Source: a virus. Taken from it: a stretch of 49,493 nucleotides of DNA. Positions 1 through 49,493 of the stretch are shown piece by piece. Made by a program: the position numbers and the translations under genes. The first letter of the stretch is position 1; each line of letters opens with the position of its first letter. The DNA lies in IMG/VR virus record IMGVR_UViG_3300035102_000435. The stretch is one strand, 5' to 3'. The notes beneath the pieces were generated by a model. That model was not told where the DNA came from, searched no databases, and worked only from the letters and a program-made list of their open reading frames with translations.

Positions 1-127
1 AGTCAAAAGAGAAAAGAATTTTATCAGAAATATAAAGATCAGGAAGAAAGCGAAGGAAATTCAGGAGGTGGAGTACTTTGAAAAAATCAGAAATGGTTAA
101 AATGCTTAGTTTTCTTGACAATTATTA
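1..127. repeat. Terminal direct repeat, identical to 49367..49493 (circular or circularly permuted genome; likely assembly overlap)
   Basis: Read directly: the first 127 nt of the window match the last 127 nt exactly. Confidence 0.9.
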
Positions 128-650
128 TAATGCAAAATTTGAATACCCTAAATCAGATGATGATGAAACAGCAGCTCTAACAGAGACCTGGTTTCTATTC
201 TTGGCTGAATATGATTACAATGTAGCTTCTACAGCTTTGAAAAAGTTAGTTATAGATAAGCCAACCTGGCCACCGACTCCGGGAGAATTAGTAAAACAAA
301 TTCAAAAGATGCTGACTAAAAATGATCCGGTTATGAAGATCAGTGGACCGGAAGCCTGGGAAAAAGTTAGAAATGCTATCAGTAAACACAGTTGGTTTTA
401 TCACCCCGAAAAAGTAAAAGAAGTACTACCAGAACCAGTTTTGAAAGCTGCAGAAGTGACAGGTTTAAGTTTGATAGCAAATAACCCAGATAGTTTTACA
501 ATGAACCGTTTTATTAAGACTTATGAACAGATCAAAGAACACGAAAAAGAAAGAAAGTTACTACCGGGAAGTGTCAGAAAAGATATTGAAAGAATAGAAA
601 GAGCAGAAGTAAAACAACTTGCAGAGAGGATAAGTGATAATAATGAGTAA
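78..650 (+). CDS. Hypothetical replication-module protein (possible helicase-loader-like)
   Basis: 190-aa ORF; SD-like GGAGGTGG about 6 nt upstream of the TTG start, which overlaps the stop of the upstream initiator gene. Function guessed from position only. Confidence 0.45.
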   Translation: MKKSEMVKMLSFLDNYYNAKFEYPKSDDDETAALTETWFLFLAEYDYNVASTALKKLVIDKPTWPPTPGELVKQIQKMLTKNDPVMKISGPEAWEKVRNAISKHSWFYHPEKVKEVLPEPVLKAAEVTGLSLIANNPDSFTMNRFIKTYEQIKEHEKERKLLPGSVRKDIERIERAEVKQLAERISDNNE

Positions 651-1086
651 TGAAGTTTTCCCTAATTGGAAAGATGCTAATCAGGAATTAGAAAAATTAA
701 CAGAAGCAACATTTATTTATCCGGCCTTTTCCAAACCATCTGGCCAGATAGCAATTAACTTATTTTTTGTAGATGAAAAAGCTCTTGATGTAAAAATACC
801 TCAGGGGCAAAAGAAAAAATTCGAGAACATACTTGTAGCTTTAACTCAGAAAGTGATTCAAAAAGTCGGACTTAATGTAATAGGTATGGCCTATAGAAAT
901 CAGGAGTTAACAGGTAGTGTCAGAGAAATGATGGCCCGGGATGCAATTAGTAGATTCAAAAAATACTCTGAAGATCATGATTTGAAAGATTTTTTAGGCA
1001 GGAGACTTAGAAAAAGGTTAGGGCTCCCGGTTGAAGATGATGCAGAATACACTATCAGATTAGCCTGGGAGGATGAGGAAAAATGA
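634..1086 (+). CDS. Hypothetical protein
   Basis: 150-aa ORF in a co-directional early gene array, overlapping its neighbours by a few nt. Confidence 0.45.
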   Translation: MIIMSNEVFPNWKDANQELEKLTEATFIYPAFSKPSGQIAINLFFVDEKALDVKIPQGQKKKFENILVALTQKVIQKVGLNVIGMAYRNQELTGSVREMMARDAISRFKKYSEDHDLKDFLGRRLRKRLGLPVEDDAEYTIRLAWEDEEK

Positions 1087-1316
1087 AACCAATTATAGTA
1101 AATGGAAATATTGATACAGAAACCAAAGATGATATGGCCGACCTACTCAGAGACTTTAAGAATGACAACAAGGGCAAAAGAATTAAAATCGCAGGACCAT
1201 TTATTGAAACCGCACTAAGTGTTGCAAATTATGAGAATGTTGAAATTGAATTAAGTGAAAACTACAAAGAAATCAGATTGAATATTACTGATAAAGATGC
1301 CGAGGTCTCAGCTTAA
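1083..1316 (+). CDS. Hypothetical protein
   Basis: 77-aa ORF with stop-start overlap to the upstream gene. Confidence 0.4.
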   Translation: MKPIIVNGNIDTETKDDMADLLRDFKNDNKGKRIKIAGPFIETALSVANYENVEIELSENYKEIRLNITDKDAEVSA

Positions 1317-1728
1317 GGAGTTGGTAAAAGTGCCAGTTGTTAATACAAATGTAAAAGAAATAGGTTATGCTGCATTAGCTCTGGCCATAATTGAAGGATA
1401 TACACCAGAAGGAGCTCTGCAGGTAGTAGAAACAGGAGAAGAGCCAGTGACTAAGTTCAATGGAGACAATGATATTTTAGACATGATCATTTTAAAATTT
1501 ACTGAGGATATGACCTATAAAGAAATTGGTGAAGTTTATAATATCAGCGCAGATAATGCTTATAACAAGTTCAGAAGGTTAGCTGCTAAGAGAAAAACTG
1601 AAGACATGGTAAAACTTTATGATGCCGGACTTAATTTTAATCAGATAGCAAAAGTATTTAGGATGTCCCGGCAGGGAATCTGTTACAGATATAACAAAGC
1701 CAGGGGTGGAAACAATGAAGAGTCATGA
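1297..1728 (+). CDS. Hypothetical protein with C-terminal HTH-like segments
   Basis: 143-aa ORF; the C-terminal half has two helix-turn-helix-like stretches (MTYKEIGEVYNIS, FNQIAKVFRMSRQGI). Confidence 0.4.
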   Translation: MPRSQLKELVKVPVVNTNVKEIGYAALALAIIEGYTPEGALQVVETGEEPVTKFNGDNDILDMIILKFTEDMTYKEIGEVYNISADNAYNKFRRLAAKRKTEDMVKLYDAGLNFNQIAKVFRMSRQGICYRYNKARGGNNEES

Positions 1729-1894
1729 GGTTATTTTCAAGAAAGGCGGCCGGGTTAGAAAAGAAGTGATCAAAGCAAGAAACCGGTCAGCTGCAGTCGA
1801 AAAAATCAAAAAGAAACATAGGACCACTCATATTTTAAAAGTCAGAAAGCCAAAAGTAACTTTTGATGAGATATTAAATAAGTTGTTAGGGTGA
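1706..1894 (+). CDS. Hypothetical small basic protein
   Basis: 62-aa Lys/Arg-rich ORF. Confidence 0.35.
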   Translation: METMKSHEVIFKKGGRVRKEVIKARNRSAAVEKIKKKHRTTHILKVRKPKVTFDEILNKLLG

Positions 1895-2148
1895 TCAGGG
1901 TGAGCAAGAAAATTAAAGTAGGTGATACAGTTCAAAGAAAATATGCTTTCGGAACTGGAGATAAGATAATCGAAGGAGTAGTGCTGGAGAAAGATATTAA
2001 TAAGGTATCTGGAGAGAATTGGTTAATAATAGCGGTTAAAGGAAACTTGCAATATAAAATTCTTTCACCGGAGAAAAGATGCAAGAAAATAGATAAGAAA
2101 TATAAGCTGCATGAAAATGGGAAAATGAAACTTTTTGAGGAGGTTTAA
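1891..2148 (+). CDS. Hypothetical protein
   Basis: 85-aa ORF. Confidence 0.4.
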   Translation: MIRVSKKIKVGDTVQRKYAFGTGDKIIEGVVLEKDINKVSGENWLIIAVKGNLQYKILSPEKRCKKIDKKYKLHENGKMKLFEEV

Positions 2149-2150
2149 GG

Positions 2151-2312
2151 ATGAGCGACTATGTTTGGCTGCAGATTATAAAACATGCACTTCAACATTA
2201 TGTCCAAAGAGAAGGAGCAAGCGAAGAGGATTTAAAACAGGAACGTAAAGTAATGAGATATTACGAGGATAGAGTTGATAGCTTTAAGGCAAGACATAAA
2301 ATAGGGGGTTAA
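2151..2312 (+). CDS. Hypothetical small protein
   Basis: 53-aa ORF translated by hand; ATG preceded by GAGGAGG. Confidence 0.3.
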   Translation: MSDYVWLQIIKHALQHYVQREGASEEDLKQERKVMRYYEDRVDSFKARHKIGG

Positions 2313-2313
2313 A

Positions 2314-2487
2314 ATGGATTGCCCAAAATGTGAAAGTGAATTAGATTTTAGTGAGCCAGAAATGACATTGATAAGCGATGAGAATAATCAAGTAGTTGTC
2401 ATTACTTGCGAAGAATGTGGAGAAAGCTATGAGGCAATATATAGCATTGATGATGTTATAGATGAAAAAGGAAACAGTATATTTTAA
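2314..2487 (+). CDS. Hypothetical zinc-ribbon protein
   Basis: 57-aa ORF translated by hand, with two CxxC pairs (CPKC, CEEC). Confidence 0.35.
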   Translation: MDCPKCESELDFSEPEMTLISDENNQVVVITCEECGESYEAIYSIDDVIDEKGNSIF

Positions 2488-2497
2488 GGAGGTTAGT

Positions 2498-3094
2498 ATG
2501 AAAAATATTGAAAAAGAAATTAAAGAGAATTGGTTTAAAGAACATGTAGCCGAATATAAAGAACTAAATAACGAAATAAGTGTTTTAGACTGGAAAAAGC
2601 CTGACACTATATGTTTTGGAGTTAGATATGTATTTGATGGCAGATATTTATACATATCTGGAGATTTAGGAGAAGCAGTTTTTACATTAACCTGGAATGG
2701 CAACCCAAAAAGTTTTTTAGATATAAACCCTCATTATTTTCACGAAAAATTAACAGCTTATCGTGATGATAAATATGCTTTTGATAGCGGTGAAGCTAGA
2801 AAGAGATTAGAAGAAGAAATAATGATCTTAAAAGATGATTATGATCCAGATGAAATTGATAAAGCGCATCTTGAAATATTAGAAGAAATAAAGAATTTAA
2901 CAGGCAGCTGTTCAGCTAATAAAGAATGGGAATTTAAAATTGCATATGAAACTGATTTATTTGAAAGATTACAAACCCATGATATAGATTGTTGGGAATG
3001 GATATTCGGGGTTGGAGAAGTTATACCGATAAGAATTAGAGCTTATTTGATTGGTTTAAAAATAGCAGCTAAACAATTGGAGGGTCAATCATGA
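2498..3094 (+). CDS. Hypothetical protein
   Basis: ORF in track from 2462; ATG at 2498 is preceded by AAGGAGG. Confidence 0.5.
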   Translation: MKNIEKEIKENWFKEHVAEYKELNNEISVLDWKKPDTICFGVRYVFDGRYLYISGDLGEAVFTLTWNGNPKSFLDINPHYFHEKLTAYRDDKYAFDSGEARKRLEEEIMILKDDYDPDEIDKAHLEILEEIKNLTGSCSANKEWEFKIAYETDLFERLQTHDIDCWEWIFGVGEVIPIRIRAYLIGLKIAAKQLEGQS

Positions 3095-3187
3095 ATTTAA
3101 AAGAAAAGTTAATGGAAGCTCATCCGCAGTTAAGCGAATCGAAGATTGACCAAATTATTGAGGAGTCTGAGAAAAAGGTGGAAAATT

Positions 3188-3397
3188 ATGAAAAAGAAAA
3201 AGCAGAATAGATTCATCTATAGAATTCATTACAGAACTGCAAATGGAAGTGGCGGGTGGAAAAGGATAATAACCAGAGATAGAATGACTGTCGCGAGAAG
3301 AGACCAGCTAGAAAAAGAATTGATGGATAAATATGAATTTTTAAGAAAGCAAAAAATATTAATAACTAAAGTGGAATGGGTTAATAAGATAGGGTAA
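3188..3397 (+). CDS. Hypothetical small basic protein
   Basis: ORF in track from 3146; ATG at 3188 is preceded by AAGGTGG. Confidence 0.4.
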   Translation: MKKKKQNRFIYRIHYRTANGSGGWKRIITRDRMTVARRDQLEKELMDKYEFLRKQKILITKVEWVNKIG

Positions 3398-3412
3398 AGA
3401 GGTGGTATAAAA

Positions 3413-3748
3413 ATGGATTTAACAGTATTTTACGAGCTGCTTAATGATATAGAACAGAATCCAGAAGCTAAAACAATAATAATGCCATTAGATATTTGGT
3501 TTAATTTTAAAGGCACAGAGATATTTATGAATTATGGTCGGTTCATATCTGCTGAAGACGGACATATAAGATATTTTGAAGATGGCCCAAAAGATAAAGT
3601 GGAGCTTTTTGATTTAGAGATCATTAGAGTTTCTCCGCATATGATGGAAAGTGATTATCTATTAACAGAGAAAGCGATTACTAAAACCGGCACTGAAAAG
3701 ATCATTGAACTAGAAAAAATAATAGAAGAAGCTGAAGGAGGTAAATAA
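3413..3748 (+). CDS. Hypothetical protein
   Basis: 111-aa ORF. Confidence 0.45.
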   Translation: MDLTVFYELLNDIEQNPEAKTIIMPLDIWFNFKGTEIFMNYGRFISAEDGHIRYFEDGPKDKVELFDLEIIRVSPHMMESDYLLTEKAITKTGTEKIIELEKIIEEAEGGK

Positions 3749-4084
3749 GTGGAAGATAAACTTAAAGGACCCTGGGAGTTTATAGAGTATGAAAATTCAA
3801 TGTTTACAATTTTAGAAGTTAAAGACAAAAACAATAATAAGATGATCGCAAATTTTGTTGCTAATGATGAAGATTATCAATATAAGAAAAGGCTGGCCCT
3901 GGCTATTTCTCAAATACCTGATTTGTTAAAGTTATTTGAGACCATCAAAATAGAAGTTAAGCTAAAAGAACAGAAAGAAAATAACTCTGATGATCAGAAC
4001 ATAATGATTAATTATTTGATTAAAGAGAACTCAGAGGAGCTGGCCCGGATTATTCAAGAAATAGAAGTGGATCTAAATGGATAG
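3749..4084 (+). CDS. Hypothetical protein
   Basis: 111-aa ORF; GTG start directly after the upstream stop. Confidence 0.45.
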   Translation: MEDKLKGPWEFIEYENSMFTILEVKDKNNNKMIANFVANDEDYQYKKRLALAISQIPDLLKLFETIKIEVKLKEQKENNSDDQNIMINYLIKENSEELARIIQEIEVDLNG

Positions 4085-4158
4085 CACATATTTGTTCTGG
4101 TTTATATTTATTTGGTGCTTAATAACAATGGCCAGAGCAAGAAAATAGGGAGGAATAG

Positions 4159-4599
4159 ATGAATTTAGGAAATATATTATTTGCAATTGGTGGAGTAGTT
4201 TTCGGAACCATAGTTACAGCTATAAAATTGCATAAAGAAAATTATGAGCAGCAGAAAATGATCAATAAATTAAATGAAAAATTAGTTTTTGAAAAAACCT
4301 CAAAGAAACTTTTTATGAAAATGTATGAAGAACAAGTGAGAAAAAACGTAAATGATAAATACGCTAGAGACTGCGACCCACCTGAGGAAGAATTCAAAAA
4401 GATTGAGTTTGACAACGAACCAATATTTCCTGGACTGGGAAGGAATTATTTTGTACCTGGTGGACGAAATAAAAATTATTGCGGTATGAGAAAGCCTTTT
4501 GAGTGGACAAAAACTTATTATAACCCGTGTTACTTGCCATATTCAGCCAGAAAAGAATTAGAAAATAATAAAGAGGTGAAAAACAATGATGAGATATAG
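4159..4599 (+). CDS. Hypothetical membrane-anchored protein
   Basis: 146-aa ORF with a hydrophobic N-terminal helix; RBS GGGAGG upstream. Confidence 0.45.
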   Translation: MNLGNILFAIGGVVFGTIVTAIKLHKENYEQQKMINKLNEKLVFEKTSKKLFMKMYEEQVRKNVNDKYARDCDPPEEEFKKIEFDNEPIFPGLGRNYFVPGGRNKNYCGMRKPFEWTKTYYNPCYLPYSARKELENNKEVKNNDEI

Positions 4600-5089
4600 A
4601 ACTGATTGCGGAATGGAATTTAACTCGACAGAGCATACATGCAAAAAGAATGTTAATTTAGAAAGAAAATTAATCGAAGGTAACCGGCCCAAAAATATAA
4701 AAGTTGAATTCGGCATGAATGAAAAATGCAAAGAATGTGCAGCAGTTAAAGAAAAAATTGATAAGCTGTTGAATACTGAAGATGGAACAACTTTCAAAAT
4801 TAAAGTTAAGTACTGTGAAGCTAGATCAATAACCCCTGAAGAAAGATACTGGCTGCTGTTGGATAGTTTGAGAGAAACTATTTCGGTATCAGTTAATGAT
4901 TATGAAACCAGAGAAGGTTCATTCGAGCGTTTGGACGAATTGCACAGGATTAATAATAAACTCTTGAAAGCAGCAAAGTTGTCAAAAGATTTACTTTTAA
5001 AATTAGAAGCTAATCCAGATGTTTGCGGGATAATGGATACAGTTGAGTATTTAGGGGGAGCAATCAGAGATGCGGAAGGTGAAAAATAA
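4586..5089 (+). CDS. Hypothetical protein (Cys-rich N-terminus)
   Basis: 167-aa ORF. Confidence 0.45.
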   Translation: MMRYRTDCGMEFNSTEHTCKKNVNLERKLIEGNRPKNIKVEFGMNEKCKECAAVKEKIDKLLNTEDGTTFKIKVKYCEARSITPEERYWLLLDSLRETISVSVNDYETREGSFERLDELHRINNKLLKAAKLSKDLLLKLEANPDVCGIMDTVEYLGGAIRDAEGEK

Positions 5090-5184
5090 TGACTTGTTTA
5101 AAATGTGGAAAAGTCATTGTTACAGATACTTATCAGCCAGAATTTGGAGTCTGCGATAATTGCATAAAAAAGAAAGGTGATTAG

Positions 5185-5391
5185 ATGCTTTTAACTGTTA
5201 TAGTAACATATTTGGTGTTGGGTGTGCTGATAACTATGACTCTGGGAGACGTTTTTAGTTCAGTTTATGTAGATTGGCAAACACTTTGGTTTGATGTATT
5301 ATTATTTATTTTTTCTGTAATTACTTCTCCTTTATTGAGTTTGATATTTATTATTCAGGGAGTAGTTGAAAAATTAAAAGGGAGGTTATGA
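5185..5391 (+). CDS. Hypothetical small membrane protein
   Basis: 68-aa ORF with two hydrophobic helices. Confidence 0.4.
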   Translation: MLLTVIVTYLVLGVLITMTLGDVFSSVYVDWQTLWFDVLLFIFSVITSPLLSLIFIIQGVVEKLKGRL

Positions 5392-5687
5392 TCATGGGAG
5401 ATGTACAAAATTATGCAATAGATGAAAGAAGAATAGTTGGTCTTAATGAAAAAGAAATGCACGAAATGGAAATATCAAGAGCGGAGTCGGATGTATATGA
5501 ACATATGCAAAAGCAAATTAATGAAGTAAAAGAAAAGTTAAACAAAGAACAAACTCTAAATAAAAAATTAATCAATATTAGTGAAGAAATAATAGAAGAA
5601 TTCATCAAAAATCAAGGTGTTATAACTGCTGATAAGATCATCAGCTTGAGAGATATTATTGCAGATGAAAAGGGGGGCAAGTTATGA
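5388..5687 (+). CDS. Hypothetical protein
   Basis: 99-aa ORF. Confidence 0.4.
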   Translation: MIMGDVQNYAIDERRIVGLNEKEMHEMEISRAESDVYEHMQKQINEVKEKLNKEQTLNKKLINISEEIIEEFIKNQGVITADKIISLRDIIADEKGGKL

Positions 5688-6241
5688 ATATTAAAAATTG
5701 TAAATCAGGATTAGTCGTAAAATCTAAAGAAGAAACTGTAAGCGGTGAATACTCTATATCTAAAGGCGAAGAATTAACAATAAAAAATGTTTTTAATGCT
5801 GAAAATAGTTTCGCTAACCATATAACTTTTGAAGAAATAGGTGGTAGTTATTACCCTGATTATTTTGAATTAACTCATAAATTTGATGTTGGTGATCCTG
5901 TTATTTATCATTCTAAAAACGGAGATAATTATCAATCCGAAATATGGGCGATAGATAAAAGTGGTGATTATTTAAATCGAAGATATGCCATAAAATATAA
6001 ACACTCCACAGGAGATATTATTAATACAGTTGCTGCAGAAAAGGATTTATCACTATTAAAAAAACCGAGCGAGTTAGAACCAGGAGATAAATTTATTCCT
6101 GATTGCGGAAATGTTTCTTTAGTAATAATTTTAGCAAGTGCGAAATATAAAAACAAAAACTATTATTTATGTAATGTAATTGGTGAAGATTGGATTTATA
6201 CCTGGAGCGAAGATTGTGTAAAGGCTGTAATATATGATTAA
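5684..6241 (+). CDS. Hypothetical protein
   Basis: 185-aa ORF. Confidence 0.45.
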   Translation: MNIKNCKSGLVVKSKEETVSGEYSISKGEELTIKNVFNAENSFANHITFEEIGGSYYPDYFELTHKFDVGDPVIYHSKNGDNYQSEIWAIDKSGDYLNRRYAIKYKHSTGDIINTVAAEKDLSLLKKPSELEPGDKFIPDCGNVSLVIILASAKYKNKNYYLCNVIGEDWIYTWSEDCVKAVIYD

Positions 6242-6446
6242 AAATACTATAGTTCAATGCAAAATATATGATGATCCAGAGTTAGGACCAGATACTATAG
6301 ATATTTGGGAAGGAGTCAGAAAAAAGGAAGGAGAAGACGCTGATAAAAAATTTAATATAACAGACTTTAATATTTTATCTTATACCGAACAAAAAAACAG
6401 AGTTTTAATACGTGTTACTTTAGAAGAAAAAGGAGCTGATGAATGA
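6234..6446 (+). CDS. Hypothetical protein
   Basis: 70-aa ORF. Confidence 0.4.
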   Translation: MIKNTIVQCKIYDDPELGPDTIDIWEGVRKKEGEDADKKFNITDFNILSYTEQKNRVLIRVTLEEKGADE

Positions 6447-6754
6447 TGCCTAAATTTAAAAATCGAATTCATAATCACCCTATGATGGAAAAGAAATTAG
6501 GGTTAGATGATGATCATGTAATTATTGATAGAGAACTTTTTGAAGAATTAAAATATAAGCAGTATGGAAATTGTGACTATATAAATGTAAAGGAGAGTGA
6601 ATAATGAAGAAAATTAAATTTGGATATAGTGCAAGTGCAAAAGAAAAAGAGGAAATATTAGACCTTCCTGATGGTACAACTTCTGAAGAAATAGAAGAAT
6701 TGTACATTGACTGGTTAAGCGAAAAAACAGGCGGCTATTGGGAGGAAGCTGAGG

Positions 6755-6991
6755 ATGAAAATGAGAACTAAAGTTGTGGATATAAAAGCAATGGTTAGGC
6801 ATTTAAACAGTGGATGGCTTAATGATACCGATCAAGAACTTTTTGATTTGCTAATAACCTGGGCTAGTAAAGGGTATAGAAAAGTAAATATAGATGAAAT
6901 AGCAGACGTTCTAGGTTGGCATAAAAACAAAGTAAAATATAGATTAAATAAATTAAGAGATAGAGGTGTATTAACATGCTCAACAGAATAG
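6755..6991 (+). CDS. Hypothetical protein (possible winged-helix DNA-binding)
   Basis: 78-aa ORF immediately upstream of ssb. Confidence 0.4.
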   Translation: MKMRTKVVDIKAMVRHLNSGWLNDTDQELFDLLITWASKGYRKVNIDEIADVLGWHKNKVKYRLNKLRDRGVLTCSTE

Positions 6992-7497
6992 TACTTATCG
7001 GCCGGTTGACACGAGATCCAGAACTTAGATACACCAGTAACGGAACACCGGTTTGTAACTTCACACTGGCCGTAGAAAGAAATTATACCAATCGAAATGG
7101 TGATCGTGATGTTGATTTTATCAGTATTGTCACCTGGAGGGGTTTGGCTGAAAACTGCGCCCGTCATCTTGGAAAAGGTAGACTCGTGGGAGTGGATGGC
7201 CAGCTGCATATTAGAAAAAGCGAAAATAACAATAGAACTTATATTAATCCTGAGGTTAATGCAGATAATGTCCGATTTTTGGACTTTGCAAACAACAATA
7301 ATCAGAGAAATAATTCACAAAATAATAACCGGCAGCAGAATTCTAAAAATAATAGTCAGAAAAGCAAAAAGCAACAGCCACAGAATAATCAAAATAATCA
7401 GAGTCAGCAACAATCTCAAAACCAGCAGCAAAATTATAATCAAAATCAAGGTGGAAACGGAAATTTTGACCCCGATGACTTCGATGTTCCCTTTTAG
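6976..7497 (+). CDS. ssb: Single-stranded DNA-binding protein with Q/N-rich linker
   Basis: N-terminal OB-fold sequence typical of bacterial and phage SSB (LIGRLTRDPELRYT...); acidic C-terminal tip DDFDVPF; long Q/N-rich linker. Confidence 0.85.
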   Translation: MLNRIVLIGRLTRDPELRYTSNGTPVCNFTLAVERNYTNRNGDRDVDFISIVTWRGLAENCARHLGKGRLVGVDGQLHIRKSENNNRTYINPEVNADNVRFLDFANNNNQRNNSQNNNRQQNSKNNSQKSKKQQPQNNQNNQSQQQSQNQQQNYNQNQGGNGNFDPDDFDVPF

Positions 7498-7535
7498 GCG
7501 CGGCGTTTATTAGTAAAAAATAGAAAGGAGATAAG

Positions 7536-8045
7536 ATGGGATATATAAGCAGAGAAGATCAGAAAATAGCAGAAGTATTAAGTCATTTTCAATTATATTT
7601 AAATGACAAAATTGATAAGTACAAAGAAGTTGATGCAGTAGAAAAGTCACCTAAGTTTATGCGCTCTATTAAGATGGCCCGGACCTATGCCGGCAAAGTA
7701 AAAGATATGCTTATTGAAGATGCAGCCAAAGAGCAAAAAGAAAATATTATTCAGAAAGTCAAGGAGACAAAACTTTCTTTAGATTATACCAGGGTGGCCA
7801 AAAAGAAAAAGAGAAAGATGAGGAAAGAGGACGATGTCACTGCAGTAGAGACTGATGATCTTTATGACATCATTGACAAAACTGTAAAAGTTCATTGTCT
7901 CGAATGCATTAAATCAAAAGATGAGATTGATAAATGCAAATTAAGAAAGCATTTATTAAAATATGACATTCCAGTAATACATGATGATCCAGAGCATAGC
8001 AGTTGCCCTTATAAAGTACTGCCGGACATGGTGCAAAATGAATGA
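7536..8045 (+). CDS. Hypothetical protein
   Basis: 169-aa ORF. Confidence 0.45.
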   Translation: MGYISREDQKIAEVLSHFQLYLNDKIDKYKEVDAVEKSPKFMRSIKMARTYAGKVKDMLIEDAAKEQKENIIQKVKETKLSLDYTRVAKKKKRKMRKEDDVTAVETDDLYDIIDKTVKVHCLECIKSKDEIDKCKLRKHLLKYDIPVIHDDPEHSSCPYKVLPDMVQNE

Positions 8046-8304
8046 TTACTATATTTGCGATATTGAAGGCTGCGGGGAACAGATCAGGAATGGCCGGTTT
8101 TGTCACTATCATAGCTCAATAACCGACCGGCCATGCGCTTGGTATTACCATAATGATTTGGGTACAGCTGCAGTGGAATGGTGCGGGAAGAAAAACAAAA
8201 GATTTATTGAAGTTAGCTGCAAAGGATGCGAGGATCACATAAAACCAGAGAACGGAATTGAAATCATTGAGAAGTTGACCGGACTTAATGGAGGTGGAAA
8301 ATGA
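8038..8304 (+). CDS. Hypothetical Cys/His-rich (zinc-binding) protein
   Basis: ORF in track from 7981; in-frame ATG at 8038; multiple Cys and His clusters. Confidence 0.4.
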   Translation: MNDYYICDIEGCGEQIRNGRFCHYHSSITDRPCAWYYHNDLGTAAVEWCGKKNKRFIEVSCKGCEDHIKPENGIEIIEKLTGLNGGGK

Positions 8305-8672
8305 ACATCAACAAAGAAATTGAAAAAATAATGAAAGATGATGATCAACCATTTATTCAGGTAAGAAGAAGATATACGGATAATGGTAAAAATAGAGGTT
8401 GGCATCTTGACAATAGATTGTCATTGAAAGCTCACGGTTTGATGGCTTGGTTGTGGTACGCAGTTGAAAGAACAGATGATTTGAAATTAAAATATTTAGC
8501 TTTAAAATTTGAGACCAAAGAAGAAGATATAAAAAAGTCAATAGATGAATTAATAGAAAAAGGTTATCTTCAAATTTCAAAAGTCCCAAATCCTAAGAAA
8601 GTATATCGGTTTGATATATTCAGAAATAAGTACAGAACAAGCAGCAGATACACTTCAAAAGATTTACTTTAG
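8301..8672 (+). CDS. Hypothetical protein (possible winged-helix)
   Basis: 123-aa ORF. Confidence 0.45.
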   Translation: MNINKEIEKIMKDDDQPFIQVRRRYTDNGKNRGWHLDNRLSLKAHGLMAWLWYAVERTDDLKLKYLALKFETKEEDIKKSIDELIEKGYLQISKVPNPKKVYRFDIFRNKYRTSSRYTSKDLL

Positions 8673-8674
8673 GA

Positions 8675-9052
8675 GTGAGCCAAATGGGAAATTTAAAATT
8701 AAAAAGAAATAGTGGGAAGATTACTTTTAAAAAATCAGAGGATAATAAAAATAGTGCAATGATTGCCGGCTGGATATCAGCTAAAAGGACCGGAATCTGG
8801 CTTAATCATATTAGAGGATTAGAAAATAGGTTTTTCGATATTGAAGAAAGACCAGAAATCAATGAAAATCACATTACTCTTTATGAGTCTGGCCAGATAA
8901 TTGGATGGATAGAAAAAGATTATAAAAAAGAAATTGAGGACATACTCTGGAAGCATCTAAAGCATTATACTCATAAACCGGCAGAAGAAAAAGAAGTTAA
9001 AAAAGAGATTAAAGAGGAGCCGGCAGAGTTTGGCCAACTGGCATTATTTTAA
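8675..9052 (+). CDS. Hypothetical protein
   Basis: 125-aa ORF. Confidence 0.45.
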   Translation: MSQMGNLKLKRNSGKITFKKSEDNKNSAMIAGWISAKRTGIWLNHIRGLENRFFDIEERPEINENHITLYESGQIIGWIEKDYKKEIEDILWKHLKHYTHKPAEEKEVKKEIKEEPAEFGQLALF

Positions 9053-9069
9053 TAGACAGGAGTGGAAAA

Positions 9070-9639
9070 ATGATTTTATCAGATCAAGAAATTATGAGAG
9101 CTCATACAGAACACAATATAATAAGTGATTTTAACCCGGACCAGGTGGAGCCGGCATCATACGACCTGAGGTTAGCAGACAAGATATTGCTGGAAAGAAA
9201 TTATTCAAGACCAATAGGAATGAATGAAGAGGTTGAATATATTCCGACATCAATCAATGACCGGCCACTTAATCCACAAGAATTTGTTTTAGGCAGCACA
9301 GAGGAATACATCTCATTGCCGGACAATCTGGCTGCATTTGTTACCGGCAAGTCTACAATCGGTAGAAAAGCAATAGAAGTTCATCAGACAGCTGCATGGA
9401 TTGATCCGGGGTTTCAGGGCAACATCACTTTAGAGATTATTAATAATTCTTCTAACAAAAGAAAACTTAAGGCCGGAGAGTTAATTGCTCAGATAGTCTT
9501 TTTTAAAGTGTCCGGCACAGTATTGGAACCTTACGATGGTAAATATCAAAATTCAGATGGTGTAATTGGCAGCTTGATAAATCAAAAAACTGAAATTAAA
9601 CCGCTCTTTATCGGTGGCCCGGGCCAGAAAGGAAATTAA
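9070..9639 (+). CDS. dcd: dCTP deaminase (dUTPase-fold family)
   Basis: 189 aa; motifs GKSTIGR and HQTAAWIDPGFQGNITLE match the dCTP deaminase family and align with E. coli Dcd over the full length, from memory. Confidence 0.75.
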   Translation: MILSDQEIMRAHTEHNIISDFNPDQVEPASYDLRLADKILLERNYSRPIGMNEEVEYIPTSINDRPLNPQEFVLGSTEEYISLPDNLAAFVTGKSTIGRKAIEVHQTAAWIDPGFQGNITLEIINNSSNKRKLKAGELIAQIVFFKVSGTVLEPYDGKYQNSDGVIGSLINQKTEIKPLFIGGPGQKGN

Positions 9640-9640
9640 A

Positions 9641-9784
9641 ATGAAAAATAAGTTAGCAATTTTATTTCTTTATCTGACAACAATGTTAGGTTATTCAATT
9701 TTATGGGAGACTCAGGAAGGTAGACTGTTTGCAGCTAAGTGGTTAGTAATTTCAGGTACTTTTATTTTAACCTTTAAAGAGTAG
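9641..9784 (+). CDS. Small membrane protein (paralog A)
   Basis: 47-aa ORF translated by hand; hydrophobic helix - ETQEGRLFAAKW - hydrophobic helix. Confidence 0.35.
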   Translation: MKNKLAILFLYLTTMLGYSILWETQEGRLFAAKWLVISGTFILTFKE

Positions 9785-9806
9785 AGTATAGAAAGGGGGT
9801 TATTAG

Positions 9807-9947
9807 ATGCCGGACTTTTTAAAACAGTTAATATTTTTAATCATAATGAATATAGCAGCATACAGAATAGCGAAAACAGAAGAAGGAAAAATATATTTAG
9901 CCAAATTTACATTGATTATTGCGTTTATTTTACTTATATCAATTTAA
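9807..9947 (+). CDS. Small membrane protein (paralog B)
   Basis: 46-aa ORF translated by hand; same architecture with KTEEGKIYLAKF between two hydrophobic helices. Confidence 0.35.
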   Translation: MPDFLKQLIFLIIMNIAAYRIAKTEEGKIYLAKFTLIIAFILLISI

Positions 9948-9959
9948 GGAGGAATTAAG

Positions 9960-10262
9960 ATGATGAAAAACATTGATAAACACGAACTATTTGTAGAAGC
10001 AGAAATAATGAGAAGGAATGATTCAGACTTAGTTTTATTTGTAAAAACACCAAAGAATGAAGAGATGATCATTGTACCTAATGAAGATATTCAAGAAAAA
10101 ATTGAATACATTGATAAAGTATATGATTTCAATTTAGATCACAGAGGAGCAAAGGGGGTTTTTATAATCGGGATAACTAATTTGAAAGAGTGGATCGAGG
10201 TGGTGACTGAAAATGGTTTTAAAGAAATCGGAATTAAAGCCTTATACTCGGATAAAGAGTGA
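9960..10262 (+). CDS. Hypothetical protein
   Basis: 100-aa ORF with AGGAGG upstream. Confidence 0.45.
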   Translation: MMKNIDKHELFVEAEIMRRNDSDLVLFVKTPKNEEMIIVPNEDIQEKIEYIDKVYDFNLDHRGAKGVFIIGITNLKEWIEVVTENGFKEIGIKALYSDKE

Positions 10263-10854
10263 ATTTAACTCAATAGAATTGCCAGAAGGATTTCATAAAG
10301 AATGGTTAGAAACAAAGCAATCTTTTAGAGATACGGTTATCAATGCCACAAAAGTACCTGCCAAATATTTATATATAAATGAGGAGGTGGAAGAATTGAC
10401 CGGGCCAGCACTAAAGGACGAAAAGATAATTTACAAAGATCAAGAAATGAACTATTATCATTTTATAGAAATGCTGATATCTAAATCATATAAATTAAAT
10501 GCAGCTATCTCTGCAGATAAAACTGGAATTGATCTAAGAGTAGTGGATTTAGAAATTTTAGGTCAGATAATATTAGATACTAATCGTTCAAATGAATTAC
10601 TTAAATTATCACATAAAAAGTTATATAATTTCATGGTTGAATTCTATTTTAAATTCAATTATTTTGATGAATTAAAAAGATATCAAAATAGAGATATTTA
10701 TCTCGGTAGAATTGAGATAGAGAATGATTTTAAAAAAATGATAAATAAATTTGAAACTGATCATGGTATGGATCTAAAGAAAGTTCTAATGGGCGCACTG
10801 GGCGTACCCTGGCATAAATATAAATATGAATTGTTCAAAAGAATAAAAACCTAG
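10213..10854 (+). CDS. Hypothetical protein (start uncertain)
   Basis: 213-aa ORF overlapping the upstream gene in another frame; the true start is probably internal. Confidence 0.4.
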   Translation: MVLKKSELKPYTRIKSEFNSIELPEGFHKEWLETKQSFRDTVINATKVPAKYLYINEEVEELTGPALKDEKIIYKDQEMNYYHFIEMLISKSYKLNAAISADKTGIDLRVVDLEILGQIILDTNRSNELLKLSHKKLYNFMVEFYFKFNYFDELKRYQNRDIYLGRIEIENDFKKMINKFETDHGMDLKKVLMGALGVPWHKYKYELFKRIKT

Positions 10855-10912
10855 ATCAAGACCGGCCGGGGGAAGTTCAAGAGCGATGGCCCGGACTATC
10901 GGGAGGTGAAAA

Positions 10913-11266
10913 ATGAATAAAGTATATTTCTTTTACAATGAAGAGGGGTATGGAAAATATGTAGCACACGAGTCTTTCAAAGAAGCTAAAGAAATAGCAT
11001 TGTTAAGCCCAGTTTTTGATATGCTTGAAAATCCATTCGTAGATATAAGAGGAAAATTAGTTAAAAGATATGATTATAGGGATGAAAAAGAATATATAGT
11101 TAAAACAAATACAGAAGGAATGTTAAGTACTCAAGAAATTGTAGATTTAGGGATAGCCTGGTGGCAATGTTCAGAATGCGGAACTGATGATTTGGAAATA
11201 GTTGATAGTGGCGAAAATTACAACTGTTTATCTTGCGGACATTCTGATGAAGTTCCTTATTATTAA
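10913..11266 (+). CDS. Hypothetical protein with C-terminal zinc ribbon
   Basis: 117-aa ORF; CSECG...CLSCGH motif. Confidence 0.45.
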   Translation: MNKVYFFYNEEGYGKYVAHESFKEAKEIALLSPVFDMLENPFVDIRGKLVKRYDYRDEKEYIVKTNTEGMLSTQEIVDLGIAWWQCSECGTDDLEIVDSGENYNCLSCGHSDEVPYY

Positions 11267-11319
11267 ATACAAGCTGGCCCGGGCATTTATTAAAAAAATT
11301 AAAATAGGAGGAAATTAAA

Positions 11320-11772
11320 ATGGCACAATATACTCAAGCCCCTGAGGTAGAAAATATTGCTAATAAATTAATAGAAAAATATCATAATCACCTACAAGGT
11401 TTTAAGATAATTTACTTATTTAGAGACAAAGCGATGAAATCAAAAGGAAAAGAGGTTTATGGTAAAGCATCAAAAGTACAATCTAAGTACCAGGCTATCA
11501 CTGGAGCAACATTTATCATTGAGATAGCTGAACCAGCATTTGCTTCAATGGACCACAAACATCAGGTAGCTTTAATAGATCATGAACTGATGCATTGCTT
11601 TATTGATGAAAATGATCAACCAACAATACTTTCTCATGACTTTGAAGGATTTAACAAGGAACTTAAGAGACATGGTTTCTGGGCTTCTGATCTGCAGATC
11701 ATGAAGAAGCAGCTGCAGCAGATGGAACTGCCTTTTAATGAAAAACCAGAGCTTAAGGTGGTGAGTGGGTAG
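11320..11772 (+). CDS. Putative HExxH metallopeptidase-like protein
   Basis: 150-aa ORF containing HELMH (HExxH zinc-binding motif); strong RBS GGAGG upstream. Confidence 0.5.
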   Translation: MAQYTQAPEVENIANKLIEKYHNHLQGFKIIYLFRDKAMKSKGKEVYGKASKVQSKYQAITGATFIIEIAEPAFASMDHKHQVALIDHELMHCFIDENDQPTILSHDFEGFNKELKRHGFWASDLQIMKKQLQQMELPFNEKPELKVVSG

Positions 11773-11987
11773 TGCCAATCAATCACAAGAATCTGGCCCG
11801 GGCCAGAGAAAAGAGCGGAAATACTAAAACATTTTTAGCAAAAAAATGCGGTGTAACAATAACTACCTATAGCAAGTGGGAAGATGGAGACACTGTCCCG
11901 GGAGTCGATAAAGCTAAGATACTTGCGGATATATATGAAACAACAGTTGACGTATTATTTTTCAGCAGAGTATTTAGACTAATTTGA
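11772..11987 (+). CDS. HTH (XRE-like) DNA-binding protein
   Basis: 71-aa ORF; HTH-like segment TFLAKKCGVTITTYSKWE; GTG start overlapping the upstream stop. Confidence 0.5.
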   Translation: MPINHKNLARAREKSGNTKTFLAKKCGVTITTYSKWEDGDTVPGVDKAKILADIYETTVDVLFFSRVFRLI

Positions 11988-11997
11988 GGTGAGGTAA

Positions 11998-12837
11998 TTG
12001 GATTTTAGATGCAGTTTAAGCAAATGGAGAACTAACAAAAGGTCGGCCAGGTTAACACTACTGGTCGGCCCCAAAGATGCACCAATGGATTTATATAACT
12101 TCGAAGACAAACCGCTCGATATTATTTTAGACAGCAAAGTTAAAATAAAAGGAGAAATCAAAAATATTGAGCAGCTGGTAAAAGGAAAAATTAAAATAGT
12201 GATTGTTACTGCTGAAGATTATAAAAAAGAAATTATTAGTGGTGGCCCGGGCCTTAAAAATGCTGAAAATATAAAAGTCACATTTTTAATTGATGCTGAT
12301 GAACAGGTTAAAAGAATGAACATGATCAGTGACCGGCAGAGAAGAAAAGCTTTTGCCACAATTGGAGATATTGCAGACAGTATTGGTTATGCCAAAAACG
12401 AGATGTATGAGAAGTTAAAAGAAAAATTCTCTGAGGTGACTGGTTATGGAGAAATAAGTCTTTCAGATTGTTCAAGGAAAACTGCAGAAGATTTTATTGA
12501 TTTCTGTATCAGAATTGGTTATGAATATGGTGTCGCCTGGGAAGAACATCCCAGAGAGAGAATGGACAATCTTTATAAGTGGCTGCGGTTATGCCTTGAT
12601 CAGAAAATTTGTGCTGTATCTGGCCGGCCGGGAAAAGAATATTTAATCGATAACTCCGGAGCTATAATTCATAGTCACCACACAGATGCAATAGGAATGG
12701 GACAAAACAGGCAAAAATTTGATGATAGTAAGCTTAAAAAAATATCTCTATCTGCGGAATATCATGTTGAAGCGCACAATATAGGCTGGGAATCTTTCAA
12801 AAATAAATATCATGTTGAGGGCATTATCTATCCGTAA
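11998..12837 (+). CDS. Hypothetical protein with C-terminal His/Cys-rich (HNH-like) region
   Basis: 279-aa ORF; C-terminal CAVSG...HSHHTDA...HVEAHN suggests a metal-binding nuclease motif. Weak call. Confidence 0.4.
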   Translation: MDFRCSLSKWRTNKRSARLTLLVGPKDAPMDLYNFEDKPLDIILDSKVKIKGEIKNIEQLVKGKIKIVIVTAEDYKKEIISGGPGLKNAENIKVTFLIDADEQVKRMNMISDRQRRKAFATIGDIADSIGYAKNEMYEKLKEKFSEVTGYGEISLSDCSRKTAEDFIDFCIRIGYEYGVAWEEHPRERMDNLYKWLRLCLDQKICAVSGRPGKEYLIDNSGAIIHSHHTDAIGMGQNRQKFDDSKLKKISLSAEYHVEAHNIGWESFKNKYHVEGIIYP

Positions 12838-12876
12838 CGGATTAGATGCTAGCCCGGTGATTGGAGGCTGATTTTT

Positions 12877-13290
12877 TTGGCTTGGAGAAATGTAAGCGAA
12901 AAACAAGCAAAAGATTTGATTAAGGAAAAGAGAAAAGGTGCCGGTGTTAATGTTTTAGAAGAGGAAGAACAGAAAAAGCTAGCTCAATATCTTGATTATA
13001 AATATATGGAAGGTGATTGGTGCCATGTGCCTAATGAAGGCGACCACAAAGTTCAGTATTATGTTAAACAAAAAACTTTAGGTGTTAAATCAGGCGTGCC
13101 GGATGCATTAATTTTCAAGCCGGTTGCCGGATATAATGGAATTGCTATTGAACTTAAGAGGTTGAAAGGTGGCCGGGTTAGCGAAAGCCAAAAGAGATGG
13201 CTTAAGAGGTTTAAAGAGAACGGTTGGGCTGTTAAGTTAGCAGAGGGAGCAGATGCTGCTATAGAATTTATTGAAGAACTGGAGGGATAA
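12877..13290 (+). CDS. VRR-NUC domain nuclease
   Basis: 137 aa; GVPDALIF...IELKRLKGGRVSESQKRWL resembles the PD-(D/E)XK VRR-NUC pattern, from memory. Confidence 0.6.
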   Translation: MAWRNVSEKQAKDLIKEKRKGAGVNVLEEEEQKKLAQYLDYKYMEGDWCHVPNEGDHKVQYYVKQKTLGVKSGVPDALIFKPVAGYNGIAIELKRLKGGRVSESQKRWLKRFKENGWAVKLAEGADAAIEFIEELEG

Positions 13291-13291
13291 A

Positions 13292-13618
13292 ATGATCTGG
13301 ATAGATTTTTTTGATGATACAAAAAACAAAATTAAAAATATAAAAGATATTAATAATATTAAAGTAATAAGATTTGATTTTATAGTGGATGGTCATGCAG
13401 ACCAGATGTACATTTATTTAGAAGAAAAAAGGTTATTATCATTAACAAAACCTTCTATAAAAATTAATTATAAATATTTGAGAATCAATAATATAAGTGC
13501 CACTATGTTTATTGAAAAAGCAATAACAGAACTAGAATACCAACCAGATGGTTTTTTCTTAGATGATTCCATAACATTAAGAATTAACCAAGGTCATGAT
13601 ATCGAAATAAAAATTTAA
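13292..13618 (+). CDS. Hypothetical protein
   Basis: ORF in track from 13271; ATG at 13292 is preceded by GGAGGG. Confidence 0.4.
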   Translation: MIWIDFFDDTKNKIKNIKDINNIKVIRFDFIVDGHADQMYIYLEEKRLLSLTKPSIKINYKYLRINNISATMFIEKAITELEYQPDGFFLDDSITLRINQGHDIEIKI

Positions 13619-13630
13619 TGAGGTGAAGTC

Positions 13631-13912
13631 ATGAAAAATATAGTTGATATAATTGATAGCTTTCTAAATGAAATACAAAAAGAAACTGAAAACAGACCTT
13701 ATTTAGACATGATGTTTTTTGTAAGTGAAAAAGAATATAAAAAAATAAAAGATGTTTTTATGAGTTCAGCCAACAAAAAAGAATTAGTGATCAAAAGGAG
13801 CATGGCTCATAGTGACCCAGATGCAAGATATGAAACTTATCGTTTTGAAAAACGGTGGATAAAGTTTAGTTTTAGAGTTGATACGAGTTCTGGTGAAGAT
13901 AATGAAGATTAA
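13631..13912 (+). CDS. Hypothetical protein
   Basis: 93-aa ORF. Confidence 0.4.
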   Translation: MKNIVDIIDSFLNEIQKETENRPYLDMMFFVSEKEYKKIKDVFMSSANKKELVIKRSMAHSDPDARYETYRFEKRWIKFSFRVDTSSGEDNED

Positions 13913-14069
13913 ACTTAGGTTTGAAAATCATGAAATAGGAACAATTATCAAAATAATGGCTGATAAATATAATGATGCCGGAGAATTATTAAGCTCAAAA
14001 AGTGTTGGCTATGTTAGCAGCAGATTAATCGCTAAAGGTGTAGAATTTAAAGACATAAATTTTGATTAA
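13878..14069 (+). CDS. Hypothetical small protein (start uncertain)
   Basis: 63-aa ORF overlapping the upstream gene. Confidence 0.3.
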   Translation: MIRVLVKIMKIKLRFENHEIGTIIKIMADKYNDAGELLSSKSVGYVSSRLIAKGVEFKDINFD

Positions 14070-14298
14070 AGGGGTGATCGCTATCGAACTAATAAAAAAC
14101 GTTCCTTATTTTATTTATAAATTATTTTTAATTCTTATAATGTTTGAATATATACTTGTTAAAGTAAAATTTATAAACCAAGTATTGAATACTCCTGGAA
14201 TGATTGAAGAAAAAGTAGTAGAAAATTTAGTTAAAGAATATTTTATGAAGATAATTGGTGGGATATTAATTTTAAGATTTTTGTTAATAAAACTTTAA
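14062..14298 (+). CDS. Hypothetical small membrane protein
   Basis: 78-aa hydrophobic ORF. Confidence 0.35.
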   Translation: MIKGVIAIELIKNVPYFIYKLFLILIMFEYILVKVKFINQVLNTPGMIEEKVVENLVKEYFMKIIGGILILRFLLIKL

Positions 14299-14304
14299 AA
14301 AAGG

Positions 14305-14637
14305 ATGAGAAGAATGAAAACTGATTTAGAAAGACTTCACGATGTAGCTTTAAAAGAAAATCACGGTCCTAGAGAAGGTAAAACTTTTTATGATTGTCAT
14401 TTAGTTGCCGGAGCCTTAGAATTAGAAAATGAAGAGGTTATAATCTGGCTCCCATCTTTACGCAGTGCGAAGCATATAAAACCAATGCTCAAAAAGGTAT
14501 TACAAGATCATGATATTTCTATAGCAAGCAAACCAAATAGAAATTGTTGGATATTAGATAATAATTCGAGAATCATTTTTGCTTGGGGAAATATTAATGG
14601 TTACTCTCATGATTCGGCAGTAGTGACTTTTTGGTAG
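14305..14637 (+). CDS. Hypothetical protein
   Basis: 110-aa ORF. Confidence 0.4.
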   Translation: MRRMKTDLERLHDVALKENHGPREGKTFYDCHLVAGALELENEEVIIWLPSLRSAKHIKPMLKKVLQDHDISIASKPNRNCWILDNNSRIIFAWGNINGYSHDSAVVTFW

Positions 14638-14646
14638 GAGGAATCT

Positions 14647-14895
14647 ATGATCACTTCCAATAAACGATATAATATAATTACAAGATGCATGAAAGTATTA
14701 TTTATGATAATAAATGAAAGTGGTTTAAATAGAAATTTGATTGCCGGCCGGTTGGGGGTGAGCTCTAAAACGGTCAGTAGGTATATTAATATCTTAAGAG
14801 CAGCAGGGTTTGAAATAGTTTATAACTTTAAAAAGAAAGAATATGAAGTAATTAATTATCAAATGGTGGAGGGGTTGGGTGGAGATGTTAAGTGA
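14647..14895 (+). CDS. HTH DNA-binding protein
   Basis: 82-aa ORF; HTH-like RLGVSSKTVSRYINILR. Confidence 0.4.
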   Translation: MITSNKRYNIITRCMKVLFMIINESGLNRNLIAGRLGVSSKTVSRYINILRAAGFEIVYNFKKKEYEVINYQMVEGLGGDVK

Positions 14896-15139
14896 ATCTA
14901 AATTAATTTGTGAATACCAGGGCATCAAAAGACATATTCAAGTTCCAGTATTGTGTCCGAGGTGTAACAGAAGAACTTTTATTTTAGACAATCGAAAAGA
15001 AAAAGGTAAGTGTATAAGGTGTGGTAAAGAAATGACTGCTGATGAATTACTAGAAGTTGCAAAGGCTGATTACTTAGAAAAACACAGTGCTACTGACTAT
15101 CAAATTAGAAATAACAGAGGTGACTGCGGCAATGCCTAA
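14879..15139 (+). CDS. Hypothetical zinc-ribbon protein
   Basis: 86-aa ORF; CPRCN...CIRCG. Confidence 0.4.
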   Translation: MEMLSESKLICEYQGIKRHIQVPVLCPRCNRRTFILDNRKEKGKCIRCGKEMTADELLEVAKADYLEKHSATDYQIRNNRGDCGNA

Positions 15140-15584
15140 TAAAGAGAAAGAAATCATAGAAGAGTTGTTGAATAATTACAGAAGGATAAAAGCAAAAGTT
15201 GCAACAGAAGCAATAAAAGATGCTCCTGAATATGCACTGCAGGCTATTAATTATAATAAAGTAGGATCTGGCGAAACTAATAATACATATTCCGACGTGG
15301 AAGAGTTTGTTGCCAGGAAGTCTGAACAGGATAGCAAATATAAAAATCTAGTTAAAGCAAGAAATATAATCTATCACGCTTATATTAATTTGCCAATTGA
15401 GATGAGAAGGATAGTTGAATATTTTTATTTTAATGATATGTCAGTAAAAGATACAGCCAGTCGAGTTAATTGCTCAGAAAATACAATAAGAAATAGAAAA
15501 CCAGAAATATTTGCAGAATTAAAAGTTCACGGACTGATGTCTGCCTGGGAGTTCTGGCTTGAAAGTCGAGAATTATTGAGTTAA
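15132..15584 (+). CDS. Putative late-gene transcriptional regulator (ArpU/sigma-70 region-4-like)
   Basis: ORF in track from 15087; ATG at 15132 with AGAGGTGA upstream. C-terminal HTH-like segment and position directly upstream of the packaging genes are typical of ArpU-family late activators. Confidence 0.5.
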   Translation: MPNKEKEIIEELLNNYRRIKAKVATEAIKDAPEYALQAINYNKVGSGETNNTYSDVEEFVARKSEQDSKYKNLVKARNIIYHAYINLPIEMRRIVEYFYFNDMSVKDTASRVNCSENTIRNRKPEIFAELKVHGLMSAWEFWLESRELLS

Positions 15585-16191
15585 TTTTAATAAAAACATT
15601 AGTTTGGTGTTATTTTGGTATGATTTTGAGCTTTTTTTGAGTGGATTTTCTATATATAAAGAATATAATGATAGTATGAAGTAATTGTGAGTTTTTCCAT
15701 TATTACTTATTTATTTCCTATTTGGTTTTTTACCGGCTTAATTCCACTATTTAGGCCGGGTTTTTTCATACTACCTCTATTATAATATGTGTGGCTCGGG
15801 CTCAATGTCCGGGCCATTACTCGTTTATAGAGCTATGAATCAGCCAGAATGCAGCACGAACTACCAGCCGCAGCTACTGGATAGCAGAGTAGAAAGGTGT
15901 CAGCTCAGCACTCCCGCTGGCTCCGCAGACCACCAGAATTCGCGGGTCCTTCTGAGAATCTAGAGCCTTGCGGTGACGCTGAATCCCAAAAACTGGCTAG
16001 ATTTCGGTGAAAAAAGTTGAATTTCATACAGTCGATAACTTTTTATATTTTTTAAAATTGAATATCAAACTTATATAATAACTGTCATGACAACGTTCGC
16101 GGCAGTTTTATTTTTACCATTTTAAAAACACTTGTTTACAGTATTTTACTGAACTTACGGTGATTTTAATTTCAGTGAAAAGGAGGGTCTT

Positions 16192-16749
16192 ATGAAATTC
16201 GAAGTTTCAGCTGAAGAGCTCGCAGAATTTATAGATATTTCCGAGCGCAGAGTTTATCAGTTGGTCGATGCAGAAATTATAGATAGAGTTACAGAAGGAA
16301 AATATGATCTTAAGGAATGCGCTAAAAAATATTATGAGTTTAAATTTGGAAGCGGTAATAGAGATTTGAATGAAGTAAAAGCTGAGCATGAAGAAATCAA
16401 AAAACGGATTAGTGAAATTAAACTTGCTAAGCAGCAAAATAAAGTTCATGAAGCTTCAGATGTAGAATTTGCAATGACCAATATATTGACTACCTTTAGA
16501 AATAGAATTTTAGCGATACCTCCAAAATTATCTCCTCAAATAACAGGAATGAAAAACACAAATAAAATTAGTGATCTAATGAACTCTGAATTAAAAGAAG
16601 CTCTTGAAGAATTGTCAGGATATGATCCATCTTTATTTGTTGATGATGAAGATCTATACGAAGGTGATGCAGTTGAAGTCGAAAACGAAAAAGTTATTCA
16701 GGAAGGTTCTCAAGACAGTAGCACCTCCACCGGATCTAAAAATAAGTGA
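16192..16749 (+). CDS. terS: Terminase small subunit
   Basis: 185-aa ORF immediately upstream of and overlapping the large terminase; N-terminal HTH-like region, acidic C-terminus; RBS AAGGAGGG upstream. Confidence 0.6.
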   Translation: MKFEVSAEELAEFIDISERRVYQLVDAEIIDRVTEGKYDLKECAKKYYEFKFGSGNRDLNEVKAEHEEIKKRISEIKLAKQQNKVHEASDVEFAMTNILTTFRNRILAIPPKLSPQITGMKNTNKISDLMNSELKEALEELSGYDPSLFVDDEDLYEGDAVEVENEKVIQEGSQDSSTSTGSKNK

Positions 16750-18529
16750 CTGGGCTGATCAATATAGAAAATTACCTCGCGAAACATCAGCCGAGCCTGG
16801 ACAATGGAGAACAAACCGAGCACCTTATCAACGAAAAATAATGGATTCTATCAATGATCCAGAAGTTGAAAAAGTTGTTGTAATGAGCAGTTCTCAGGTT
16901 GGAAAGTCTGAAATAGTTATTAATGTTATGGGCTATTATATTGATATTGATCCGTGTCCAATGTTATTAGTGCAGCCAACTGTAGATGATGCACAGGATT
17001 TTTCAAAAAGAAGGATAGCGCCTTCGATTAAAGCTACAGATTCATTAAGAGAAAAAGTTTCGGAAAGTAAAAGCAAAGATAGCAGCAATACTATTTTGAT
17101 GAAATCTTTCCCTGGTGGTTTTTTAGCTCTTGCTGGTTCTAACTCTCCTTCTGGTTTGGCAAGTAGACCAGTAAGAATTTTATTGTGCGATGAAATTGAT
17201 AGGTATCCATCTTCTGCAGGAAGTGAAGGGGATCCATTAAAAATTGCAGAAAGAAGAACAACTACTTTTTGGAATAAGAAAAAAGTTTATGTTTCCACAC
17301 CGACAATTAAAGATGCTTCCAGAATTGAAGATGAGTATAAAGCTGGAACTCAGGAAAAGTGGAAACTTAAATGTCCTCATTGTGGAGATTATCAATATAT
17401 ACATCTTCAAAATGTTAAATTTGAGTATGAGAAAGATAAAAAAGGCAATTATAAAGTCTGGGATCTAAAATATGAGTGTACTGAATGTCATAATAAATTT
17501 GATGAACACACCTGGAAGAATCAACCAGGTAAATGGATAGCAGAAAATGATGATGTTATTAAGACAAGAAGTTTTCATCTTAATGCTTTTGTAAGTCCCT
17601 GGACTCCCTGGGAAGAAATTATGGAAGAATGGCTGAGTGTGAAGAAAGATCCAGAACAGTATAAAGTATTTAAAAATACAATGCTCGGGTTACCCTGGGA
17701 GGAAAAAGGAGAAATTGAGGATGAAGAATTTCTTTTAAAACGCAGGGAAGAATATGAGGCAGATGTGCCGGATGGAGTTCTGCTGCTAACCGCTGGTGTT
17801 GATGTTCAGGATGACAGATTAGAATATGAGATAGCAGGCTGGGGAAAAGGGCAAGAGTCCTGGGGCATTGAGTACGGCATGATAATGGGCGCTCCTGATA
17901 TGCCGTCAACTTGGCAGATGCTTTCTGATAAATTAGACCAGACTTTCAGGACAGAGTCAGGTAAAGGAATGAAAGTTGCCTGCACCTGTGTTGACTCTGG
18001 AGGTCATTTCACTTCAGATGTTTATAAATTTTGCAAAAAGAACGAACATAGAAGAATATTTGCTATTAAAGGCCGGGGTGGCCCGGGTATTCCTCTGATA
18101 GATAAGATTTACCGCAGTAAAAAAGAAAATGCTGCGGTTTTTATTTTGGGTGTTGATTCTGGTAAATCAACTATCATGTCAAGACTTAAGATAAAAGAAA
18201 GAGGCGATGGATATTGTCACTTCCCTGCTAATAAAGAAAGAAATTATGATCGCAGTTATTTTCAAGGACTCATATCTGAGAAACTGGTCCGGAGAAAAAG
18301 GAGTGGCCAGTACAGAATGGTTTGGGAAAAAATCAGCCCTAATCAGAGAAATGAGCCTTTAGATTTAAGAAATTATGCTTTAGCTGCACTTAATATACTT
18401 AATCCTAGCTTTGATGCACTTGAAAAAAGGCTAAAACAAAAAGGAAATGGCAGTGTTAGTACAAGCAATTCTAAATCTAGAAGAAAAAAGAAGCGCCGCG
18501 GTGTGGTTAATAAGGGTGTTTCAGTATAA
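16622..18529 (+). CDS. terL: Terminase large subunit, lambda GpA-like (start uncertain)
   Basis: N-terminal region (PPPDLKISDWADQYRKLPRE...YQRKIMDS...SQVGKSE) aligns with lambda gpA from memory; the 5' end overlaps terS in another frame, with candidate starts at 16604, 16622, 16643 and 16667. Confidence 0.85.
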   Translation: MIHLYLLMMKIYTKVMQLKSKTKKLFRKVLKTVAPPPDLKISDWADQYRKLPRETSAEPGQWRTNRAPYQRKIMDSINDPEVEKVVVMSSSQVGKSEIVINVMGYYIDIDPCPMLLVQPTVDDAQDFSKRRIAPSIKATDSLREKVSESKSKDSSNTILMKSFPGGFLALAGSNSPSGLASRPVRILLCDEIDRYPSSAGSEGDPLKIAERRTTTFWNKKKVYVSTPTIKDASRIEDEYKAGTQEKWKLKCPHCGDYQYIHLQNVKFEYEKDKKGNYKVWDLKYECTECHNKFDEHTWKNQPGKWIAENDDVIKTRSFHLNAFVSPWTPWEEIMEEWLSVKKDPEQYKVFKNTMLGLPWEEKGEIEDEEFLLKRREEYEADVPDGVLLLTAGVDVQDDRLEYEIAGWGKGQESWGIEYGMIMGAPDMPSTWQMLSDKLDQTFRTESGKGMKVACTCVDSGGHFTSDVYKFCKKNEHRRIFAIKGRGGPGIPLIDKIYRSKKENAAVFILGVDSGKSTIMSRLKIKERGDGYCHFPANKERNYDRSYFQGLISEKLVRRKRSGQYRMVWEKISPNQRNEPLDLRNYALAALNILNPSFDALEKRLKQKGNGSVSTSNSKSRRKKKRRGVVNKGVSV

Positions 18530-18543
18530 GGAAGGTGGTTTGA

Positions 18544-18783
18544 ATGGCTTCAAAAGACAGGTTAGAAAAAGCAAAACAAAGATTAGAAGCTTATTATGAA
18601 GCAGAAATGGCTGTTCTTGCCGGCCAGGAGTACAAAATTGGAACTAGAAGTTTGACTCGAGCTAATTTAGAAGAAATAAGAGCAGCAATTGACAGTTTAG
18701 AAAAACAAGTTGATCAGTTAACTGCCGCAGTAGACGGAAAAGGCAGAAGAAAAGCTTATAGAATTACCGCCAGAGACCTATAG
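18544..18783 (+). CDS. Head-tail joining protein (lambda gpW-like)
   Basis: 79-aa ORF between the GpA-type terminase and the portal, matching gpW in size and position. Confidence 0.5.
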   Translation: MASKDRLEKAKQRLEAYYEAEMAVLAGQEYKIGTRSLTRANLEEIRAAIDSLEKQVDQLTAAVDGKGRRKAYRITARDL

Positions 18784-18919
18784 GAGGTACAAAATGAGTT
18801 ACAAAAATAAAAAAAATAAGCCAAAAAAAGAAATTATCATTCCTAAGGACACCAAAATTAAATCAAAGGAAAAAAATAGACAAAATTTGATTAAAAGAAA
18901 AGTACGGTAGGTGACGAAT

Positions 18920-20599
18920 ATGAATTTAATCGACAAAGCTGTAAAATATCTTAGTCCTCAGACTGCACTAAAAAGAGAATATGCAAGAGAAAGACTTAAT
19001 GCATGGGAGAAATTTAAAAACTCTGGGTACAGCGAAAGCGGAGCCAGCCATCAGAAAAAATCAATGAAAGGTTGGAATTCATTAAGTCGCAGCCCTAACG
19101 AAGATATTAATGACAATCTCGATACATTAAGACAGCGCTCAAGATCATTATTTATGGGGTCACCTTTAGCTGCTTCTGCAATCAAAACCAACAGGACCAA
19201 TGTTGTAGGTGCCGGTTTAAAACTAAAATCAAAAGTAGATGCTGAAACTTTAGGAATAAGAGAAGAACAAGCTGATCAGTGGGAAAGAAAAGTCGAAAAA
19301 GAATTTAGTTTGTGGGCAGAATCAGTTTGGGCCGATAATTTAAGACTTAATAATTTTTATGAGCTGCAGGGTCTGGCACTAATGTCCTGGCTAATAAATG
19401 GAGATGTTTTTCCACTCATTAAAAGAGATGAAGCAAAAAGTTGGATGCCTTATACTTTAAGGCTGCACCTTGTAGAAGGTGATAGAATAGGCACTCCTAA
19501 TGTAGGAAGTAATTTTAGTTATTCAAGTTTTTATAGTGCTCAGTATAATACTTCTGGTAAAAATAGTGAAACTGGAAATCCTATCTATAATGGTGTTGAA
19601 GTTGATCAAGAAAGTGGGGCTGTGGTCGCTTATTGGGTAGCAAATAGACATCCGAAAAAGAAAATGGATGGCCACTTCACAAAATGGAAAAGAGTTAAAG
19701 CTTTTGGAGACAAAACTGGGGAACCTAATATCTTACATTTAATGGAGCCTGAAAGATGCGAACAGTACAGAGGTGTACCTTATCTTGCTCCGGTTATTGA
19801 ATCCTTAAAACAAATAACTAGATATACAAAAGCAGAGTTGACTGCAGCAGTTGTGCAGTCATTTTTTACTGCATTTATTAAACAAGATGGCCCGGCCAAT
19901 GAAATACCTTTTGGAGAAACCTTTATGGGTGAAGAACAGGTAGATGAAGAAGATCCAAATTCTTACGAAATGGGAGCCGGGACAATCAATGTCTTAGGTG
20001 AAGGTGAAAGTGTTGAATTTGGAGATCCGACCAGACCGGGAAATAATTTCGAGCCATTCATAAATGCGATAGCCAAACAAATTGGTGCAGCTTTAGAAAT
20101 ACCATATGAGTTATTAAATAAAGCGTTTCTTTCTTCATATTCAGCGAGTAGAGCTGCATTGTTAGAAGCCTGGAAAGCATTTAAAATGCGGAGAACCTGG
20201 TTTGCTAATGATTTTTGCCAGCCAGTGTATGAATTATGGTTAACAGAAGCAGTTGCCCGGGGCAGAATTAAAGCACCTGGTTACTTCAATGATCCTGCCA
20301 TTAAAAGAGCCTGGGCTTCTGCAGAATGGATAGGACCAGCTCCAGGACAGGTTGATCCAGTGAAAGAGGTCACTGCTGCAATTATGAGAATAGAAAATGG
20401 TTTATCAACTAGAGAAAGAGAAACCACCGAGCTCAATGGAAGCAATTGGGACGATAATATAAAACAGCTACTGAAGGAAAACAAAAAGATCAGAGAAGCC
20501 TATGATGGGCTTGGGGAGGATGATCAAAATGCTGTTCAAAATCTAGTTAAGACTCTATATAACAAAGAGATTGAAAAGGGGGCGACAGAAATTGACTAA
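18920..20599 (+). CDS. Portal protein (lambda gpB-like)
   Basis: About 560-aa ORF after terL and the gpW-like gene; ORF in track from GTG 18911, ATG at 18920 preceded by GGTAGGTGA. Confidence 0.8.
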   Translation: MNLIDKAVKYLSPQTALKREYARERLNAWEKFKNSGYSESGASHQKKSMKGWNSLSRSPNEDINDNLDTLRQRSRSLFMGSPLAASAIKTNRTNVVGAGLKLKSKVDAETLGIREEQADQWERKVEKEFSLWAESVWADNLRLNNFYELQGLALMSWLINGDVFPLIKRDEAKSWMPYTLRLHLVEGDRIGTPNVGSNFSYSSFYSAQYNTSGKNSETGNPIYNGVEVDQESGAVVAYWVANRHPKKKMDGHFTKWKRVKAFGDKTGEPNILHLMEPERCEQYRGVPYLAPVIESLKQITRYTKAELTAAVVQSFFTAFIKQDGPANEIPFGETFMGEEQVDEEDPNSYEMGAGTINVLGEGESVEFGDPTRPGNNFEPFINAIAKQIGAALEIPYELLNKAFLSSYSASRAALLEAWKAFKMRRTWFANDFCQPVYELWLTEAVARGRIKAPGYFNDPAIKRAWASAEWIGPAPGQVDPVKEVTAAIMRIENGLSTRERETTELNGSNWDDNIKQLLKENKKIREAYDGLGEDDQNAVQNLVKTLYNKEIEKGATEID

Positions 20600-21731
20600 G
20601 TTTTGGTCTTTTAAAAATATTGAAAATGAAGATTCAGAAAGTCTTGAATTGAGAATCGAAGGCGAGATATTAGATAGTGAAAATTCTTGGTTATATGACT
20701 GGCTTGGCATACCTTATGCTAGCAAGAACCAACTTAAGGACACTTTAATAAAAAACAAAGAAAAAGACATAACAGTTTGGATTGACAGTCCTGGAGGTTC
20801 AGTTTTTGCAGCTGCTGGTATATACACTCTGCTTAAAGAGCATAAAGGAAAAGTCACTGTAAAAATAGACAGTAAAGCAATTTCAGCAGCAAGTATGATT
20901 GCAATGGCAGCAGATGAAAGATATATTTCACCGGTTGGCCAAATTATGATTCATAATCCTATTCCGGCAAACGGAGTTTTTGGTGACGCTGAGGAACTAA
21001 GAAAAGTTGCTGATGTGTTAGACGAAATTAAAGAAGCAATTGTTAACGCTTATATAGCTGGTACTGGTCGACCAAAAGATGAAATCTGGGAAATGATGAA
21101 TCAAGAAACCTGGATGAGTGCAAATACGGCTGTAAAAGAAAAATTTGCTGATAAAGTTCTCTATCAGGATGAAGATGAAGAATTTAACGTCAAAAATATT
21201 AAGGATTATGAATTTAAAAGGTTGCAAATAGTTAACAGTATGGAAACATCTATTAAAGAGATGATTTCTATAAAATCAAATGAACAGGCTGTAGAAAACA
21301 AAAATAAGGAAGATAATTCTCAAAAGGAAGGTGATCGGGACGTGGAAATTAAAAACCTTGAAGATTTAATTAATGCTTACCCGGATTTAGTGAAGGAAGC
21401 TGAAAACAAAGCAGTTGAGTCAGAAAGAAAAAGAATTAAAAATATTGATGAGATTGCAGACAATATTGATCAGGACTTGGTTAATAAAGCTAAGTTCGAT
21501 GAACCAATGGATGCAAAAGATTTAGCTTTTGAAGCAATGAAATCTGATAAGAAAAAAGCTGGTCAGTATCTTAACAATGTTAGAGAAGATACTGAAGAGT
21601 CAGGGGTAGAAGATGTAGAAGCTAACAATTCAGCCGAAGAAGATTCTGGCCCTAAAAATGTGGATGATAAAGCTAAAAGTATAGTCGCTAAATTTGACGC
21701 TAAAAGGAGAGGAGTGAAGATTGATGGCTAA
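20571..21731 (+). CDS. Prohead protease/scaffold (S49/ClpP-like, lambda gpC-like)
   Basis: ClpP/S49-type motifs (WIDSPGGSVFAAAG, SAASMIAMAADERY, MIHNP) with an acidic coiled-coil C-terminal half; no in-frame ATG before the protease domain, so the start is non-ATG (TTG 20571 or 20592). Confidence 0.75.
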   Translation: MKRGRQKLTKFWSFKNIENEDSESLELRIEGEILDSENSWLYDWLGIPYASKNQLKDTLIKNKEKDITVWIDSPGGSVFAAAGIYTLLKEHKGKVTVKIDSKAISAASMIAMAADERYISPVGQIMIHNPIPANGVFGDAEELRKVADVLDEIKEAIVNAYIAGTGRPKDEIWEMMNQETWMSANTAVKEKFADKVLYQDEDEEFNVKNIKDYEFKRLQIVNSMETSIKEMISIKSNEQAVENKNKEDNSQKEGDRDVEIKNLEDLINAYPDLVKEAENKAVESERKRIKNIDEIADNIDQDLVNKAKFDEPMDAKDLAFEAMKSDKKKAGQYLNNVREDTEESGVEDVEANNSAEEDSGPKNVDDKAKSIVAKFDAKRRGVKIDG

Positions 21732-22098
21732 TTATGAAGTTGTTGCTAACAATGAACCTGATAATTTAGTTGCTGGCCATGAAGTAGAATTGCTGACTGC
21801 TGCTTTAACAATTGCTCAAGGACAAAGCATTCTTGAAAGAGGTAGTGTTCTGGGTGTAGTTGAAGCTGACGGCAAAGGAAAACTTTGTGATAAAGCAAGC
21901 GCCGATGGCAGTCAAGTTGCTAAATATGTATTGCCAGAAGATGTTGATACTTCTGGAGGAGATGTAACTTTAGCAGTTTGGAAAACAGGTATTTTTAATA
22001 GAAATGCTGTAATTTTTGGTGGGGATAGCACCCCGGCTGATCACGAAGATGAATTAAGAGATGTAAATATACATCTTAGAGATTCTATTAATTATTAA
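21724..22098 (+). CDS. Head decoration protein (gpD-like)
   Basis: About 124 aa, between protease and major capsid gene; ATG at 21724 after AGGAGAGGAGTGA. Confidence 0.55.
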   Translation: MANYEVVANNEPDNLVAGHEVELLTAALTIAQGQSILERGSVLGVVEADGKGKLCDKASADGSQVAKYVLPEDVDTSGGDVTLAVWKTGIFNRNAVIFGGDSTPADHEDELRDVNIHLRDSINY

Positions 22099-22117
22099 AT
22101 TCAAGGAGGAAATATAA

Positions 22118-23179
22118 ATGGCTAATGAAATTAATTTAAACAACCCTCGCACTATGAAACCTGCTAGATCAAAAAACATGCCAGTTACCACTTTTATTCG
22201 CGATACGTTTTTTGGTCAGGCAAATACTTTTTTAACAAAAACTGTTGATATCGATTTTAGAAAAGGAGGACGTCAAATAGCTCCTTTTGTTGCAAAAAAT
22301 GTTGGTGGTATCAACATGGAAAGAAAAGGCTTTGAAACTAAGAACTATGAGCCACCAAAGATCGCACCTCAAAGAGTTCTGAGACCTGAGGTATTAGAAC
22401 CTAGACTTCCAGGGGAAACAGTACACACTTCTCAATCTCCTGAAGAAAGGCAGGATTATTTCTTAGAGCAGGATTCTCAAGAGATGGAAGATTCAATTTC
22501 TCGCAGAGAGGAACTAATGTGTTCTGAGCTTTTAACAGATGGAAAAGTAACTGTTAAAGGTTATATAGATAATGATTTAACTAACTTCAGAACAGATGAG
22601 GTTAATTATCAGCTTAATAATAAGTTGACTCTTACAGGAACTGATGCTTGGAATGATTCAGCTCCATCTAGATATAAAGATCTTGCAAATGGTGTAGAAA
22701 CTGTCCTTAAGTCTGGTTATAACCCAGAAATGGCTATTATCGGACAGGATGCATGGTCTGATTTATTAAATGATAGCGATTTTAAAGATAAATTAGATAA
22801 TAGAAGAATGGAAATGGGTATGATCAATCCTGAATTTAGAACAGTTGATGGTCATGGAGTTAAATATCTTGGCTTTATCAGTGATCTAGGGCTTGATTTT
22901 TACACCTACTATTCCTGGTATATGGATTATGACGGTGTAGTTAAACCTTATTTTCCTTCTGATCATGTAGCAATCGCACCTCAGGGAATAGGAGAAATGT
23001 TGTATGCAGCTGTCACTCAGCTTGAAGATGATAAAAGATATCATACTTATGAAGGAACTAGAGTTCCTAAAATCTTTGCTGACACAAGTAATGATGCTAT
23101 GACATTTAGAATGACTTCAAAACCTTTACCAGCACCATTCGATATTGATAGCTGGTATGTAATTGACACTAGAGGTTAA
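22118..23179 (+). CDS. Major capsid protein (lambda gpE-like)
   Basis: 353 aa, in the expected position with a strong RBS (AAGGAGG); size and order match the gpE family. Confidence 0.75.
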   Translation: MANEINLNNPRTMKPARSKNMPVTTFIRDTFFGQANTFLTKTVDIDFRKGGRQIAPFVAKNVGGINMERKGFETKNYEPPKIAPQRVLRPEVLEPRLPGETVHTSQSPEERQDYFLEQDSQEMEDSISRREELMCSELLTDGKVTVKGYIDNDLTNFRTDEVNYQLNNKLTLTGTDAWNDSAPSRYKDLANGVETVLKSGYNPEMAIIGQDAWSDLLNDSDFKDKLDNRRMEMGMINPEFRTVDGHGVKYLGFISDLGLDFYTYYSWYMDYDGVVKPYFPSDHVAIAPQGIGEMLYAAVTQLEDDKRYHTYEGTRVPKIFADTSNDAMTFRMTSKPLPAPFDIDSWYVIDTRG

Positions 23180-23194
23180 TAAAGGAGGTAAATT

Positions 23195-23614
23195 ATGTTT
23201 AAAGTAACTCACGGCAAAGTTAGATTTGAAAAAACTGTATATGGAGAAAATGAAAAGGCCGGAGATATAATTTCTGGCCTTTCTGCATCTCAAGAAAAAA
23301 GTTTAGCTGAAAAAGGCTATGGAGAAATCATAAAAGATGTCAAAAAGAAAGAAAGCTCTGAATCTGATGGCCCAGGCAAAGAAAAAGAGCCTGAAATTAT
23401 TCCGGATAATCTCACTGTTGAAGAAGTTGAAAAAATAATTTCTGAAAATGATGATCTGGATGATCTTTATGACATGTTAGATTTTGAAAGAGAAACTAAG
23501 AATAGAAAAGGGGTTGTAGCCCCGCTTGAAGAGAAAATTGGTGAAATGGAAGAGCCACCAGAAGAAGGGGAAGTGAATGTTGATTTAGATCCTGATCAAG
23601 TAATCACTGATTAA
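23195..23614 (+). CDS. Hypothetical acidic protein (head module)
   Basis: 139-aa ORF; RBS AAGGAGG. Confidence 0.45.
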   Translation: MFKVTHGKVRFEKTVYGENEKAGDIISGLSASQEKSLAEKGYGEIIKDVKKKESSESDGPGKEKEPEIIPDNLTVEEVEKIISENDDLDDLYDMLDFERETKNRKGVVAPLEEKIGEMEEPPEEGEVNVDLDPDQVITD

Positions 23615-23625
23615 GGAATGATATT

Positions 23626-23958
23626 ATGCCAAAACTAAAAGATTATTTACAATCTGACCTTGATGTGTTTATGAATGTCGATGAGTTTGCAACTAACCAC
23701 AGCATAAATGGAACTGAAATGGATGTAATCGTTGATAATGATTTAATTGAACAATGGGGCAAAAACAGACAAACTGGGTTTAAAGATCCTACCGGAATAT
23801 ATAATGCAGATATGATGTTTATTGTAAAAGCTGCAGATTATGGGGATAAACCTTTACCGGGGGAAAATATTCGCTTTGACGGTGATTTGTACCAGGTAGC
23901 AGATGCAAAAGAAGAAACAGGATCATACCTAGTCGGATTGGTGGCGAACTTCTCATGA
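23626..23958 (+). CDS. Putative head-tail connector/head completion protein
   Basis: 110-aa ORF between capsid and tail genes; assigned by position only. Confidence 0.4.
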   Translation: MPKLKDYLQSDLDVFMNVDEFATNHSINGTEMDVIVDNDLIEQWGKNRQTGFKDPTGIYNADMMFIVKAADYGDKPLPGENIRFDGDLYQVADAKEETGSYLVGLVANFS

Positions 23959-24506
23959 TAAAAATCTCAACAAATATGGTTAAAGAAATCGAAAAAACTC
24001 TTGGTAGATATAAGAGTAAAACACCAATTGTTTTATATCGTGCTCTTAATAGAGCTGCATCTACTATGAGATCTAATGCAGCTAAGAAAACTCGCAAAGA
24101 ATATCATATTAAATCAAGTGATGTTAAAAAAACAATAGAAACTATCAAAGCTCGCAGGTCAAGCCTGGGGGCTTTAGTAGTTTCAGAGGGTGAACATGTA
24201 CCACTTGATAAGTTCAGGTATAAACCTAGAAAACCTAAGCCTTCTAATCCTCCCGAATTAAAAGTTGCTATTAAAAGAGACGGCTACAAAGATTTGAAAG
24301 ATGCATTTGTAACTGACATCAATGGCAACAAAATATTTAAAAGAGTTGGAACAGAAAGGTTACCTATTACCAGAATGGCTGGCCCGGCCGTTCCCCAAAT
24401 GATTTCAAACGATGAAATAGCTGATTATGCGAAAGATAGAGCAGAAGAGACATTCTATAAACGCCTTGACCATGAAGTAAAAAGAGTACTGGAGCGTGGT
24501 AAATAA
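23955..24506 (+). CDS. Putative head-tail joining/neck protein
   Basis: 183-aa ORF; position only. Confidence 0.4.
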   Translation: MIKISTNMVKEIEKTLGRYKSKTPIVLYRALNRAASTMRSNAAKKTRKEYHIKSSDVKKTIETIKARRSSLGALVVSEGEHVPLDKFRYKPRKPKPSNPPELKVAIKRDGYKDLKDAFVTDINGNKIFKRVGTERLPITRMAGPAVPQMISNDEIADYAKDRAEETFYKRLDHEVKRVLERGK

Positions 24507-24973
24507 TGGTCCCTATATTATTGCAGAAACATTTAGTTGATGAAGTATTACCCGAAGTTTTTGAAGGTACAAAATTTTTAAATACTGATAATGAAAAAGT
24601 TAATATTAATTTTTATAAACAGTACTTGCCAAAAAAAAGAAAAGATAATGATGTCTTTCCTTTTGTAAATGTAATTTTGCTTGATGGAGAAGAGCAAAGC
24701 AAAGATGCTGCTAATTCAGCTCATATTCTTTTTATGGTTGGTGTTTATGATGAAGATGAAAATAATCAAGGTTATCAAGACAGCATAATTATTTTAAATA
24801 AGATATATCAACATTTAAGAGAAAAGGAACTTTTTGATAGCAAATATGTTATTGATTATCCGGTTAAATGGATGACTAACGATGATGTAACTTACCCTTA
24901 TTTTTATAGTGCTTTAGAAACAAACTGGGAAGTCACAAAAGTTTTACAAACAAATGAAAATTTATACTCATAA
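24506..24973 (+). CDS. Putative tail completion/terminator protein
   Basis: 155-aa ORF immediately upstream of the sheath gene; position only. Confidence 0.4.
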   Translation: MVPILLQKHLVDEVLPEVFEGTKFLNTDNEKVNINFYKQYLPKKRKDNDVFPFVNVILLDGEEQSKDAANSAHILFMVGVYDEDENNQGYQDSIIILNKIYQHLREKELFDSKYVIDYPVKWMTNDDVTYPYFYSALETNWEVTKVLQTNENLYS

Positions 24974-24986
24974 AGGAGTGAATTAA

Positions 24987-26459
24987 ATGGCTTATCAACA
25001 TGGTGTATATATTACAGAACAAGCAACATCGCTAACACCTCCCGTGCAAGTTGACAGTGCTATACAGGTTATTGTAGGTACAGCACCAGTAAACTTAGTT
25101 GAAGACCCACAAGGAGCTGTTAATAAACCACTTATTGCTTATAGTTACGCCGAAGCAGTAAGTAAAGTTGGCTATTCTGATGACTTTGAAAATTACACTA
25201 TATGCCAGTCTATTGATGCATCTTTTAGAGTCTTTAATGTTGCACCAATTGTACTGATTAATGTTCTAGATCCAGCAGAACATAATATAGCTGTAACAGA
25301 TGAAGCGCATCCGATTGTTAATAATGAAATTGAAATTGAAGAAGAAGGAATAATGTTAGATGAAACCTTTTCGGTAAGCAGCGAAGACGGGGTAACCGAT
25401 TATGTAAAAGATAACGATTATAAATTATCTTTTAATGATGATGGATTTGTTGTATTAGAAGTTGTAGAAGGTGGCCAGATAGAAACCGACGGAGAAACAT
25501 CTCTAACTTTAGGATTTACAAAACTAGATCCATCTGCTGTAACTAAAGATGATGTTATCGGCGGTTACGATATTGCGACAGGTAAATATAAAGGATTAGA
25601 GAACGTCGAACAAGTATTTCCTCAATTATCAGTTATACCTGGTACTATTCTGGCCCCTGGATGGAGCCATATGCCATCGGTAGGTATTGCAATGACTTCA
25701 AAAACAAAAGGAATCAATGGTTCATTTAGCTGTCAATCAGTTCTTGATATTGACACAAATGATGTTGATGGAGCTGCTGCTTATAGTGATGCAGCTGGCT
25801 GGAAAAACGATAACAGCTATACTGATAAAAATAACATTGTTGCCTGGCCAAAAGCTATGGTTGGAGATAAGACATATTATTTTAGTGCTCTTATCGCACC
25901 ACTAATGGCTTTCATTGATAACCAAAATGAAGGTGTTCCTTTTGTATCTCCATCAAATAAACAGGCCAAAATTACAGCTACTGTTTTAGAAAATGGAGAA
26001 GAGGTATATTTGGACCAGGTGCAGGCTAATTTATTGAATAGCAATGGTATTATAACTGCTATTAATATGGATGGTTGGAAAGCTTGGGGTAACAGAACTG
26101 GCGCTTATCCATCAACTACTGATCCAAAAGACGCATTTATATCAGTCAGAAGAATGTTCGATTGGTGGGGCAATACATTTATCCGCACATATTTCCAGAA
26201 AGTTGATGATCCGACTAACTTAAGGCTAGTTGAAAATATTGTGGATAGTGAAAATATCAGAGCAAATGGTTATAAAGCAAAACAACAAATTGCTGGAGCT
26301 AAAATTGAATTTAACCAGGATGAAAATCCATTGACTGATATTATCGATGGAAAAATTGTATTCCATCAGTATTTAACACCATATCCACCAGCTAGATCAA
26401 TTACAAATATTTTAGAATTTGACCCTTATGCTCTGCAAGCAGCTCTTGGAGGTGAATAA
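24987..26459 (+). CDS. Contractile tail sheath protein
   Basis: 490 aa; N-terminus MAYQHGVYITEQATSL...PVQV is typical of phage tail sheath proteins; followed by tube, chaperone and tape-measure genes. Confidence 0.75.
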   Translation: MAYQHGVYITEQATSLTPPVQVDSAIQVIVGTAPVNLVEDPQGAVNKPLIAYSYAEAVSKVGYSDDFENYTICQSIDASFRVFNVAPIVLINVLDPAEHNIAVTDEAHPIVNNEIEIEEEGIMLDETFSVSSEDGVTDYVKDNDYKLSFNDDGFVVLEVVEGGQIETDGETSLTLGFTKLDPSAVTKDDVIGGYDIATGKYKGLENVEQVFPQLSVIPGTILAPGWSHMPSVGIAMTSKTKGINGSFSCQSVLDIDTNDVDGAAAYSDAAGWKNDNSYTDKNNIVAWPKAMVGDKTYYFSALIAPLMAFIDNQNEGVPFVSPSNKQAKITATVLENGEEVYLDQVQANLLNSNGIITAINMDGWKAWGNRTGAYPSTTDPKDAFISVRRMFDWWGNTFIRTYFQKVDDPTNLRLVENIVDSENIRANGYKAKQQIAGAKIEFNQDENPLTDIIDGKIVFHQYLTPYPPARSITNILEFDPYALQAALGGE

Positions 26460-26461
26460 TT

Positions 26462-26983
26462 ATGTCAGTAAATCCTATTCCAGAAAAAGTAGTCAACTTC
26501 AATCTTTATGATGAAGGGGAAAAAATGATTGGTATCACAGGTGAAGTGACATTACCAAATTTCGAAGCAATGTCAGAAACAATTTCCGGAGCTGGCATAG
26601 CAGGGGAATATGAAAGTCCAACGCCTGGACATTTTAGCAGCATGGAAATAGAAATTCCATATAGAACAGTGAATGGTCGCTCAACAAAGATGATGACTCC
26701 CACTGCCAAAACTATTATTTTGCGGGGGTCTCAGCAAATTAATGATTCTTCTGCTGGAACAATTGAATATCAGCCGGTAAAAATAACCATGAAAGTAGTC
26801 CCTAAAAATCTTAATTTAGGAACTATGGGAGTTGGCCAGCCATCTGAAACAGCAAATACTCTTGAAATACTCTATATCAAAATAGTTATTGATGGAGAAG
26901 AAGTTTTAGAGTATGACAAATTGAACTTTATTTATGTTGTTGATGGCCAAGATATTCTAAAAGAAGTAAGAGAACAGATATAA
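26462..26983 (+). CDS. Tail tube protein
   Basis: 173 aa, directly after the sheath gene (sheath-tube pairing as in PBSX XkdK/XkdM). Confidence 0.65.
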   Translation: MSVNPIPEKVVNFNLYDEGEKMIGITGEVTLPNFEAMSETISGAGIAGEYESPTPGHFSSMEIEIPYRTVNGRSTKMMTPTAKTIILRGSQQINDSSAGTIEYQPVKITMKVVPKNLNLGTMGVGQPSETANTLEILYIKIVIDGEEVLEYDKLNFIYVVDGQDILKEVREQI

Positions 26984-27004
26984 ATTATATAGGAGGTAAA
27001 TTAA

Positions 27005-27319
27005 ATGTCTAAAGAAGTGAAAAAAGATAATCCGTTGATCATTGAATTAAGTAAGCCAATTAAGTTTGAAGATAAGACTATAGAAAAAATTGATTTAACT
27101 GGTTTGGAATCTTTAAAAACCAGCGATTTAATTGAATTAGAAAAGCAGTTTAATTTAGATGGCAACTTTTCTTCTCAGCCAGAGGCCAGTGTAGCTTATG
27201 CAAGATTGGTATCTAATCGAGTTACAGATTTACCATTAGAATTCTTTGATCAATTAGGCGCTAAAAATATTATCAAAGTAAAGACTGCGGTAATGAATTT
27301 TTTCTATGGAGAGGAATAA
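27005..27319 (+). CDS. Tail assembly chaperone
   Basis: 104-aa ORF between tube and tape measure; an overlapping -1 frame stays open to 27468 (see the slippery site). Confidence 0.55.
   Translation: MSKEVKKDNPLIIELSKPIKFEDKTIEKIDLTGLESLKTSDLIELEKQFNLDGNFSSQPEASVAYARLVSNRVTDLPLEFFDQLGAKNIIKVKTAVMNFFYGEE
27298..27304 (+). other. Predicted -1 programmed ribosomal frameshift slippery heptamer T_TTT_TTC
   Basis: Heptamer at the end of the chaperone ORF; the -1 frame reads ...FFLWRGIKATDGKK...DFYYNLEIDELFNIADDIKAVTKNGK to a stop at 27466..27468, overlapping the tape-measure start. Confidence 0.45.
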
Positions 27320-27457
27320 AAGCTACTGATGGAAAAAAGCTAAGAAAAATTTCTGTCAGTTTAGGTTTGAAAACATCAACCAGCGTTGATTTTTATTACA
27401 ATCTAGAAATAGATGAACTTTTCAATATAGCTGATGATATAAAGGCGGTGACTAAAA

Positions 27458-29668
27458 ATGGCAAGTAGAACCACTTATCAAACTCATTTTCTTTTGGGAG
27501 CAAAAGTTCAATCTAGTATGCATAAATCTTTTTCTAAAGTCCAAAAAAATATGAAAAACATCAGAAAAAGTGCAGGCTATACCGAAAGCGCTTATTCTAA
27601 ATTAGGTAGAACCATGAAAAGAGCCTTAGGCGCTGCCGGAATATACTTTAGTGCCAGAACAATAGTCACCGCTTTAAAAAGTTCTACTCAAGCAGCAATG
27701 GAATTTGAAGATCAAATGGCTGATGTTGGTACTCTCCTAGACGGTAATGTAAAAGAAAAGTTAGGTAATTATAGTGAACAGGTTAAACAAACTGCAATTG
27801 CAACTGGTATTTCTACTGAACAACTTAACAGAGGATTATATGAAACTATATCAGCATTAGGAGAAAGTGCTGATACTTATGATATTTTTCAAAAGGCTGC
27901 AGAAAATGCTCGCGGTGGTAATGCTGATGTTCAAAACGTAGTTAAATTTCTTTCAGCCACAATGAAAGGTTATGGAGATGTAAGTGCAGAAACTGCTCAA
28001 AAAGTATCTGATTTAGGCTTTCAGACAGTTAAATTAGGACAAACAAGTTTCCCTGAATTAGCACAGAATATGGGTGATGTAGTACCTCTTGCTGGTGCAA
28101 TGGGAGCCAATATGGAGTCTGTTTTCGGGGCGATGGCCACTCTGACTGGTGTTACTGGTGATACTGCAAAAGTAAGTACTCAGTTAAGAGGTGTTTTTAC
28201 TGCTCTGACTAAACCAACTTCTGCTATGAAAGAAGTAATAAACGGTTTAGGGTACGAATCTGGTGCAGCTATGATCAAAGCGAAAGGATTCCAGGGAACG
28301 CTAAACCTTTTGAAGAAAGCAACCGGAGGATCTACAGAACAACTAAGTAAAATGTTTGGCCGAGTTGAAGCGTTAAATGCAGTTATTGCTTTAACTGGAG
28401 CCCAGTCTGAAAATTTCACAACTAAAACAGAAGCTATGTATCAAGCGGTTGGAGCAAGCAACGAAGCTTTTAAAGAAAAAGTTAAAACCTCTAAAGCGCT
28501 AAGAGAACGTTTTGGTCAATTAATTAATGTTTTAAAAATTAATTTTGGTAACAAAGTTTTACCTTATATTAATCAAGGTTTAGAGTTTATTCTTGTAAAT
28601 TACAAGGAAATGGGAGCTCAAGCCAAAGCAGCTATGGAGCCTGTTCGAGCAACATATAATTTTATAAAAAATAATTGGACTGCAATAGAACCAATTGTTG
28701 TTGGAATAACTTCTGCAATGGTAGCATATAAAACAACTCAAATTGCTTTGACTGCTGCTCAAAAAGCAGGAATGATTGTTCAAGCAATTTCTAAAGCTTA
28801 TAGTACTTTTCAGGCCACAATGAATGCAGCAAGATATTCTACATTAGCAGCAAGCAAAGCTCAGGTTGCGCTTAATCTTGCAATGTCAGCTAATCCAGCT
28901 GCAGTTGTAGCAATAGCAATAGGAGCTCTGGCTACTGCTGGATATCTAGTCTATAAAAATTGGGACAAAATACTACCTAAATTAAGAGCTTTCTATAATC
29001 TGATTAAAAACTTACCAGTAGTTGAAGCTTTTATAGGTGGAATTACTGATATATATGAATCTGGAAAAGAGACTTTTAATGGTTTAGTCAACTTTGTAAG
29101 TGGTGTTTTCACTGGCAACTGGTCAAAAGCTTGGGATGGAGTAGTTCAGGCGGTTGGTGGTTCATTTTCTTTAATAGGAGATTTAGTTAAGCTGCCAATC
29201 AATAATACTATAGGTCTGATTAATACAGCTCTCGCAGGTATTGGAAAGATTGATGTCTCAATTCCCGACTGGGTACCAGGCGTTGGTGGTAAAAGTTTTG
29301 GCCCGGATATTCCAGAGATTCCGTTATTAGCAAAAGGAACAAATAATTTTGGCGGGGGTATGGCTATAGTTGGAGAACAAGGTCCTGAATTAGTTAACAT
29401 GCCACAGGGAACTCAGGTAACAACTGCAACGAAAACTGAAACTCTTATTCAAAAACTAAAAGAAACTCCTTCTAAAGCCACTCAAGTATTAAACAACTTA
29501 AAATCTGATAATTCGACTAAAAATACTAAAATTGAAATTAATATTGAAAATATAATTAAAGGAAATGCTGATAAAAAAGATTTAGAACGCTCAAATAGAG
29601 AATTGAGAGATATGATTGAAGAAGTATTTCTTGATTTAGGCGGAAATCCACGAACCGATTTCAGTTAA
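27458..29668 (+). CDS. Tail tape measure protein
   Basis: 736 aa, Ala/Gly-rich, helical and hydrophobic segments; position after the chaperone. Confidence 0.8.
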   Translation: MASRTTYQTHFLLGAKVQSSMHKSFSKVQKNMKNIRKSAGYTESAYSKLGRTMKRALGAAGIYFSARTIVTALKSSTQAAMEFEDQMADVGTLLDGNVKEKLGNYSEQVKQTAIATGISTEQLNRGLYETISALGESADTYDIFQKAAENARGGNADVQNVVKFLSATMKGYGDVSAETAQKVSDLGFQTVKLGQTSFPELAQNMGDVVPLAGAMGANMESVFGAMATLTGVTGDTAKVSTQLRGVFTALTKPTSAMKEVINGLGYESGAAMIKAKGFQGTLNLLKKATGGSTEQLSKMFGRVEALNAVIALTGAQSENFTTKTEAMYQAVGASNEAFKEKVKTSKALRERFGQLINVLKINFGNKVLPYINQGLEFILVNYKEMGAQAKAAMEPVRATYNFIKNNWTAIEPIVVGITSAMVAYKTTQIALTAAQKAGMIVQAISKAYSTFQATMNAARYSTLAASKAQVALNLAMSANPAAVVAIAIGALATAGYLVYKNWDKILPKLRAFYNLIKNLPVVEAFIGGITDIYESGKETFNGLVNFVSGVFTGNWSKAWDGVVQAVGGSFSLIGDLVKLPINNTIGLINTALAGIGKIDVSIPDWVPGVGGKSFGPDIPEIPLLAKGTNNFGGGMAIVGEQGPELVNMPQGTQVTTATKTETLIQKLKETPSKATQVLNNLKSDNSTKNTKIEINIENIIKGNADKKDLERSNRELRDMIEEVFLDLGGNPRTDFS

Positions 29669-29672
29669 AGAG

Positions 29673-29885
29673 GTGTTTACTGTGACTTATACTACAAAAT
29701 CTGGTGATACATTTGACATTATTGCAAAAGAAAAGTTAGGAAAAGAAAAATATGCAAAAGAATTAATGCAAGCTAATAAAGACTATATAGAATTTATTAT
29801 TTTCCCAGCTGGTATTGAATTAGAACTGCCAGAAATAAATGTAGAAAGTTCTTCTGGGGAACAAACACCTCCATGGAGGGATTAA
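29673..29885 (+). CDS. LysM-like tail protein (XkdP/gpX-like)
   Basis: 70 aa; YTTKSGDTFDIIAKEKLG...ELELP resembles a LysM motif; position after the tape measure. Confidence 0.5.
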   Translation: MFTVTYTTKSGDTFDIIAKEKLGKEKYAKELMQANKDYIEFIIFPAGIELELPEINVESSSGEQTPPWRD

Positions 29886-29888
29886 CAA

Positions 29889-30896
29889 ATGAAAACCAGA
29901 AGAGCTAATCCAATAATTTATTACCAAGGCACTAATATAACTAAAAACTTAGAAAAAGAAATAAAATCATTTTCTTTTACCGATGTCGCTTCTGGATCAT
30001 CAGATACCATACAGTTAAAAGTACATGATATAACAAAAAAATGGTTATCAGAATGGGCTCCTCAAAAAGGAGATGTGATCGAAGCATCTATTAAGGTAGA
30101 AAATTGGAGCGGTGAAGGTGACATTAGAACTTTTAGCTGCGGCCAATTTATTGTTGACCGACCACGTTATAGAGGACGGCCAATTGAATTAAGTTTAAAT
30201 GCTGCAGCACTTCCTAATGATACAGATTTTACAGCTACTAAAAAAAGCAGAACTTGGAATAAAGCTAACTTAGAAAAAATAGCTCAAAAAATTGCTAATG
30301 AAAATGATTTAAATTTAGTTTTTGATTCCAGTCTTAACCCAGATATAAAGTTTGTCGAACAAAGCGAAGTCAGCGACAAGACTTTCCTTAATGATCTCTG
30401 CACCAGGTATGGTGTAGTGATGAAAATATATAAAGAAAAAATAGTTCTTTATAACGAAAAAGACTACGAAAGCAAAGAGCCGGTGACTACTATTGACGAA
30501 TCAGAATTAGAAGACTGGGACCTTGATCCTAATCTTACTGACAGCGGATATGATGGAGCTCATTTAAGTTATTTCGATCCAGAAACTGAAGAACACAAAG
30601 ATTATACTTTTATAATACCTGGAGAACCAGGTAAAAAAATATTGGAGATTAACGATTTAGTTTTTTCTCTTTCTGAAGCTGAAGCAAAAGCAAAAGGGGC
30701 TTTAAGAAAGAAAAATAAAAGTGAAATAAATTTAAAAGGCAAACTAAGTGGAGGATCTTTTTTAATTGCCGGCAACACCATAGAAATTACTGGCTTAGGT
30801 GTTTATTCAGGCAAGTATTATATTGATAAGATAATTCATAATGTAAAACCTTATAAAATGGGCCTTGAAATGCATAAAGTTCTGGAGGGTTATTAA
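29889..30896 (+). CDS. Baseplate hub/tail protein (XkdQ/late control D-like)
   Basis: 335 aa, in the position of gpD/XkdQ-type proteins. Confidence 0.5.
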   Translation: MKTRRANPIIYYQGTNITKNLEKEIKSFSFTDVASGSSDTIQLKVHDITKKWLSEWAPQKGDVIEASIKVENWSGEGDIRTFSCGQFIVDRPRYRGRPIELSLNAAALPNDTDFTATKKSRTWNKANLEKIAQKIANENDLNLVFDSSLNPDIKFVEQSEVSDKTFLNDLCTRYGVVMKIYKEKIVLYNEKDYESKEPVTTIDESELEDWDLDPNLTDSGYDGAHLSYFDPETEEHKDYTFIIPGEPGKKILEINDLVFSLSEAEAKAKGALRKKNKSEINLKGKLSGGSFLIAGNTIEITGLGVYSGKYYIDKIIHNVKPYKMGLEMHKVLEGY

Positions 30897-31450
30897 TGAG
30901 CTGGATTAAAGATAAAATTATTCAGATATTAAAAAACATGATAAGAGTTGGTAATGTTTCAAGTATAAATTATGAGCGGGGAGCTGTGAAAGTAACCTTT
31001 CCAGATAAAGATAATATTGTTACTGATCTTCTGCCCTATCTTTCATTTGAATACAATATGCCTGAGGTAGGCGATACTGTTTTATGTGTTTTCTTGCCAA
31101 ACGGGATTTCAAAAGGATTTTGCCTGGGCCAGCCTTATAGTCTTAAAAATATGCCAAAGCAGCCCGGGCCACAGTACTATTATAAAAATATCTATGATGA
31201 AGCTTTTTACCAGTATGATAAAAACTCAAAAACTCTTACTATAGATGCAGATAATATTGTGCTTAATGCAGCAACATCAATTGTCTTTAAAGCCCCAACA
31301 ATCACTCTTGATGGAGAAACAACCATAACTAAAAACTTAACTATTAATCAAAATCTTAATGTTAGCGGCACTATTTCTGCAGGTGGAGACATAAACTCAG
31401 GAGGAGCTATCATTGATACAGCCGGCAACACTAACCACCATACTCATTAG
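30896..31450 (+). CDS. Putative baseplate spike/assembly protein
   Basis: 184 aa; N-terminal OB-like region and C-terminal Gly/Asn-rich repeats (SGTISAGGDINSGGAIIDTAGN). Confidence 0.4.
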   Translation: MSWIKDKIIQILKNMIRVGNVSSINYERGAVKVTFPDKDNIVTDLLPYLSFEYNMPEVGDTVLCVFLPNGISKGFCLGQPYSLKNMPKQPGPQYYYKNIYDEAFYQYDKNSKTLTIDADNIVLNAATSIVFKAPTITLDGETTITKNLTINQNLNVSGTISAGGDINSGGAIIDTAGNTNHHTH

Positions 31451-31465
31451 AAATAAGGTGATTAT

Positions 31466-31864
31466 ATGATTGGATATTTTGGTCCGGTTATTTTTGAAAC
31501 ATCAGATAGTCGGATTTTGAATTTTAATGACTTTTCTCATGCAGCTTCTGCAAGTTATGAAAAGCATCAGATTATTGGTCAAAAACCTAGAAGTGAATTT
31601 AGCAATCCGGATTTAGAAACAATAAGTTTTACAATTAATCTGAACGGAAATCACGGAGTTAAACCACGAGACGAGATAGAAAAGTGGGCCAACATTGTAA
31701 ATCAAGGGGAAGCTTATTCGCTTGTTATAGGAAGTAAAATTGTTGGCGATGATCTCTGGGTATGTCAAAGCATAAGCTCGGCTTGGAATACAGTATTTAA
31801 CCAGGGGGAATTGTTTTCGGCTAAAATAGACATTTCTCTTGAAGAATACATTTCGGAGATGTGA
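31466..31864 (+). CDS. Putative baseplate protein
   Basis: 132-aa ORF in the baseplate gene block. Confidence 0.35.
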   Translation: MIGYFGPVIFETSDSRILNFNDFSHAASASYEKHQIIGQKPRSEFSNPDLETISFTINLNGNHGVKPRDEIEKWANIVNQGEAYSLVIGSKIVGDDLWVCQSISSAWNTVFNQGELFSAKIDISLEEYISEM

Positions 31865-31869
31865 TGTAA

Positions 31870-32172
31870 ATGATTGATACAACAAAAATTAATTTAAATT
31901 TAAACGATGATCTTGAAGAATATCAGGAAGTTATAAGGAATGTAAAAACTATACTTACCACTCCAAAAGGAACAGTTGCTTTTGACAGAGAGTTCGGAAT
32001 TGATTGGTCTATTCTTGACCAACCGATGGCCCGGGCCAAAGGCCTTTTAATTGCTGAGTATGCTAAGCAAGTAAAAAAATATGAACCCAGAGTTAAAGTT
32101 ACAGAAGTGTTATTTGAAGAACCAGACCAAGATGGAGTGTTAATACCTAAGGTGGTGTTAGAAAGTGGCTAA
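31870..32172 (+). CDS. Baseplate wedge protein (gp25/GPW-like)
   Basis: 100 aa, immediately upstream of the baseplate J gene. Confidence 0.45.
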   Translation: MIDTTKINLNLNDDLEEYQEVIRNVKTILTTPKGTVAFDREFGIDWSILDQPMARAKGLLIAEYAKQVKKYEPRVKVTEVLFEEPDQDGVLIPKVVLESG

Positions 32173-33313
32173 AATCGAAGAACTGAAACACTTACCGAAA
32201 ATAAATTTTGTCGAAACAGATGTAGAAACTATGCTCGCTGAAGCTATAGAAGGATATGAACAAGCTTATTTTGATCAGACTGGCAAAAGAAAAACACTTG
32301 CTCCCGGTGATCCAGTTAGAATTTGGATCTATTCGCAAGTTTTAAAACAATATCAGACTAATTTATTAATAGATAAAGTAGCAAAACAAAATTTGCTTTA
32401 TTATTCAAAAGATGAAAAATTAGAACATTTGGCTGCACTGTTAAGTGTTGAGAAAGATGGTCCTCAAAAAGCAATAACAACCATGGAAATTACTCTTTCT
32501 GCAGCACAAAATAATGCAGTACCTATTCCCGAAGGAACCAGAGTCACTCCTGGTAATAATATATTTTTTGAGACTACCGAATATCAAGAAGTGCCGGCCG
32601 GGGCTACAAGCTATGAATTTCAAGTTACCTGTACTGAAGCAGGGACTGTAGGGAATGGCTTTACAGCCGGCCAGATTGATACTCTTGTAGATCCAATTCC
32701 TTATACCGAATCAATAACTAATATAGATACTAGTCAAAATGGAGCTGAGGAAGAGAGCAATGAAAGTCTGACTAGAAAAGTGTATCTTAAACCAGAATCA
32801 TTTTCAGTTGCTGGCCCGGAAGGAGCATATATCTTTTTTGCTAAAGAATTTAGCCAGAGTATTATTGATATAGTTCCTACTTCTCCCTCGCCAGGTGTCG
32901 TTGATATTAGATTTATTTTAGAGAATGGAGAAATACCTGATCAAGCTATAATAGATTCTTTAGAATTGTATTTAGATGACAAAAAGAAAAGACCTTTGAC
33001 TGATAATGTTCAGGTTGGAGCTCCTGTCCAGGTTATGTATGACATAGATTTGACTTATTACATATCTTCAAACGATGAGGATATGGCTCAAAATATACAG
33101 GATGCAGTTGATCAAGCTATTGAAGATTATCAACTTTGGCAAAGAACCAAGATTGGTCGCGACATAAATCCAGATGAACTAAAAAGTAGAATAAAAGAAG
33201 CCGGGGCTAAAAGATCGGTTGTTACATCTCCCGTTTTTACTCAAGTACAGAAAACAGAGGTGGCAGCTGCAGCCAATATAACTGTTAATTATGGAGGTTT
33301 AGAAGATGAATAA
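32165..33313 (+). CDS. Baseplate J-like protein
   Basis: 382 aa, in the conserved order gp25-like then J-like. Confidence 0.55.
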   Translation: MAKIEELKHLPKINFVETDVETMLAEAIEGYEQAYFDQTGKRKTLAPGDPVRIWIYSQVLKQYQTNLLIDKVAKQNLLYYSKDEKLEHLAALLSVEKDGPQKAITTMEITLSAAQNNAVPIPEGTRVTPGNNIFFETTEYQEVPAGATSYEFQVTCTEAGTVGNGFTAGQIDTLVDPIPYTESITNIDTSQNGAEEESNESLTRKVYLKPESFSVAGPEGAYIFFAKEFSQSIIDIVPTSPSPGVVDIRFILENGEIPDQAIIDSLELYLDDKKKRPLTDNVQVGAPVQVMYDIDLTYYISSNDEDMAQNIQDAVDQAIEDYQLWQRTKIGRDINPDELKSRIKEAGAKRSVVTSPVFTQVQKTEVAAAANITVNYGGLEDE

Positions 33314-34046
33314 TAAAATAGATGAAGTTAAACTCATCGAAATACTTCCTCCAAATCTAAGAGATGATCCTGATATTATTTCAGCAAGTAAAAGCATAGA
33401 TGCTGAGCATCAAAAAACTGTAAGTAAAATTAACAGAGTTTTAACAGTTGGTGATATTGACAACGCAGAAGAAAAAGTCGTCGACCATTTAGCGCTGTCA
33501 GCTCATGCAGATTATTATGAATTAAGTTTACCTATTGAGAAAAAAAGAAAAATAGCAAAAAATGCTTATATTTTACATTATACAAAAGGAACTCCATTTG
33601 CAGTAGAACAGCTTGTCAGTGATGCATTTGATAATGCTACTGTAGAGGAATGGTTTGAGTATGATGGAGACCCTTATTATTTTAGAATTCAGGTTGAAGA
33701 TAGAATAACCGATCAAGAAGCTTTAAGAAAACTTTTAAAAGCTATTAACTCAGCAAAAAATAAACGGTCCTGGTTAGAGTCAGTTAACATCAAGCGCGAA
33801 AACATAGCCAATTTATATTTTGCATCTTTTATGCATGCTAATCAAAATGTCACTTTAAAACAGATTCCGGTCCAAGATGTTTATGATCCAGTTAATAATC
33901 TTTATGTTGCCGCAGTTAATAGACAATCTAAGGAATTGATTTTAAAACAAATACCTTTGCCCGAGGTTATAGAAAGTTCGGGCGCGTTAAAAGTTGGAGT
34001 TGCAAACAGACAAAGTACTTATTTGAAATTATACACGGAGGTGTAA
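33306..34046 (+). CDS. Tail protein (P2 gpI/XkdU-like)
   Basis: 246-aa ORF after baseplate J; position only. Confidence 0.4.
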   Translation: MNNKIDEVKLIEILPPNLRDDPDIISASKSIDAEHQKTVSKINRVLTVGDIDNAEEKVVDHLALSAHADYYELSLPIEKKRKIAKNAYILHYTKGTPFAVEQLVSDAFDNATVEEWFEYDGDPYYFRIQVEDRITDQEALRKLLKAINSAKNKRSWLESVNIKRENIANLYFASFMHANQNVTLKQIPVQDVYDPVNNLYVAAVNRQSKELILKQIPLPEVIESSGALKVGVANRQSTYLKLYTEV

Positions 34047-34607
34047 ATGATGGCCCAGTTTAATAGTTTAACGATTACTCAAGATGGTTTAGAGCTGCAG
34101 TCAAAAGCTCAGACTGGTACTACTCTAAATTTTACTAGAGCAGCAGTTGGAGATGGAGAACTGCCGGATGGTACAAATTTAATTGATTTAAGTTCTTTGA
34201 TAAATGAAAAGGAGTCTCTTAACCTTACCGATTTATTTGTAGACGGCAGCGGTAATGCTAGAGCCAGAGCTACTGTTTCTAATCAAGGTTTAGCCACTGG
34301 TTTTTATATCAGAGAGATTGGTCTTTTCGCTAACGATCCAGACAAAGGCGAAATTTTATATTGCGTAGCAAACGCCGGGCAGTATGCTGACTTTTTGCCG
34401 GCTGGAACTGGATCAGATATTGTAGAATCTACTCTTGATCTGGTAACTATTGTAGGTAATGCAGAAAATGTTACCGCTCAAATAGACGAAAGTTTAACTT
34501 ATGTTACTGTAAAAGATATTAATGACAAATTAGATCTAGAGACTGCTGATCATCAATATAAATTAGTAGTTATTGACGGATCACTTGTTTTAGAGGAGGT
34601 ATTATAA
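34047..34607 (+). CDS. Putative tail fibre-associated protein
   Basis: 186-aa ORF between the baseplate genes and the DGR target gene. Confidence 0.35.
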   Translation: MMAQFNSLTITQDGLELQSKAQTGTTLNFTRAAVGDGELPDGTNLIDLSSLINEKESLNLTDLFVDGSGNARARATVSNQGLATGFYIREIGLFANDPDKGEILYCVANAGQYADFLPAGTGSDIVESTLDLVTIVGNAENVTAQIDESLTYVTVKDINDKLDLETADHQYKLVVIDGSLVLEEVL

Positions 34608-34925
34608 ATGAAAGGATTTCCTAAAAAATTAAAGACGAAAAAAGATTATGAAAATATCGTCGATGATTTCGGCTACACTCAAAAAGTAAAAGAAGCTTAT
34701 CAGGCATTGTTAGAAACTGATCAGCATTATGTATTTGATAAAGAACTGGCAACTGAGGATGAAAGGACTGGCCCGCTCCCTGATTATAAAGTAATGAAAG
34801 AAGATGAACAGGAAACCGAGACAGTCAGAATTGTTCAGTACAAATTAGTAGATAACCCTGACTCAAAGCTAAAAGAGTTAGGTTTTACAGAATTCGAAGT
34901 TCAAGAGGTGATTGACTTATGCTAA
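34608..34925 (+). CDS. Hypothetical protein (tail fibre region)
   Basis: 105-aa acidic ORF. Confidence 0.35.
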   Translation: MKGFPKKLKTKKDYENIVDDFGYTQKVKEAYQALLETDQHYVFDKELATEDERTGPLPDYKVMKEDEQETETVRIVQYKLVDNPDSKLKELGFTEFEVQEVIDLC

Positions 34926-35956
34926 GTGTAGTAGGAGTAGATAGTCCTGCTTTTTATAATGCAGAGGGAAATATAGAAAAGACAGCAGGAGTCCAGGGAG
35001 TAGACATCCCGGCCTTGGCATTAAGAATTAATAGGCAAAACTTAAAAGTTGAATCAGCATCAGCACTAACTGCCGCAGATAATGATGGCAGTTTTTCTAG
35101 TTTTGCGATGGGTACTGATTATTATATCTATGCCTGTCAACCAGCAAGTGGTATTGAGCCAGATTTTGTGCTTTCAGCTAACTCTACTTATCCAGATGCA
35201 ATACCTTCCGGAGTTACACCCAGCGTTGATAATACCAGGAAGATTGGTGGCTTCCATTATGGACGAGTAAGGAACAGTTCAACAGCTTCTGATGTATCAG
35301 AAAGTATTGTACCTAACTCAGTCTGGGACCTTGTTAATCGTCCAAAGTGCTCCCCTGAGGGGATGGCTAAGGTCGGCAACCTTTGGGTTGATATTTATCT
35401 AGCATCTGATGATGGTAACGGTGGTGTTGAATCAAAATATAATGCAACACCTATTACCGGTACTGAGGGCTTAAGCTGGTACAGTTTTGCAGAGAGGTTT
35501 GTGAAGGTAGATAAGCGGATGGCATCAATGTCAGAGTGGACAGCATTAGCTCAGGGCAGCCCTCAGGGTAATGATGGCGACAATGTCAATGCCTGGTCTG
35601 CTACAAGTAACAGTGGTAGAACATCTACTGGTTCTGTAACTAATGCTATCAGTAATTATAATATTGTCGATTGTGCCGGTAATGTTTGGGAATGGTTAGA
35701 TGAGGTTTCAATTAGACAGGATTCTACAACCTGGCAATGGTATGATCCAGCAACTGACTTTAATGAAACAATGGAGTCTGGATGGGACCAGCTTGGTGAT
35801 ATGTACTTACCTAATGCAGATGGTCTTTCAGCTTTCCGCGCCGGTGGCCATTGGGATGATGGTGTTCGCTGTGGTGCTCGCGCGTTGAGCCTGATCGACA
35901 AGCCTTGGTACGTGTACTCGACTTTCGGGTCTCGTGGTGTCTGTGATCCTCTGTAA
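34919..35956 (+). CDS. DGR target: tail fibre/receptor-binding protein with C-terminal C-type-lectin/FGE-like variable domain
   Basis: 345 aa; GNLWVDIY and GNVWEWLDE motifs typical of the FGE/CLec fold; the last ~38 codons form the variable repeat. Confidence 0.8.
   Translation: MLSVVGVDSPAFYNAEGNIEKTAGVQGVDIPALALRINRQNLKVESASALTAADNDGSFSSFAMGTDYYIYACQPASGIEPDFVLSANSTYPDAIPSGVTPSVDNTRKIGGFHYGRVRNSSTASDVSESIVPNSVWDLVNRPKCSPEGMAKVGNLWVDIYLASDDGNGGVESKYNATPITGTEGLSWYSFAERFVKVDKRMASMSEWTALAQGSPQGNDGDNVNAWSATSNSGRTSTGSVTNAISNYNIVDCAGNVWEWLDEVSIRQDSTTWQWYDPATDFNETMESGWDQLGDMYLPNADGLSAFRAGGHWDDGVRCGARALSLIDKPWYVYSTFGSRGVCDPL
35833..35945 (+). repeat. DGR variable repeat (VR)
   Basis: 113 bp aligned without gaps to 36359..36471; the 11 differences all fall at positions where the template has adenine. 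Confidence 0.85.
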
Positions 35957-36039
35957 TTCGTGATTTGATAATCTGTTTTTTTATTAAGGTGTGAATATTT
36001 ATCAAAAATCTAACAATACATCAAAAAGTATATGATCTA

Positions 36040-36336
36040 ATGGTTTGGTTTTTCCCGATCGTGGATAACTTTCCGAAGTATGAAAAATTTGTACTTTGCA
36101 CTCAAATAAAGAACTCTATATTAGATATTTCAAAAATCATTATTGAAGCAAATAAAACCAGAGGTAGTAAAGTGAGGTTTCTGCATCGGGTAGATGTCCG
36201 GCTTGAGCAATTAAGAATGCTAATCAGGTTTGCTCATGAAAGGCATTACTTAAACCATTCTAAATATGAAAATGTATCTAAAAAAGTTGATGAAATAGGA
36301 CGCATGCTTGGGGGTTGGATCAAGTCATGCGATTAA
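36040..36336 (+). CDS. avd: Accessory variability determinant (Avd-like four-helix-bundle protein)
   Basis: 98-aa ORF between VR and TR; the C-terminus (VDEIGRMLGGWIKS) resembles the Bordetella phage Avd C-terminus (EVGRILGSWIAR), from memory. Confidence 0.7.
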   Translation: MVWFFPIVDNFPKYEKFVLCTQIKNSILDISKIIIEANKTRGSKVRFLHRVDVRLEQLRMLIRFAHERHYLNHSKYENVSKKVDEIGRMLGGWIKSCD

Positions 36337-36358
36337 ATATTTGGGGTTAAGAGCGTTT

Positions 36359-36471
36359 TTTCCACGCCGGTGGCAATTGGAATGATGGTGTTCACTGTGG
36401 TGCTCGCGCGTTGAACCTGAACAACAAGCCTTGGAACGTGAACTCGAATATCGGGTCTCGTGGTGTCTGTG
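36359..36471 (+). repeat. DGR template repeat (TR)
   Basis: Non-coding copy of the VR; 22 adenines, many in AAC/AAT triplets in the VR-aligned frame, 11 of which differ in the VR. Confidence 0.85.
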
Positions 36472-36495
36472 CTCTTCATGCAAAAATCTTTCAGA

Positions 36496-36519
36496 CAGTA
36501 GTGGTTACGGCCACTACTG
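36496..36519 (+). other. Hairpin in the TR-RT spacer
   Basis: Perfect 9-bp inverted repeat CAGTAGTGG / CCACTACTG around a 6-nt loop, 25 nt downstream of the TR. Confidence 0.4.
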
Positions 36520-36888
36520 CAGTGTTTCTAGAAATGAGGAACAGGCTTTTAATCCCTGCTGAGATACTTTTTTAAAGTCAATCCAGCAAAAAATTTAGAT
36601 TGCTAGCCAGGCAGCAAGTATTGAAAAATAGAAAGTTGTCACAGTCAGCGACTGCCCGTTCTCATTTGAGCGGGCTTTTAATTTCCACCCATAAATAGAG
36701 AAAGTGGTGATAATATTCCAAAAAAATTTAAGAATCTATATCCAAAAATATACGATTTTGAGAACCTATACATTTCTTATGAAAATGCTAGAAAATCTAA
36801 ACGATATACTAACCAGGTCCTTAAATTTACTAATCAGTTAGAAAGCAATTTAATTAACATTCAAAATCAGCTCATCTGGAAAGAATAT

Positions 36889-37827
36889 TTGCCTGGCGAA
36901 TATCATCAGTTCTATGTCTATGAACCTAAGCAGCGGTTAGTTATGGCACTTCCTTTTGAGGATAGAGTGGTCCAGTGGGCTGTATATAGAAATTTAAATC
37001 CTATATTTGATAAAACTTTTTATGAACATAGCTGCGCCTGCCGGATTGGTAAAGGTACTCATTATGCAGCGGACCAGCTGCAGCACTGGATGAGAAAACT
37101 AGATAGAAGCCCAGGGGAAACTTATTATCTCAAAGCTGATGTTGCAAAATATTTTTACAGGATAGATCACAGAACTCTTTTCGAAATCATCAAAAGAAAG
37201 ATTAGCTGCAGAGATACTTTAGAGCTGATCTGGAAGATCATTAAAAAAGATGATGGTGAATTCGGAATACATCTCGGTGATCATTACTTTGAAAGAGATA
37301 AAATCAAAGGAATTGGAATCCCGATTGGTAACTTAACCAGTCAATTATTTGCTAATGTTTATCTCGACTTCATGGATAAATTTATAAAACATAATTTACG
37401 GGCTAAACACTACGTCAGATATATGGACGATTTTGTTATCCTGGGAAAATCAAAGAAAGAACTACATACAATCAGACAGGAGATAGAAATATTTCTTGCT
37501 GATTATTTAAAACTTGAACTTAACAACAAAACTACTGTTGATAATATCTGGAATGGAATAGATTTCTGCGGATATGTCACTTATCCACCATATAGAAAAT
37601 TGAGAAAAAGTACAAAAAGGAAACTCAAAAGACGGCTTAAATATCTTCAGAAAAAGTATTATAAAGAGGAGGTGGAGATCAATGAAATAAATGCCAGCGT
37701 TCAAAGTTATCTTGGAATATTAAAACATTGTGACAGCCATAATCTGACAATGTCGGTTATTGGCCAGTTAGAGGATGAAATACTTAATCAACTAGATTTA
37801 GAGGACGTTCGAGAACAAAGAAGTTGA
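36889..37827 (+). CDS. DGR reverse transcriptase (N-terminus likely extends upstream)
   Basis: YMDD catalytic motif (YVRYMDDFVILG) and the DGR-type IGNLTSQLFANVY motif; coordinates are from the first canonical start, but conserved N-terminal sequence continues in frame back to about 36700. Confidence 0.9.
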   Translation: MPGEYHQFYVYEPKQRLVMALPFEDRVVQWAVYRNLNPIFDKTFYEHSCACRIGKGTHYAADQLQHWMRKLDRSPGETYYLKADVAKYFYRIDHRTLFEIIKRKISCRDTLELIWKIIKKDDGEFGIHLGDHYFERDKIKGIGIPIGNLTSQLFANVYLDFMDKFIKHNLRAKHYVRYMDDFVILGKSKKELHTIRQEIEIFLADYLKLELNNKTTVDNIWNGIDFCGYVTYPPYRKLRKSTKRKLKRRLKYLQKKYYKEEVEINEINASVQSYLGILKHCDSHNLTMSVIGQLEDEILNQLDLEDVREQRS

Positions 37828-37890
37828 TGCGATATACAGATAAGCAAATACTTTTGCCTTGTAGCAGGGCTTGGTTTGAGGTGAAAACAC

Positions 37891-38352
37891 GTGAATGCAA
37901 AATGGAGACCATTTTTAGACGAAATAATTTATTACTGGAACAAATTTTTTGAGCATACAGTTATAAAAAGTTTTCTTGCGGTGGGGGGCACATTGCTGAC
38001 TATGATGTTTGGAGATATGAATGCAGCTATGCAGGGCTTTTTGATTTTGTTGGCAGCAGATTATATTACAGGAATTATAAAAGCAAGCAAAAAAGGTCAG
38101 CTATCAAGCTGGATGTCCCGTAAGGGGTGGGGGAAAATAGCGACTTATGCAATTGTAATATCGCTTGGCCACCTGGTAACTCAAATAGGGATGAAAGGAA
38201 TGAGAGATTTTGTTCTTCTCTGGGCCGGAGCAACTGAAGCTATATCTATTTTAGAAAACTGTGACGAGCTCGGTGTCGCTATTCCCGAGTTTATGCGAGA
38301 AAAACTTTTACGAACAAAAGAAAATAAATTTGGAGAGGAGATTAACCGATGA
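37891..38352 (+). CDS. Putative holin
   Basis: 153-aa membrane protein directly upstream of the amidase gene, with stop-start overlap. Confidence 0.55.
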   Translation: MNAKWRPFLDEIIYYWNKFFEHTVIKSFLAVGGTLLTMMFGDMNAAMQGFLILLAADYITGIIKASKKGQLSSWMSRKGWGKIATYAIVISLGHLVTQIGMKGMRDFVLLWAGATEAISILENCDELGVAIPEFMREKLLRTKENKFGEEINR

Positions 38353-38927
38353 AAATAACTGATGATGCAGGACATGGAGGTTCTGACCCTGGAGCTGTCG
38401 ACCCAAAAGAAGTTGAAAAAGAAGATGGTATTTATGAAGATGAAATTTACTCTGAAGAGAGCGATATAAATTTGAAAGCAGCTAAGATTTTTAAAGAAAT
38501 AGCTGAATTTAAAGGTCATGAAATTATTATGACCAGAAAAGAAGATAAGTATATCCCTTTGTATCAAAGAAGTGATTTAGCAAATAAAGAAAAAACAGAT
38601 ATATTTGTTTCTTTTCATTGCAATTCTGTGGGCTTTCCTACTGCTAAAGGAATAGAAACTCTATATTATCCAACTTCTAAAAACGGGAAAAAACTTGCTG
38701 AATGTATTCAAGATAATTTAATGAAAGTTGCGGATACACCAGATAGAGGAATAAAGTCCAGAGATAATTTACACGTCTTAGAAGAAACAGATATGCCGGC
38801 TGTTTTAATAGAACTTGGCTTTATTTCTAACCCTGCAGAGGAAAAACTCTTAAATGAAAAAGAATATTTATATCTTCTTTGTGAAGCAGTGTTAAATGGA
38901 GTTGATGATTATGCCAGAAACAGTTAA
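38349..38927 (+). CDS. N-acetylmuramoyl-L-alanine amidase (endolysin)
   Basis: 192 aa; motifs DAGHGG..DPGA, FVSFHCNS, AVLIELGFISN characteristic of Amidase_3-type cell-wall amidases. Confidence 0.8.
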   Translation: MKITDDAGHGGSDPGAVDPKEVEKEDGIYEDEIYSEESDINLKAAKIFKEIAEFKGHEIIMTRKEDKYIPLYQRSDLANKEKTDIFVSFHCNSVGFPTAKGIETLYYPTSKNGKKLAECIQDNLMKVADTPDRGIKSRDNLHVLEETDMPAVLIELGFISNPAEEKLLNEKEYLYLLCEAVLNGVDDYARNS

Positions 38928-39144
38928 TGAAGTCAATCTTAAAGAGGACTCAAACGATAACGGAATTCCCGACTGGGTAGAAGCTACAGCGACTTATCTT
39001 ATAGCTGCTATTTGTGTAGCTCTTGCTGTTTCTGGGTATGTTAAAAATAATTTAGACCCTGCATCTATAAGGTGGTTGATGAGTTTTGCTGCAGCTCTTT
39101 CCGGAGGTAGAGATTTGATTAAAGGTTTTGTAGGGGGACGATAA
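38896..39144 (+). CDS. Small membrane protein in the lysis cassette (start uncertain)
   Basis: 82-aa ORF with a central hydrophobic helix. Confidence 0.35.
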   Translation: MELMIMPETVNEVNLKEDSNDNGIPDWVEATATYLIAAICVALAVSGYVKNNLDPASIRWLMSFAAALSGGRDLIKGFVGGR

Positions 39145-39145
39145 A

Positions 39146-39556
39146 ATGCTAAAAACTAAGCATAAAATTATATTGATTGTTATTGCTGTAATTATAGCCC
39201 TGGCACTGCTGTTTTTTGTTGGCAAGGAAATAGCTGCAGGTTTTGCAGCTGTATTAGGTATATTTGGTTTTAGTGGTGGCAAAGCTCTTAAGAAAAAATC
39301 TGATGAAGTTAAGAAAAAAGCTGATCAGGAAAAAGAAGTGGCTAAAAAAGTAGAAAATAATATTGATGATCGGAATAAAAAAGATAAGCAGCTGCAGCGG
39401 GATGATCAGGAGAGAGCTGAAATTGCTGAAGAATTAGAAAATGAATCTGATGATAGAGAAAAAGAAATGCAAAAAATAAGAGATGATCAGGCAGCAAGAA
39501 AAGAAAAAGGTGAAAAATTAAATGCTCGACTAGAAGAATTAAAAGGGGATGATTAA
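39146..39556 (+). CDS. Membrane-anchored coiled-coil protein (spanin-like architecture)
   Basis: 136 aa; N-terminal transmembrane helix followed by a charged, coiled-coil-like region. Confidence 0.4.
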   Translation: MLKTKHKIILIVIAVIIALALLFFVGKEIAAGFAAVLGIFGFSGGKALKKKSDEVKKKADQEKEVAKKVENNIDDRNKKDKQLQRDDQERAEIAEELENESDDREKEMQKIRDDQAARKEKGEKLNARLEELKGDD

Positions 39557-40028
39557 AATTAAAAAACTGTTAATCATTATTATAGCCTTAGTTTTGATTT
39601 TCTTCCCGGGACAAATTAATGCTCAGGATCAATCTGATGTAAGTTACCAAAAACTATTGGAGCGCAACCAGGAGTTAACTGAAATTGCAGAAGAATATAA
39701 AAAAATGTGGGAAGAAGCTGAAAAACAATTAAATATAGCTGATGAATTATATTCTAAAGAAAAATCTGAAAAAGAAAAGTTTAAAATGCTATATGAAGAG
39801 GAAAGAGAAGATAAAAAAGAATATAGACAGTTATATCAAAGCAGTAATGAAGATCTAAAAAAAGTTTTAAAGTCTAATGAAAGATTACAATCTTATATTG
39901 ACAGTTTAAATGAAACTATTGACAAACATTTAGGAAAAAGTAATATATCTGTATCAACCGGAATCGGTATAAATGCAAAAAATCCAGATGAAAGTCTATT
40001 CATTGTAGGCTTTGAATTTGGGATTTAA
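39549..40028 (+). CDS. Secreted coiled-coil protein (spanin-like architecture)
   Basis: 159 aa; N-terminal signal-peptide-like segment ending ...AQ, coiled-coil body, C-terminal aromatic beta-strand FIVGFEFGI. Confidence 0.4.
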   Translation: MIKIKKLLIIIIALVLIFFPGQINAQDQSDVSYQKLLERNQELTEIAEEYKKMWEEAEKQLNIADELYSKEKSEKEKFKMLYEEEREDKKEYRQLYQSSNEDLKKVLKSNERLQSYIDSLNETIDKHLGKSNISVSTGIGINAKNPDESLFIVGFEFGI

Positions 40029-40057
40029 TATAAATAATTTTTGTAGCGGAGGTAAAC

Positions 40058-40288
40058 ATGAGATACCTTATGTTTTTATTGTTAATAATTTTAGATTTAA
40101 TTTTTAGCGCAGGAACTTCATATTTTATTTTAACTAGAAAAATGAAAAGAATTGATAAAAATTCAAGTTGCGGAACCGGGAGCATCGGAGAAGCAATTAT
40201 TGCTTGGGTAGTTGTTGTGGTTATTTTTATAATATTACTTGCTGTATATGGTTCATTATTGTATTGGATCATGTTTCTTTTACTTTAA
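40058..40288 (+). CDS. Hypothetical small membrane protein
   Basis: 76-aa ORF with two hydrophobic helices; RBS GGAGG. Confidence 0.35.
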   Translation: MRYLMFLLLIILDLIFSAGTSYFILTRKMKRIDKNSSCGTGSIGEAIIAWVVVVVIFIILLAVYGSLLYWIMFLLL

Positions 40289-40298
40289 AGGAGGTCTT

Positions 40299-40511
40299 AT
40301 GGCTATTCTAAAAGTTTTACTTATTATAATAATTTCAATTATAATTTCCGGATTGCAAAGTTATTCAGTTTATAAATGGCTATTAAGTGGAAATCACAAA
40401 GAACCATTTAATCCATTTGTGCCCCAGGAAAACTCTTTAATAGGCGCTGCAGTTGCCGGAATTATCTTTGCATCTGTAAATACAACTATATTACATTGGA
40501 TTATATTCTAA
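40299..40511 (+). CDS. Hypothetical small membrane protein
   Basis: ORF in track from 40239; ATG at 40299 preceded by AAGGAGG; about 70 aa, hydrophobic. Confidence 0.35.
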   Translation: MAILKVLLIIIISIIISGLQSYSVYKWLLSGNHKEPFNPFVPQENSLIGAAVAGIIFASVNTTILHWIIF

Positions 40512-40518
40512 TTATTAA

Positions 40519-40552
40519 CCTCTGGGGCTTTAAGCCCTGGGGGTATTTTTTT
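40519..40552 (+). terminator. Rho-independent terminator candidate
   Basis: GC-rich stem (CCTCTGGGGC / GCCCTGGGGG, with G-U pairs) and loop TTTAA, followed by TATTTTTTTA. Confidence 0.5.
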
Positions 40553-40591
40553 ATGCAAAAAAACTTTTTTAAAAAATATTGATAAAAACCC

Positions 40592-40620
40592 TTGACAAAA
40601 CACATGCATGCATGTATAAT
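40592..40620 (+). promoter_or_regulatory. Consensus sigma-70-type promoter
   Basis: TTGACA (40592..40597), 17-nt spacer containing CATGCATGCATG, TATAAT (40615..40620); sits about 30 nt upstream of the 40653 ORF. Confidence 0.6.
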
Positions 40621-40652
40621 AAAGATACAAGATAAGGAAAGGGGTAAAACAA

Positions 40653-41342
40653 ATGGCTAGACAAATTTGTGTTTACGTTAGTGATTGGCAGTTTGAGAAA
40701 TTAAAAAAAGAAGATAACAAGTCAGAGGTTGCAAGAAAGGCATTTGATTTATATTATAAAAAGGAGGGAAAAGAAATGAAAATTATTGAAATTGTAGAAT
40801 TAACAAAAAGTGGTGTAAAAGTTAGCGATCAGGACAATCCAATGGCGGTTAGATATTTTAATGACAATGGAAATTTACCAGATGGAAATTTTGACGAAAA
40901 CCAAATAGCTGGCGAATGGGTGCATCTTGAAGGACAACACGCAAATTTTGAAATTTATGCTTATAGATCTATAGACAATAGTACACTCGTTCCAGCTGAT
41001 ATTTTCAAAGAAAAATTAATTAGTCAAATTGCAGGCGCCAGAATTACATTAACTAAAGCTGAATTAGAAGAAAAAGCAGAAATTAATGAAGTTTGGGAAG
41101 AAATAGCGACCGAAAGCATCCAGGCCACAAAAGAAAAAACTTTTTCAAAAGATGGTTGGAGAGATATCGAATTAACTGATGATTATCTATATCAGCTAGA
41201 ATTTGATGAGGGTGGCATAAGATATTATGAAGGTACAGAAGAAAGATATTTAGAGGAACCGGTCGGTGAAGAAGGATGGGATGAACCACAATGGTCTCCT
41301 AAAGAAATTAAAATGCTAATAGATGGGCTTGAAAATGAATAA
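40653..41342 (+). CDS. Hypothetical protein with N-terminal ribbon-helix-helix-like segment fused to an acidic domain
   Basis: 229-aa ORF; the N-terminal ~40 aa look CopG/Arc-like; an in-frame ATG at about 40775 with its own AAGGAGGG could give a separate product. Confidence 0.45.
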   Translation: MARQICVYVSDWQFEKLKKEDNKSEVARKAFDLYYKKEGKEMKIIEIVELTKSGVKVSDQDNPMAVRYFNDNGNLPDGNFDENQIAGEWVHLEGQHANFEIYAYRSIDNSTLVPADIFKEKLISQIAGARITLTKAELEEKAEINEVWEEIATESIQATKEKTFSKDGWRDIELTDDYLYQLEFDEGGIRYYEGTEERYLEEPVGEEGWDEPQWSPKEIKMLIDGLENE

Positions 41343-41916
41343 ATTAATTATACCTGGTCGTATTCTAGGAATATTCTGGACTACGGCCAGCTGGTCCTCT
41401 ACAGAAAAATCTATTCAAATAACTAATAAGGACTATGAAATTGTTAAAAAAGTGCAAAGTTATCTTTCTGAAATTAATTTTGAATATACTATATACCAAG
41501 GACCAACAGAAAATAAGCGCCCAGGTTATGAATATGATTATTACAGAATGAAAATATACAATAGTGATTTCATTGACCTGTTAAGAAATGAGTACAACTG
41601 GCGAGGGAGGAGAGAAAAAAAGAGATATTACCCTAATTTCGATTCTTATCAGCAGGTAGTTGAATTTTTGAGATATTATATTAATTCTCAGCACACTTCT
41701 GCTGAAATATCAGTTAATTGGGGCGACGGAAAGCATAAGCGATTAAAGGTATTTGTTAACAAAAATTTTGCAGATATTCTAAATGAAAGAATAAGCGATA
41801 TTGTAGGGGTTAATGAAAACAAAATATACAAACATTCTCAATCAGATGTATTAATGTATCTTTTTTATCAAAGCAAAAAAGATGTAGAATTAATATTAGA
41901 TTTTATAAATAAATAG
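41323..41916 (+). CDS. Hypothetical protein
   Basis: 197-aa ORF, Tyr/Arg-rich. Confidence 0.45.
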   Translation: MGLKMNKLIIPGRILGIFWTTASWSSTEKSIQITNKDYEIVKKVQSYLSEINFEYTIYQGPTENKRPGYEYDYYRMKIYNSDFIDLLRNEYNWRGRREKKRYYPNFDSYQQVVEFLRYYINSQHTSAEISVNWGDGKHKRLKVFVNKNFADILNERISDIVGVNENKIYKHSQSDVLMYLFYQSKKDVELILDFINK

Positions 41917-41978
41917 AGGTTAATTTTAATTTATATGCAACTATATAAATAATAACAATAATAGAGGAGTGTTTAATT

Positions 41979-42626
41979 ATGATCAAGAAAATAATTTTAG
42001 TTTTTATTGGTATAATTATAATTGGCTTCGCAACTGGAATATTAACGGTTGATTCAGGAGAAAACGAAAAGGATAAAATACAACCGGCCACTGCAGAAAG
42101 CAACCAGAGTTCTCAAGAATTAAACTATACTATAATTGATGATGAACTAAATTTATATGATGATGTTTTTAGATACAATTATCATGTAGTTGTAGAAGGA
42201 GAACCAGGAGTGAAAGAATTAAAAAATATTGCTCAAAAAGTAACTGAAAAAGCTAAAAATGATAAAGAATTTAATGCTTTAAGAATTTCTTTTTATGATC
42301 GAAAAGAGTACGTTGGCCATGGAATAACTTTGGGAAATGCTACATTTGCTTTAAATGGAGACTGGGGAGAAGCTCAAAATGTTGTTAGCGGAGATTATGA
42401 TGTAATGGAATTTAAATATAATTTATTAGAAAAAAATTGGAATAAAAAACTTACTGATCAAGAGGTTGAAATTTGGTCTTACTATAAAAAATATAGTGAA
42501 TCAACTAATCAAAGTCAAGATGAAATTTTCGAAACAGCTGCTAAAAAGTTCAGTATTACTGCTGCAGAAGTAAAAGATATTGTTTTTAAAAAAGTATTTT
42601 GGAATGGAAATAATAAAACAAAATAG
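41979..42626 (+). CDS. Hypothetical membrane-anchored protein
   Basis: 215 aa with an N-terminal transmembrane/signal anchor; last gene before the convergent integrase. Confidence 0.45.
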   Translation: MIKKIILVFIGIIIIGFATGILTVDSGENEKDKIQPATAESNQSSQELNYTIIDDELNLYDDVFRYNYHVVVEGEPGVKELKNIAQKVTEKAKNDKEFNALRISFYDRKEYVGHGITLGNATFALNGDWGEAQNVVSGDYDVMEFKYNLLEKNWNKKLTDQEVEIWSYYKKYSESTNQSQDEIFETAAKKFSITAAEVKDIVFKKVFWNGNNKTK

Positions 42627-42647
42627 GTTCTTAGATTCAGGCCATAA

Positions 42648-44189
42648 CTATGGTCTGTAATCTTCAATATTAATTGTGGATTCAAAACGGTACGCCCCAC
42701 CTCCACCATCAACATCCACAATATAATCTATGGTTATATTGTTTTCATATACGGTGACTTTTTTAACGAAAGTTTTGACGATCCTTCGCTGATCTTCAAG
42801 GCTTTCGTTTTTAATATTTCTATACTTCATTAATTCTTGAACAATTCTTTCTTTTGATGGAGAATTATTCTCGGCTTGAAACCTTGCTTCCTCAAGGTAC
42901 ATTTCATAATCTGCTTTTTCATTTTCAAGAGAGTTTAATTTTTCATTCATTGAAGGCTGATATAAACCTTCTGCTACTGCTTCAGTAATGTTATCAATTT
43001 TTTTCTGAACTTCTTTTAAATGTTTTTCAAATCTTTTAATGTCAGAATTTATTTCTTTATTTTCAGTTTTAGCAAATTTGTATACCTTGGCAGCTATATT
43101 TTTGATTGCAGCAGGCGAAAATAATTCTTCTATCATATTATCTAAAACTGCACCTTCTACAAAATCTTTACTTATTGAAGGCATGTCACAATCTCTTTTT
43201 CTCTTTCTGGTAGAACATTCATAAGAAGTGTAGACAGTTTTATTTTTTCCAGCAATTCTTCTATTTCCAACCATTGCTCCCTCGCATTTTCCACACTTAA
43301 TTAAACCGGCAAGAATATAGATTTCTTTAGCTTTATTATTAACAGACTTTTTATTACCTTCCATTCTTTTTTTCACCTTCCTCCAGGTATGATCATCAAT
43401 TATTCTTGGCATTCCACCTTCAATTCTAATAATTTTCTTTTTATCTTTTGACTTATGGTGATTTCTCTTTCCAGCCTTTTTACTTACAGATCTGTTAAAA
43501 ATATAAACGCCCCGATACTTTTCATTAATCAAAATATCATGTAAACTAGGCCTGCTAAAATTACCACCAGTCTGAGTCTTGAAACCCCTCTTTTTAAGCT
43601 CGTCAATTATTTCTGAATAACCATGGCCATCGGCATACATTTCAAAAATTAACTTCACACTTTTAGCCTGCTCTTCATTGATAATGTAAGTCTTATCTTC
43701 TGCAACATCGAACCCAAGGGGTGCTAAACCTCCATTATGTTTGCAATTTAAAGCGTTCTCTTTCATTCCTTTTTTAACTTCTCTGCGTAAATTAGCAGAA
43801 TAATATTCATTATACCCTTCCAATACAGATTCTAATATTATAGATTCAGGACTACCATCCAAATTTTCTAATGCAGAAATAACTTCGACACCATTCTCTC
43901 TTAATTTTCTTTTATATACAGCGGAATCATATCTATTTCTAGCAAAACGATCTAGTTTATGAACAATCACAAAATCAAACAAATCTTTTTTACTGTCGCT
44001 GACCATGTCTAAAAAAGCTGGGCGATCAGAAGTTGTAGCTGATTTCGCTTTATCAGTATAAATTTTATTTATTTTTATATTATTTTTGGCTGCGTACTCC
44101 TTAATTTCTCTAACCTGAGCATCTATTGATTCTTCTCTTTGGTTACTGGAGCTAAAACGTGCATAAATTGCAGCTGTTGGCTTACTCAT
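42648..44189 (-). CDS. Large serine recombinase (integrase)
   Basis: 513 aa; N-terminal resolvase-type catalytic region (AAIYARFSSSNQ with the catalytic Ser), recombinase domain, Cys-rich zinc ribbon and coiled-coil C-terminus; RBS AGGAGG. Confidence 0.9.
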   Translation of the reverse strand: MSKPTAAIYARFSSSNQREESIDAQVREIKEYAAKNNIKINKIYTDKAKSATTSDRPAFLDMVSDSKKDLFDFVIVHKLDRFARNRYDSAVYKRKLRENGVEVISALENLDGSPESIILESVLEGYNEYYSANLRREVKKGMKENALNCKHNGGLAPLGFDVAEDKTYIINEEQAKSVKLIFEMYADGHGYSEIIDELKKRGFKTQTGGNFSRPSLHDILINEKYRGVYIFNRSVSKKAGKRNHHKSKDKKKIIRIEGGMPRIIDDHTWRKVKKRMEGNKKSVNNKAKEIYILAGLIKCGKCEGAMVGNRRIAGKNKTVYTSYECSTRKRKRDCDMPSISKDFVEGAVLDNMIEELFSPAAIKNIAAKVYKFAKTENKEINSDIKRFEKHLKEVQKKIDNITEAVAEGLYQPSMNEKLNSLENEKADYEMYLEEARFQAENNSPSKERIVQELMKYRNIKNESLEDQRRIVKTFVKKVTVYENNITIDYIVDVDGGGGAYRFESTINIEDYRP

Positions 44190-44205
44190 GTTTATCCTCC
44201 TAAGT

Positions 44206-44877
44206 TTATAACTTATGCATAACTTCTATAGCTTTACCAATAATTCTAGCCTGATCATTTTTTATAATGATATTTTCATAATTAGGATTCTCAGGTTGCA
44301 AAACCCATGAACCGTTAGTTTTTATTACTCTTTTTAAAGTTGCTTCATCAGAATTAACCATTACTACTGCTATCTCATTATTTTCAACTGTACTCTGACG
44401 TCTGATCAAAACAAGATCCCCCTCGTTAATACCTGCATTTATCATACTGTCACCTTTGACTTTAAGAAAGAAATATTGACCATTTGAAACCCTATCAGCT
44501 GGTACTTTTTTGTAGAATAAAATATTTTGTTCAGCCAAAACTGGCTGCCCTGCAGAAATTGTTCCGATAACCGGAATAGATTCGACTTCTTTTTTTATGA
44601 TGTCATCATAATTATATTTAGATTTTGTTTCTTTTAACTCATTAACTTTTCCAGATATGTAACCCGCTTTAATCATCAGAATGCCATCCGCAATATTTAA
44701 AGCTTGCTCTAATTTTTTGATAATTTGTGGAGATGGAGGGTTTTTAGTTTTGCCATTTAATATTCTAGAAATGTAAGAGTGATCTATATCAGCCTGTCTT
44801 CCCAACTCTCTGATAGAACTTATTGCCGAATCATCAATTTCTTTTTGAAGAGTTTCTCTAAAATCTTTTATACTCAT
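44206..44877 (-). CDS. CI-like repressor (HTH plus S24 LexA-type peptidase domain)
   Basis: 223 aa; N-terminal HTH and C-terminal S24 motifs (GDSM...KRV); divergent from a Cro-like gene. Confidence 0.85.
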   Translation of the reverse strand: MSIKDFRETLQKEIDDSAISSIRELGRQADIDHSYISRILNGKTKNPPSPQIIKKLEQALNIADGILMIKAGYISGKVNELKETKSKYNYDDIIKKEVESIPVIGTISAGQPVLAEQNILFYKKVPADRVSNGQYFFLKVKGDSMINAGINEGDLVLIRRQSTVENNEIAVVMVNSDEATLKRVIKTNGSWVLQPENPNYENIIIKNDQARIIGKAIEVMHKL

Positions 44878-44902
44878 TTTTTTATTCCTTTCTTTAATAT
44901 GA

Positions 44903-44972
44903 TATGTTAATTATAATATATATGTTGACTATTTGCAACTTAAAATATAAATAAATTAAATTTTATGTTGAC
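44903..44972. promoter_or_regulatory. Candidate operator repeats (TATGTTGAC-like) in the genetic switch region
   Basis: TATGTTGAC at 44921..44929 and 44964..44972, plus a partial copy TATGTTA at 44903; each overlaps a TTGAC -35-like hexamer. Confidence 0.4.
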
Positions 44973-44996
44973 AAAAAACCACAAGTGATATATAAT
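44968..44996 (+). promoter_or_regulatory. Rightward early promoter (PR-like)
   Basis: TTGACA (44968..44973), 17-nt spacer, TATAAT (44991..44996), about 30 nt upstream of the Cro-like gene. Confidence 0.55.
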
Positions 44997-45029
44997 CTAT
45001 TTAAGATAAATGATTAAAGGAGGTGTGAA

Positions 45030-45272
45030 GTGGTGAAAGAAATTGTTTTAAATCGTGAACTTGTTGAAAAATATATGGAAGAAACAGATCGCTCGATACC
45101 AGAACTTGCTGATGAGATGGGAATTGATAGGACCTACCTTTATAAGATATTAAGGAAAGGCAGAAAACCAGGCAGAAAATTCATTGAAGGAGCCGTAAGA
45201 GTTCTTCCTTATAGTTATGAAAATATTTTTTTAACTAAAGTGGTGCATAAAAACAACAAAAGTGGTGATTAA
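45030..45272 (+). CDS. Cro-like HTH regulator
   Basis: 80-aa ORF divergent from the repressor; HTH-like SIPELADEMGIDRTYLYKILR; RBS AAGGAGG. Confidence 0.5.
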   Translation: MVKEIVLNRELVEKYMEETDRSIPELADEMGIDRTYLYKILRKGRKPGRKFIEGAVRVLPYSYENIFLTKVVHKNNKSGD

Positions 45273-45276
45273 ATTA

Positions 45277-45408
45277 ATGAAAGTTTTTCAAGACAATAAA
45301 AAAATAATTCTAACTAATGACGAAAATGAAATTCTTACTAAATTAAGCACTGATGAAGCAAAACAATTGGTTGAAAAATTAGTTACTGCTATAGAGGAGG
45401 AAAAGTAA
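45277..45408 (+). CDS. Hypothetical small protein
   Basis: 43-aa ORF translated by hand. Confidence 0.3.
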   Translation: MKVFQDNKKIILTNDENEILTKLSTDEAKQLVEKLVTAIEEEK

Positions 45409-45569
45409 TGTCTCTGGCAATAAAAAGAGTAACTGTTGATAGAAAAACTGGCACTGTTACAAATAAAGAAATTATAGATAATAATCCAGATATAGAGGAG
45501 AGTGAAGTTTATTCTCCTTTTTCAAAAATGGTATATGACAAAATTATGAGTCAGGAGGTAAACAATTAA
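45408..45569 (+). CDS. Hypothetical small protein
   Basis: 53-aa ORF translated by hand; stop-start overlaps on both sides. Confidence 0.3.
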   Translation: MSLAIKRVTVDRKTGTVTNKEIIDNNPDIEESEVYSPFSKMVYDKIMSQEVNN

Positions 45570-46612
45570 TGGATCAATTGACAGAGAGTAAATTTAATTA
45601 TAGCCAACTCCAACCAGAGATGGCTAATTTTTTGAGAGAAAAAGAAACAAATATGAAAGAAATTGTAGGCAGTGCTTACACCAGAATCGGAAAAGAATTA
45701 AAAGATGCTCAAGATAAACTTTCTCAAAATGGATATGGCTGTTTTCAAGAATGGTATGAAAGCTTAGGTTTCAAAAAAGATAAAGTTTATAGAATGATAA
45801 AAAGATATAATTTGATTCTCGCAAATAGCGAGAAACAAGATTTGATAGAAGATTTGCCTTTAAGTTTGAGTTATGAAATAGCAAAAAATTCAGCTGATCC
45901 GGAACTTAAGCAGCAGGTCCTGGACGGAGACATAACTTCCCATAAGGAATTTAAAAAACTTAAAAAAGAGAAAGAAAAACTTGAAGAGGAAAAAGAGAGA
46001 CTAAAAGAGAACAACCAGTTTTTAGAAGAAATCAGAGATGGTCTTATTAAAGAAAGGGACCAGGAACGCCAGAAAAAAATTAATGTTTACAAACAAATTA
46101 AGGAGTTGAAAGAAAAAGAACCTGAAACTATAGAAAAAGAAGTTATTCCTGATGATTATAAAAAAATGAAAGAACAGAATCGAAAAATGAAACAGCAGCT
46201 GCAGCAGAAGCAAAATGAATTGGACAGATTATCTAATGATATTAAGGAATTAAGTAAAGAAAAAGAGATTATCGAAGAAAAAGCAAATCTCAATGAGAAA
46301 GAAGCGGAAGAATATAAGCAGTTGAAAAATAAAATTAAGAATCTCAAAGAACAGAAAAATAGTATTCACAGAAAATTCGAAGCTGTTGGTAGTGTAGCTG
46401 ATTTTGTAACCGAAATAGAAAGTTTTTTGCAGAACAAATTAGCTCCAGTTAAATATTCCAGAGCATTAATTGAAGCAAGCGACGATGAAATTGTAGTCAG
46501 AAATGTAAAAGAAATAGTGGGAAAAGTCAGAGAGTGGTGTAATGAAGTTGAGGATCTTCTGCCGGAGAAGAAAAATTATATTGATGCTGAGGTGATTGAT
46601 AGTGAGCAATGA
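45569..46612 (+). CDS. Hypothetical early protein with long coiled coil
   Basis: 347-aa ORF; Lys/Glu-rich coiled-coil centre. Confidence 0.45.
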   Translation: MDQLTESKFNYSQLQPEMANFLREKETNMKEIVGSAYTRIGKELKDAQDKLSQNGYGCFQEWYESLGFKKDKVYRMIKRYNLILANSEKQDLIEDLPLSLSYEIAKNSADPELKQQVLDGDITSHKEFKKLKKEKEKLEEEKERLKENNQFLEEIRDGLIKERDQERQKKINVYKQIKELKEKEPETIEKEVIPDDYKKMKEQNRKMKQQLQQKQNELDRLSNDIKELSKEKEIIEEKANLNEKEAEEYKQLKNKIKNLKEQKNSIHRKFEAVGSVADFVTEIESFLQNKLAPVKYSRALIEASDDEIVVRNVKEIVGKVREWCNEVEDLLPEKKNYIDAEVIDSEQ

Positions 46613-47186
46613 TGTTATTAGCTTAAATCAAAATGATATTCAAGAACTTAATGATGAAGAACTTGAAATGCTTCAGACTAAAGTAATGAATGCCAGGATT
46701 AATAAACTTGCTGCAAAAATTAATGAAGCTAATTTAGCCGCTAGAAAAGCTGAAAATAAAGCGAATGAAGCAAATAGAAAATTAGAGAAATTAGAAAAAG
46801 AGCAGGAAGATATAAAAGATATAGCAGTTAATTCAGCCAGAGTTAATGCCCCTAGATATGACTGGGTTAATCAAAGCACATTCGGAGAATTCTTAGAGCC
46901 TTCTATTGGTTCTAGAACTTTTGGAAAATTATTAAAAGTAGTTGGCCTGGCCAAAAGAAATTCCAGTCGCACAAGACCATATAGGAAATATGTTGGTAAA
47001 AATAAATATGCCAGGGTTAAAACTTTTGAAAAATATAATACTACTGATTGGCATTATATAAGGTGCCTTGATTTTATAGATGATTGGCTCGAAGAGCACG
47101 GATACTACAAAGATTTTTATTCCACCGAAGACGAAAAGCAAAGAAAAGAATATATTGACTGGTTATATGTTAAGTATGTCGATTAG
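46596..47186 (+). CDS. Hypothetical protein
   Basis: 196-aa ORF with TTG start; N-terminal coiled coil. Confidence 0.45.
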   Translation: MIVSNDVISLNQNDIQELNDEELEMLQTKVMNARINKLAAKINEANLAARKAENKANEANRKLEKLEKEQEDIKDIAVNSARVNAPRYDWVNQSTFGEFLEPSIGSRTFGKLLKVVGLAKRNSSRTRPYRKYVGKNKYARVKTFEKYNTTDWHYIRCLDFIDDWLEEHGYYKDFYSTEDEKQRKEYIDWLYVKYVD

Positions 47187-47189
47187 GAG

Positions 47190-47489
47190 TTGATTATTAT
47201 CGAAAACAATATTTTTCAATTAAAAAAGTCATTAGAAATGTTAATTGCTGCATTAAAAATTTCAGAAAGCGATGAAGATAAAGAAATTGTATTTAGAGCG
47301 CAGCAAAAATTAGGAATGAAAACTGGTTTAGGATACGCCAAAAGAAATTTTATAGATGAGGTAGCTGATCAGTTGGCTTTATCAATAATTACAACTTTAG
47401 AAAAACAGATTGCAGAAGTTAAATCTGATCTGGAAGCAAAATTAAATAAAAGAAATTTAAGAAAGGATGAAGTAAATGAAATTAACTAA
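47190..47489 (+). CDS. Hypothetical protein (start uncertain)
   Basis: 99-aa ORF. Confidence 0.4.
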   Translation: MIIIENNIFQLKKSLEMLIAALKISESDEDKEIVFRAQQKLGMKTGLGYAKRNFIDEVADQLALSIITTLEKQIAEVKSDLEAKLNKRNLRKDEVNEIN

Positions 47490-47733
47490 AAAAGAGAAAA
47501 CAGCCAGGTTATTAATTGATTTATTTGTTGATTTTAACGATGAAGCTGAGGTTATTTATTTTGTAGATCCAGTTGATGAATTAGTAATGTGTTCTACAGG
47601 GGAAGAAATAAAACTTATTTGTCGCATAAATGAGGTAGAGAGCGCAACCAGTACCGAAGATGATGTTTTATTCATTGAAGCGGACAAAACCTTTAAATTG
47701 ACTAAATCTGGACCTGTGGAGGTGCAAAAATGA
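47476..47733 (+). CDS. Hypothetical protein
   Basis: 85-aa ORF. Confidence 0.4.
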   Translation: MKLTKKEKTARLLIDLFVDFNDEAEVIYFVDPVDELVMCSTGEEIKLICRINEVESATSTEDDVLFIEADKTFKLTKSGPVEVQK

Positions 47734-47924
47734 AGATAGATATCAGTTTATCTGAGGAAATGACTATCAAAAGTGCTTTACAGATGGAGTTGGCCAACCT
47801 GAAATCAAGAAAATATAAGGATGAGTATGTAAAAAAAGAAATTAAGAAAATTGAATTGTTACTGCAGAAGTTAGATAAAGAAGATGAAAAAGAAGCTAAG
47901 AGAATAATGAGAGGTGAAGGTTAA
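47730..47924 (+). CDS. Hypothetical small protein
   Basis: 64-aa ORF. Confidence 0.35.
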   Translation: MKIDISLSEEMTIKSALQMELANLKSRKYKDEYVKKEIKKIELLLQKLDKEDEKEAKRIMRGEG

Positions 47925-48228
47925 GATGGGAACTATTAGAGAATGGCAGTTATTTATAATGGGTTTACTATTTGGATTACTTTTATTTAGATTACTACCA
48001 CCAACATTCGTTGAAATATATAAAGAATTGAAAGAATTGTTTATACTGCTGCTGGCCCGGATAATTATATTTTTTAAGCGAATCAGAAAATTTTGGGCTA
48101 TCTGGCGAAAGACTAAAGAAATCCCAGCTGATGGCACAGCTGAGATTCAAAAGAAAAAGCACTCTAAATACATTATAACAAATAGTTGCACTGATTTCCA
48201 TAGGCAAAACTTAGAGAGGTGGAGATAA
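47914..48228 (+). CDS. Hypothetical membrane protein
   Basis: 104-aa ORF with a hydrophobic N-terminal half. Confidence 0.35.
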   Translation: MKVKMGTIREWQLFIMGLLFGLLLFRLLPPTFVEIYKELKELFILLLARIIIFFKRIRKFWAIWRKTKEIPADGTAEIQKKKHSKYIITNSCTDFHRQNLERWR

Positions 48229-48485
48229 TGAAATTATTTTTAAGATTCAAACTCTGGTTGATCGGTCTATTGATTCCTTCAATTCATAAAGATTTAGATT
48301 TTTTAGAATTGAATTATGACAGAGGTAAGTCGGGGCCTTTGATTATTTTATCAAATAAAGGTGCCGGCCAGATTGAAGACTGGGAAGGTAAATTTTATCA
48401 CTCTTATTTTAAAACTATAGGAAAAACAAAATTAACTCATTATGATACAACAGAAATTTACAGAGCAGAAGAAAATGAAACGTAA
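48219..48485 (+). CDS. Hypothetical protein
   Basis: 88-aa ORF. Confidence 0.35.
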   Translation: MEIMKLFLRFKLWLIGLLIPSIHKDLDFLELNYDRGKSGPLIILSNKGAGQIEDWEGKFYHSYFKTIGKTKLTHYDTTEIYRAEENET

Positions 48486-48505
48486 AAACTTGGTGGTGAT
48501 AAAGC

Positions 48506-49447
48506 GTGGCTGGATACTTCAAACTCTATCGAGATATATTTGAAAGCAGCATATGGATGCAGCCAGTTGATTTAAGATTATTTATATACCTAATTGGACA
48601 GGCCCGCTATAAAGAAGAACCAAACACCAAATATAAAGCTTATGGAATCATTATTAAACGCGGGCAGTTCCTCAGGTCCTATAGAAAAATAAGAGATGAT
48701 CTTGAGTATTTTGAGAACAATGCTCTTAAGCATTATAGCCTTTCAGTAATCAAACGTTCGGTGGATAGATTGGTAGAACAAGAAAGAATAGAAATTGAAC
48801 AAACTAAGCTTGGAACACTCTTTACAGTCGTTAATTACCGGCAGTATCAGGATTATCAAGAAGATAACAAAGAGCTTGGAACGGACTTGGAACAGGGTTG
48901 GAACGGAGTTGGAACACCTGCGGAACAATACAGTAAGAAGGGGAAAGAAGGGGAAAGAAGGGAGAAAGAAAAACGTTCGGACTCTGAAAGTCCGAATTCT
49001 CTCTCTGAAAAAGAAGAATATGAACCTAAATATGGTGAAGAAAGTATTCCCTATAAAGCAGCTAAATATTTAAGGGGAAGAATTTTAGAAAATAATAAAA
49101 GGCAGCCGGTTCCTGATCCAAACCCTGAAGACTTAGAAGATTGGGCTATTGAATTAGAAAGATTAAATAGATTAGGCCCTAAAGGAAAAAGAAACGCTGG
49201 ATATAGCTGGGAAGAGATAAGAAATATAATGGACTGGTGCCAGGAAGATGAGTTCTGGAGTGGTAACATTTGTTCAGCTCCAACCTTCAGGGACCAAATA
49301 ACTAAATTAGAAAATCAAATGAGAAGAGATTTGAATAATAATAAGAAAAATAGTTCTAAAAAGAAAAGTCAAAAGAGAAAAGAATTTTATCAGAAATATA
49401 AAGATCAGGAAGAAAGCGAAGGAAATTCAGGAGGTGGAGTACTTTGA
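48506..49447 (+). CDS. Putative replication initiator/replisome organiser
   Basis: 313 aa; N-terminal DNA-binding-like domain, low-complexity linker whose DNA carries iteron-like repeats, C-terminal domain with YSWEEIRNIMDWCQ-type sequence. A two-domain initiator with the origin inside the gene is the lambda O / SPP1 G38P pattern. Confidence 0.55.
   Translation: MAGYFKLYRDIFESSIWMQPVDLRLFIYLIGQARYKEEPNTKYKAYGIIIKRGQFLRSYRKIRDDLEYFENNALKHYSLSVIKRSVDRLVEQERIEIEQTKLGTLFTVVNYRQYQDYQEDNKELGTDLEQGWNGVGTPAEQYSKKGKEGERREKEKRSDSESPNSLSEKEEYEPKYGEESIPYKAAKYLRGRILENNKRQPVPDPNPEDLEDWAIELERLNRLGPKGKRNAGYSWEEIRNIMDWCQEDEFWSGNICSAPTFRDQITKLENQMRRDLNNNKKNSSKKKSQKRKEFYQKYKDQEESEGNSGGGVL
48876..48926 (+). repeat. 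Iteron array (candidate replication origin)
   Basis: TTGGAAC at 48876, 48887, 48898 and 48909 (11-bp spacing) plus GGAAC at 48922; followed by GAAGGGGAAA tandem repeats (48938..48968) and an 8-bp-stem inverted repeat (48976..48996). Confidence 0.55.
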
Positions 49448-49493
49448 AAAAATCAGAAATGGTTAAAATGCTTAGTTTTCTTGACAATTATTA
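49367..49493. repeat. Terminal direct repeat, identical to 1..127
   Basis: Exact 127-nt identity with the window start. Confidence 0.9.

What the first reader, a model, noticed from the sequence alone, without database searches (positions are those of the whole stretch)
932..48060. Strongly over-represented GC-rich palindromic motif TGGCCCGGGCCA
Exact 12-mer palindromes occur at 9615..9626, 11794..11805 and 32027..32038, with near-complete copies at 932, 11275, 12243, 18079 and 31161, and 8-mer half-sites TGGCCCGG at 4041, 7675, 10887, 19888, 24380, 29299, 32812 and 48053 (reverse half-sites at 10400 and 15809). That is about 18 sites where I would expect fewer than one by chance in an AT-rich 49-kb genome; this is a rough estimate, not a computation. 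Sites lie in different reading frames and in intergenic DNA, so selection is on the DNA, not the protein. The half-site is mostly on the + strand, which is Chi-like; the full palindromes suggest a dimeric binding protein or a modification target. I cannot assign it to any known element.
Basis: seen in the sequence. Interest (0 to 1): 0.75.

Follow-up and report, generated by a model that had tools for sequence, protein, structure and literature searches.

The report
Selected GC-rich octamer in Halanaerobium phage
An AT-rich temperate phage of the salt-loving anaerobe Halanaerobium carries about 18 copies of TGGCCCGG, which is kept by selection on the DNA, is almost absent from the host chromosome, and most resembles the recombination-hotspot (Chi) clusters of phages that lack their own recombinase, though what reads it is unknown.

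Summary
TGGCCCGG occurs 21 times (15 on +, 6 on -) at 18 places, against 0.2-0.3 expected. It is the most enriched octamer in the window.

Protein coding does not explain it: it uses two reading frames plus spacers, and synonymous shuffles give about 3.

It is under selection. It is kept in 81% of diverged homologous contexts, against 36% for neighbouring octamers, and relatives gain copies by non-synonymous changes.

The host is Halanaerobium. Four chromosomal loci (74 kb) hold 2 copies, and 14 other Halanaerobium-type phage loci (162 kb) hold 6. It is therefore not a host-wide motif.

Three otherwise unrelated phage groups share it. All three carry the same sub-module: SSB, a Cys-rich 107-aa protein, a NinB/Orf-HNH nuclease, a junction resolvase and an 86-aa zinc ribbon.

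Copies crowd the last few kb before terS, often between a stop codon and the next ribosome-binding site. Only the window's clade has copies in structural genes.

Best reading (about 0.45): a Chi-like hotspot for DNA-end processing or recombination.

Rivals are a stoperator-like regulatory site, a cassette boundary, a modification target and an RNA signal.

The parts
932..939 (+). TGGCCCGG copy, in ORF 634-1086 (frame M-A-R)
   Evidence: conserved in 4/4 diverged relatives
4041..4048 (+). TGGCCCGG copy, in ORF 3749-4084 (L-A-R)
7675..7682 (+). TGGCCCGG copy, in ORF 7536-8045 (M-A-R)
   Evidence: a homologous copy is also present in group C (L163:8559)
9615..9626 (.). 12-mer palindrome (two overlapping units) at the 3' end of the dCTP deaminase gene, 12 nt before the next ATG
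10400..10407 (-). reverse-oriented copy (CCGGGCCA on +), in ORF 10213-10854
10887..10894 (+). intergenic copy between a stop codon and the Shine-Dalgarno sequence (SD) of gene 10913-11266
   Evidence: a homology breakpoint with relatives falls exactly here
11275..11282 (+). intergenic copy between the stop at 11266 and the SD of gene 11320-11772
   Evidence: homology breakpoint 6 bp away
11792..11807 (.). 16-bp perfect palindrome TCTGGCCCGGGCCAGA holding the 12-mer, in the first codons of the HTH_3 gene 11772-11987
12243..12250 (+). copy inside the NinB/Orf-HNH (HNHc_6) gene (G-G-P-G)
12850..12857 (+). decayed copy TAGCCCGG in the HNHc_6/VRR-NUC spacer; intact in relatives L003 and L014, and at the same junction in groups B and C
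15809..15816 (-). reverse-oriented copy in the 608-bp gap upstream of terS (presumed cos region)
18079..18086 (+). copy in the large terminase gene
19888..19895 (+). copy in the portal gene
20253..20260 (+). one-mismatch copy TTGCCCGG; intact in relative L015
23368..23375 (+). one-mismatch copy TGGCCCAG; intact in relatives L015 and L016 through a Q-to-R change
24380..24387 (+). copy in ORF 23955-24506
29299..29306 (+). copy in the tape-measure gene
31164..31171 (-). reverse-oriented copy in ORF 30896-31450
32027..32038 (.). 12-mer palindrome in the gp25/W-like baseplate gene
32812..32819 (+). copy in the baseplate J gene; last copy before a 15-kb motif-free stretch
48053..48060 (+). copy in early ORF 47914-48228
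6976..7497 (+). SSB gene; OB domain 94-97% identical to Halanaerobium chromosomal SSB; first gene of the shared sub-module
7981..8304 (+). 107-aa Cys/His-rich protein; 59-72% identical in motif-bearing groups B and C, about 40% in 4 of 15 motif-free loci; candidate reader
   Evidence: no family assignment; structure model failed
11998..12837 (+). NinB/Orf-like domain plus His-Me (HNH) nuclease, Pfam HNHc_6; present in all motif-bearing groups and in 0 of 15 motif-free loci; prime candidate reader
   Evidence: PMC5714182
12877..13290 (+). VRR-NUC Holliday-junction-resolvase-like gene; swapped with RusA in some group B phages between two motif-bearing junctions
14879..15139 (+). 86-aa zinc-ribbon protein (CPRC...CIRC); 62% identical in group B, 32% in group C, absent from 15 motif-free loci; candidate reader
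15585..16191 (.). gap upstream of terS and the GpA-type terminase; presumed cos, which defines the 'right end' used for the clustering argument (inferred, not shown)

Best explanation
TGGCCCGG is a positively selected recognition site on the phage DNA itself. Its wider consensus is [G/T][C/A]TGGCCCGG[G/A]C. I read it as a cis-acting hotspot for DNA-end processing or recombination-dependent replication, the same job that Chi clusters do in lambdoid phages lacking their own recombination module.

**Proposed mechanism**
- The phage has no recognisable single-strand annealing protein, exonuclease or RecBCD/AddAB inhibitor.
- It does carry SSB, a NinB/Orf-like RecA-loading domain fused to an HNH nuclease, and a junction resolvase. 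It therefore depends on RecA-type recombination.
- Copies accumulate mainly on the top strand and are densest in the last few kb before the cos/terS end.
- A helicase-nuclease or nickase working from that end would meet a site quickly, stop degrading, and hand the DNA to RecA.

**Who reads the site is unresolved**
- (a) A protein of the shared phage sub-module, with the Orf-HNH nuclease as first suspect. This would make it a private, phage-specific hotspot. I slightly favour it, because the host chromosome lacks the motif at Chi-like density and reverse copies are also conserved.
- (b) The Halanaerobium AddAB/RecBCD-type enzyme, which would make it the host Chi.

**Shown:** the enrichment, the selection on DNA, the lineage and module association, the scarcity in the host, and the positional pattern.
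For: **Enrichment not explained by composition, codons or peptides**
- Searches give the counts and the controls.

**Selection**
- The octamer is intact in 46 of 57 diverged homologous contexts. Flank identity predicts 24, and octamers 25-45 bp away are kept in 36%.
- Relatives gain copies by multi-base, amino-acid-changing substitutions where the window has near-copies.
- One-mismatch variants number 28 against about 6 expected.

**Resemblance to Chi-rich phage LLS (PMC12315714)**
[quoted passage not shown] Chi is its most frequent octamer and it has no Rec module.
- Here there are 18 places, 12:3 among non-palindromic copies, 8 of 18 in the rightmost 22%, and 6 of 18 within 9.6-12.3 kb (p = 3e-4).
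- The motif is the top octamer.
- No annealing protein, exonuclease or Gam was detected.

**Groups B and C**
- Every copy lies in the early region, ending roughly 2.5 to 5 kb before terS.
- There are none in at least 10 kb of terS, TerL, portal and capsid genes.

**Copies in structural genes**
- In the window's clade, copies inside structural genes are conserved. That fits a DNA-metabolic role better than a gene-regulatory one.

**Contrast with motif-free phages**
- Motif-free Halanaerobium-type phages L107 and L112 carry RecT plus a metallo-beta-lactamase nuclease next to ssb.

**Link to the sub-module**
- HNHc_6 is present in 6 of 6 motif-rich loci and 0 of 15 motif-free loci (Fisher p = 2e-5), and again in group C.
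Against: **Against a host Chi**
- Only 2 copies occur in 73.7 kb of Halanaerobium chromosome from four strains, including one from the same study as the phage contigs. P(2 or fewer) is 0.02 if Chi occurred once per 10 kb.
- Fourteen other Halanaerobium-type phage loci (162 kb) hold 6 copies, about 3 of them independent.

**Against any strictly orientation-dependent element**
- Reverse copies are far above chance and are conserved. Group C has 5 forward and 4 reverse copies, and the palindromes are conserved.

**Against the Orf-HNH protein as reader**
- HNHc_6 carriers such as Staphylococcus phage 80alpha and MT835973 have no hyper-enriched octamer.
- The motif cluster lies physically inside the shared module, so the co-occurrence may be simple linkage.
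- Nothing in the model shows sequence-specific binding, and its HNH part is poorly predicted.

**Other weaknesses**
- The cos position is inferred only from gene order.
- About half of the early genes have no assignable function, so 'no Rec module' is not proven.
Confidence: 0.45

Rival explanations
1. Regulatory site on DNA, stoperator-like or start-associated. A phage-encoded DNA-binding protein (the 86-aa zinc ribbon, the 107-aa Cys-rich protein, or an HTH protein) would bind the octamer at gene junctions of the early operon. Binding would block or tune transcription or translation of the downstream gene.
For: - About half of the early-region copies in groups A, B and C sit in the stop-to-SD (Shine-Dalgarno sequence) spacer. 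They often abut the stop codon (TGA|TGGCCCGG) and end 15-37 nt before the next start.
- Most copies follow the direction of transcription.
- The motif is lineage-specific and nearly absent from the host, like the 13-bp start-associated sequences (SAS) of Cluster K and the stoperators of Cluster A mycobacteriophages (PMC3203893, PMC6550527, PMC9283540).
- It co-occurs with small zinc-ribbon and Cys-rich proteins.
Against: - No copy lies anywhere in 32.8-48.0 kb, which holds the cI/cro immunity region and its promoters. The immunity repressor therefore does not use the motif.
- In the window's clade, 13 of 18 places are deep inside ORFs, including terminase, portal, tape measure and baseplate genes. 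These copies have no start codon downstream, yet they are conserved and are gained by amino-acid changes.
- Spacers are also the cheapest place to fit any DNA motif, so the junction position is not specific evidence.
- No candidate binder has a recognisable sequence-specific DNA-binding fold.
Confidence: 0.2
2. Passive or semi-mobile cassette boundary. The octamer and its flanks would be conserved junction sequences at which early-gene cassettes are exchanged by recombination, as with the PeSL (promoter-early stem-loop) elements of T4-type phages or lambdoid boundary sequences. Its abundance would be a by-product of cassette shuffling or of a short GC-rich mobile patch.
For: - In group B, RusA and VRR-NUC genes replace each other between two motif-bearing junctions.
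- Homology switches at the 3' edge of the octamer.
- L157 carries a 23-bp duplication (the HNHc_6 3' end plus the octamer) flanking an extra 79-aa ORF.
- Two of 30 homology breakpoints in the window's clade fall 0 and 6 bp from the intergenic copies at 10887 and 11275.
Against: - Overall, breakpoints are not enriched near copies (2 of 30 within 30 bp, p = 0.18).
- Copies inside structural genes arise by substitution without indels, and they are not at module borders.
- Eight bases are too few to drive homologous exchange alone.
- The sharp peak at the exact octamer, compared with the one-mismatch variants (21 against 28, where chance predicts about 1 to 30), points to sequence-specific recognition.
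Confidence: 0.1
3. Target of a DNA modification or restriction-type enzyme. Examples would be a host or phage cytosine methyltransferase acting on part of GGCCCGG, or a site kept so that the DNA is marked as self.
For: - The motif is GC-rich and partly palindromic.
- It contains CCSGG, GGNCC and CCGG sub-sites.
- Six copies contain the 8-bp palindrome GCCCGGGC.
Against: - No methyltransferase, restriction enzyme or base-modification gene was found by Pfam or PHROGs, or in the precomputed annotations of the whole genome and its relatives.
- Restriction targets are normally avoided by phages, not enriched 75-fold.
- The unit is asymmetric.
- GGCC and CCGG are equally frequent in host DNA.
Confidence: 0.05
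4. RNA-level signal. UGGCCCGG in the sense transcripts would be a processing site, or a binding site for an RNA-binding protein such as a Com-like zinc ribbon.
For: - The copies are biased to the sense strand and sit upstream of ribosome-binding sites.
- The 86-aa zinc ribbon has weak PHROG similarity to gpCom (E = 0.0065).
Against: - Reverse-strand copies are many-fold above expectation and are conserved and gained in relatives. In group C they occupy the same junctions in the opposite orientation.
- Ten junction RNAs show no common structure and no significant folding z-score.
- There was no Rfam hit.
Confidence: 0.05

Closest known systems
Chi clusters in lambdoid phages that lack a recombination module (phage LLS, P. 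aeruginosa phage MD8, P1; Zheng et al. 2025, PMC12315714; Bobay et al. 2013, PMC3784561)
   Same: - An octamer that is the most over-represented word in the genome, at about 1 per 2-3 kb.
- Mostly on the top strand of a lambda-like map.
[quoted passage not shown]
- Copies turn over among relatives.
- The phage has no detectable annealing protein, exonuclease or inhibitor, while sister phages with RecT lack the motif.
   Different: - In LLS the motif is the host's Chi, and the host carries it at 1 per 4.6 kb.
- Here the Halanaerobium chromosome sample has 1 per 37 kb.
- Orientation bias is weaker here (24:9 over three groups, against 20:3 and 32:0).
- Conserved palindromic doublets and reverse copies exist.
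- In two of the three groups the copies are confined to the early region.
Stoperators of Cluster A mycobacteriophages (L5, Bxb1; PMC9283540, PMC6550527)
   Same: - Many asymmetric short sites dispersed in a phage genome.
- Lineage-specific.
- Mostly one orientation relative to transcription.
- Often at gene boundaries.
   Different: - Stoperators share their sequence with the operator at the early promoter and are bound by the immunity repressor.
- Here no copy lies in the immunity region.
- Most copies in the window's clade are inside ORFs.
- The site is 8-10 bp rather than 13 bp.
Start-associated sequences (SAS) of Cluster K mycobacteriophages (PMC3203893)
   Same: - A short, conserved, oriented repeat just upstream of start codons of many genes.
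- Absent from the host genome.
- Function and reader unknown.
   Different: - SAS overlaps the ribosome-binding site and is almost only found at starts.
- Here the octamer lies upstream of the SD, also occurs reversed, and occurs inside genes.
Site-specific nick motifs of T5-like phages and Pseudomonas phage tf (recalled from my own knowledge, not checked here)
   Same: - A short asymmetric motif, about 1 per 3 kb, strand-biased, phage-specific, with function unknown.
- An HNH-type nuclease is a plausible enzyme.
   Different: - Those motifs are on one strand only.
- Here 6 of 21 matches are on the other strand, and 3 places are palindromes that would yield double-strand breaks.
- Nicks cannot be tested from sequence.
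DNA uptake sequences (USS/DUS) of Pasteurellaceae and Neisseriaceae
   Same: - A 75-fold enriched short motif that sits in several reading frames and in spacers.
   Different: - USS/DUS are host-wide (about 1 per kb) and equally frequent on both strands.
- Here the host lacks the motif.

Membership tests
Chi (RecBCD/AddAB recombination hotspot) | Over-represented in the host chromosome (typically at least 1 per 5-10 kb) | tested here: not met
   There are 2 copies in 73.7 kb from four Halanaerobium chromosomal loci. P(2 or fewer) = 0.02 at 1 per 10 kb. The sample is small and syntenic, and no whole genome was available.
Chi (RecBCD/AddAB recombination hotspot) | Strand skew with replication in the host | tested here: inconclusive
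   Both host copies, and all 6 copies in motif-free phage loci, are on the coding/leading strand (8:0). Only about 5 of these are independent, against about 1-1.6 expected.
Chi (RecBCD/AddAB recombination hotspot) | In Chi-rich phages: one dominant orientation and clustering toward the DNA end where the enzyme enters | tested here: inconclusive
   - Non-palindromic copies: 12:3 in the window, 7:2 in group B, 5:4 in group C.
- 8 of 18 places lie in the rightmost 22%.
- The cos position is inferred from gene order.
Chi (RecBCD/AddAB recombination hotspot) | Carrier phage lacks its own recombinase and RecBCD/AddAB inhibitor | tested here: inconclusive
   Pfam, PHROGs and PDB sequence searches found no annealing protein, exonuclease or Gam. 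About half of the early genes remain unassigned.
Chi (RecBCD/AddAB recombination hotspot) | Recognised by the host helicase-nuclease, which then attenuates its nuclease and loads RecA | not testable with these tools
   This needs biochemistry or genetics.
Stoperator (Cluster A mycobacteriophage type) | Same site serves as the operator at the early lytic promoter and is bound by the immunity repressor | tested here: not met
   No copy, exact or palindromic, lies in 32.8-48.0 kb, which holds the repressor gene 44206-44877, the cro-like gene 45030-45272 and their intergenic region.
Stoperator (Cluster A mycobacteriophage type) | Asymmetric sites dispersed genome-wide, mostly in short intergenic gaps, in one orientation relative to transcription | tested here: inconclusive
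   The sites are dispersed and biased. However, 13 of 18 places in the window are inside ORFs. Junction placement holds for about half of the early-region copies.
Start-associated sequence (Cluster K type) | Located a few bp upstream of start codons, overlapping the ribosome-binding site, in gene orientation | tested here: not met
   The octamer ends 15-37 nt before starts, upstream of the SD. Many copies are intragenic or reversed.
DNA uptake sequence (USS/DUS) | Host-wide abundance of about 1 per kb, with both orientations equal | tested here: not met
   The host has 2 copies in 73.7 kb. The phage copies are 15:6.
Restriction-modification or modification target | A cognate methyltransferase or modification enzyme encoded by the phage, or site avoidance | tested here: not met
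   No such gene was found. The site is enriched rather than avoided. The modification state itself cannot be tested here.
Strand-specific nick-site motif (T5 / tf type) | All copies on one strand, with nicks present in virion DNA | tested here: not met
   Six of 21 matches are on the other strand, and three places are palindromes. Nicks are not testable here.
HNHc_6 (Orf/NinB-HNH) proteins as sequence-specific enzymes | Carriers of the family show an enriched cognate motif | tested here: not met
   Staphylococcus phage 80alpha and MT835973 carry HNHc_6 but have no octamer above z of about 8, against z = 28 here. Only the Halanaerobium-phage subfamily co-occurs with a motif.

The most novel reading that the evidence does not exclude
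**A phage-private 'Chi'.** The NinB/Orf-HNH protein, alone or with the Cys-rich or zinc-ribbon partner, would itself recognise TGGCCCGG. It would nick or halt resection there and load RecA. Recombination-dependent replication and end protection would then be directed to phage DNA and not to the host chromosome, which almost lacks the site. This would be a self-contained hotspot-plus-reader module that moves between otherwise unrelated Halanaerobium phages.
Probability: 0.22. Interest if true: 0.85.

Novelty: new variant of a known kind. Interest (0 to 1): 0.66.

Why it matters
**If the host enzyme reads it**
- This would be the first Chi sequence for the Halanaerobiales.
- It would extend the 'no Rec module, many Chi' rule from Proteobacteria to an anaerobic Firmicute-type host that dominates hydraulically fractured shale.
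- It would also pose a puzzle: why would the host chromosome carry so few copies?

**If a phage protein reads it**
- It would be a new kind of portable recombination hotspot with its own reader.
- It would give a function to the widespread but uncharacterised Orf-HNH (HNHc_6) proteins.

**In either case**
- The octamer is a clean, testable handle. There are 18 sites with known positions and natural gain and loss variants.
- It can be used to study how temperate phages secure recombination-dependent replication.
- It is also a practical marker for recognising this module in metagenomes.

Tried and rejected
- **Peptide or codon artefact.** Rejected: two frames plus spacers, and the synonymous shuffle does not reproduce the count.
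- **Host-wide motif (uptake sequence, Chi amelioration, KOPS-like).** Host loci and 14 other Halanaerobium-type phage loci are near background. An apparent enrichment in a Syntrophomonadaceae MAG (L024, GC 0.53) is ordinary CTG-GCC-CGG codon usage.
- **A trait of all relatives.** Rejected: phages with 52-73% TerL identity have none. The enriched AAGTCCGCA in L061 is a local iteron-like cluster.
- **Finding the integrated prophage to reach host flanks.** Contigs carrying the integrase and its neighbour gene are all circular permutations. The genome-contig scan with the integrase gave only relatives of 46% identity or less.
- **Promoter or terminator role.** Consensus scans were at background. 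Copies are too close to start codons to be promoters.
- **RNA structure.** No common fold. No Rfam or tRNA hit.
- **Link to the DGR (diversity-generating retroelement) in the window.** No copies occur in or near the VR, TR or RT.
- **General HNHc_6-motif link.** Not seen in 80alpha or MT835973.
- **Wider search for the module.** Scans with the HNHc_6 and zinc-ribbon alignments found only the same groups. The zinc ribbon has almost no homologues in the protein database.
- **Unbiased IMG/VR scan for the 13-mer palindrome.** The only AT-rich, motif-rich hits again carried the module.
- **Structure of the 107-aa Cys-rich protein.** Unusable, with pLDDT 39.
- **Contig ends as a cos marker.** Two independent contigs end at 15663 and 15677, but ends are scattered elsewhere too.
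- **Literature.** No paper in the library contains the motif. Sample accessions were not found.
- **Candidate host Chi from skewed words in host loci.** Not interpretable, because the loci are syntenic.

Full report
**What the window is**

The 49.5-kb window (GC 34%, strong purine excess on +) is a complete or nearly complete temperate tailed phage.
- It encodes a GpA-type large terminase, a lambda-type portal and capsid, and a contractile P2-like tail.
- It carries a diversity-generating retroelement (DGR), holin and amidase genes, a serine integrase and an S24-type repressor on the minus strand.
- A long early operon runs from about 45 kb, across the window ends, to 15.6 kb.
- Contigs from many metagenomes are circular permutations of it.
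- GenBank phages hold no close relative.
- Near-identical proteins are binned in MAGs named Halanaerobium sp. T82-1 and Candidatus Frackibacter sp. T328-2.
- The OB domain of the phage SSB is 94-97% identical to the chromosomal SSBs of several Halanaerobium species. The host is therefore Halanaerobium.

- TGGCCCGG occurs 15 times on + and 6 times on -. These fall at 18 places, three of which are the overlapping palindrome TGGCCCGGGCCA.
- Dinucleotide shuffles give 0.20, and an order-2 Markov model gives 0.27 and 0.18.
- It is the most enriched octamer in the window.
- One-mismatch variants are also enriched (28 against about 6). The exact word is nearly as frequent as all 24 one-off words together, so all eight positions matter.

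**Selection acts on DNA**

- Inside ORFs the word sits in two frames: (L/M/V)-A-R and G-P-x. Eight of 51 A-R dipeptides are written GCC-CGG and 8 of 28 G-P dipeptides are written GGC-CCG, although these codons are rare.
- Shuffling synonymous codons within genes gives 2.8 and 0.4 copies against 15 and 6 observed.
- In relatives whose flanks have diverged to 71-97% identity, the octamer is intact in 46 of 57 distinct contexts. Flank identity predicts 24, and control octamers 25-45 bp away are kept in 36%.
- Relatives have extra copies where the window has near-copies (12850, 20253, 23368). Other gains required several substitutions that change amino acids.
- Reverse-strand copies are conserved and gained too. 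This argues for recognition of DNA rather than of the sense RNA.

**The unit**

- A logo from 40 non-homologous copies gives [G/T][C/A]TGGCCCGG[G/A]C.
- Eight octamer copies in the window have 3-4 mismatches in positions 9-12 of the palindrome. No GCCCGGGC core lacks a full TGG on at least one side.
- The unit is therefore the asymmetric octamer.
- A palindrome is the cheapest way to add a reverse copy, because only four more bases are needed. That last step is inference.

**Not a host-wide motif**

- Four chromosomal loci around rpsF-ssb-rpsR hold 2 copies in 73.7 kb. They come from H. congolense, a strain from the same ENA study as the phage contigs, H. saccharolyticum, and an unclassified Halanaerobium (GC 0.33-0.36). 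At the phage's density, 31 would be expected.
- Fourteen other phage loci with Halanaerobium-type SSBs (162 kb) hold 6 copies, about 3 of them independent.
- The general threefold excess of GGCC and CCGG, and the excess of CTGCAG, are shared with the host and are unrelated to the octamer.

**Three phage groups share the motif**

- **Group A.** This is the window's clade.
- **Group B.** Examples are L135, L155 and L157. It aligns to the window over only 10-17% of its DNA and has a different terminase, portal and capsid.
- **Group C.** This is L163, with yet another structural module.
- Protein comparison shows that the three groups share only a sub-module:
  - SSB;
  - a 107-aa Cys/His-rich protein (window 7981-8304; 59-72% identical);
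  - an HNHc_6 protein (11998-12837; 56-66%);
  - RusA or VRR-NUC;
  - an 86-aa zinc ribbon (14879-15139; 62% in B, 32% in C).
- HNHc_6 and the zinc ribbon are absent from 15 motif-free loci. The Cys-rich protein has 40%-identical homologues in four of them.
- A truncated but motif-first scan of IMG/VR found no AT-rich, motif-rich contig without the module.

**Where the copies sit**

- In groups B and C every copy lies in the early region, ending about 2.5 kb (B) and 5 kb (C) upstream of terS.
- There are none in the following 10 kb or more of structural genes.
- About half of the copies occupy the spacer between a stop codon and the next Shine-Dalgarno sequence. They are often written TGA|TGGCCCGG.
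- In group C some of these junction copies are reversed, as CCGGGCCAGCAGGAGG.
- In the window, six places crowd into 9.6-12.3 kb, which is 5.5% of the genome (p = 3e-4). Eight of 18 lie in the 22% of the genome left of the terS-upstream gap.
- None lie in 32.8-48.0 kb, which holds tail fibre, DGR, lysis, accessory and immunity genes (p = 0.001).
- Non-palindromic copies are 12:3 in A, 7:2 in B and 5:4 in C, which is 24:9 overall (p = 0.014).

**What the candidate proteins are**

- The HNHc_6 protein is described in the literature as a lambda Orf (NinB)-like DNA-binding domain fused to a His-Me finger nuclease. It is common next to ssb in staphylococcal phages (PMC5714182, PMC8093625).
- Carriers of the family outside this clade (80alpha, MT835973) have no hyper-enriched octamer.
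- The two small cysteine-rich proteins have no informative family or structure.

**Interpretation**

- The pattern closely matches what Zheng et al. (PMC12315714) describe for lambdoid phages without a recombination module.
  - In those phages Chi is the most frequent octamer, at about 1 per 2 kb.
  - It is mostly in the orientation active for an enzyme entering at the right end.
  - Half of the copies are in the rightmost 22%.
- The window's phage likewise lacks a detectable annealing protein, exonuclease or inhibitor. It keeps an Orf-like RecA mediator and a junction resolvase.
- Motif-free sister phages L107 and L112 carry RecT plus a nuclease.
- Conserved copies inside structural genes fit a DNA-metabolic function better than a gene-regulatory one.
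- I therefore rank a Chi-like role in end processing or recombination first, at 0.45.
- Two facts prevent filing it as the host's Chi:
  - the Halanaerobium chromosome sample carries it at only about 1 per 37 kb;
  - reverse copies and palindromes are conserved, with no orientation bias in group C.
- These facts, and the strict co-occurrence with the Orf-HNH sub-module, make a phage-encoded reader slightly more likely than the host enzyme.
- The co-occurrence could still be linkage, because the densest cluster lies inside the module.

**Rivals**

- **Stoperator- or SAS-like regulatory site (0.2).** It explains the junction copies and the lineage specificity. It does not explain the intragenic copies, and the motif is absent from the immunity region.
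- **Cassette boundary (0.1).** It is supported by a RusA/VRR-NUC swap between two motif-bearing junctions with a 23-bp duplication. Overall breakpoint statistics do not support it.
- **Modification target (0.05).** No enzyme was found.
- **RNA signal (0.05).** It conflicts with the reverse copies and the lack of common structure.

**Verdict**

This is a real, strongly selected, phage-lineage-specific DNA motif. It is a new variant of the known class of dispersed oriented phage motifs, and it is closest in behaviour to phage Chi clusters. A whole-genome count in Halanaerobium, mapping of the virion ends, and simple binding and nuclease assays would settle it.

Noticed in passing
window 34919-37827: A complete diversity-generating retroelement. 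It comprises an mtd-like target gene 34919-35956 with variable repeat 35833-35951, bAvd 36040-36336, template repeat 36359-36477 (89% identical to the variable repeat), and reverse transcriptase 36889-37827.
   Followed up: partly
window 6976-7497: The OB domain of the phage SSB is 94-97% identical in protein sequence to the chromosomal SSBs of Halanaerobium spp., while the C-terminal tail differs. This suggests recent exchange with the host ssb gene and assigns the host.
   Followed up: yes
window, genome-wide: AGCTGCAG occurs 14 times on + and once on - (about 1.6 expected), in two reading frames. The palindrome CTGCAG is about 2.5-fold over-represented (37 copies). It is equally frequent in host loci and in other Halanaerobium phages.
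   Followed up: partly
window 15585-16191: A 608-bp non-coding gap lies upstream of terS and holds a GC-richer 200-bp stretch (15790-15990). There is no Rfam match. Two independent metagenome contigs end at 15663 and 15677. This is probably the cos region, or possibly an uncharacterised RNA.
   Followed up: partly
L157:3997-4820 vs L155:5790-6260: Non-orthologous replacement of a RusA gene by an extra 79-aa ORF plus a VRR-NUC gene, between two motif-bearing junctions. There is a 23-bp duplication (HNHc_6 3' end plus octamer) and a 15-nt remnant of the rusA start.
   Followed up: partly
L061:4249-4660: A relative with 73% TerL identity (GC 0.43) has no TGGCCCGG. It has a tight cluster of about 10 AAGTCCGCA / TGCGGACTT repeats, like origin iterons or a regulatory array.
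   Followed up: no
window 41323-41916: An ORF with weak LAGLIDADG_3 similarity lies in the accessory region between the lysis genes and the integrase. It is a possible free-standing homing endonuclease.
   Followed up: no
window 9070-9639: A dCTP deaminase/dUTPase-fold gene lies in the early operon. Its last codons carry one of the three 12-mer palindromes.
   Followed up: no
L107:6179-7728 and L112:5832-6545: L107 carries a RecT-family annealing protein followed by a metallo-beta-lactamase-fold nuclease a few kb upstream of ssb (Pfam). L112 carries a near-identical nuclease ORF. These motif-free Halanaerobium-type phages thus have their own recombination module.
   Followed up: partly
L119 (IMGVR_UViG_3300033747_000022, 203.6 kb): A 203-kb 'viral' contig from the same sample as a group A contig. 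It encodes a Halanaerobium-type SSB outside the rpsF-ssb-rpsR context, has many small ORFs, and holds 3 octamer copies in 20 kb. Its nature (jumbo phage or other element) is unknown.
   Followed up: no

What the first reader, a model, noticed from the sequence alone, without database searches (positions are those of the whole stretch)
15780..16030. GC-rich non-coding island upstream of the small terminase
The roughly 600-bp gap between the late regulator and terS has no ORF of 60 aa or more, and its centre is markedly more GC-rich than the rest of the genome, with several short inverted repeats. With a GpA-type terminase, the cos packaging site is expected just upstream of terS, so this is the prime cos candidate; a structured RNA is the alternative. 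I found no convincing tRNA cloverleaf by eye.
Basis: partly seen in the sequence, partly recalled or inferred. Interest (0 to 1): 0.55.

Follow-up and report, generated by a model that had tools for sequence, protein, structure and literature searches.

The report
Lambda-type cos site beside GC-rich tract
The GC-rich gap in front of the small terminase gene ends in an ordinary lambda-style cos site, where the phage cuts its DNA for packaging; most of the GC-rich stretch itself is a separate, lineage-specific non-coding tract of unknown role.

Summary
The 607-bp gap (15585-16191) has no ORF of 60 aa or more, and bin 15801-16000 is the most GC-rich 200-nt bin of the window (0.535; genome about 0.33).

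The island has two parts.

(1) Its 3' edge and the next ~60 bp form a lambda-type cos site:
- a cosQ-like GGGTCCT (15944-15950);
- cosN, with a predicted 12-nt 5' cohesive end GGTGACGCTGAA (15972-15983, uncertain by 1-3 nt);
- an I2-like segment (15984-16007);
- an A-tract and R-like repeats, cosB-like (16009-16070).

This rests on collinear homology to:
- the experimentally mapped ends of Paenibacillus phage Lily (GGTGCGCGTGAG);
- the PhageTerm-set start of phage Lelie;
- the record ends of Shimadzu and nd4;
- two viral contigs that start inside cosN;
- lambda's own cosQ/cosN/R3 layout.

A 39-nt block (15968-16006) is identical in ~18-kb satellite-like elements that lack a terminase large subunit.

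(2) The GC-rich centre (15787-15943) is not cos. It is C-rich and T-poor, specific to this phage group, and replaced by a homing-endonuclease gene in one natural variant. It matches no Rfam family. Two + strand hairpins have modest covariation support, so it may be an RNA leader; its function is unknown.

Verdict: a new member of a known kind, of modest interest.

The parts
15733..15766 (+). Intrinsic terminator closing the upstream (regulator) operon: stem 15733-15741 / 15751-15759, then a T-run 15761-15766.
   Evidence: Fold dG -13.7 kcal/mol, z -4.1. L007 keeps the hairpin despite substitutions. The left boundary of the variable slot lies here: L179 homology ends at 15739.
15781..15786 (+). 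TATAAT, a -10-like hexamer with no good -35. It sits about 5 nt before hairpin H1, inside a stretch (15763-15847) that barely varies (1-2 variable columns) across group-1 phages.
   Evidence: Sequence and conservation. The promoter scan did not call it, so a promoter role is inferred only.
15787..15943 (+). Body of the GC island: a group-specific, C-rich and T-poor non-coding tract at what would be the extreme right end of the virion chromosome. Function unknown.
   Evidence: Composition. No Rfam, tRNA or tmRNA match. The 58-aa ORF is broken in L002 and L007. No homology to the tract at the same place in group 2. Replaced by a homing-endonuclease-like gene in L179.
15791..15817 (+). Hairpin H1: 11 bp including 3 G-U pairs, 5-nt loop.
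   Evidence: dG -19.9 kcal/mol, z -5.3. One G-U to A-U change in L009/L010; otherwise invariant. The G-U pairs would be A-C mismatches on the - strand.
15896..15924 (+). Hairpin H5: 8 bp with a conserved 11-nt loop.
   Evidence: Two compensatory double changes (G-C to U-A and C-G to U-A), both in L007. Stability alone is not significant (z -1.3).
15944..15950 (+). cosQ-like element GGGTCCT, 28 nt upstream of the predicted left nick.
   Evidence: Identical to lambda GGGTCCT, which lies 30 nt before lambda's left end. GGT.C is invariant in all 14 aligned cos regions. Kept, with an unrelated AT-rich spacer, in L179. The role of cosQ in termination is from PMC4669245.
15968..16006 (+). 39-nt block identical between this phage group and the TerL-less group-2 elements. 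It covers cosN plus the I2-like segment.
   Evidence: Identity stops where the cosB-like sequence begins.
15972..15983 (+). Predicted cohesive end GGTGACGCTGAA: a 12-nt 5' overhang, with nick positions uncertain by 1-3 nt.
   Evidence: Aligns with the Lily overhang GGTGCGCGTGAG, mapped by ligation, PCR and Sanger sequencing. Also aligns with the start of the Lelie record (PhageTerm, 5' cos), with the duplicated termini of the Shimadzu and nd4 records, and with contigs L023 and L024, which start at ATGCTGGCGAGCCCC.
15984..16007 (+). I2-like segment TCCCAAAAACTGGCTAGATTTCGG between cosN and cosB.
   Evidence: CCC-AAAA and (C)TAG are conserved across relatives. In lambda, I2 is needed for termination (PMC4669245).
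16009..16070 (+). cosB-like region: A-tract 16009-16015, and direct repeats AAAGTTGAATTTCATAC (16013-16029) and AAAATTGAATATCAAAC (16054-16070). TTTC at 16022-16025 lies 50 nt from the predicted end, where relatives have a CGTTTC(C/G) motif 50-51 nt from their ends and lambda has its R3 element about 53 nt from its end.
   Evidence: Repeats and aligned TTTC column. Lambda TerS contacts bp 55-63 of R3 (PMC9026076). TerS binding here is inferred, not tested.
16051..16079 (+). Sigma-70-like promoter candidate TTTAAA-17-TATAAT (10 of 12 matches) between cos and terS.
   Evidence: Conserved in group 1 and in L179.
16080..16116 (+). Terminator-like hairpin followed by TTTTATTTTT, upstream of the terS ribosome-binding site.
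   Evidence: z -2.2. Among relatives the substitutions fall mostly in the loop. The simple terminator scan did not call it.
16192..16749 (+). terS, the small terminase subunit.
   Evidence: phrog_57, E 3.8e-33. 37% identical to Lily TerS, E 1e-32.
16604..18529 (+). terL, GpA-family large terminase. The start codon is uncertain: the longest ORF starts at 16604, while the JGI gene call corresponds to 16841.
   Evidence: PF05876 and PF20454. 46-53% identical to the TerL of Lily, Shimadzu, Lagaffe and Lelie. Gene calls.

Best explanation
The island has two parts. Its 3' edge and the ~60 bp beyond it are a lambda-type cohesive-end site. During packaging, TerS would bind the cosB-like repeats to the right of the cut site and position the GpA-family TerL on cosN. 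TerL would then make staggered nicks around GGTGACGCTGAA (15972-15983) to give 12-nt 5' cohesive ends. DNA would be packaged rightwards, starting with terS. When the motor reaches the next cos on the concatemer, the cosQ-like GGGTCCT (15944-15950), cosN and the I2-like segment would direct the terminating cut. The virion chromosome would therefore begin at about 15972 and end just after the GC-rich tract. The location of cos and its subsite layout are shown by homology to mapped ends. The exact nick positions, TerS binding to the repeats and the cosQ function are inferred from the lambda paradigm. The GC-rich centre (15787-15943) is a separate cargo or leader tract in a variable slot between the early-operon terminator and cosQ. 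It most likely forms + strand RNA hairpins if it is transcribed. It is not required for the cos function.
For: 1. The gene order is lambda-like: terS, GpA terL, a gpW-like DUF6148/head-tail adaptor protein, then a lambda-family portal.
2. A motif derived only from relatives hits the window once, at 15945-15989, with 0.0 (cosQ plus cosN) or 0.017 (cosN alone) matches expected per simulated window.
3. Lily has TerL 46% and TerS 37% identical to the window's. Its 12-nt 5' overhang GGTGCGCGTGAG, determined experimentally, aligns with window 15972-15983.
4. The Lelie record, set to start at a PhageTerm-predicted 5' cos, begins in the same aligned region, 2 nt to the right on the CCC anchor. The Shimadzu and nd4 records carry the overhang at both ends. 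Viral contigs L023 and L024 begin inside cosN.
5. Lambda has GGGTCCT 30 nt before its left end and a CGTTTCC R3 element about 53 nt after it. The window has GGGTCCT 28 nt before the predicted end and ATTTC 50 nt after it.
6. In L179 the whole upstream tract and the cosQ-cosN spacer are replaced, yet GGGTCC is kept 27 nt before GCGGTG (26 nt in the window). This points to selection on cosQ and its spacing.
7. About 18-kb elements with a DnaB-like helicase, a tyrosine integrase and their own TerS homologue, but no TerL-sized ORF, carry the identical 39-nt cosN/I2 block and cosQ, with a different sequence at the cosB position. Enterobacterial PICIs have the same layout (PMC9026076).
Against: No physical end has been mapped for this phage. 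None of the related group-1 and group-2 contigs recovered ends at the predicted nick, which is expected for prophage or replicating DNA but gives no direct support. Mapped or recorded ends in relatives differ by 1-3 nt relative to the CCC anchor, so the overhang could be 9-12 nt long. The R-like repeats rest on motif resemblance only. The window's TerS shows no BLASTP similarity to lambda Nu1. The GC-rich centre remains functionally unexplained.
Confidence: 0.82

Rival explanations
1. The GC-rich centre (15787-15943), possibly extending through cos to the hairpin and T-run at 16080-16116, is a structured non-coding RNA or 5' leader. It would be transcribed on the + strand from the -10-like TATAAT at 15781. 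Possible roles are stabilising the late transcript or acting in attenuation or antitermination ahead of terS. This does not exclude the cos reading; it would explain the part of the island that cos does not.
For: The tract starts right after an intrinsic terminator and a conserved TATAAT. Hairpin H1 has z -5.3 and three G-U pairs. H5 has two compensatory changes in L007. The + strand folds better than the - strand, both here (z -1.16 against +0.54) and in the non-homologous group-2 tract (z -2.79 against -0.57). In the group-2 hairpin, all five substitutions among three sequences preserve pairing. High GC in an AT-rich genome is typical of structured RNAs (general knowledge).
Against: No Rfam family matches inside the GC island, even at E up to 10. 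The whole-island z-score is not significant. Covariation comes from one or two sequences only. There is no -35, and the promoter scan does not call the site. The tract is absent from L179 and from many relatives with the same cos. There is no expression data.
Confidence: 0.3
2. The GC-rich centre is a DNA-level accessory of packaging or injection: a C-rich, T-poor tract just upstream of cosQ. It might aid termination at the downstream cos, for example by slowing the motor or binding a protein, or it might protect the chromosome end that is packaged last and so presumably enters the cell first.
For: C-rich, T-poor non-coding tracts lie directly upstream of the cosQ-like motif in this window, in the group-2 elements, and in Shimadzu, Lagaffe, nd4 and Lelie (T 0.03-0.19). 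CAGC and AGCA are the most enriched 4-mers across these tracts (z about 5).
Against: The tract is absent in Lily, L030, L031, L032, L035 and lambda (L028 shows only a weak C excess), and it is replaced by a coding gene in L179. No such element is known for lambda. The enrichment test used mononucleotide shuffles only. The mechanism is speculative.
Confidence: 0.12
3. The GC-rich centre is non-functional cargo, or a decayed remnant of a mobile or foreign sequence, sitting in a variable slot at the right genome end.
For: In L179 the same slot, from the terminator to 4 nt before cosQ, holds a homing-endonuclease-like gene. The composition is foreign to the genome. The 58-aa ORF is decaying. No homologues were found outside the group.
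Against: The stretch 15763-15847 is almost invariant (1-2 variable columns) across group 1, even in L007, which diverges on both sides of it. The stem substitutions preserve pairing.
Confidence: 0.2
4. The island encodes a small protein: the 58-aa ORF at 15787-15963.
For: The reading frame is open in six of eight variants.
Against: There is a premature stop in L002 and the frame is broken in L007. Substitutions are mostly non-synonymous. There is no Shine-Dalgarno sequence before the ATG.
Confidence: 0.02

Closest known systems
Bacteriophage lambda cos (cosQ-cosN-cosB)
   Same: Position immediately upstream of terS and a GpA-type terL. An identical 7-bp GGGTCCT lies 28 nt (lambda 30 nt) before the left end. 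A GC-rich, roughly 12-nt cohesive-end region of the form G-GGTG/GCGG...GA. An A/T tract follows, then a (C/A)NTTTC element 50-53 nt from the end (subsite functions from PMC4669245).
   Different: The cohesive-end sequence differs (GGTGACGCTGAA against GGGCGGCGACCT). No IHF-site/R2/R1 arrangement is evident. TerS is not detectably similar to Nu1 by BLASTP. The host is unknown; the genome is low-GC (about 0.33). The ends are not mapped here.
cos of Paenibacillus phage Lily (KP296792): 12-nt 5' overhang GGTGCGCGTGAG
   Same: Closest relative with experimentally mapped ends (PMC4472882). TerL is 46% and TerS 37% identical. The joined ends align collinearly with the window's cosQ-like, cosN, CTAG, A/T-tract and TTTC elements.
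   Different: 8 of the 12 overhang positions are identical. Lily has no GC- or C-rich tract upstream of cosQ.
cos sites of lambda-helper PICIs (cos-rpp layout; Fillol-Salom 2019; PMC9026076)
   Same: The group-2 ~18-kb elements carry cosQ and cosN/I2 identical to the phage's, a diverged sequence at the cosB position, and a TerS-like gene immediately downstream. This mirrors PICI cos, which has helper-like cosQ and cosN but a different cosB.
   Different: The group-2 protein is a full-length TerS homologue (47% identical), not an Rpp. The elements also carry a tape-measure homologue. Satellite status is inferred from gene content only.
Leader RNAs between a late promoter and a terminator (for example lambda pR'-tR' 6S RNA, HK022 put)
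   Same: The layout resembles these: a -10-like box, stable hairpins, then a hairpin with a U-run about 320 nt downstream, just after the late-regulator gene. This comparison draws on my own knowledge of those systems.
   Different: No sequence or Rfam similarity, no evidence of transcription, and the neighbouring regulator is sigma-region-4-like, not Q-like.

Membership tests
lambda-type cos site | Lies directly upstream of terS and a GpA-family terL in a lambda-like head-gene module | tested here: met
   terS 16192-16749 (phrog_57), terL with PF05876 and PF20454, DUF6148/head-tail adaptor, Phage_portal_2.
lambda-type cos site | cosN: sequence homologous to experimentally mapped cohesive ends of a related terminase system | tested here: met
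   Window 15972-15983 aligns with the Lily overhang. The relative-derived motif is unique in the window, with at most 0.017 matches expected by chance. Contigs L023 and L024 start inside cosN.
lambda-type cos site | cosQ: a conserved 7-bp element about 25-30 bp upstream of cosN | tested here: met
   GGGTCCT at 15944-15950, identical to lambda's and at a similar distance. GGT.C is invariant in 14 aligned sites. Retained in L179 despite replacement of the spacer.
lambda-type cos site | cosB: TerS-binding R elements to the right of cosN, with R3 about 50-63 bp from the end | tested here: inconclusive
   Direct repeats at 16013-16029 and 16054-16070, and TTTC 50 nt from the end aligned with CGTTTC(C/G) of relatives and with lambda R3. 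Binding was not tested.
lambda-type cos site | Virion DNA has unique ends with complementary single-stranded overhangs at this site | not testable with these tools
   No virion reads are available. None of the related contigs ends at the site.
known structured RNA family (Rfam) | Covariance-model match at or near the gathering score | tested here: not met
   No hits at gathering thresholds in the whole window. Only chance-level hits (E 1-10) in 15500-16250, none inside the GC island.
novel structured RNA | Conserved secondary structure supported by covariation and stability beyond shuffled controls | tested here: inconclusive
   H1 z -5.3. H5 has two compensatory pairs, both from one sequence. 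Whole island z -1.16. Group-2 tract z -2.79.
tRNA / tmRNA | Cloverleaf or tmRNA detected by ARAGORN | tested here: not met
   No genes found in the window.
small protein-coding gene | ORF conserved among relatives, with purifying selection and a ribosome-binding site | tested here: not met
   The ORF is truncated in L002 and broken in L007. Changes are mostly non-synonymous. There is no Shine-Dalgarno sequence.

The most novel reading that the evidence does not exclude
The C-rich, T-poor non-coding tract directly upstream of cosQ may be a previously undescribed cis-acting element, RNA or DNA, that goes with lambda-type cos sites. It occurs here, in the satellite-like elements that share this cos, and in the gut phages Shimadzu, Lagaffe, nd4 and Lelie. 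It might aid packaging termination or protect or prime the chromosome end that presumably enters the cell first.
Probability: 0.15. Interest if true: 0.55.

Novelty: new member of a known kind. Interest (0 to 1): 0.3.

Why it matters
The result places the packaging site of an uncultured temperate phage lineage to within a few bases and predicts its cohesive end. This lets the genome be drawn in virion order, with terS first and the GC-rich tract last. The lambda layout of cosQ, cosN, I2 and R3, including the exact cosQ heptamer GGGTCCT, is also present in phages of Paenibacillus, Roseburia and Faecalibacterium and in this low-GC uncultured lineage. The same cos block sits on ~18-kb elements without a large terminase, a candidate helper-satellite pair that resembles the cos-PICIs of enterobacteria. 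The GC-rich centre remains a small open question.

Tried and rejected
- Rfam at gathering and at permissive thresholds: nothing in the island.
- ARAGORN: no tRNA or tmRNA.
- blastn of the whole gap against 50,697 phage records: no match.
- Whole-island folding on both strands: z -1.16 and -0.62, not significant.
- Coding test of the 58-aa ORF: rejected.
- nhmmer of the group-1 and group-2 tracts against each other and against all held loci: no cross-similarity.
- Genome-collection scan with the 20-mer: only three chance hits in GC-rich MAGs, so no host was identified.
- A 14-mer scan of the viral contigs returned about 120 mostly chance hits and was not informative.
- Looked for contigs of this lineage ending at the predicted nick, using three further pattern scans and an exact-protein look-up: none found. 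Two contigs end at 15663 and 15677, which is not the cos site.
- A fixed-spacing cos pattern missed the site because the spacer is 1 nt shorter here. A variable-spacing regex found it uniquely.
- Chi-like reading of the CAGC enrichment: considered, but the motif is on the wrong strand for an E. coli-type Chi (GCTGG core) acting on an enzyme entering at the right end. This is my own reasoning from the RecBCD and AddAB mechanism and was not tested.
- Long-range pairings between the tract and cos that RNAalifold predicted: not credited, because the cos side is invariant for DNA-level reasons and cannot show covariation.

Full report
**Observation.** The gap between the regulator gene (15087-15584; Sigma70_r4_2, phrog_36 'transcriptional regulator') and terS (16192-16749; phrog_57) is 607 bp. 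Its longest ORF is 58 aa. Bin 15801-16000 has GC 0.535, the highest of all 200-nt bins of the window. The next highest is 0.475, and the genome is about 0.33. GC peaks at 0.60 in 15850-15949. The excess is mainly C on the + strand. C is 0.30 over 15794-15943, the top of 4935 150-nt windows, and T is depleted to 0.19.

**Known classes excluded.** Rfam gives no hit at gathering thresholds in the whole window. At E up to 10 it gives only chance-level hits, all outside the GC island. ARAGORN finds no tRNA or tmRNA. The 58-aa ORF at 15787-15963 is truncated in L002 and broken in L007. Its substitutions are mostly non-synonymous, and it has no Shine-Dalgarno sequence. The whole-island folding energy is not significantly below that of shuffled sequences (z -1.16 on the + strand, -0.62 on the - strand).

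**Relatives.**
- Ten viral contigs encode the same TerS at 85-99% identity and share the gap at 90-98% identity. I call these group 1.
- Scans with the conserved 3' part of the island found a second set of elements, group 2: L040, L041, L046, L049, L050, L180 and L186. They share only a 66-nt block with the window (15941-16006). It comprises CGCGGGTCC, a variable spacer, and a 39-nt stretch (15968-16006) that is identical. The GC-rich sequence upstream and the sequence downstream are unrelated.
- A metagenome contig, L179, is a group-1 phage in which window 15740-15968 is replaced by about 1.4 kb. The insert encodes a homing-endonuclease-like protein (phrog_559 E 5.6e-77, phrog_9084). Its stop codon lies 4 nt before GCGGGTCCC. 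The spacer to GCGGTG is AT-rich and unrelated, but its length is 27 nt against 26 nt in the window.

The island therefore consists of a variable body and a strongly constrained 3' block.

**The 3' block is a cos site.** The closest characterised TerL relatives (46-53% identity) include Paenibacillus phage Lily, Roseburia phage Shimadzu, Faecalibacterium phages Lagaffe and Lelie, and phage nd4.
- The ends of Lily were determined by ligation, PCR and Sanger sequencing: a 12-nt 5' overhang GGTGCGCGTGAG (PMC4472882). That is the start of its GenBank record.
- Joining the record ends of Lily gives ...AGGTACTTTGGGGAGAATGTAAAGGGGCG|GGTGCGCGTGAG|CCCGAAATCCAGCTAGTT... The window reads ...GGGTCCTTCTGAGAATCTAGAGCCTTGC|GGTGACGCTGAA|TCCCAAAAACTGGCTAGATT....
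- The Shimadzu and nd4 records carry the overhang sequence at both ends (GTGCTTGCGAG and GCTGGCGAG). Lelie was predicted by PhageTerm to have 5' cohesive ends, and its record was set to start at that site. It starts GGTCCGAAAGCCCGAAAA, preceded by AGGTAC-N26.
- Six further TerL-related viral contigs have the same motif upstream of terS. Contigs L023 and L024 begin at ATGCTGGCGAGCCCC, inside cosN, as expected for physical ends.
- Lambda shows the same layout: GGGTCCT 30 nt before its left end GGGCGGCGACCT, then an A/T tract, then R3 (CGTTTCC) about 53 nt in. The window has the identical GGGTCCT 28 nt before the predicted end, and ATTTC 50 nt after it.
- In a 14-sequence alignment, GGT.C, CCC, the A (and in 13 of 14 the G) of (CT)AG, and TTTC are invariant or nearly so.
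- A regular expression built only from the relatives matches the window once, at 15945-15989. Chance expectation is 0.0 for cosQ plus cosN and 0.017 for cosN alone.
- The window's TerS is 37% identical to Lily's (E 1e-32).

The roles of the subsites come from the lambda literature. cosB and cosN are needed for initiation. cosQ, cosN and I2 are needed for termination. cosQ is a highly conserved 7-bp site (PMC4669245).

**Predicted anatomy.**
- cosQ-like element: 15944-15950.
- Cohesive end: 15972-15983.
- I2-like segment: 15984-16007.
- A-tract: 16009-16015.
- R-like direct repeats: 16013-16029 and 16054-16070.

The mapped or recorded ends of relatives differ by 1-3 nt relative to the CCC anchor, so the nick positions carry that uncertainty.

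**Independent comparative support.** The group-2 elements come from contigs of 17.7-18.8 kb. They encode a DnaB-like helicase, a tyrosine integrase, an HTH_17 protein, a tape-measure homologue and their own TerS homologue (47% identical). They have no ORF large enough to be a TerL or a portal. They keep cosQ and the cosN/I2 block identical to the phage's, then diverge exactly where the cosB-like sequence begins. Enterobacterial PICIs that exploit lambda-like helpers have this arrangement: helper-like cosQ and cosN, a different cosB, and cos next to a TerS-like gene (PMC9026076). This fits a block read by the helper's TerL and a cosB read by each element's own TerS.

**The GC-rich centre (15787-15943).** It is not part of the conserved cos. 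It is unrelated between groups 1 and 2 and absent from L179. It lies between an intrinsic terminator (15733-15766, z -4.1) and cosQ. A conserved -10-like TATAAT (15781-15786), with no -35, precedes it. Two hairpins have some support. H1 (15791-15817) has z -5.3, three G-U pairs and one G-U to A-U change. H5 (15896-15924) has two compensatory changes, both in L007. The + strand folds better than the - strand both here and in the group-2 tract (z -2.79 against -0.57). In the main hairpin of the group-2 tract, all five substitutions among three sequences preserve pairing. This is suggestive of a + strand RNA, but the evidence is thin.

The tract also belongs to a recurring compositional pattern. 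C-rich, T-poor non-coding stretches lie directly upstream of the cosQ-like motif in group 2, Shimadzu, Lagaffe, nd4 and Lelie. They do not occur in Lily, L030-L032, L035 or lambda, and L028 shows only a weak C excess. CAGC and AGCA are the most enriched 4-mers in these tracts. I cannot assign a function. The candidates are a leader or small RNA, a DNA-level aid to termination or injection, or inert cargo in a variable slot.

**Between cos and terS.** There is a promoter-like site (16051-16079, 10 of 12 matches). It is followed by a hairpin with a T-run (16080-16116, z -2.2), whose variation among relatives falls mostly in the loop.

**Verdict.** The cos site is a new member of a well-known kind. 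The centre is an unexplained, lineage-specific tract with weak evidence for RNA structure.

Noticed in passing
L040, L046, L049, L050 (also L041, L180, L186); window 15941-16006, 16192-16749, 21721-22098, 27458-29668, 45280-45549: About 18-kb elements share with this phage only the cos block, a TerS homologue (47% aa identity), a tape-measure homologue (about 60% aa identity), one small head-region protein and about 280 nt near the immunity region. They encode a DnaB-like helicase, a tyrosine integrase and an HTH_17 protein, but no TerL-, portal- or capsid-sized ORF. They look like phage satellites using the helper's cos.
   Followed up: partly
L179 (reverse strand), replacing window 15740-15968: A natural variant carries a 414-aa homing-endonuclease-like gene (phrog_559, phrog_9084, DUF2726-like C-terminus) in place of the GC-rich tract. 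The gene ends 4 nt before cosQ. The slot between the early terminator and cosQ is therefore a variable cargo site.
   Followed up: yes
window 16154-16163 and 16169-16181, compared with 15967-15976 and 16001-16013: A partial second copy of the cos flanks (CTTACGGTGA ... ATTTCAGTGAAAA) sits right before the terS ribosome-binding site, as if cos once lay directly upstream of terS (as it does in group 2) and about 187 bp were later duplicated or inserted. GAATTTCATA (16019-16028) is also an exact inverted repeat of the terS start region 16191-16200.
   Followed up: no
Right ends of LR596903 (Shimadzu), MG711461 (Lagaffe), OR777945 (nd4), PP479942 (Lelie); loci L192, L194, L196, L200: The 175-600 nt before cosQ in these phages is unannotated and extremely T-poor (T 0.03-0.08) and C- or A-rich. 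It contains short repeated motifs (ACAGC, CACAGCG, CCCGATGAC). The last 950 nt or so of Lily is also unannotated but has ordinary composition.
   Followed up: partly
window 15663 and 15677: Two independent viral contigs (L003 and L008) end 14 bp apart in the AT-rich stretch just after the regulator gene, about 300 bp upstream of cos. This is probably an assembly break at a mosaic boundary rather than a genome end.
   Followed up: no
window 16604-16841: The terL start is ambiguous. The longest ORF starts at TTG 16604 and overlaps terS by 146 nt. The public gene call corresponds to 16841 (562 aa). Alignments to relatives begin at residues 7-36 of the long form, which favours an upstream start.
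   Followed up: no
window 1297-1728 and 15087-15584: There are two separate proteins containing sigma-70 region 4. The one next to cos also shows a weak DUF722 hit in public annotation.
   Followed up: no
window 42648-44877 (- strand), 78-650, 6976-7497, 9070-9639, 11998-13290: Temperate-phage layout: serine integrase, S24/CI-like repressor, G39P-like helicase loader, SSB, dCTP-deaminase-like protein, HNHc_6 and VRR-NUC nucleases. The gene order suggests the window is a circular permutation of the virion chromosome, not tested. That chromosome would start at about 15972.
   Followed up: no

What the first reader, a model, noticed from the sequence alone, without database searches (positions are those of the whole stretch)
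27296..27468. Predicted -1 programmed frameshift in the tail assembly chaperone
The slippery heptamer T_TTT_TTC (27298..27304) sits 13 nt before the chaperone stop, and the -1 frame stays open for about 54 codons to a stop at 27466..27468, overlapping the tape-measure start. This matches the conserved G/GT-type chaperone frameshift of tailed phages.
Basis: partly seen in the sequence, partly recalled or inferred. Interest (0 to 1): 0.5.

Follow-up and report, generated by a model that had tools for sequence, protein, structure and literature searches.

The report
Tail chaperone -1 frameshift, confirmed
This phage makes two versions of a tail-building helper protein from one gene by letting some ribosomes slip back one base on a run of six T's; comparative evidence supports it strongly, but it is an ordinary, long-known feature of tailed phages.

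Summary
T_TTT_TTC (27298-27304) is in phase with the 104-aa ORF 27005-27319, 12 nt before its TAA. The -1 frame then runs 54 codons to TAG 27466-27468, 11 nt inside the tape-measure gene (ATG 27458). The ORF is a tail assembly chaperone (phrog_3140, E 1e-23), lying between the tube and tape-measure genes of a contractile-tail phage, probably of Halanaerobium.

The heptamer alone means little: 12 in-phase T6N sites occur in the window. The comparative evidence is decisive:
- Against a relative with a 77%-identical chaperone, substitutions move from third positions of frame 0 to third positions of the -1 frame (14 of 20), then back in the tape measure.
- The extension is as conserved as the chaperone domain, with invariant G, LRK and TS residues.
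- In 75 of 75 informative bacterial genomes an extension-like peptide lies in the -1 frame. 70 of 75 have in-phase T_TTT_TTN, mostly 6 or 12 nt before the stop.
- P2 E/E+E' and Vibrio phage X29 G/GT have the same slip site and are annotated as frameshifted.

No conserved stimulatory RNA structure was found. The extension domain matches no Pfam or NCBIfam family, and gene callers miss it.

Verdict: real, and a new member of a known kind. The fusion product and its ratio have not been measured.

The parts
26462..26983 (+). Tail tube gene (173 aa), immediately upstream. Presumed binding partner of the extension domain.
   Evidence: Pfam Phage_tube (FII), E 3.8e-42. The binding role is inferred from lambda gpT-gpV (PMC5009743).
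27005..27319 (+). Tail assembly chaperone ORF, the frame-0 product of 104 aa (gpG / P2 gpE analogue).
   Evidence: phrog_3140 'tail assembly chaperone', E 1.1e-23. Pfam Phage_TAC_7, 23.3 bits against a cutoff of 25. 475 HMMER relatives, most ending at the same point.
27298..27304 (+). Slippery heptamer T_TTT_TTC in phase with frame 0. P-site codon TTT 27299-27301, A-site codon TTC 27302-27304.
   Evidence: Direct reading. Conserved as T_TTT_TTN in 70 of 75 genomes, in all 8 viral lineages, and in P2, X29 and FP_Epona.
27317..27319 (+). Frame-0 stop codon TAA, 12 nt after the heptamer.
   Evidence: The spacing is 6 or 12 nt in 67 of the 70 T6N loci.
27304..27468 (+). -1 frame extension (T-like domain), 54 codons plus TAG 27466-27468. 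No usable start codon of its own.
   Evidence: Third-position bias of substitutions in the -1 frame, 14 of 20. Protein conservation with invariant G, LRK, TS, L, L. The only internal starts are TTG 27367 and GTG 27448.
27005..27468 (+). Predicted 154-aa G-T fusion, join(27005..27304, 27304..27468).
   Evidence: With the fusion as query the phrog_3140 match extends to profile position 268 of 274. The homologous joined CDS is annotated in Vibrio phage X29.
27458..29668 (+). Tape measure gene (736 aa). Its ATG lies 11 nt inside the end of the extension.
   Evidence: Pfam PhageMin_Tail, 6.2e-25. phrog_991, 3.9e-88.
27320..27368 (+). Weak hairpin downstream of the slip site (inner stem 27325-27335 / 27350-27360). 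Probably not a stimulator.
   Evidence: Fold z = -1.44. The stem starts 15-20 nt after the heptamer. No compensatory changes.

Best explanation
The locus encodes two tail assembly chaperones from one start codon by -1 programmed ribosomal frameshifting. Most ribosomes translate 27005-27316 and stop at TAA 27317, giving the 104-aa chaperone. A minority slip back one base while tRNA-Phe molecules occupy UUU (P site) and UUC (A site) of U_UUU_UUC. Both can re-pair with UUU UUU in the -1 frame. Those ribosomes read 54 more codons to TAG 27466 and produce a 154-aa fusion ending ...VMNFF-LWRGIKATDGKKLRK....

By analogy with lambda G/GT and P2 E/E+E', the shared N-terminal domain coats the tape measure protein (27458-29668). 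The extension recruits the tube protein (26462-26983), so that tube polymerisation starts on the tape measure. Neither product is expected in the finished virion. The ratio of the two products is set by the intrinsic slipperiness of the heptamer, because no conserved stimulatory RNA element was found.

Shown here: the sequence anatomy, that the -1 frame is protein-coding under selection, and that the arrangement is conserved. Inferred: the slip itself, its efficiency, and the binding partners.
For: Anatomy read directly from the sequence.

Chaperone identity and tube-chaperone-tape measure order.

Substitution phase, window against L010:
- chaperone region: 25 of 37 at position 3 of frame 0;
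- extension: 14 of 20 at position 3 of the -1 frame (binomial P = 9e-4);
- tape measure: 22 of 34 at position 3 of frame 0.

Eight viral lineages (tube identity 46-100%) all keep in-phase T6[C/A/G] 6-12 nt before the stop and a homologous -1 peptide. The only indel is 9 codons long.

Genome survey: in 75 of 75 genomes the extension HMM hits the -1 frame, and 70 of 75 have in-phase T6N. The last base varies (G 31, C 20, A 14, T 5) while the six T's do not, in genomes of 31-61% GC.

The four loci without T6 carry other canonical in-phase heptamers (G_GGT_TTC, G_GGT_TTT twice, A_AAT_TTT), which argues for tandem tRNA slippage.

Annotated precedents: P2 E/E+E' with T_TTT_TTG at the equivalent ...VVGFL... 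position, and X29 'lambda gpGT analog'.

Functional model taken from PMC5009743.
Against: - There is no protein-level evidence for the fusion in this phage.
- No stimulatory structure lies at the usual 5-9 nt spacing in the window (z = -1.44). According to the review, U_UUU_UUA and U_UUU_UUU are much less shift-prone than A_AAA_AAG in E. coli, so efficiency may be low.
- Eleven other in-phase T6N sites exist in the window, so the heptamer cannot be highly slippery by itself without cost.
- The extension shows no detectable sequence similarity to P2 E', so its tube-binding role rests on analogy.
Confidence: 0.9

Rival explanations
1. Transcriptional slippage. RNA polymerase stutters on the T6 run and inserts one extra U in a fraction of mRNAs. 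Ribosomes translating those mRNAs normally would make the same G-T fusion.
For: The site is a homopolymer run, and 5 of 75 loci have seven or more T's. The protein product would be identical, so the comparative data on the extension cannot separate the two mechanisms.
Against: - The run is only 6 nt here. Well-studied bacterial slippage sites are longer (own knowledge; general treatment in PMC5009743).
- Four lineages have replaced T6 with in-phase X_XXY_YYZ heptamers whose T runs are only 3-5 nt. These still permit tandem tRNA slippage but not polymerase stuttering.
- The run is always in the N_NNT|TTT|TTN phase.
- The P2 record describes the equivalent site as a translational frameshift.
Confidence: 0.05
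2. The extension is an independent small gene translated from its own start codon, not a fusion.
For: Gene callers sometimes call fragments of this frame as stand-alone ORFs: P0165 (33 aa), P0162 (42 aa), P0158 (60 aa), and L026 4337-4519.
Against: - In the window the only start-type codons in the frame are TTG 27367 (33 codons left, with AGG directly abutting it) and GTG 27448 (6 codons left).
- Both would leave out the invariant G and LRK residues.
- Conservation of the peptide begins immediately after the heptamer in every lineage.
- The -1 frame opens only 11 codons upstream of the heptamer.
Confidence: 0.02
3. Coincidence. An AT-rich genome happens to have a T run near a stop codon and an open alternative frame, and only the 104-aa protein is made.
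For: In-phase T6N heptamers are common here: 12 in the window. No stimulatory element was found.
Against: - A 56-codon open -1 frame lies far beyond the 95th percentile of 28 codons.
- The -1 frame carries a coding substitution pattern.
- The -1 frame holds a conserved protein domain in 75 of 75 genomes, up to 61% GC.
Confidence: 0.01

Closest known systems
Bacteriophage P2 gpE / gpE+E' (contractile-tail phage; annotated -1 translational frameshift, AF063097)
   Same: Same gene order: tube FII, chaperone, tape measure. The slip site T_TTT_TTG sits at the equivalent ...V-V-G-F-L... position about 20 nt before the E stop. The extension is 57 aa and ends 8 nt inside the tape-measure gene, against 54 aa and 11 nt here. 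Pfam Phage_TAC_7, which names P2 E, is the only Pfam family the chaperone approaches.
   Different: Neither the chaperone nor the extension is detectably similar to the single P2 sequence (hhalign E about 0.1). The window protein scores below the Pfam cutoff. The last base of the heptamer is C rather than G.
Vibrio phage X29 tail assembly chaperones (NC_024369; 'lambda gpG analog' and joined 'lambda gpGT analog')
   Same: A true sequence homologue of the chaperone (36% identity, E 1e-9). In-phase T_TTT_TTG 6 nt before the stop, then a -1 extension up to the tape measure. The top structural match in BFVD is a 147-aa protein, the same length as the X29 GT product.
   Different: X29 has a strong hairpin starting about 6 nt after the heptamer (z = -5.95). 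The window has none. The X29 extension is only loosely similar to this one.
Bacteriophage lambda gpG / gpGT
   Same: Same logic: a chaperone ORF between the major tail gene and the tape measure, a low-level -1 slip near its 3' end, and a fixed ratio of the two products. G binds the tape measure and T recruits the tail tube subunit (PMC5009743).
   Different: Lambda is a siphovirus and its chaperone belongs to a different sequence family. It also uses a different slip site (G_GGA_AAG, from my own knowledge). The ratio of about 30:1 is measured for lambda and unknown here.
Faecalibacterium phage FP_Epona gp48 (NC_047910)
   Same: Homologous chaperone ending ...SFFYSED*, with the identical T_TTT_TTC 12 nt before the stop and a homologous -1 peptide.
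   Different: The RefSeq record annotates only the short product. The genome has a much higher GC content.

Membership tests
G/GT-type tail assembly chaperone frameshift (Xu, Hendrix & Duda 2004 class) | Two overlapping reading frames located between the major tail (tube) gene and the tape-measure gene | tested here: met
   Tube 26462-26983, chaperone 27005-27319, -1 ORF to 27468, tape measure from 27458.
G/GT-type tail assembly chaperone frameshift (Xu, Hendrix & Duda 2004 class) | Slippery sequence in phase with the upstream ORF, near its 3' end, within the zone where both frames are open | tested here: met
   T_TTT_TTC 27298-27304, 12 nt before the TAA. The -1 frame is open from 27265.
G/GT-type tail assembly chaperone frameshift (Xu, Hendrix & Duda 2004 class) | The downstream frame has no translation start of its own that could give the conserved product | tested here: met
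   Only TTG 27367 and GTG 27448, both downstream of the invariant residues.
G/GT-type tail assembly chaperone frameshift (Xu, Hendrix & Duda 2004 class) | The arrangement (slip site plus open shifted frame) is conserved in relatives despite sequence divergence | tested here: met
   8 of 8 viral lineages. In 75 of 75 genomes the extension is in the -1 frame, and 74 of 75 have an in-phase heptamer, 70 of them T6N.
G/GT-type tail assembly chaperone frameshift (Xu, Hendrix & Duda 2004 class) | Both the short and the fused protein are made, in a fixed ratio, and both are needed for tail assembly | not testable with these tools
   Needs mass spectrometry, a reporter assay and genetics.
Pfam PF10109 Phage_TAC_7 (P2 E, Mu gp41) | Whole-protein score at or above the curated gathering cutoff of 25 bits | tested here: not met
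   23.3 bits, E 6.7e-05, covering profile positions 2-78 of 79. 7 of the 8 related lineages match at E <= 1, best 2.8e-06. The homologue in X29 is annotated as pfam10109. I treat it as a distant relative, not a certified member.
PHROG phrog_3140 (tail assembly chaperone) | Significant match to the family profile | tested here: met
   E 1.1e-23 for the 104-aa product. E 9.1e-25 for the fusion, with the match extended to profile position 268 of 274.
Any catalogued extension (T / E') domain family | The extension alone matches a Pfam, PHROG or NCBIfam model | tested here: not met
   No Pfam hit and no PHROG hit for the window extension at E <= 1. Among the 8 extensions there is one marginal hit, to phrog_18582 (E 0.019). 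NCBIfam gave no relevant match when the eight full fusions, extension included, were scanned. hhalign against P2 E' gave E 0.08.

The most novel reading that the evidence does not exclude
The extension is the founding member seen here of an uncatalogued 'T-domain' family, absent from Pfam and NCBIfam and essentially absent from PHROGs. It is attached by an almost invariant U6N slip site to Phage_TAC_7-like chaperones in contractile-tail phages and prophages across Bacillota, Vibrio phages and, by layout, P2. The slip would work without any conserved RNA stimulator, with the ratio perhaps tuned by the fixed 6 or 12 nt spacing to the frame-0 stop or by lineage-specific hairpins. Standard annotation misses the fusion almost everywhere, including in RefSeq phages such as FP_Epona.
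Probability: 0.35. Interest if true: 0.35.

Novelty: new member of a known kind. Interest (0 to 1): 0.2.

Why it matters
The practical value is for annotation. The 154-aa fusion is a real, probably essential tail-assembly gene product, and no gene caller reported it in this phage or its relatives (one search returned only the 104-aa product). The same omission occurs in a curated RefSeq phage.

The survey also yields a simple rule for this chaperone family. An in-phase T_TTT_TTN lies 6 or 12 nt before the stop, followed by a -1 ORF that ends at the tape-measure start. This rule could be used to add the missing proteins in bulk and to define an extension-domain family that current libraries lack.

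It does not change the understanding of frameshifting or of tail assembly.

Tried and rejected
The 104-aa product was used instead.
- blastn of the locus against deposited phages found only short tube-gene matches and no close relative.
- The locus finder, given chaperone alignments A4 and A5, failed because no stretch was conserved enough. I used the tube protein as anchor instead.
- Natural in-frame G-T fusions: the longer HMMER hits P0153 and P0154 have C-terminal tails with no resemblance to the extension, so I rejected them.
- Profile comparison with the single P2 E+E' and E' sequences was not significant.
- The PDB sequence search with the chaperone profile gave only chance hits. The AlphaFold model has pLDDT 76 and consists of a beta-hairpin plus five helices. 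It has no solved structural neighbour, and its only significant matches are predicted viral chaperones.
- Downstream stimulator: no significant fold in the window, no covariation among close relatives, and strong hairpins in only 3 of 11 lineages at differing positions. By eye, the VM/VVG codons upstream of the heptamer do not form a consistent Shine-Dalgarno-like element across lineages.
- The second heptamer-near-stop candidate at 5670-5687 is the ribosome binding site of the next gene.
- The multi-stretch HMMER hits P0062 and P0145 are artefacts of repetitive sequence.
- Rfam and tRNA scans of the window found nothing.
Full report
**1. The observation**

Direct reading confirms every coordinate.
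- ORF 27005-27319 encodes 104 aa ending ...AVMNFFYGEE*.
- Its last codons are AAT(27296) TTT TTC TAT GGA GAG GAA TAA(27317). The six T's at 27298-27303 plus C27304 therefore form T_TTT_TTC in the canonical X_XXY_YYZ phase, with 12 nt between the heptamer and the stop.
- Reading from 27304 in the -1 frame gives 54 sense codons up to TAG 27466-27468.
- The 736-aa downstream ORF starts at ATG 27458, so the two overlap by 11 nt.
- The -1 frame is open only from 27265, and the +1 frame for only 10 codons.
- The predicted fusion is 154 aa.

**2. Is it more than chance?**

The heptamer alone is not. The window has 34% GC and contains 147 in-phase X_XXY_YYZ sites in about 14,600 codons. Twelve of these are in-phase T6N sites in + strand genes.

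The combination is unique.
- The other eleven T6N sites are followed by -1 ORFs of 2-29 codons, and none is within 30 nt of a stop.
- The median -1 open stretch after an in-phase heptamer is 6 codons, and the 95th percentile is 28.
- The only other heptamer close to a stop with a long -1 ORF is at 5670-5687. It is the AAGGGGGG ribosome binding site of the next gene, which has its own ATG in an ATGA overlap.

**3. What the genes are**

The neighbourhood is a contractile-tail module:
- sheath, 24987-26459 (phrog_23, 4e-83);
- tube, 26462-26983 (Pfam Phage_tube FII, 3.8e-42);
- the 104-aa ORF;
- tape measure, 27458-29668 (PhageMin_Tail 6e-25; phrog_991 4e-88);
- a tail-X/LysM protein, then a protein with weak, sub-threshold similarity to gpD/YqbQ baseplate-hub families.

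The 104-aa protein matches phrog_3140 'tail assembly chaperone' at 1.1e-23. It nearly reaches Pfam Phage_TAC_7 (P2 E / Mu gp41), scoring 23.3 bits against a cutoff of 25. With the fusion as query, the phrog_3140 match extends from profile position 220 to 268 of 274.

The closest proteins in public data come from Halanaerobium metagenome bins, and only the 104-aa product was ever called. The window is mostly one-strand coding (76 of 79 crude genes) and has no tRNA or Rfam hit. This is consistent with a phage or prophage genome.

**4. Evidence that the -1 frame is translated**

(a) Substitution phase. Against a relative whose chaperone is 77% identical (L010), the substitutions fall as follows:
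- chaperone: position 3 of frame 0 (25 of 37);
- extension: position 3 of the -1 frame (14 of 20, with 1 at position 2; binomial P = 9e-4);
- tape measure: position 3 of frame 0 again (22 of 34).

(b) More distant viral contigs. I reached these through the tube protein (46-73% identity).
- All of them have T_TTT_TT[C/A/G] in phase 6-12 nt before the chaperone stop.
- All have a -1 frame open to the tape-measure start.
- In L026 and L028 that frame is even a callable ORF.

(c) Protein conservation. Aligned, the extensions are as conserved as the chaperone domain: 33-42% against 36-41% identity for the distant lineages.
- The invariant residues are G4, L13-R14-K15, T26-S27, L34 and L39.
- The only indel is exactly 9 codons.

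(d) Genome survey. I fetched 80 loci from one-per-species bacterial genomes through the tube protein. They are mostly Bacillota, with locus GC of 31-61%. I searched all three forward frames with a chaperone HMM and an extension-only HMM.
- 75 loci had both domains, and in 75 of 75 the extension lay in the -1 frame relative to the chaperone.
- 70 of 75 had an in-phase T6N in the zone where both frames are open. In 67 of those 70 it lay 6 or 12 nt before the stop.
- The last base of the heptamer varies (G 31, C 20, A 14, T 5), while the six T's do not.
- Four loci use other canonical in-phase heptamers (G_GGT_TTC, G_GGT_TTT twice, A_AAT_TTT).
- One locus (L075) has only the near-canonical GGTTTTC.

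**5. Comparison with characterised systems**

- **P2 (AF063097).** It is annotated with E, E+E' ('-1 frameshift') and a 'site of -1 translational frameshift'. The site is T_TTT_TTG in the context ...VVGFL..., about 20 nt before the E stop. E+E' ends 8 nt inside the tape-measure gene T. The layout is the same as here.
- **Vibrio phage X29.** Its chaperone is a genuine homologue (36% identity, E 1e-9). It is annotated with a 'lambda gpG analog' (noted as pfam10109) and a joined 'lambda gpGT analog', and it slips on T_TTT_TTG.
- **Faecalibacterium phage FP_Epona.** It has the identical T_TTT_TTC 12 nt before the stop and a homologous -1 peptide, but only the short product is annotated.
- **Sequence similarity.** Similarity to the single P2 sequence is not detectable by hhalign.
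- **The extension domain.** It matches no Pfam or NCBIfam model, and only one marginal PHROG hit was found.
- **Literature.** The Atkins et al. review (PMC5009743) summarises the established model. In lambda, G and GT are made at about 30:1. The G part binds the tape measure and the T domain binds the major tail subunit. Neither is in the virion. The frameshift is widely conserved in long-tailed phages, and its efficiency is 2-3-fold higher in P2-like phages.

**6. Mechanism**

The P-site codon UUU and the A-site codon UUC are both read by tRNA-Phe. After a one-base backward slip both face UUU, so re-pairing is perfect, and the product reads ...N-F-F-L-W-R-G.... This is inferred from the sequence and from the general tandem-slippage model.

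I found no stimulatory element.
- The window's downstream fold is not significant (z = -1.44 to -1.46).
- Its only real stem (27325-27335 / 27350-27360) starts 15-20 nt after the heptamer.
- Four close relatives show no compensatory change.
- Strong hairpins occur in only 3 of 11 lineages. Those in X29 (z = -5.95) and L029 (z = -3.9) start about 6 nt after the heptamer, and the one in L024 (z = -4.1) lies further away.

So any structural enhancement is lineage-specific, and the common denominator is the heptamer itself.

In relatives whose heptamer ends in A or G (a Leu codon), the residue at the junction could be heterogeneous, as described for U_UUU_UUA in the review.

**7. Rivals**

- **Transcriptional slippage on T6.** It would give the same protein and the comparative data do not exclude it. 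It is disfavoured by the short run, by the four lineages that replaced T6 with heptamers holding only 3-5 T's yet kept the canonical phase, and by the P2 annotation.
- **Independent initiation.** The only start-type codons in the frame lie downstream of the invariant residues.
- **Coincidence.** This is excluded.

**8. Structure**

An AlphaFold model of the 104-aa product has pLDDT 76 and consists of a beta-hairpin followed by five helices. It has no solved structural neighbour. Its only significant matches are predicted viral tail assembly chaperones. The fusion could not be submitted.

**9. Verdict**

This is a new member of a well-known kind: P2 E/E+E'-like, lambda G/GT-type.

The interest is modest. 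The useful by-products are a clear slip-site rule for this chaperone family and the recognition that its extension domain is missing from current family libraries and from most annotations. The fusion protein, its ratio to the short form and its binding partners remain to be shown by experiment.

Noticed in passing
window 27333-27339: A_AAA_AAG, the classic dnaX-type slippery heptamer, lies in phase with the -1 (extension) frame (GGA|AAA|AAG). A second -1 slip there would terminate after about 16 codons. It is not conserved in L021 or L024, so it is probably chance.
   Followed up: partly
L025 3079-3091, L026 4313-4325, L027 4282-4294, L028 4295-4307: Relatives carry three overlapping in-phase slippery heptamers in a row: G_GGT_TTT_TTA_AAC, or ...TTC in L025. 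This offers several possible slip points that would give nearly the same product.
   Followed up: no
window 5670-5687: In-phase A_AAG_GGG / G_GGG_GGC lies 6-9 nt before the stop of gene 5388-5687, followed by a 190-codon -1 ORF. It turned out to be the Shine-Dalgarno sequence (AAGGGGGG) of the next gene, which starts at an ATGA overlap at 5684. It is not a frameshift.
   Followed up: yes
L032 (NC_047910.1, Faecalibacterium phage FP_Epona) 1150-1643: The RefSeq record annotates only the short chaperone (gp48). T_TTT_TTC at 1461-1467 and a homologous 60-codon -1 ORF reaching the tape-measure start are both present, so the GT product is missing from the annotation.
   Followed up: partly
proteins P0009, P0010, P0024 and about 20 other hits: Roughly one in six of the top HMMER hits are proteins of about 200 aa (some up to 323 aa) with two tandem copies of the chaperone domain. 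Each copy ends in the ...INFLW / ...VFLYG slip-site motif. I did not examine whether these duplicated chaperones still frameshift.
   Followed up: no
L024 4351-4387; window 27325-27360: A hairpin spans the codons for D-G...L-R-K...S-V of the extension. It is strong in L024 (-25 kcal/mol, z = -4.1) and weak in the window. It lies 20-30 nt after the heptamer, too far for a classical stimulator. Its purpose, if any, is unknown.
   Followed up: partly
L075 3336-3363: This is the only one of 75 genomes without a canonical in-phase heptamer. The site reads ATG GTT TTC TCG (G_GTT_TTC), which would allow only A-site re-pairing. It may be a decaying prophage or may use a non-canonical slip.
   Followed up: no
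window 42648-44877, minus strand: Two long ORFs (513 aa and 223 aa) are the main exceptions to the otherwise one-strand gene arrangement. They might be an integration or regulation module. I did not examine them.
   Followed up: no
proteins P0062 (3090 aa) and P0145 (835 aa): These matched the chaperone in 22 and 5 stretches. A Pfam scan shows scattered weak hits to unrelated families with no individually significant stretch. They are artefacts of repetitive or biased sequence, not multi-chaperone proteins.
   Followed up: yes

What the first reader, a model, noticed from the sequence alone, without database searches (positions are those of the whole stretch)
34919..37827. Complete diversity-generating retroelement aimed at the tail fibre
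Four DGR components sit in the canonical order at the end of the tail module: a receptor-binding gene whose C-terminus is the VR (35833..35945), an Avd-like gene (36040..36336), a non-coding TR (36359..36471) and an RT (to 37827). The RT carries YMDD and the DGR-specific IGNLTSQLFANVY motif. This implies programmed hypervariation of the receptor-binding tip, i.e. tropism switching, in a lambda-like-head, contractile-tail temperate phage.
Basis: partly seen in the sequence, partly recalled or inferred. Interest (0 to 1): 0.92.

Follow-up and report, generated by a model that had tools for sequence, protein, structure and literature searches.

The report
Active tail-fibre diversity-generating retroelement
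This is a complete, evidently active diversity-generating retroelement of the classic Bordetella-phage type in a temperate Halanaerobium phage; it rewrites 13 codons at the tip of a receptor-binding tail protein, which makes it a well-documented but ordinary new member of a known kind.

Summary
VR (35833-35945) and TR (36359-36471) are 113-nt repeats with 11 mismatches, all at TR adenines (P about 1e-9).

- **Target:** a homologue of Bordetella phage Mtd.
- **Accessory gene:** passes NCBI's Avd equivalog model.
- **RT:** its best solved relative is BPP-1 bRT, far ahead of group II intron RTs. It carries the IGNLTSQLFANVY and YMDD motifs.
- **Gene order:** fibre, mtd, avd, TR, spacer, RT, lysis, as in BPP-1.

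In the window's own lineage, four target alleles are identical over residues 1-306 and differ only at the 13 adenine-bearing codons. In a sister lineage, two contigs differ at 11 of 6289 aligned bases, all inside VR.

Two gene boundaries need correcting. Avd most likely starts at ATC 36001 and the RT at ATT 36715. Both are non-canonical start codons, conserved in relatives.

The TR-RT spacer is a structured RNA. It matches Rfam RT-14 and has strong covariation. Its elements map onto the BPP-1 DGR RNA, and a terminator-like hairpin follows it.

The host is Halanaerobium. Verdict: a new member of a known kind, of modest interest.

The parts
34919..35956 (+). Target gene: a 345-aa Mtd-like receptor-binding tail protein. 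Its last 38 codons are the VR.
   Evidence: Pfam mtd_2nd, 66.6 bits. phmmer to PDB Mtd 1yu0/2iou at E 8e-16 over residues 53-345, including the C-terminal FGSRGVCDPL against FGARGVCDHL. PHROG 11262 'tail protein', E 7e-59.
35833..35945 (+). Variable repeat (VR), 113 nt.
   Evidence: 11 mismatches to TR, all at TR adenines. Eight alleles in relatives vary only at the 13 adenine-bearing codons.
35925..35956 (+). IMH-like 3' end of VR: 21 nt identical to TR (TCGGGTCTCGTGGTGTCTGTG), after which VR and TR diverge.
   Evidence: Alignment. Identification as an IMH is by analogy with BPP-1 (inference).
36001..36336 (+). avd, 111 aa if it starts at ATC 36001. Gene callers give ATG 36040, 98 aa.
   Evidence: NCBIfam DivGenRetAVD 122.1 bits (cutoff 80), and Pfam bAvd 113.9 bits. 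Both profiles begin about 10 residues upstream of ATG 36040. The homologous codon is ATT, ATA or TTG in relatives. SD AAGGTG lies at 35986-35991.
36343..36354 (+). Upstream strand of the duplex that brackets TR (the counterpart of the BPP-1 avd:Sp 'cPRT Stop' duplex).
   Evidence: RNAduplex gives 12 bp with 36545-36556, -18.7 kcal/mol. The duplex sits at the same position in 8 relatives with compensatory sequence changes.
36359..36471 (+). Template repeat (TR), non-coding, 22 adenines, 53% G+C.
   Evidence: It is 100% conserved in L001, L002, L006 and L007 while their VRs differ.
36472..36650 (+). Spacer (Sp) RNA with four elements: a hairpin with a UACG tetraloop (36496-36519); a strand pairing with the TR 3' end (36534-36546); a stem-loop followed by an A-run (36557-36593); and a long stem-loop (36601-36650).
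   Evidence: Rfam RT-14, full-length match, 33.9 bits here (below the gathering score of 48.1) and 50-63 bits in five relatives. In the alignment, 96% of cells are paired and 24 of 47 pairs carry double changes, against 1-4 in slid controls.
36654..36683 (+). Terminator-like hairpin plus T-run, between Sp and the RT ribosome-binding site.
   Evidence: Conserved with compensatory changes in L009-L014; absent in L015 and L016.
36715..37827 (+). DGR reverse transcriptase, 370 aa, most likely starting at ATT 36715. SD GTGGTGAT lies at 36704-36711.
   Evidence: phmmer to BPP-1 bRT (8ub7) at E 2.2e-53, aligned from residue 3 to residue 3. ATT or ATC occupies this codon in all 15 relatives read at this position; TTG or ATG occupies it in more distant ones. 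The 58 codons before TTG 36889 evolve as coding sequence.

Best explanation
This is a functional BPP-1-type diversity-generating retroelement of a temperate, contractile-tailed Halanaerobium phage.

Proposed mechanism, with steps 1-4 inferred from the BPP-1 system:
1. An RNA spanning the short stretch upstream of TR, TR itself and the structured spacer is made. It probably ends at the hairpin plus T-run at 36654-36683.
2. This RNA folds around a complex of the RT and pentameric Avd. The spacer pairs with the 3' end of TR to prime cDNA synthesis in cis. It also pairs with the stretch just upstream of TR to stop synthesis.
3. The RT copies TR and misincorporates at adenines.
4. The mutagenised cDNA replaces VR at the 3' end of the Mtd-like gene. 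TR stays unchanged.

The result is recoding of 13 codons in the C-terminal lectin-like domain of the receptor-binding protein, about 8.5e12 possible protein variants, and hence changes in host-receptor specificity.

Shown here: the anatomy, the homologies, the conserved RNA structure, and natural VR alleles confined to the adenine codons. Inferred: the priming chemistry, the homing step and the link to tropism.
For: - **Adenine-only mismatches:** 11 of 11 in the window; 30 of 30 across three alleles, with A>G 15, A>T 11 and A>C 4.
- **Adenine placement:** codon positions 1 and 2 only, giving 13 variable codons and 8.5e12 proteins.
- **Components:** Avd equivalog model passed. Target homologous to Mtd. 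RT closest to bRT, with IGNLTSQLFANVY, YMDD and the conserved NTE Lys29.
- **Synteny:** same gene order as BPP-1 and Chromohalobacter phage YPCBV-1.
- **Natural variation, own lineage:** P0121-P0124 are identical at residues 1-306 and differ only at the 13 predicted codons.
- **Natural variation, sister lineage:** L001 against L006 has 11 differences in 6289 nt, all in VR. L002 against L006 has 12 in VR and 2 elsewhere. TR is invariant.
- **Relatives:** VR/TR pairs in the 13 loci (window included) where both repeats could be read show 5-18 mismatches each; within the repeat proper these fall at adenines of the downstream (TR) copy, apart from 1-2 in L012, L013 and L015 and the diverged 5' edge of the L010 repeat.
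- **Spacer RNA:** covariation, the duplex bracketing TR, and a match to Rfam RT-14. The elements correspond to those described for BPP-1 (bioRxiv 10.1101/2023.10.23.563531).
Against: - No hairpin or cruciform lies downstream of VR, unlike BPP-1 (z-score 0.5).
- The RT-14 match in the window itself is below Rfam's gathering score (33.9 against 48.1 bits).
- Neither avd nor the RT has a canonical start codon at its homology-defined N-terminus, so expression is unproven.
- A terminator-like hairpin sits between the template RNA and the RT.
- VR alleles come from assembled contigs of different samples, not from read-level data of one population.
- Receptor binding by the target is inferred from homology and from its position in the tail module.
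Confidence: 0.93

Rival explanations
1. A decayed or domesticated DGR. The parts are recognisable but no longer active, and the VR/TR differences are fossils of past activity.
For: Neither avd nor the RT has an ATG, GTG or TTG start at its conserved N-terminus. A terminator-like hairpin precedes the RT.
Against: - Nearly identical genomes carry different VRs: 11 of 11 differences in 6289 nt fall inside VR.
- Four alleles in the window's own lineage sit on an otherwise identical protein.
- RT catalytic motifs are intact.
- The 58 N-terminal RT codons are under purifying selection.
- The ATT/ATC start with its SD is conserved in the 15 relatives read at this position.
Confidence: 0.04
2. The RT belongs to a group II intron, retron or defence RT, and the 113-nt repeat is an unrelated duplication.
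For: NCBIfam's best-scoring model is group_II_RT_mat, because that library has no DGR-RT model. Databases name relatives 'retron-type' or 'group II intron' RT.
Against: - The group II model scores 133.6 bits against a cutoff of 300. Retron St85 scores 44 against 235, and the Drt models are far below cutoff.
- bRT scores 185 bits against 84 for the best group II RT in the PDB.
- At 370 aa the protein is close in length to the 328-residue bRT chain and well short of the 562- and 599-residue group II intron maturase chains, and Pfam finds no domain in it besides RVT_1.
- Avd lies next door.
- The repeat mismatches are adenine-only (P 1e-9).
Confidence: 0.01
3. The DGR is active, but the diversified protein is not the primary host-receptor binder. 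It could be a secondary adhesin or a binder of another ligand, in which case variation would not amount to tropism switching.
For: No experiment links this protein to adsorption. A separate 186-aa tail-fibre N-terminal-domain protein and a 105-aa protein of unknown function lie just upstream. The first ~50 residues do not match Mtd.
Against: Homology to Mtd covers both the second domain and the variable C-terminal domain. The gene is the last one of the baseplate/fibre module, the same position as in BPP-1 and YPCBV-1.
Confidence: 0.1

Closest known systems
Bordetella phage BPP-1 DGR (mtd-avd-TR-brt tropism-switching cassette)
   Same: - Same gene order, including the tail-fibre gene upstream and the lysis genes downstream.
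- The target is homologous to Mtd, with VR at its extreme 3' end.
- Avd and RT are homologous, and the RT aligns from residue 3 to residue 3 with the same motif-4 sequence.
[quoted passage not shown]
   Different: - The host is a halophilic anaerobic Bacillota-type bacterium, and the virion has a contractile tail.
- Target identity to Mtd is only 28%.
- TR is 113 nt with 22 adenines; the BPP-1 record annotates a 134-nt repeat.
- No hairpin lies downstream of VR.
- The spacer matches Rfam RT-14, not RT-10, the motif found in BPP-1 (PMC5737381).
- avd and the RT appear to use AUC and AUU starts.
- A terminator-like hairpin precedes the RT.
Chromohalobacter phage YPCBV-1 DGR
   Same: Closest deposited phage target, at 40% identity over 85% of the protein. 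Same order: baseplate genes, small ORFs, target, Avd, RT, at the end of the tail module.
   Different: The RT is only 36% identical. The host is proteobacterial. Its target is annotated as a SUMF1/EgtB/PvdO-family enzyme rather than as a tail protein.
Bacillus phage BalMu-1 reverse transcriptase
   Same: Closest RT among deposited phage genomes, at 51.6% identity over 94% of the protein. It also lies near a genome end.
   Different: It is annotated only as a retron-type RT. No Mtd-like target was found in that record. Its DGR status was not examined here.
Rfam RT-14 RNA (RF02921), one of the RT-1 to RT-19 motifs of Weinberg et al. 2017
   Same: A full-length match (model positions 1-144) starts at the base right after TR. 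Five relatives score above the gathering threshold. The source paper showed that RT-10 is the BPP-1 TR-RT spacer and speculated that other RT motifs serve other DGRs (PMC5737381).
   Different: The window's own copy scores 33.9 bits, below the gathering score of 48.1. I found no paper linking RT-14 to DGRs.
Group II intron reverse transcriptases (e.g. GsI-IIC RT, 6ar1)
   Same: Next-best solved relatives, with the same finger/palm/thumb core and N-terminal extension.
   Different: Much weaker match (84 against 185 bits). The sequence fails TIGR04416 (133.6 against 300 bits). Pfam finds no domain besides RVT_1. Motif 4 reads IGNLTSQ, as in bRT.

Membership tests
Diversity-generating retroelement (DGR) | A TR/VR repeat pair whose differences fall at adenines of TR | tested here: met
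   11 of 11 in the window, P 1.2e-9. 30 of 30 over three alleles. In the related loci, mismatches within the repeat proper fall at TR adenines, apart from 1-2 in L012, L013 and L015 and the diverged 5' edge of the L010 repeat.
Diversity-generating retroelement (DGR) | An RT of the DGR clade (motif 4 [I/L]GxxxSQ, no maturase or endonuclease domains) | tested here: met
   The best PDB relative is bRT, E 2e-53, with IPIGNLTSQLFANVY aligned to IPIGSLTSQLFANVY. The protein is 370 aa, and Pfam finds only RVT_1 in it. Group II, retron and Drt models are all far below cutoff. No phylogeny was built.
Diversity-generating retroelement (DGR) | An accessory variability determinant (Avd) next to TR | tested here: met
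   NCBIfam NF033474 DivGenRetAVD (equivalog) 122.1 bits, cutoff 80. Pfam bAvd 113.9 bits, cutoff 40. PHROG 3206 'Avd protein of DGR'.
Diversity-generating retroelement (DGR) | VR at the 3' end of a target ORF with a C-type-lectin-like variable domain | tested here: met
   VR covers the last 38 codons. Sequence homology to Mtd runs over residues 53-345, including the variable domain. The fold itself was not modelled.
Diversity-generating retroelement (DGR) | An invariant TR with varying VR in natural populations (evidence of mutagenic homing) | tested here: met
   Eight VR alleles. TR is identical in L001, L002, L006 and L007, with one substitution in L009. Variation is confined to the 13 adenine codons. 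This is contig-level, not read-level, evidence.
Diversity-generating retroelement (DGR) | cis-acting spacer RNA downstream of TR that primes and bounds cDNA synthesis | tested here: met
   The conserved structure is supported by covariation, and so is the TR-bracketing duplex. Priming itself cannot be tested with these tools.
BPP-1-type DGR specifically | A GC-rich IMH at the VR 3' end with a hairpin/cruciform downstream | tested here: not met
   A 21-nt identical stretch (62% G+C) followed by VR/TR divergence is present. No stable hairpin lies downstream of VR: -1.4 kcal/mol, z-score 0.5.
Rfam RT-14 RNA (RF02921) | Score at or above the gathering threshold of 48.1 bits | tested here: inconclusive
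   The window scores 33.9 bits (E 0.006-0.016), full length. The homologous spacers of L011 and L013-L016 score 50.4-63.4 bits.
Group II intron RT/maturase | TIGR04416 at or above 300 bits, with flanking intron RNA domains | tested here: not met
   133.6 bits. No group II intron family matched in the Rfam scan of 35700-37000.
Retron RT | A retron RT model at or above its cutoff, with an msr/msd RNA | tested here: not met
   NF038233 scores 44.1 bits against a cutoff of 235. No retron RNA family matched.

The most novel reading that the evidence does not exclude
In this Halanaerobium phage clade, both trans-acting DGR genes are translated from weak near-cognate start codons: avd from AUC/AUU/AUA and the RT from AUU/AUC, each behind a strong Shine-Dalgarno. 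In most members the RT also sits behind an intrinsic-terminator-like hairpin that ends the template RNA. Together these would form a built-in throttle that keeps the mutagenic RT-Avd complex scarce relative to its RNA. The same data assign the orphan Rfam motif RT-14 to the role of a DGR spacer (priming) RNA.
Probability: 0.5. Interest if true: 0.45.

Novelty: new member of a known kind. Interest (0 to 1): 0.33.

Why it matters
- **A natural example of DGR activity.** Several otherwise identical genomes differ only at the predicted 13 codons. The host group, Halanaerobium, appears with 'diversity-generating' in only two papers of the searched library, both on human gut phages.
- **Annotation.** Standard gene callers truncate both Avd (98 instead of 111 aa) and the RT (312 instead of 370 aa) because neither has a canonical start codon. 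DGR surveys that rely on called proteins may mis-size or miss such elements.
- **An orphan RNA motif.** The match of the spacer to RT-14 gives that Rfam motif a likely function.
- **Limits.** None of this changes what is known about how DGRs work.

Tried and rejected
1. **A -1 frameshift on the A7 run (36720-36726) from GTG 36704/36707 to make the RT.** Rejected. The upstream GTG is in a different relative frame in L014, L019 and L020. It runs into a stop before the A-run in L009. The GTGAT-to-ATY spacing varies between 3, 4 and 5 nt among relatives, as expected of an SD and not of coding sequence.
2. **An alternative genetic code (TGA read through) to extend avd to GTG 35989.** Rejected. The upstream stop in the RT frame is TAA (sequence), and the holin ORF ends at TGA in an ATGA overlap with the amidase start.
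3. **A hairpin or cruciform downstream of VR.** None found.
4. **A second VR elsewhere in the genome.** None found.
5. **Nucleotide-level relatives among 50,697 deposited phage genomes.** Only a 152-nt RT stretch of BalMu-1 matched.
6. **An assembly chimera across the DGR.** Considered because a JGI contig of the same length ends at window position 36051. Rejected: an independent Logan contig (L004) spans that point at 100% identity, and the window carries a 127-nt terminal repeat typical of a circular assembly.
7. **Literature on non-canonical starts in DGRs, on RT-14 and DGRs, and on Halanaerobium DGRs.** Nothing relevant was found.
8. **Not done.** No structure prediction of the target and no RT phylogeny; the sequence homology was judged sufficient.
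Full report
**Observation**

The 113-nt repeats at 35833-35945 (VR) and 36359-36471 (TR) align without gaps. They differ at 11 positions, and every one is an adenine in TR. TR has 22 adenines in 113 nt, so the chance of this pattern is 1.2e-9. The repeat is the only long direct repeat in the region, and TR has no other copy in the genome. TR adenines occupy only codon positions 1 and 2, mostly in AAY codons. This gives 13 variable codons and about 8.5e12 possible proteins. After the last variable adenine, the two repeats share 21 identical bases (TCGGGTCTCGTGGTGTCTGTG) and then diverge.

**Components**

- **Target.** The ORF at 34919-35956 (345 aa) matches Pfam 'Mtd second domain'. It also matches the solved Bordetella phage Mtd structures over residues 53-345 at E 8e-16, right to the C-terminal FGSRGVCDPL.
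- **Avd.** The next gene passes NCBI's equivalog model for DGR Avd (122 bits, cutoff 80) and Pfam bAvd.
- **RT.** Its best solved relative is BPP-1 bRT (8ub7, E 2e-53, 185 bits). The best group II intron RT scores 84 bits. The RT is far below the curated cutoffs for group II, retron and Drt models. IPIGNLTSQLFANVY and YMDD align with the same bRT motifs.
- **Order.** The order is fibre gene, target, avd, TR, RT, lysis genes. BPP-1 and Chromohalobacter phage YPCBV-1 have the same order.

**Gene boundaries**

Both accessory genes lack a canonical start at their homology-defined N-termini.

*RT.* The frame is open from 36682, but the first ATG, GTG or TTG is TTG 36889. Four lines of evidence point to ATT 36715 as the start:
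- Residues from K 36721 align with bRT residue 3 onward, including Lys29 of the N-terminal extension.
- The 58 codons before TTG 36889 change mostly at third positions among relatives.
- The codon at 36715 is ATT or ATC in the 15 relatives read at this position. It is TTG in L024 and ATG in more distant homologues whose proteins begin MKR.KNLY.
- It lies 3-5 nt after a GGTGAT-type Shine-Dalgarno.

I first considered a -1 frameshift on the A7 run. I rejected it because the upstream GTG changes frame or hits a stop in several relatives.

*Avd.* Both profiles start about ten residues before ATG 36040. The homologous first codon is ATC here, ATT in L014, L019 and L020, ATA in L015, and TTG in L011-L013 and L018. 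I therefore place avd at 36001-36336 and the RT at 36715-37827. These starts are inferences from comparison, not demonstrated.

**Template RNA**

The 243 nt between TR and the RT are not a plain spacer. An Rfam scan gives a full-length match to RT-14 that starts at the base after TR. It scores 33.9 bits here, below the gathering score of 48.1, and 50-63 bits in five relatives.

An alignment of nine spacers supports a common structure. 96% of cells are paired, against 34-51% when partners are slid. 24 of 47 pairs have changes on both sides, against 1-4 in the slid controls.

The elements follow the order described for the BPP-1 DGR RNA (bioRxiv 10.1101/2023.10.23.563531):
1. A 10-bp hairpin with a UACG tetraloop just after TR (36496-36519). 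That paper reports putative Avd-binding stem-loops of this kind in 207 of 278 DGRs.
2. A spacer strand (36534-36546) that pairs with the 3' end of TR.
3. A 12-bp duplex between 36545-36556 and 36343-36354, just upstream of TR. It is kept by compensatory changes in relatives. It is the counterpart of the 'cPRT Stop' duplex.
4. A stem-loop followed by a conserved A-run.
5. A long stem-loop.

Weinberg et al. showed that the related motif RT-10 is the BPP-1 spacer. They speculated that other RT motifs serve other DGRs (PMC5737381). This locus suggests RT-14 is one of them.

A terminator-like hairpin with a T-run (36654-36683) follows, immediately before the RT ribosome-binding site. It is conserved in most relatives.

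**Activity in nature**

Public assemblies hold close relatives of this phage.
- In the window's own lineage, four target proteins (P0121-P0124) are identical over residues 1-306. They differ only at positions 307, 311, 313, 314, 317, 324, 326-328, 331, 333, 335 and 336. These are exactly the 13 codons that hold TR adenines.
- In a sister lineage, L001 and L006 differ at 11 of 6289 aligned bases, all inside VR. L002 and L006 differ at 12 positions in VR and 2 elsewhere.
- TR is identical in all of them.
- More distant relatives also carry VR/TR pairs whose mismatches are almost entirely at TR adenines.

**Context and host**

The window is a circular assembly with a 127-nt terminal repeat, 49,366 bp unique. 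It encodes:
- a lambda-type large terminase, portal, ClpP-like protease and capsid;
- a tail sheath (weak Pfam match, below the curated cutoff) and a tail tube;
- P2/Mu-type baseplate proteins;
- a holin and an amidase;
- a large serine recombinase and a CI-like repressor.

Related RT loci lie in genomes of Halanaerobium saccharolyticum, H. salsuginis and a Halanaerobiales MAG, so the host is Halanaerobium. No deposited phage genome is similar at the DNA level. Only nine records hold an Mtd-like protein.

**Mechanism**

By homology with BPP-1, RT-Avd binds the avd-proximal/TR/spacer RNA and primes cDNA synthesis in cis near the TR 3' end. It copies TR with misincorporation at adenines and stops at the bracketing duplex. 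The cDNA then replaces VR. These steps are inferred. The anatomy, the RNA structure and the outcome (adenine-codon-restricted alleles on identical backgrounds) are shown.

**Comparison and novelty**

All defining DGR features that could be tested were met. The only BPP-1-specific feature not met is a hairpin downstream of VR. This is a new member of a known kind. The cited preprint refers to a survey that identified about 31,000 DGRs (bioRxiv 10.1101/2023.10.23.563531), and a phage tail target is the archetype.

The points beyond the ordinary are these:
- the paired near-cognate start codons;
- the terminator-like hairpin before the RT;
- the link to RT-14;
- a 4-kb block (36339-40321: TR, spacer, RT and the genes downstream, including the lysis genes) that is 100% identical between two phage lineages whose flanks differ by 5-8%.

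**Scores**

Interest is 0.33. The most novel reading not excluded is a translational and transcriptional throttle on RT-Avd, plus RT-14 acting as a DGR spacer RNA. I give that reading a probability of 0.5 and an interest of 0.45 if true.

Noticed in passing
window 36704-36717 and 35986-36003: Both DGR accessory genes appear to start at non-canonical codons behind good Shine-Dalgarno sequences: the RT at ATT 36715 and avd at ATC 36001. Gene callers therefore truncate them to 312 and 98 aa. The pattern is conserved across the Halanaerobium clade. More distant homologues have ATG or TTG at the same codon.
   Followed up: yes
window 36472-36648: The TR-RT spacer is a full-length, sub-threshold match to the orphan Rfam motif RT-14. 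Relatives score above the gathering threshold. This suggests RT-14 is the spacer (priming) RNA of this DGR clade, as RT-10 is for BPP-1.
   Followed up: yes
window 36654-36683: An intrinsic-terminator-like hairpin (GCCCGTTCTCATTTGAGCGGGC plus a T-run) lies between the spacer RNA and the RT ribosome-binding site. It is conserved with compensatory changes in L009-L014 and absent in L015 and L016. How the RT is transcribed past it is unknown.
   Followed up: partly
window 36339-40321: A block of about 4 kb (TR, spacer, RT, holin, amidase and downstream small ORFs) is 100% identical to a sister phage lineage (L001, L002, L006, L007). The flanks on both sides differ by 5-8%. The left breakpoint lies between 36338 and the start of TR. 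This looks like a recent mosaic exchange.
   Followed up: partly
window 1-127 and 49367-49493: A 127-nt terminal direct repeat shows that the window is a circular assembly of a 49,366-bp genome. A JGI contig of the same length (Ga0377182_000318) is the same genome, broken at window position 36051, inside avd.
   Followed up: yes
window 35833-35945 and 36359-36471: VR and TR form a G+C island: 53% in TR and 44.5% in the target gene, against 34% for the genome and 33% for the RT gene.
   Followed up: no
window 34608-34925: A 105-aa ORF with no family match lies between the tail-fibre N-terminal-domain gene and the Mtd-like gene, and overlaps the latter's start by 7 nt. Chromohalobacter phage YPCBV-1 has two small hypothetical ORFs at the same place. 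It may be a fibre adaptor or chaperone.
   Followed up: no
window 41323-41916: A 197-aa ORF with a LAGLIDADG-like domain (Pfam E 7e-7) lies between the lysis and lysogeny modules. It may be a homing endonuclease. It sits about 1 kb beyond the right edge (40321) of the 100%-identical block, in a region where L001 matches the window only patchily.
   Followed up: no

What the first reader, a model, noticed from the sequence alone, without database searches (positions are those of the whole stretch)
35833..36471. VR and TR differ only at template adenines (11 of 22)
Ungapped alignment of VR 35833..35945 against TR 36359..36471 gives 11 mismatches, every one at a TR adenine (VR positions 35838, 35849, 35855, 35868, 35889, 35895, 35897, 35909, 35915, 35922, 35924); A becomes G, C or T. 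Most fall in TR AAC/AAT triplets. The shared 3' 21 nt are identical and homology breaks at a non-adenine mismatch (35946), consistent with an IMH-like boundary. This is the mutational signature of adenine-specific mutagenic retrohoming and shows the element has been active.
Basis: seen in the sequence. Interest (0 to 1): 0.9.

Follow-up and report, generated by a model that had tools for sequence, protein, structure and literature searches.

The report
Active phage tail-fibre diversity-generating retroelement
The two 113-base repeats are the template and variable regions of a classic Bordetella-phage-type diversity-generating retroelement that rewrites the tip of a phage receptor-binding protein. 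Sister genomes from other samples show it has been active recently, so the finding is real but is an ordinary member of a well-known system.

Summary
VR 35833-35945 and TR 36359-36471 align without gaps, with 11 mismatches, all at TR adenines (22 A in 113 nt; P = 1.2e-9). All 22 TR adenines sit at codon positions 1 or 2, and all 11 changes alter the amino acid.

The context is a complete BPP-1-type DGR cassette in a circular ~49.4 kb temperate myovirus genome:
- an Mtd-like target (34919-35956);
- Avd (36040-36336);
- TR;
- a structured spacer RNA (36472-36648, Rfam RT-14-like);
- an RT (36715-37827, best solved-structure match bRT, E 2e-53).

Eight related contigs carry an essentially invariant TR and eight different VRs; 96 of 98 VR/TR mismatches are at TR adenines. 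One sister contig differs from the window at 15 of 21,038 nt, and 14 of those are adenine-templated VR positions.

The variable codons align column for column with the receptor-binding residues of Mtd. The AlphaFold model (pLDDT 91.8) matches the Mtd crystal structures (TM 0.74).

Differences from BPP-1 are small. There is no GC-rich hairpin after VR. The RT appears to start at a non-canonical ATT, just after a terminator-like hairpin.

The parts
34047..34607 (+). Tail-collar fibre N-terminal domain protein (186 aa), upstream partner of the variable protein
   Evidence: Pfam PF12571 Phage_tail_fib, E 1.9e-10. PHROG 7037 tail fiber protein, E 1.7e-52.
34608..34925 (+). Conserved 105-aa ORF of unknown function that overlaps the start of the target gene
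   Evidence: No Pfam or PHROG match. An ORF of the same size sits in the same position in L001-L006, L015 and L005.
34919..35956 (+). DGR target gene: Mtd-like receptor-binding tail protein (345 aa) with VR at its 3' end
   Evidence: Pfam mtd_2nd, 66.6 bits against a cut-off of 24.6. Matches PDB Mtd 1yu0, E 8e-16. AlphaFold2 model pLDDT 91.8; best Foldseek hits are Mtd 1yu0/1yu2, E 8e-21, TM 0.74-0.75.
35833..35945 (+). Variable region (VR). Adenine-templated variable tract 35838-35924; invariant 3' block 35925-35945.
   Evidence: 11 of 11 mismatches at TR A; eight different VRs in eight related contigs.
35946..35956 (+). IMH-distal segment and target stop codon. Homology to TR decays here (4 of the first 6 nt identical).
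   Evidence: repeat family D1 extends to 35951. The break is at the same codon as in BPP-1 IMH/IMH*.
36040..36336 (+). avd, the accessory variability determinant (98 aa)
   Evidence: NCBIfam NF033474 DivGenRetAVD, 108 bits against a cut-off of 80. Pfam bAvd, E 1e-29. PHROG 3206 'Avd protein of DGR'.
36359..36471 (+). Template region (TR), non-coding, 22 adenines
   Evidence: It is 100% identical in 7 of 8 related contigs while flanking genes are 87-98% identical.
36472..36648 (+). Spacer (Sp) part of the DGR RNA, an RT-14-class structured RNA. It includes a 10-bp hairpin with a UACG tetraloop at 36496-36519, a candidate Avd-binding stem-loop.
   Evidence: Rfam RF02921: 33.9 bits, E 0.006-0.012, below the gathering score of 48.1. 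Homologous spacers pass the threshold: L015 50.0 bits, BalMu-1 70.4 bits, and 11 of 20 related loci. Covariation in 21 of 26 pairs. Hairpin found.
36654..36685 (+). Terminator-like hairpin (8 bp, 6 GC) followed by TTTTAATTTC, between the spacer RNA and the RT start
   Evidence: Retained in L015 and L017 with wobble and compensatory changes.
36700..36717 (+). Shine-Dalgarno-like GAAAGTGGTGAT plus the inferred non-canonical ATT start codon (36715-36717) of the RT
   Evidence: see full report.
36715..37827 (+). DGR reverse transcriptase (370 aa if started at ATT; the mechanical ORF list gives 36889-37827 from a TTG)
   Evidence: Best PDB match is bRT 8ub7_A, E 2e-53, aligned from residue 3 to residue 3. 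Pfam RVT_1. IGNLTSQ and YMDD motifs and the bRT R74/I181 equivalents are conserved.

Best explanation
This is a functional BPP-1-type diversity-generating retroelement in the tail-fibre module of a temperate contractile-tailed phage. Inferred from the BPP-1 mechanism: an RNA spanning the avd 3' end, TR (36359-36471) and the structured spacer (36472-36648) is bound by an Avd-RT complex. The RT self-primes from the spacer and copies TR into cDNA, inserting random nucleotides opposite template adenines. The cDNA then replaces VR (35833-~35930) in the 3' end of the Mtd-like gene, while the invariant block ending in GTCTGTG and the diverged IMH fix the 3' junction and its direction. Shown here: the 22 TR adenines lie only at first and second codon positions of 13 codons, mostly AAY. 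That allows about 8.5e12 protein variants of the receptor-binding face, and only one codon can become a stop. Comparative data show that TR-to-VR transfer with adenine mutagenesis has occurred repeatedly and recently in this lineage. Inferred from homology: a role in host-range (tropism) switching.
For: Observation: (11/11 mismatches at A, P 1.2e-9; no A at codon position 3; all changes non-synonymous).
Components: Avd is above the NCBIfam equivalog cut-off. The RT's best solved relative is bRT, E 2e-53, with IGxxxSQ, YMDD and the R74/I181 equivalents (roles of these residues from PMC7826257). The target is Mtd-like by Pfam, by PDB sequence and by fold.
Variable codons: 311, 313, 314, 317, 324, 326, 327, 331, 333, 335 and 336 align column for column with the adenine-encoded Mtd codons 344-369. 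Those residues form the Mtd receptor-binding site (PMC2408619).
Activity: eight contigs carry eight VRs and one TR, with 96/98 mismatches at A and 21/22 A positions substituted somewhere. Window and L001 differ at 15 of 21,038 nt, 14 of them at adenine-templated VR sites. The C>T change in the TR of L002 is copied in its VR.
Spacer RNA: RT-14 class with covariation, and a 10-bp UACG-capped hairpin 24 nt after TR. This matches the Avd-binding stem-loops described for 207 of 278 Avd-containing DGRs (bioRxiv 10.1101/2023.10.23.563531).
More distant relatives (L004, L015, L017, BalMu-1) also show A-specific VR/TR differences.
Against: No experiment or read-level population data were available, so retrohoming is inferred from comparative sequence only. 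There is no canonical start codon in front of the conserved RT N-terminus, so RT expression rests on an inferred ATT start. No GC-rich hairpin follows VR, although one is needed for efficient homing in BPP-1 (PMC3240598); only 34% of surveyed DGRs have one (PMC5758913). The window's spacer is below Rfam's RT-14 gathering score (33.9 against 48.1 bits). The assembled VR could be a consensus of co-existing variants.
Confidence: 0.95

Rival explanations
1. Relic DGR. The adenine signature records past activity, but the element is now silent because the RT lost its canonical start codon and the target lacks the post-VR hairpin.
For: No ATG, GTG or TTG precedes the conserved RT N-terminus. No hairpin of 5 bp or more lies within 100 nt after VR.
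Against: The window and L001 differ almost only at adenine-templated VR sites (14 of 15 differences in 21 kb), so VR has turned over very recently. The same ATT/SD arrangement is present in all eight contigs, each with a different VR. The 58 codons upstream of the first canonical start evolve under purifying selection: 29 of 44 differences are at third codon positions, with 0-6 amino-acid changes. TR and spacer are more conserved than the protein genes. All catalytic motifs are intact.
Confidence: 0.04
2. An ordinary tandem-like duplication that has diverged by normal mutation or gene conversion, with no retroelement involved.
For: Two 113-nt direct repeats 526 nt apart could in principle arise by duplication.
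Against: All 11 differences, and 96 of 98 across eight loci, fall on the 19% of positions that are A in one particular copy, and they go to all three other bases. One copy is invariant and the other hypervariable. The repeats flank an Avd gene and precede a DGR-clade RT.
Confidence: 0.005
3. The VR sequence in the window is an assembly consensus or chimera of several co-existing VR variants, not the sequence of any single phage genome. The element is still a DGR.
For: The window is a metagenome-style circular assembly with a 127-nt terminal overlap. DGR target regions are typically polymorphic in populations (PMC8144416).
Against: The assembler produced one uninterrupted contig through VR. Each of the eight assemblies yields an in-frame VR without stops. 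This rival does not change the adenine-specific pattern or the interpretation.
Confidence: 0.15

Closest known systems
Bordetella phage BPP-1 DGR (mtd-avd-TR-brt; AY029185)
   Same: Same gene order and the same four parts. The RT is the closest solved relative (bRT 8ub7, E 2e-53). The target has the whole three-domain Mtd fold (TM 0.74). Adenine-encoded codons sit in the same alignment columns. TR and VR share the GTCTGTG end, with the homology break at the same ...GVC|D codon. Diversity is about 1e13 variants. The element sits at the tail-fibre end of the structural module.
   Different: About 23% (target) and 36% (RT) amino-acid identity. The IMH block is less GC-rich. The 8-bp GCGGGGCC/GAAA hairpin after VR is absent. 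The spacer RNA belongs to Rfam RT-14 rather than RT-10, which is the BPP-1 spacer (PMC5737381). There is an extra terminator-like hairpin and an inferred ATT start before the RT. The host phage is a contractile-tailed phage of a low-GC, probably Bacillota host, not a podovirus of Bordetella.
Bacillus phage BalMu-1 DGR (NC_030945, gp50-gp53)
   Same: Closest isolated-phage relative of the RT (51.6% identity). Identical module order: tail, CLec target, Avd, TR, RT-14 RNA, RT, holin, endolysin. A-specific VR/TR differences (10 of 11).
   Different: The target is annotated as SUMF1/EgtB/PvdO family and is only 27% identical to the window's. The RT has an annotated start at the equivalent N-terminus. 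Its RT-14 match is well above threshold, at 70.4 bits.
Rfam RF02921 RT-14 RNA motif (Weinberg et al. 2017, PMC5737381)
   Same: A full-length (1-144) match starts at the first base after TR. Homologous spacers in L015, BalMu-1 and 11 of 20 related RT loci pass the gathering score, directly upstream of the RT. Covariation supports the helices.
   Different: The window's own score (33.9 bits) is below the gathering score (48.1). It has an 18-nt insertion and several non-canonical pairs in the outer helix. Rfam lists the motif as RT-associated with no assigned function.
Other CLec-fold DGR variable proteins (TvpA 2y3c, TaqVP 5vf4)
   Same: C-terminal C-type-lectin/FGE-like fold displaying the variable residues.
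   Different: Much weaker structural matches (TM 0.27-0.37). They lack the Mtd N-terminal and middle domains and are not phage tail proteins.

Membership tests
Diversity-generating retroelement (DGR) | TR/VR repeat pair whose differences are (almost) exclusively at TR adenines | tested here: met
   11/11 in the window. 96/98 over eight related contigs.
Diversity-generating retroelement (DGR) | Reverse transcriptase of the DGR clade ([I/L/V]GxxxSQ in motif 4, YxDD catalytic motif) | tested here: met
   Best PDB match is bRT, E 2e-53. IGNLTSQ and YMDD are invariant in alignment A2, and the bRT R74 and I181 equivalents are conserved. Group II intron and retron NCBIfam models score far below their cut-offs (125.8 against 300; 45.4 against 235).
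Diversity-generating retroelement (DGR) | VR lies within a protein-coding target gene; TR is a non-coding copy next to the RT | tested here: met
   VR encodes residues 306-342 of the 345-aa target. TR lies between avd and the RT.
Diversity-generating retroelement (DGR) | Accessory protein Avd (present in most DGRs, not all) | tested here: met
   NF033474 DivGenRetAVD equivalog, 108 bits against a cut-off of 80.
Diversity-generating retroelement (DGR) | IMH/IMH*: an identical (usually GC-rich) block after the last variable A, followed by imperfect TR/VR similarity | tested here: met
   21 identical nt (GGGTCTCGTGGTGTCTGTG...), then 4 of 6 identical, then none. Same break point as BPP-1. Function not testable here.
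Diversity-generating retroelement (DGR) | Unidirectional TR-to-VR information transfer (retrohoming) | tested here: met
   Comparative only. TR is invariant and VR hypervariable. A non-adenine TR mutation in L002 is mirrored in its VR. 14 of 15 differences between near-identical genomes are at adenine-templated VR sites. No experiment.
BPP-1-type DGR target site | GC-rich inverted repeat (hairpin/cruciform) within ~24 bp downstream of VR/IMH | tested here: not met
   No stem of 5 bp or more in 35925-36045, while the same script recovers the BPP-1 8-bp hairpin. DNA fold z = +0.26. Found in only 34% of DGRs (PMC5758913), so it does not define DGRs as a whole.
Mtd (major tropism determinant) family | Mtd middle domain plus C-terminal CLec fold, with variable residues on the receptor-binding face | tested here: met
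   PF21916, 66.6 bits against 24.6. Foldseek 1yu0/1yu2, E 8e-21, TM 0.74-0.75 over the full length. Variable codons coincide with those of Mtd. Trimer formation and receptor binding were not tested.
Rfam RF02921 RT-14 RNA | Score at or above the curated gathering threshold (48.1 bits) | tested here: not met
   Window 33.9 bits, E 0.006. The positional homologues L015 (50.0) and BalMu-1 (70.4) pass. Covariation in 21 of 26 pairs of a joint alignment. It works like RT-14, but membership by the curated score is not met.
Group II intron / retron reverse transcriptases | Curated family score; intron RNA domains or msr/msd | tested here: not met
   TIGR04416 scores 125.8 against 300; retron St85 scores 45.4 against 235. 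No Rfam intron or retron RNA in the window.

The most novel reading that the evidence does not exclude
In this phage lineage the DGR reverse transcriptase is deliberately throttled. It would be translated from a non-canonical AUU codon (AUC in a sister Halanaerobiales lineage, UUG in another), placed 7 nt after a strong GGUGAU Shine-Dalgarno sequence. It lies directly downstream of a terminator-like hairpin that may end most TR-spacer transcripts. Mutagenic retrohoming would then be kept rare by built-in transcriptional and translational attenuation, a regulatory layer I found no report of in the DGR papers I read.
Probability: 0.4. Interest if true: 0.4.

Novelty: new member of a known kind. 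Interest (0 to 1): 0.3.

Why it matters
The finding adds a well-documented natural example of a DGR caught in action. Nearly clonal phage genomes from different samples differ essentially only at adenine-templated positions of the receptor-binding protein. This lineage would suit a study of tropism switching in an uncultured, probably halophilic anaerobic Bacillota host. It also ties the orphan Rfam motif RT-14 to a concrete role, as the TR-proximal spacer of Avd-containing phage DGRs. And it points to a testable control on RT expression: a weak start codon plus an upstream terminator-like hairpin. None of this changes how DGRs are understood.

Tried and rejected
- A megablast of the cassette against INPHARED phages found nothing. 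Only a protein-level search found relatives.
- An exact TR 36-mer scan of GTDB genomes found nothing. The host could only be approximated through an 81%-identical RT on a 7-kb contig binned to a Halanaerobiales MAG, which is weak evidence.
- I looked for further (remote) VRs in the window; only the one VR exists.
- I looked for a BPP-1-like hairpin after VR; none was found.
- I considered a GTG start in the neighbouring frame with a -1 frameshift or transcriptional slippage on the A7 run (36720-36726) as the RT start. I rejected it because L002 and L017 have stop codons in that frame right after the GTG, yet keep the in-frame ATT/ATC.
- I considered the TTG at 36889 as the RT start. I rejected it because L002 and L004 lack that TTG, and because the 58 upstream codons align to bRT residues 3-60 and are under purifying selection.
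- I tried to use VR position 35939 (G>A in L003 and L006 only) to map the 3' cDNA junction. The result is only suggestive, because those two contigs share the whole downstream block and differ upstream, which points to recombination.
- No tRNA gene and no Rfam family at gathering score is present in the window.
Full report
**1. The observation**

- VR 35833-35945 and TR 36359-36471 align without gaps.
- They differ at 11 positions, and every one is an adenine in TR.
- The replacements are G x5, T x4 and C x2.

TR has 22 A in 113 nt. The chance that 11 randomly placed mismatches all hit A is 1.2e-9. The last 21 nt are identical. The next base (35946 A against 36472 C) is a non-adenine mismatch, after which similarity decays (4 of 6 identical, then none).

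Three further points came out:
- In the reading frame of the ORF that contains VR, all 22 TR adenines are at codon positions 1 or 2 and none is at position 3.
- All 11 changes are non-synonymous, and 8 of the 11 lie in AAC or AAT codons.
- The repeats are GC-rich islands (TR 53%, VR 59%) in a 34% GC sequence.

A blastn search of TR against the whole window finds only these two copies, so there is a single target.

**2. What surrounds it**

The + strand carries a contractile-tail phage structural module:
- terminase gpA, lambda-type portal, ClpP-like protease and capsid protein E;
- sheath, tube and tape measure;
- baseplate J, a P2 gpI-like protein and a tail-collar fibre N-terminal protein.

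The cassette follows:

| Coordinates | Feature | Evidence |
|---|---|---|
| 34608-34925 | conserved 105-aa ORF, function unknown | |
| 34919-35956 | 345-aa VR-bearing gene | Pfam "Mtd second domain", 66.6 bits against cut-off 24.6 |
| 36040-36336 | 98-aa Avd | NCBIfam equivalog DivGenRetAVD, 108 bits against cut-off 80 |
| 36359-36471 | TR | |
| 36472-36714 | 243-nt spacer | |
| to 37827 | reverse transcriptase | |

A holin and an amidase come next. Further on lie a serine recombinase and an S24 repressor on the opposite strand.

The first and last 127 nt of the window are identical. The window is therefore a circularly closed assembly of a ~49.4 kb temperate phage genome.

**3. The proteins**

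Reverse transcriptase:
- Its best match among solved structures is the BPP-1 DGR enzyme bRT (8ub7_A, E 2e-53), aligned from residue 3 to residue 3.
- The DGR hallmark IGNLTSQ and the catalytic YMDD are present.
- So are the counterparts of bRT R74 and I181, which promote adenine mutagenesis (PMC7826257).
- Group II intron and retron models score far below their cut-offs.

Target:
- It matches Mtd by sequence (1yu0, E 8e-16, residues 53-345 against 94-378).
- An AlphaFold2 model built from 60 homologues is confident (pLDDT 91.8, pTM 0.90).
- Its best structural matches are the five Mtd crystal forms (E ~1e-20, TM 0.70-0.75, full length). TaqVP, FGE enzymes and TvpA follow far behind.

To test the "ligand-binding face" prediction, I took TR and VR1 from the annotated BPP-1 record. 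I listed the Mtd codons that contain a TR adenine and aligned Mtd to the window's protein.
- The window's adenine-containing codons 311, 313, 314, 317, 324, 326, 327, 331, 333, 335 and 336 fall in the same columns as Mtd codons 344, 346, 347, 350, 357, 359, 360, 364, 366, 368 and 369.
- The homology break between TR and VR is also at the same place in both elements: after GTCTGTG, at the codon following ...GVC.

The theoretical repertoire is 4^22 = 1.8e13 DNA sequences and 8.5e12 protein sequences. Only one codon (AAG, residue 328) can become a stop.

**4. Evidence that it works**

A protein search returned targets 93-97% identical whose differences cluster in the last 40 residues. I fetched their contigs. 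Exact-match scans for a 36-nt TR core added three more from IMG/VR and JGI metagenomes. Eight distinct contigs result.
- **TR:** identical in seven contigs. The eighth (L002) has a single C>T change, and that same T is present in L002's own VR. This is a non-adenine marker copied from TR to VR.
- **VR:** all eight differ. Of 98 VR/TR mismatches, 96 are at TR adenines, and 21 of the 22 adenine positions are substituted in at least one contig.
- **The two exceptions:** both are the same G>A at 35939-equivalent in L003 and L006. It lies in the 3' invariant block and persists although the two VRs differ at 13 adenine-templated sites. This suggests the position is 3' of the segment replaced by cDNA. 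The two contigs also look recombinant upstream of VR, so the inference is weak.
- **The strongest single result:** L001, from another JGI sample, is colinear with window 24919-45956. It differs at 15 of 21,038 positions, and 14 of these are adenine-templated VR positions.
- **Conservation:** in contigs that are 87-94% identical over the protein genes, TR is 99-100% and the spacer 95-98% identical, as expected for functional RNA.
- **More distant relatives:** L004, L015, L017 and phage BalMu-1 have their own TRs and show the same adenine-specific pattern.

**5. The RNA part**

The region that begins at the first base after TR (36472-36648) gives a full-length but sub-threshold match to Rfam RT-14 (33.9 bits, gathering score 48.1, E 0.006-0.012).
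- The positionally homologous spacers of L015 (50.0 bits) and BalMu-1 (70.4 bits) pass the threshold.
- So do those of 11 of 20 further loci that encode related RTs, in each case ending just before the RT gene.
- A joint alignment gives a consensus structure in which 21 of 26 pairs show compensatory changes.

RT-1 to RT-19 were described as RT-associated motifs. RT-10 was identified as the BPP-1 TR-to-RT spacer, and the authors speculated that others serve other DGRs (PMC5737381). RT-14 appears to be such a case.

The window's spacer contains a 10-bp hairpin capped by a UACG tetraloop, 24 nt after TR (36496-36519). This fits the "about 9 bp, tetraloop-capped" Avd-binding stem-loops reported just downstream of TR in 207 of 278 Avd-containing DGRs (bioRxiv 10.1101/2023.10.23.563531).

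In BPP-1 this downstream RNA binds Avd, primes cDNA synthesis from Sp A56 at TR G117, and confers processivity (PMC6182149; the same bioRxiv paper). By homology, the first templated base here would be the penultimate G of GTCTGTG (36469). That is an inference, not a result.

**6. Differences from the prototype**

(a) No GC-rich inverted repeat follows VR. A script that recovers the BPP-1 GCGGGGCC-GAAA-GGCCCCGC hairpin finds no stem of 5 bp or more in 35925-36045. The DNA fold is no better than shuffled sequence (z +0.26). The hairpin is needed for efficient homing in BPP-1 (PMC3240598) but was found in only 34% of 372 DGRs (PMC5758913), so its absence is not unusual.

(b) The RT has no canonical start codon where one is expected.
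- The reading frame is open from 36682 and encodes IPKKFKNLYPKIYDFENLY..., which aligns with the N-terminus of bRT and of all homologues.
- The first ATG, GTG or TTG in frame is the TTG at 36889, 58 codons further on.
- An in-frame ATT at 36715 lies 7 nt after GGTGAT within AGAAAGTGGTGAT, which is close to the full anti-SD complement AGAAAGGAGGTGAT (my own knowledge of the 16S 3' end).
- This ATT is conserved in all relatives examined. In L002 a TGA lies two codons upstream of it. L002 and L004 lack the downstream TTG.
- Differences among relatives in the 58 codons fall mostly at third positions (29 of 44), with 0-6 amino-acid changes.
- The sister lineages use a TTG directly after a TGA (L015) or have ATC at this position with no canonical alternative (L017).
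- A GTG in the neighbouring frame combined with slippage on the A7 run is excluded by stop codons in L002 and L017.
- I therefore infer initiation at ATT. Public gene calls truncate this RT to 294-312 aa.

(c) A terminator-like hairpin with a T-run (36654-36685) lies between the RT-14 RNA and the RT start. It is kept in L015 and L017. In the other RT-14 loci the RNA ends 10-40 nt before the RT gene.

Together, (b) and (c) suggest attenuated RT expression. This is speculation.

**7. Host and relatives**

There is no nucleotide-level match in INPHARED. The closest isolated phage by RT is Bacillus phage BalMu-1 (51.6%), which has the same module order. The closest RT in GTDB species genomes (81%) is on a 7-kb contig of a Halanaerobiales MAG; the other hits listed are mostly Bacillota. 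The same DGR-plus-lysis module (RT 79%) sits in a siphovirus-type prophage on a 614-kb contig, so the module moves between phage types.

**8. Verdict**

The element meets all defining features of a DGR that can be tested in silico, and it is a close functional analogue of the BPP-1 Mtd system. DGRs of this architecture are known, and large surveys of metagenomes and IMG/VR have already catalogued tens of thousands (PMC8144416, PMC5758913). It is therefore a new member of a known kind.

The side observations are modestly interesting leads: the ATT-initiated RT behind a terminator-like hairpin, and RT-14 as the DGR spacer RNA.

Noticed in passing
window 36682-36889: The RT's conserved N-terminal 58 codons precede any ATG, GTG or TTG. 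A conserved in-frame ATT (36715) lies 7 nt after a GGTGAT Shine-Dalgarno sequence. A sister lineage (L017) has ATC at this position and L015 has TTG. Public gene calls truncate the protein to 294-312 aa.
   Followed up: partly
window 36654-36685: A terminator-like hairpin (GCCCGTTC...GAGCGGGC plus TTTTAATTT) lies between the spacer RNA and the RT start. It is conserved in L015 and L017 but absent from other RT-14 loci. It might end the DGR RNA or attenuate RT transcription.
   Followed up: partly
window 1-127 and 49367-49493: An exact 127-nt terminal overlap. The window is a circularly closed assembly, so a complete ~49,366-bp phage genome (127 is a typical assembler k-mer).
   Followed up: partly
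window 35900 / 36426 (codon 328, AAG): This is the only TR codon that adenine mutagenesis can turn into a stop (TAG). Its first A is the single TR adenine never substituted in the eight VRs; residue 328 is only K or R.
   Followed up: no
L039 1961-2989 (Bacterium 1XD42-1, RAZJ01000017.1): Four tandem RT-14 RNA copies, about 290 nt apart, lie upstream of one RT gene. This may be a DGR with four TR-spacer units.
   Followed up: no
L015 1-13232 (ERZ1091679 NODE_2, 614 kb contig): The same Mtd-like/Avd/TR/RT/holin/amidase module (RT 79% identical) sits behind a siphovirus-type tail module in an integrated prophage. The DGR-lysis block is mosaic between tail types.
   Followed up: partly
L005 6001-8174 (JGI 3300035534): A 70%-identical Mtd homologue with a VR-like 3' end is followed by a 123-aa ORF and a GH108 lysin instead of Avd/TR/RT. 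The DGR may be lost or located elsewhere; the contig ends 1.1 kb further on.
   Followed up: no
L003 6515-9028 vs L006 1003-3516: The two contigs differ at 34 of 400 nt upstream of VR but at 1 of 2000 nt downstream, and at 13 adenine-templated VR sites. This suggests a recombination breakpoint at or near VR.
   Followed up: no
window 34608-34925: A 105-aa ORF with no family match overlaps the start of the target gene. It is conserved in size and position in all relatives, including distant ones (L005, L015). It may be a fibre adaptor or chaperone.
   Followed up: no
window 36411-36575 (+) and 36325-36483 (-): Mechanical ORFs of 52-54 aa overlap TR and are almost certainly not genes. BalMu-1's annotated 'hypothetical protein' gp52 lies in the equivalent TR/spacer region and is probably a mis-call too.
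   Followed up: no
window 41323-41916: The identical ORF in L001 carries a weak LAGLIDADG_3 hit in the precomputed Pfam data. It may be a homing-endonuclease-like gene in the region between the lysis genes and the recombinase gene.
   Followed up: no
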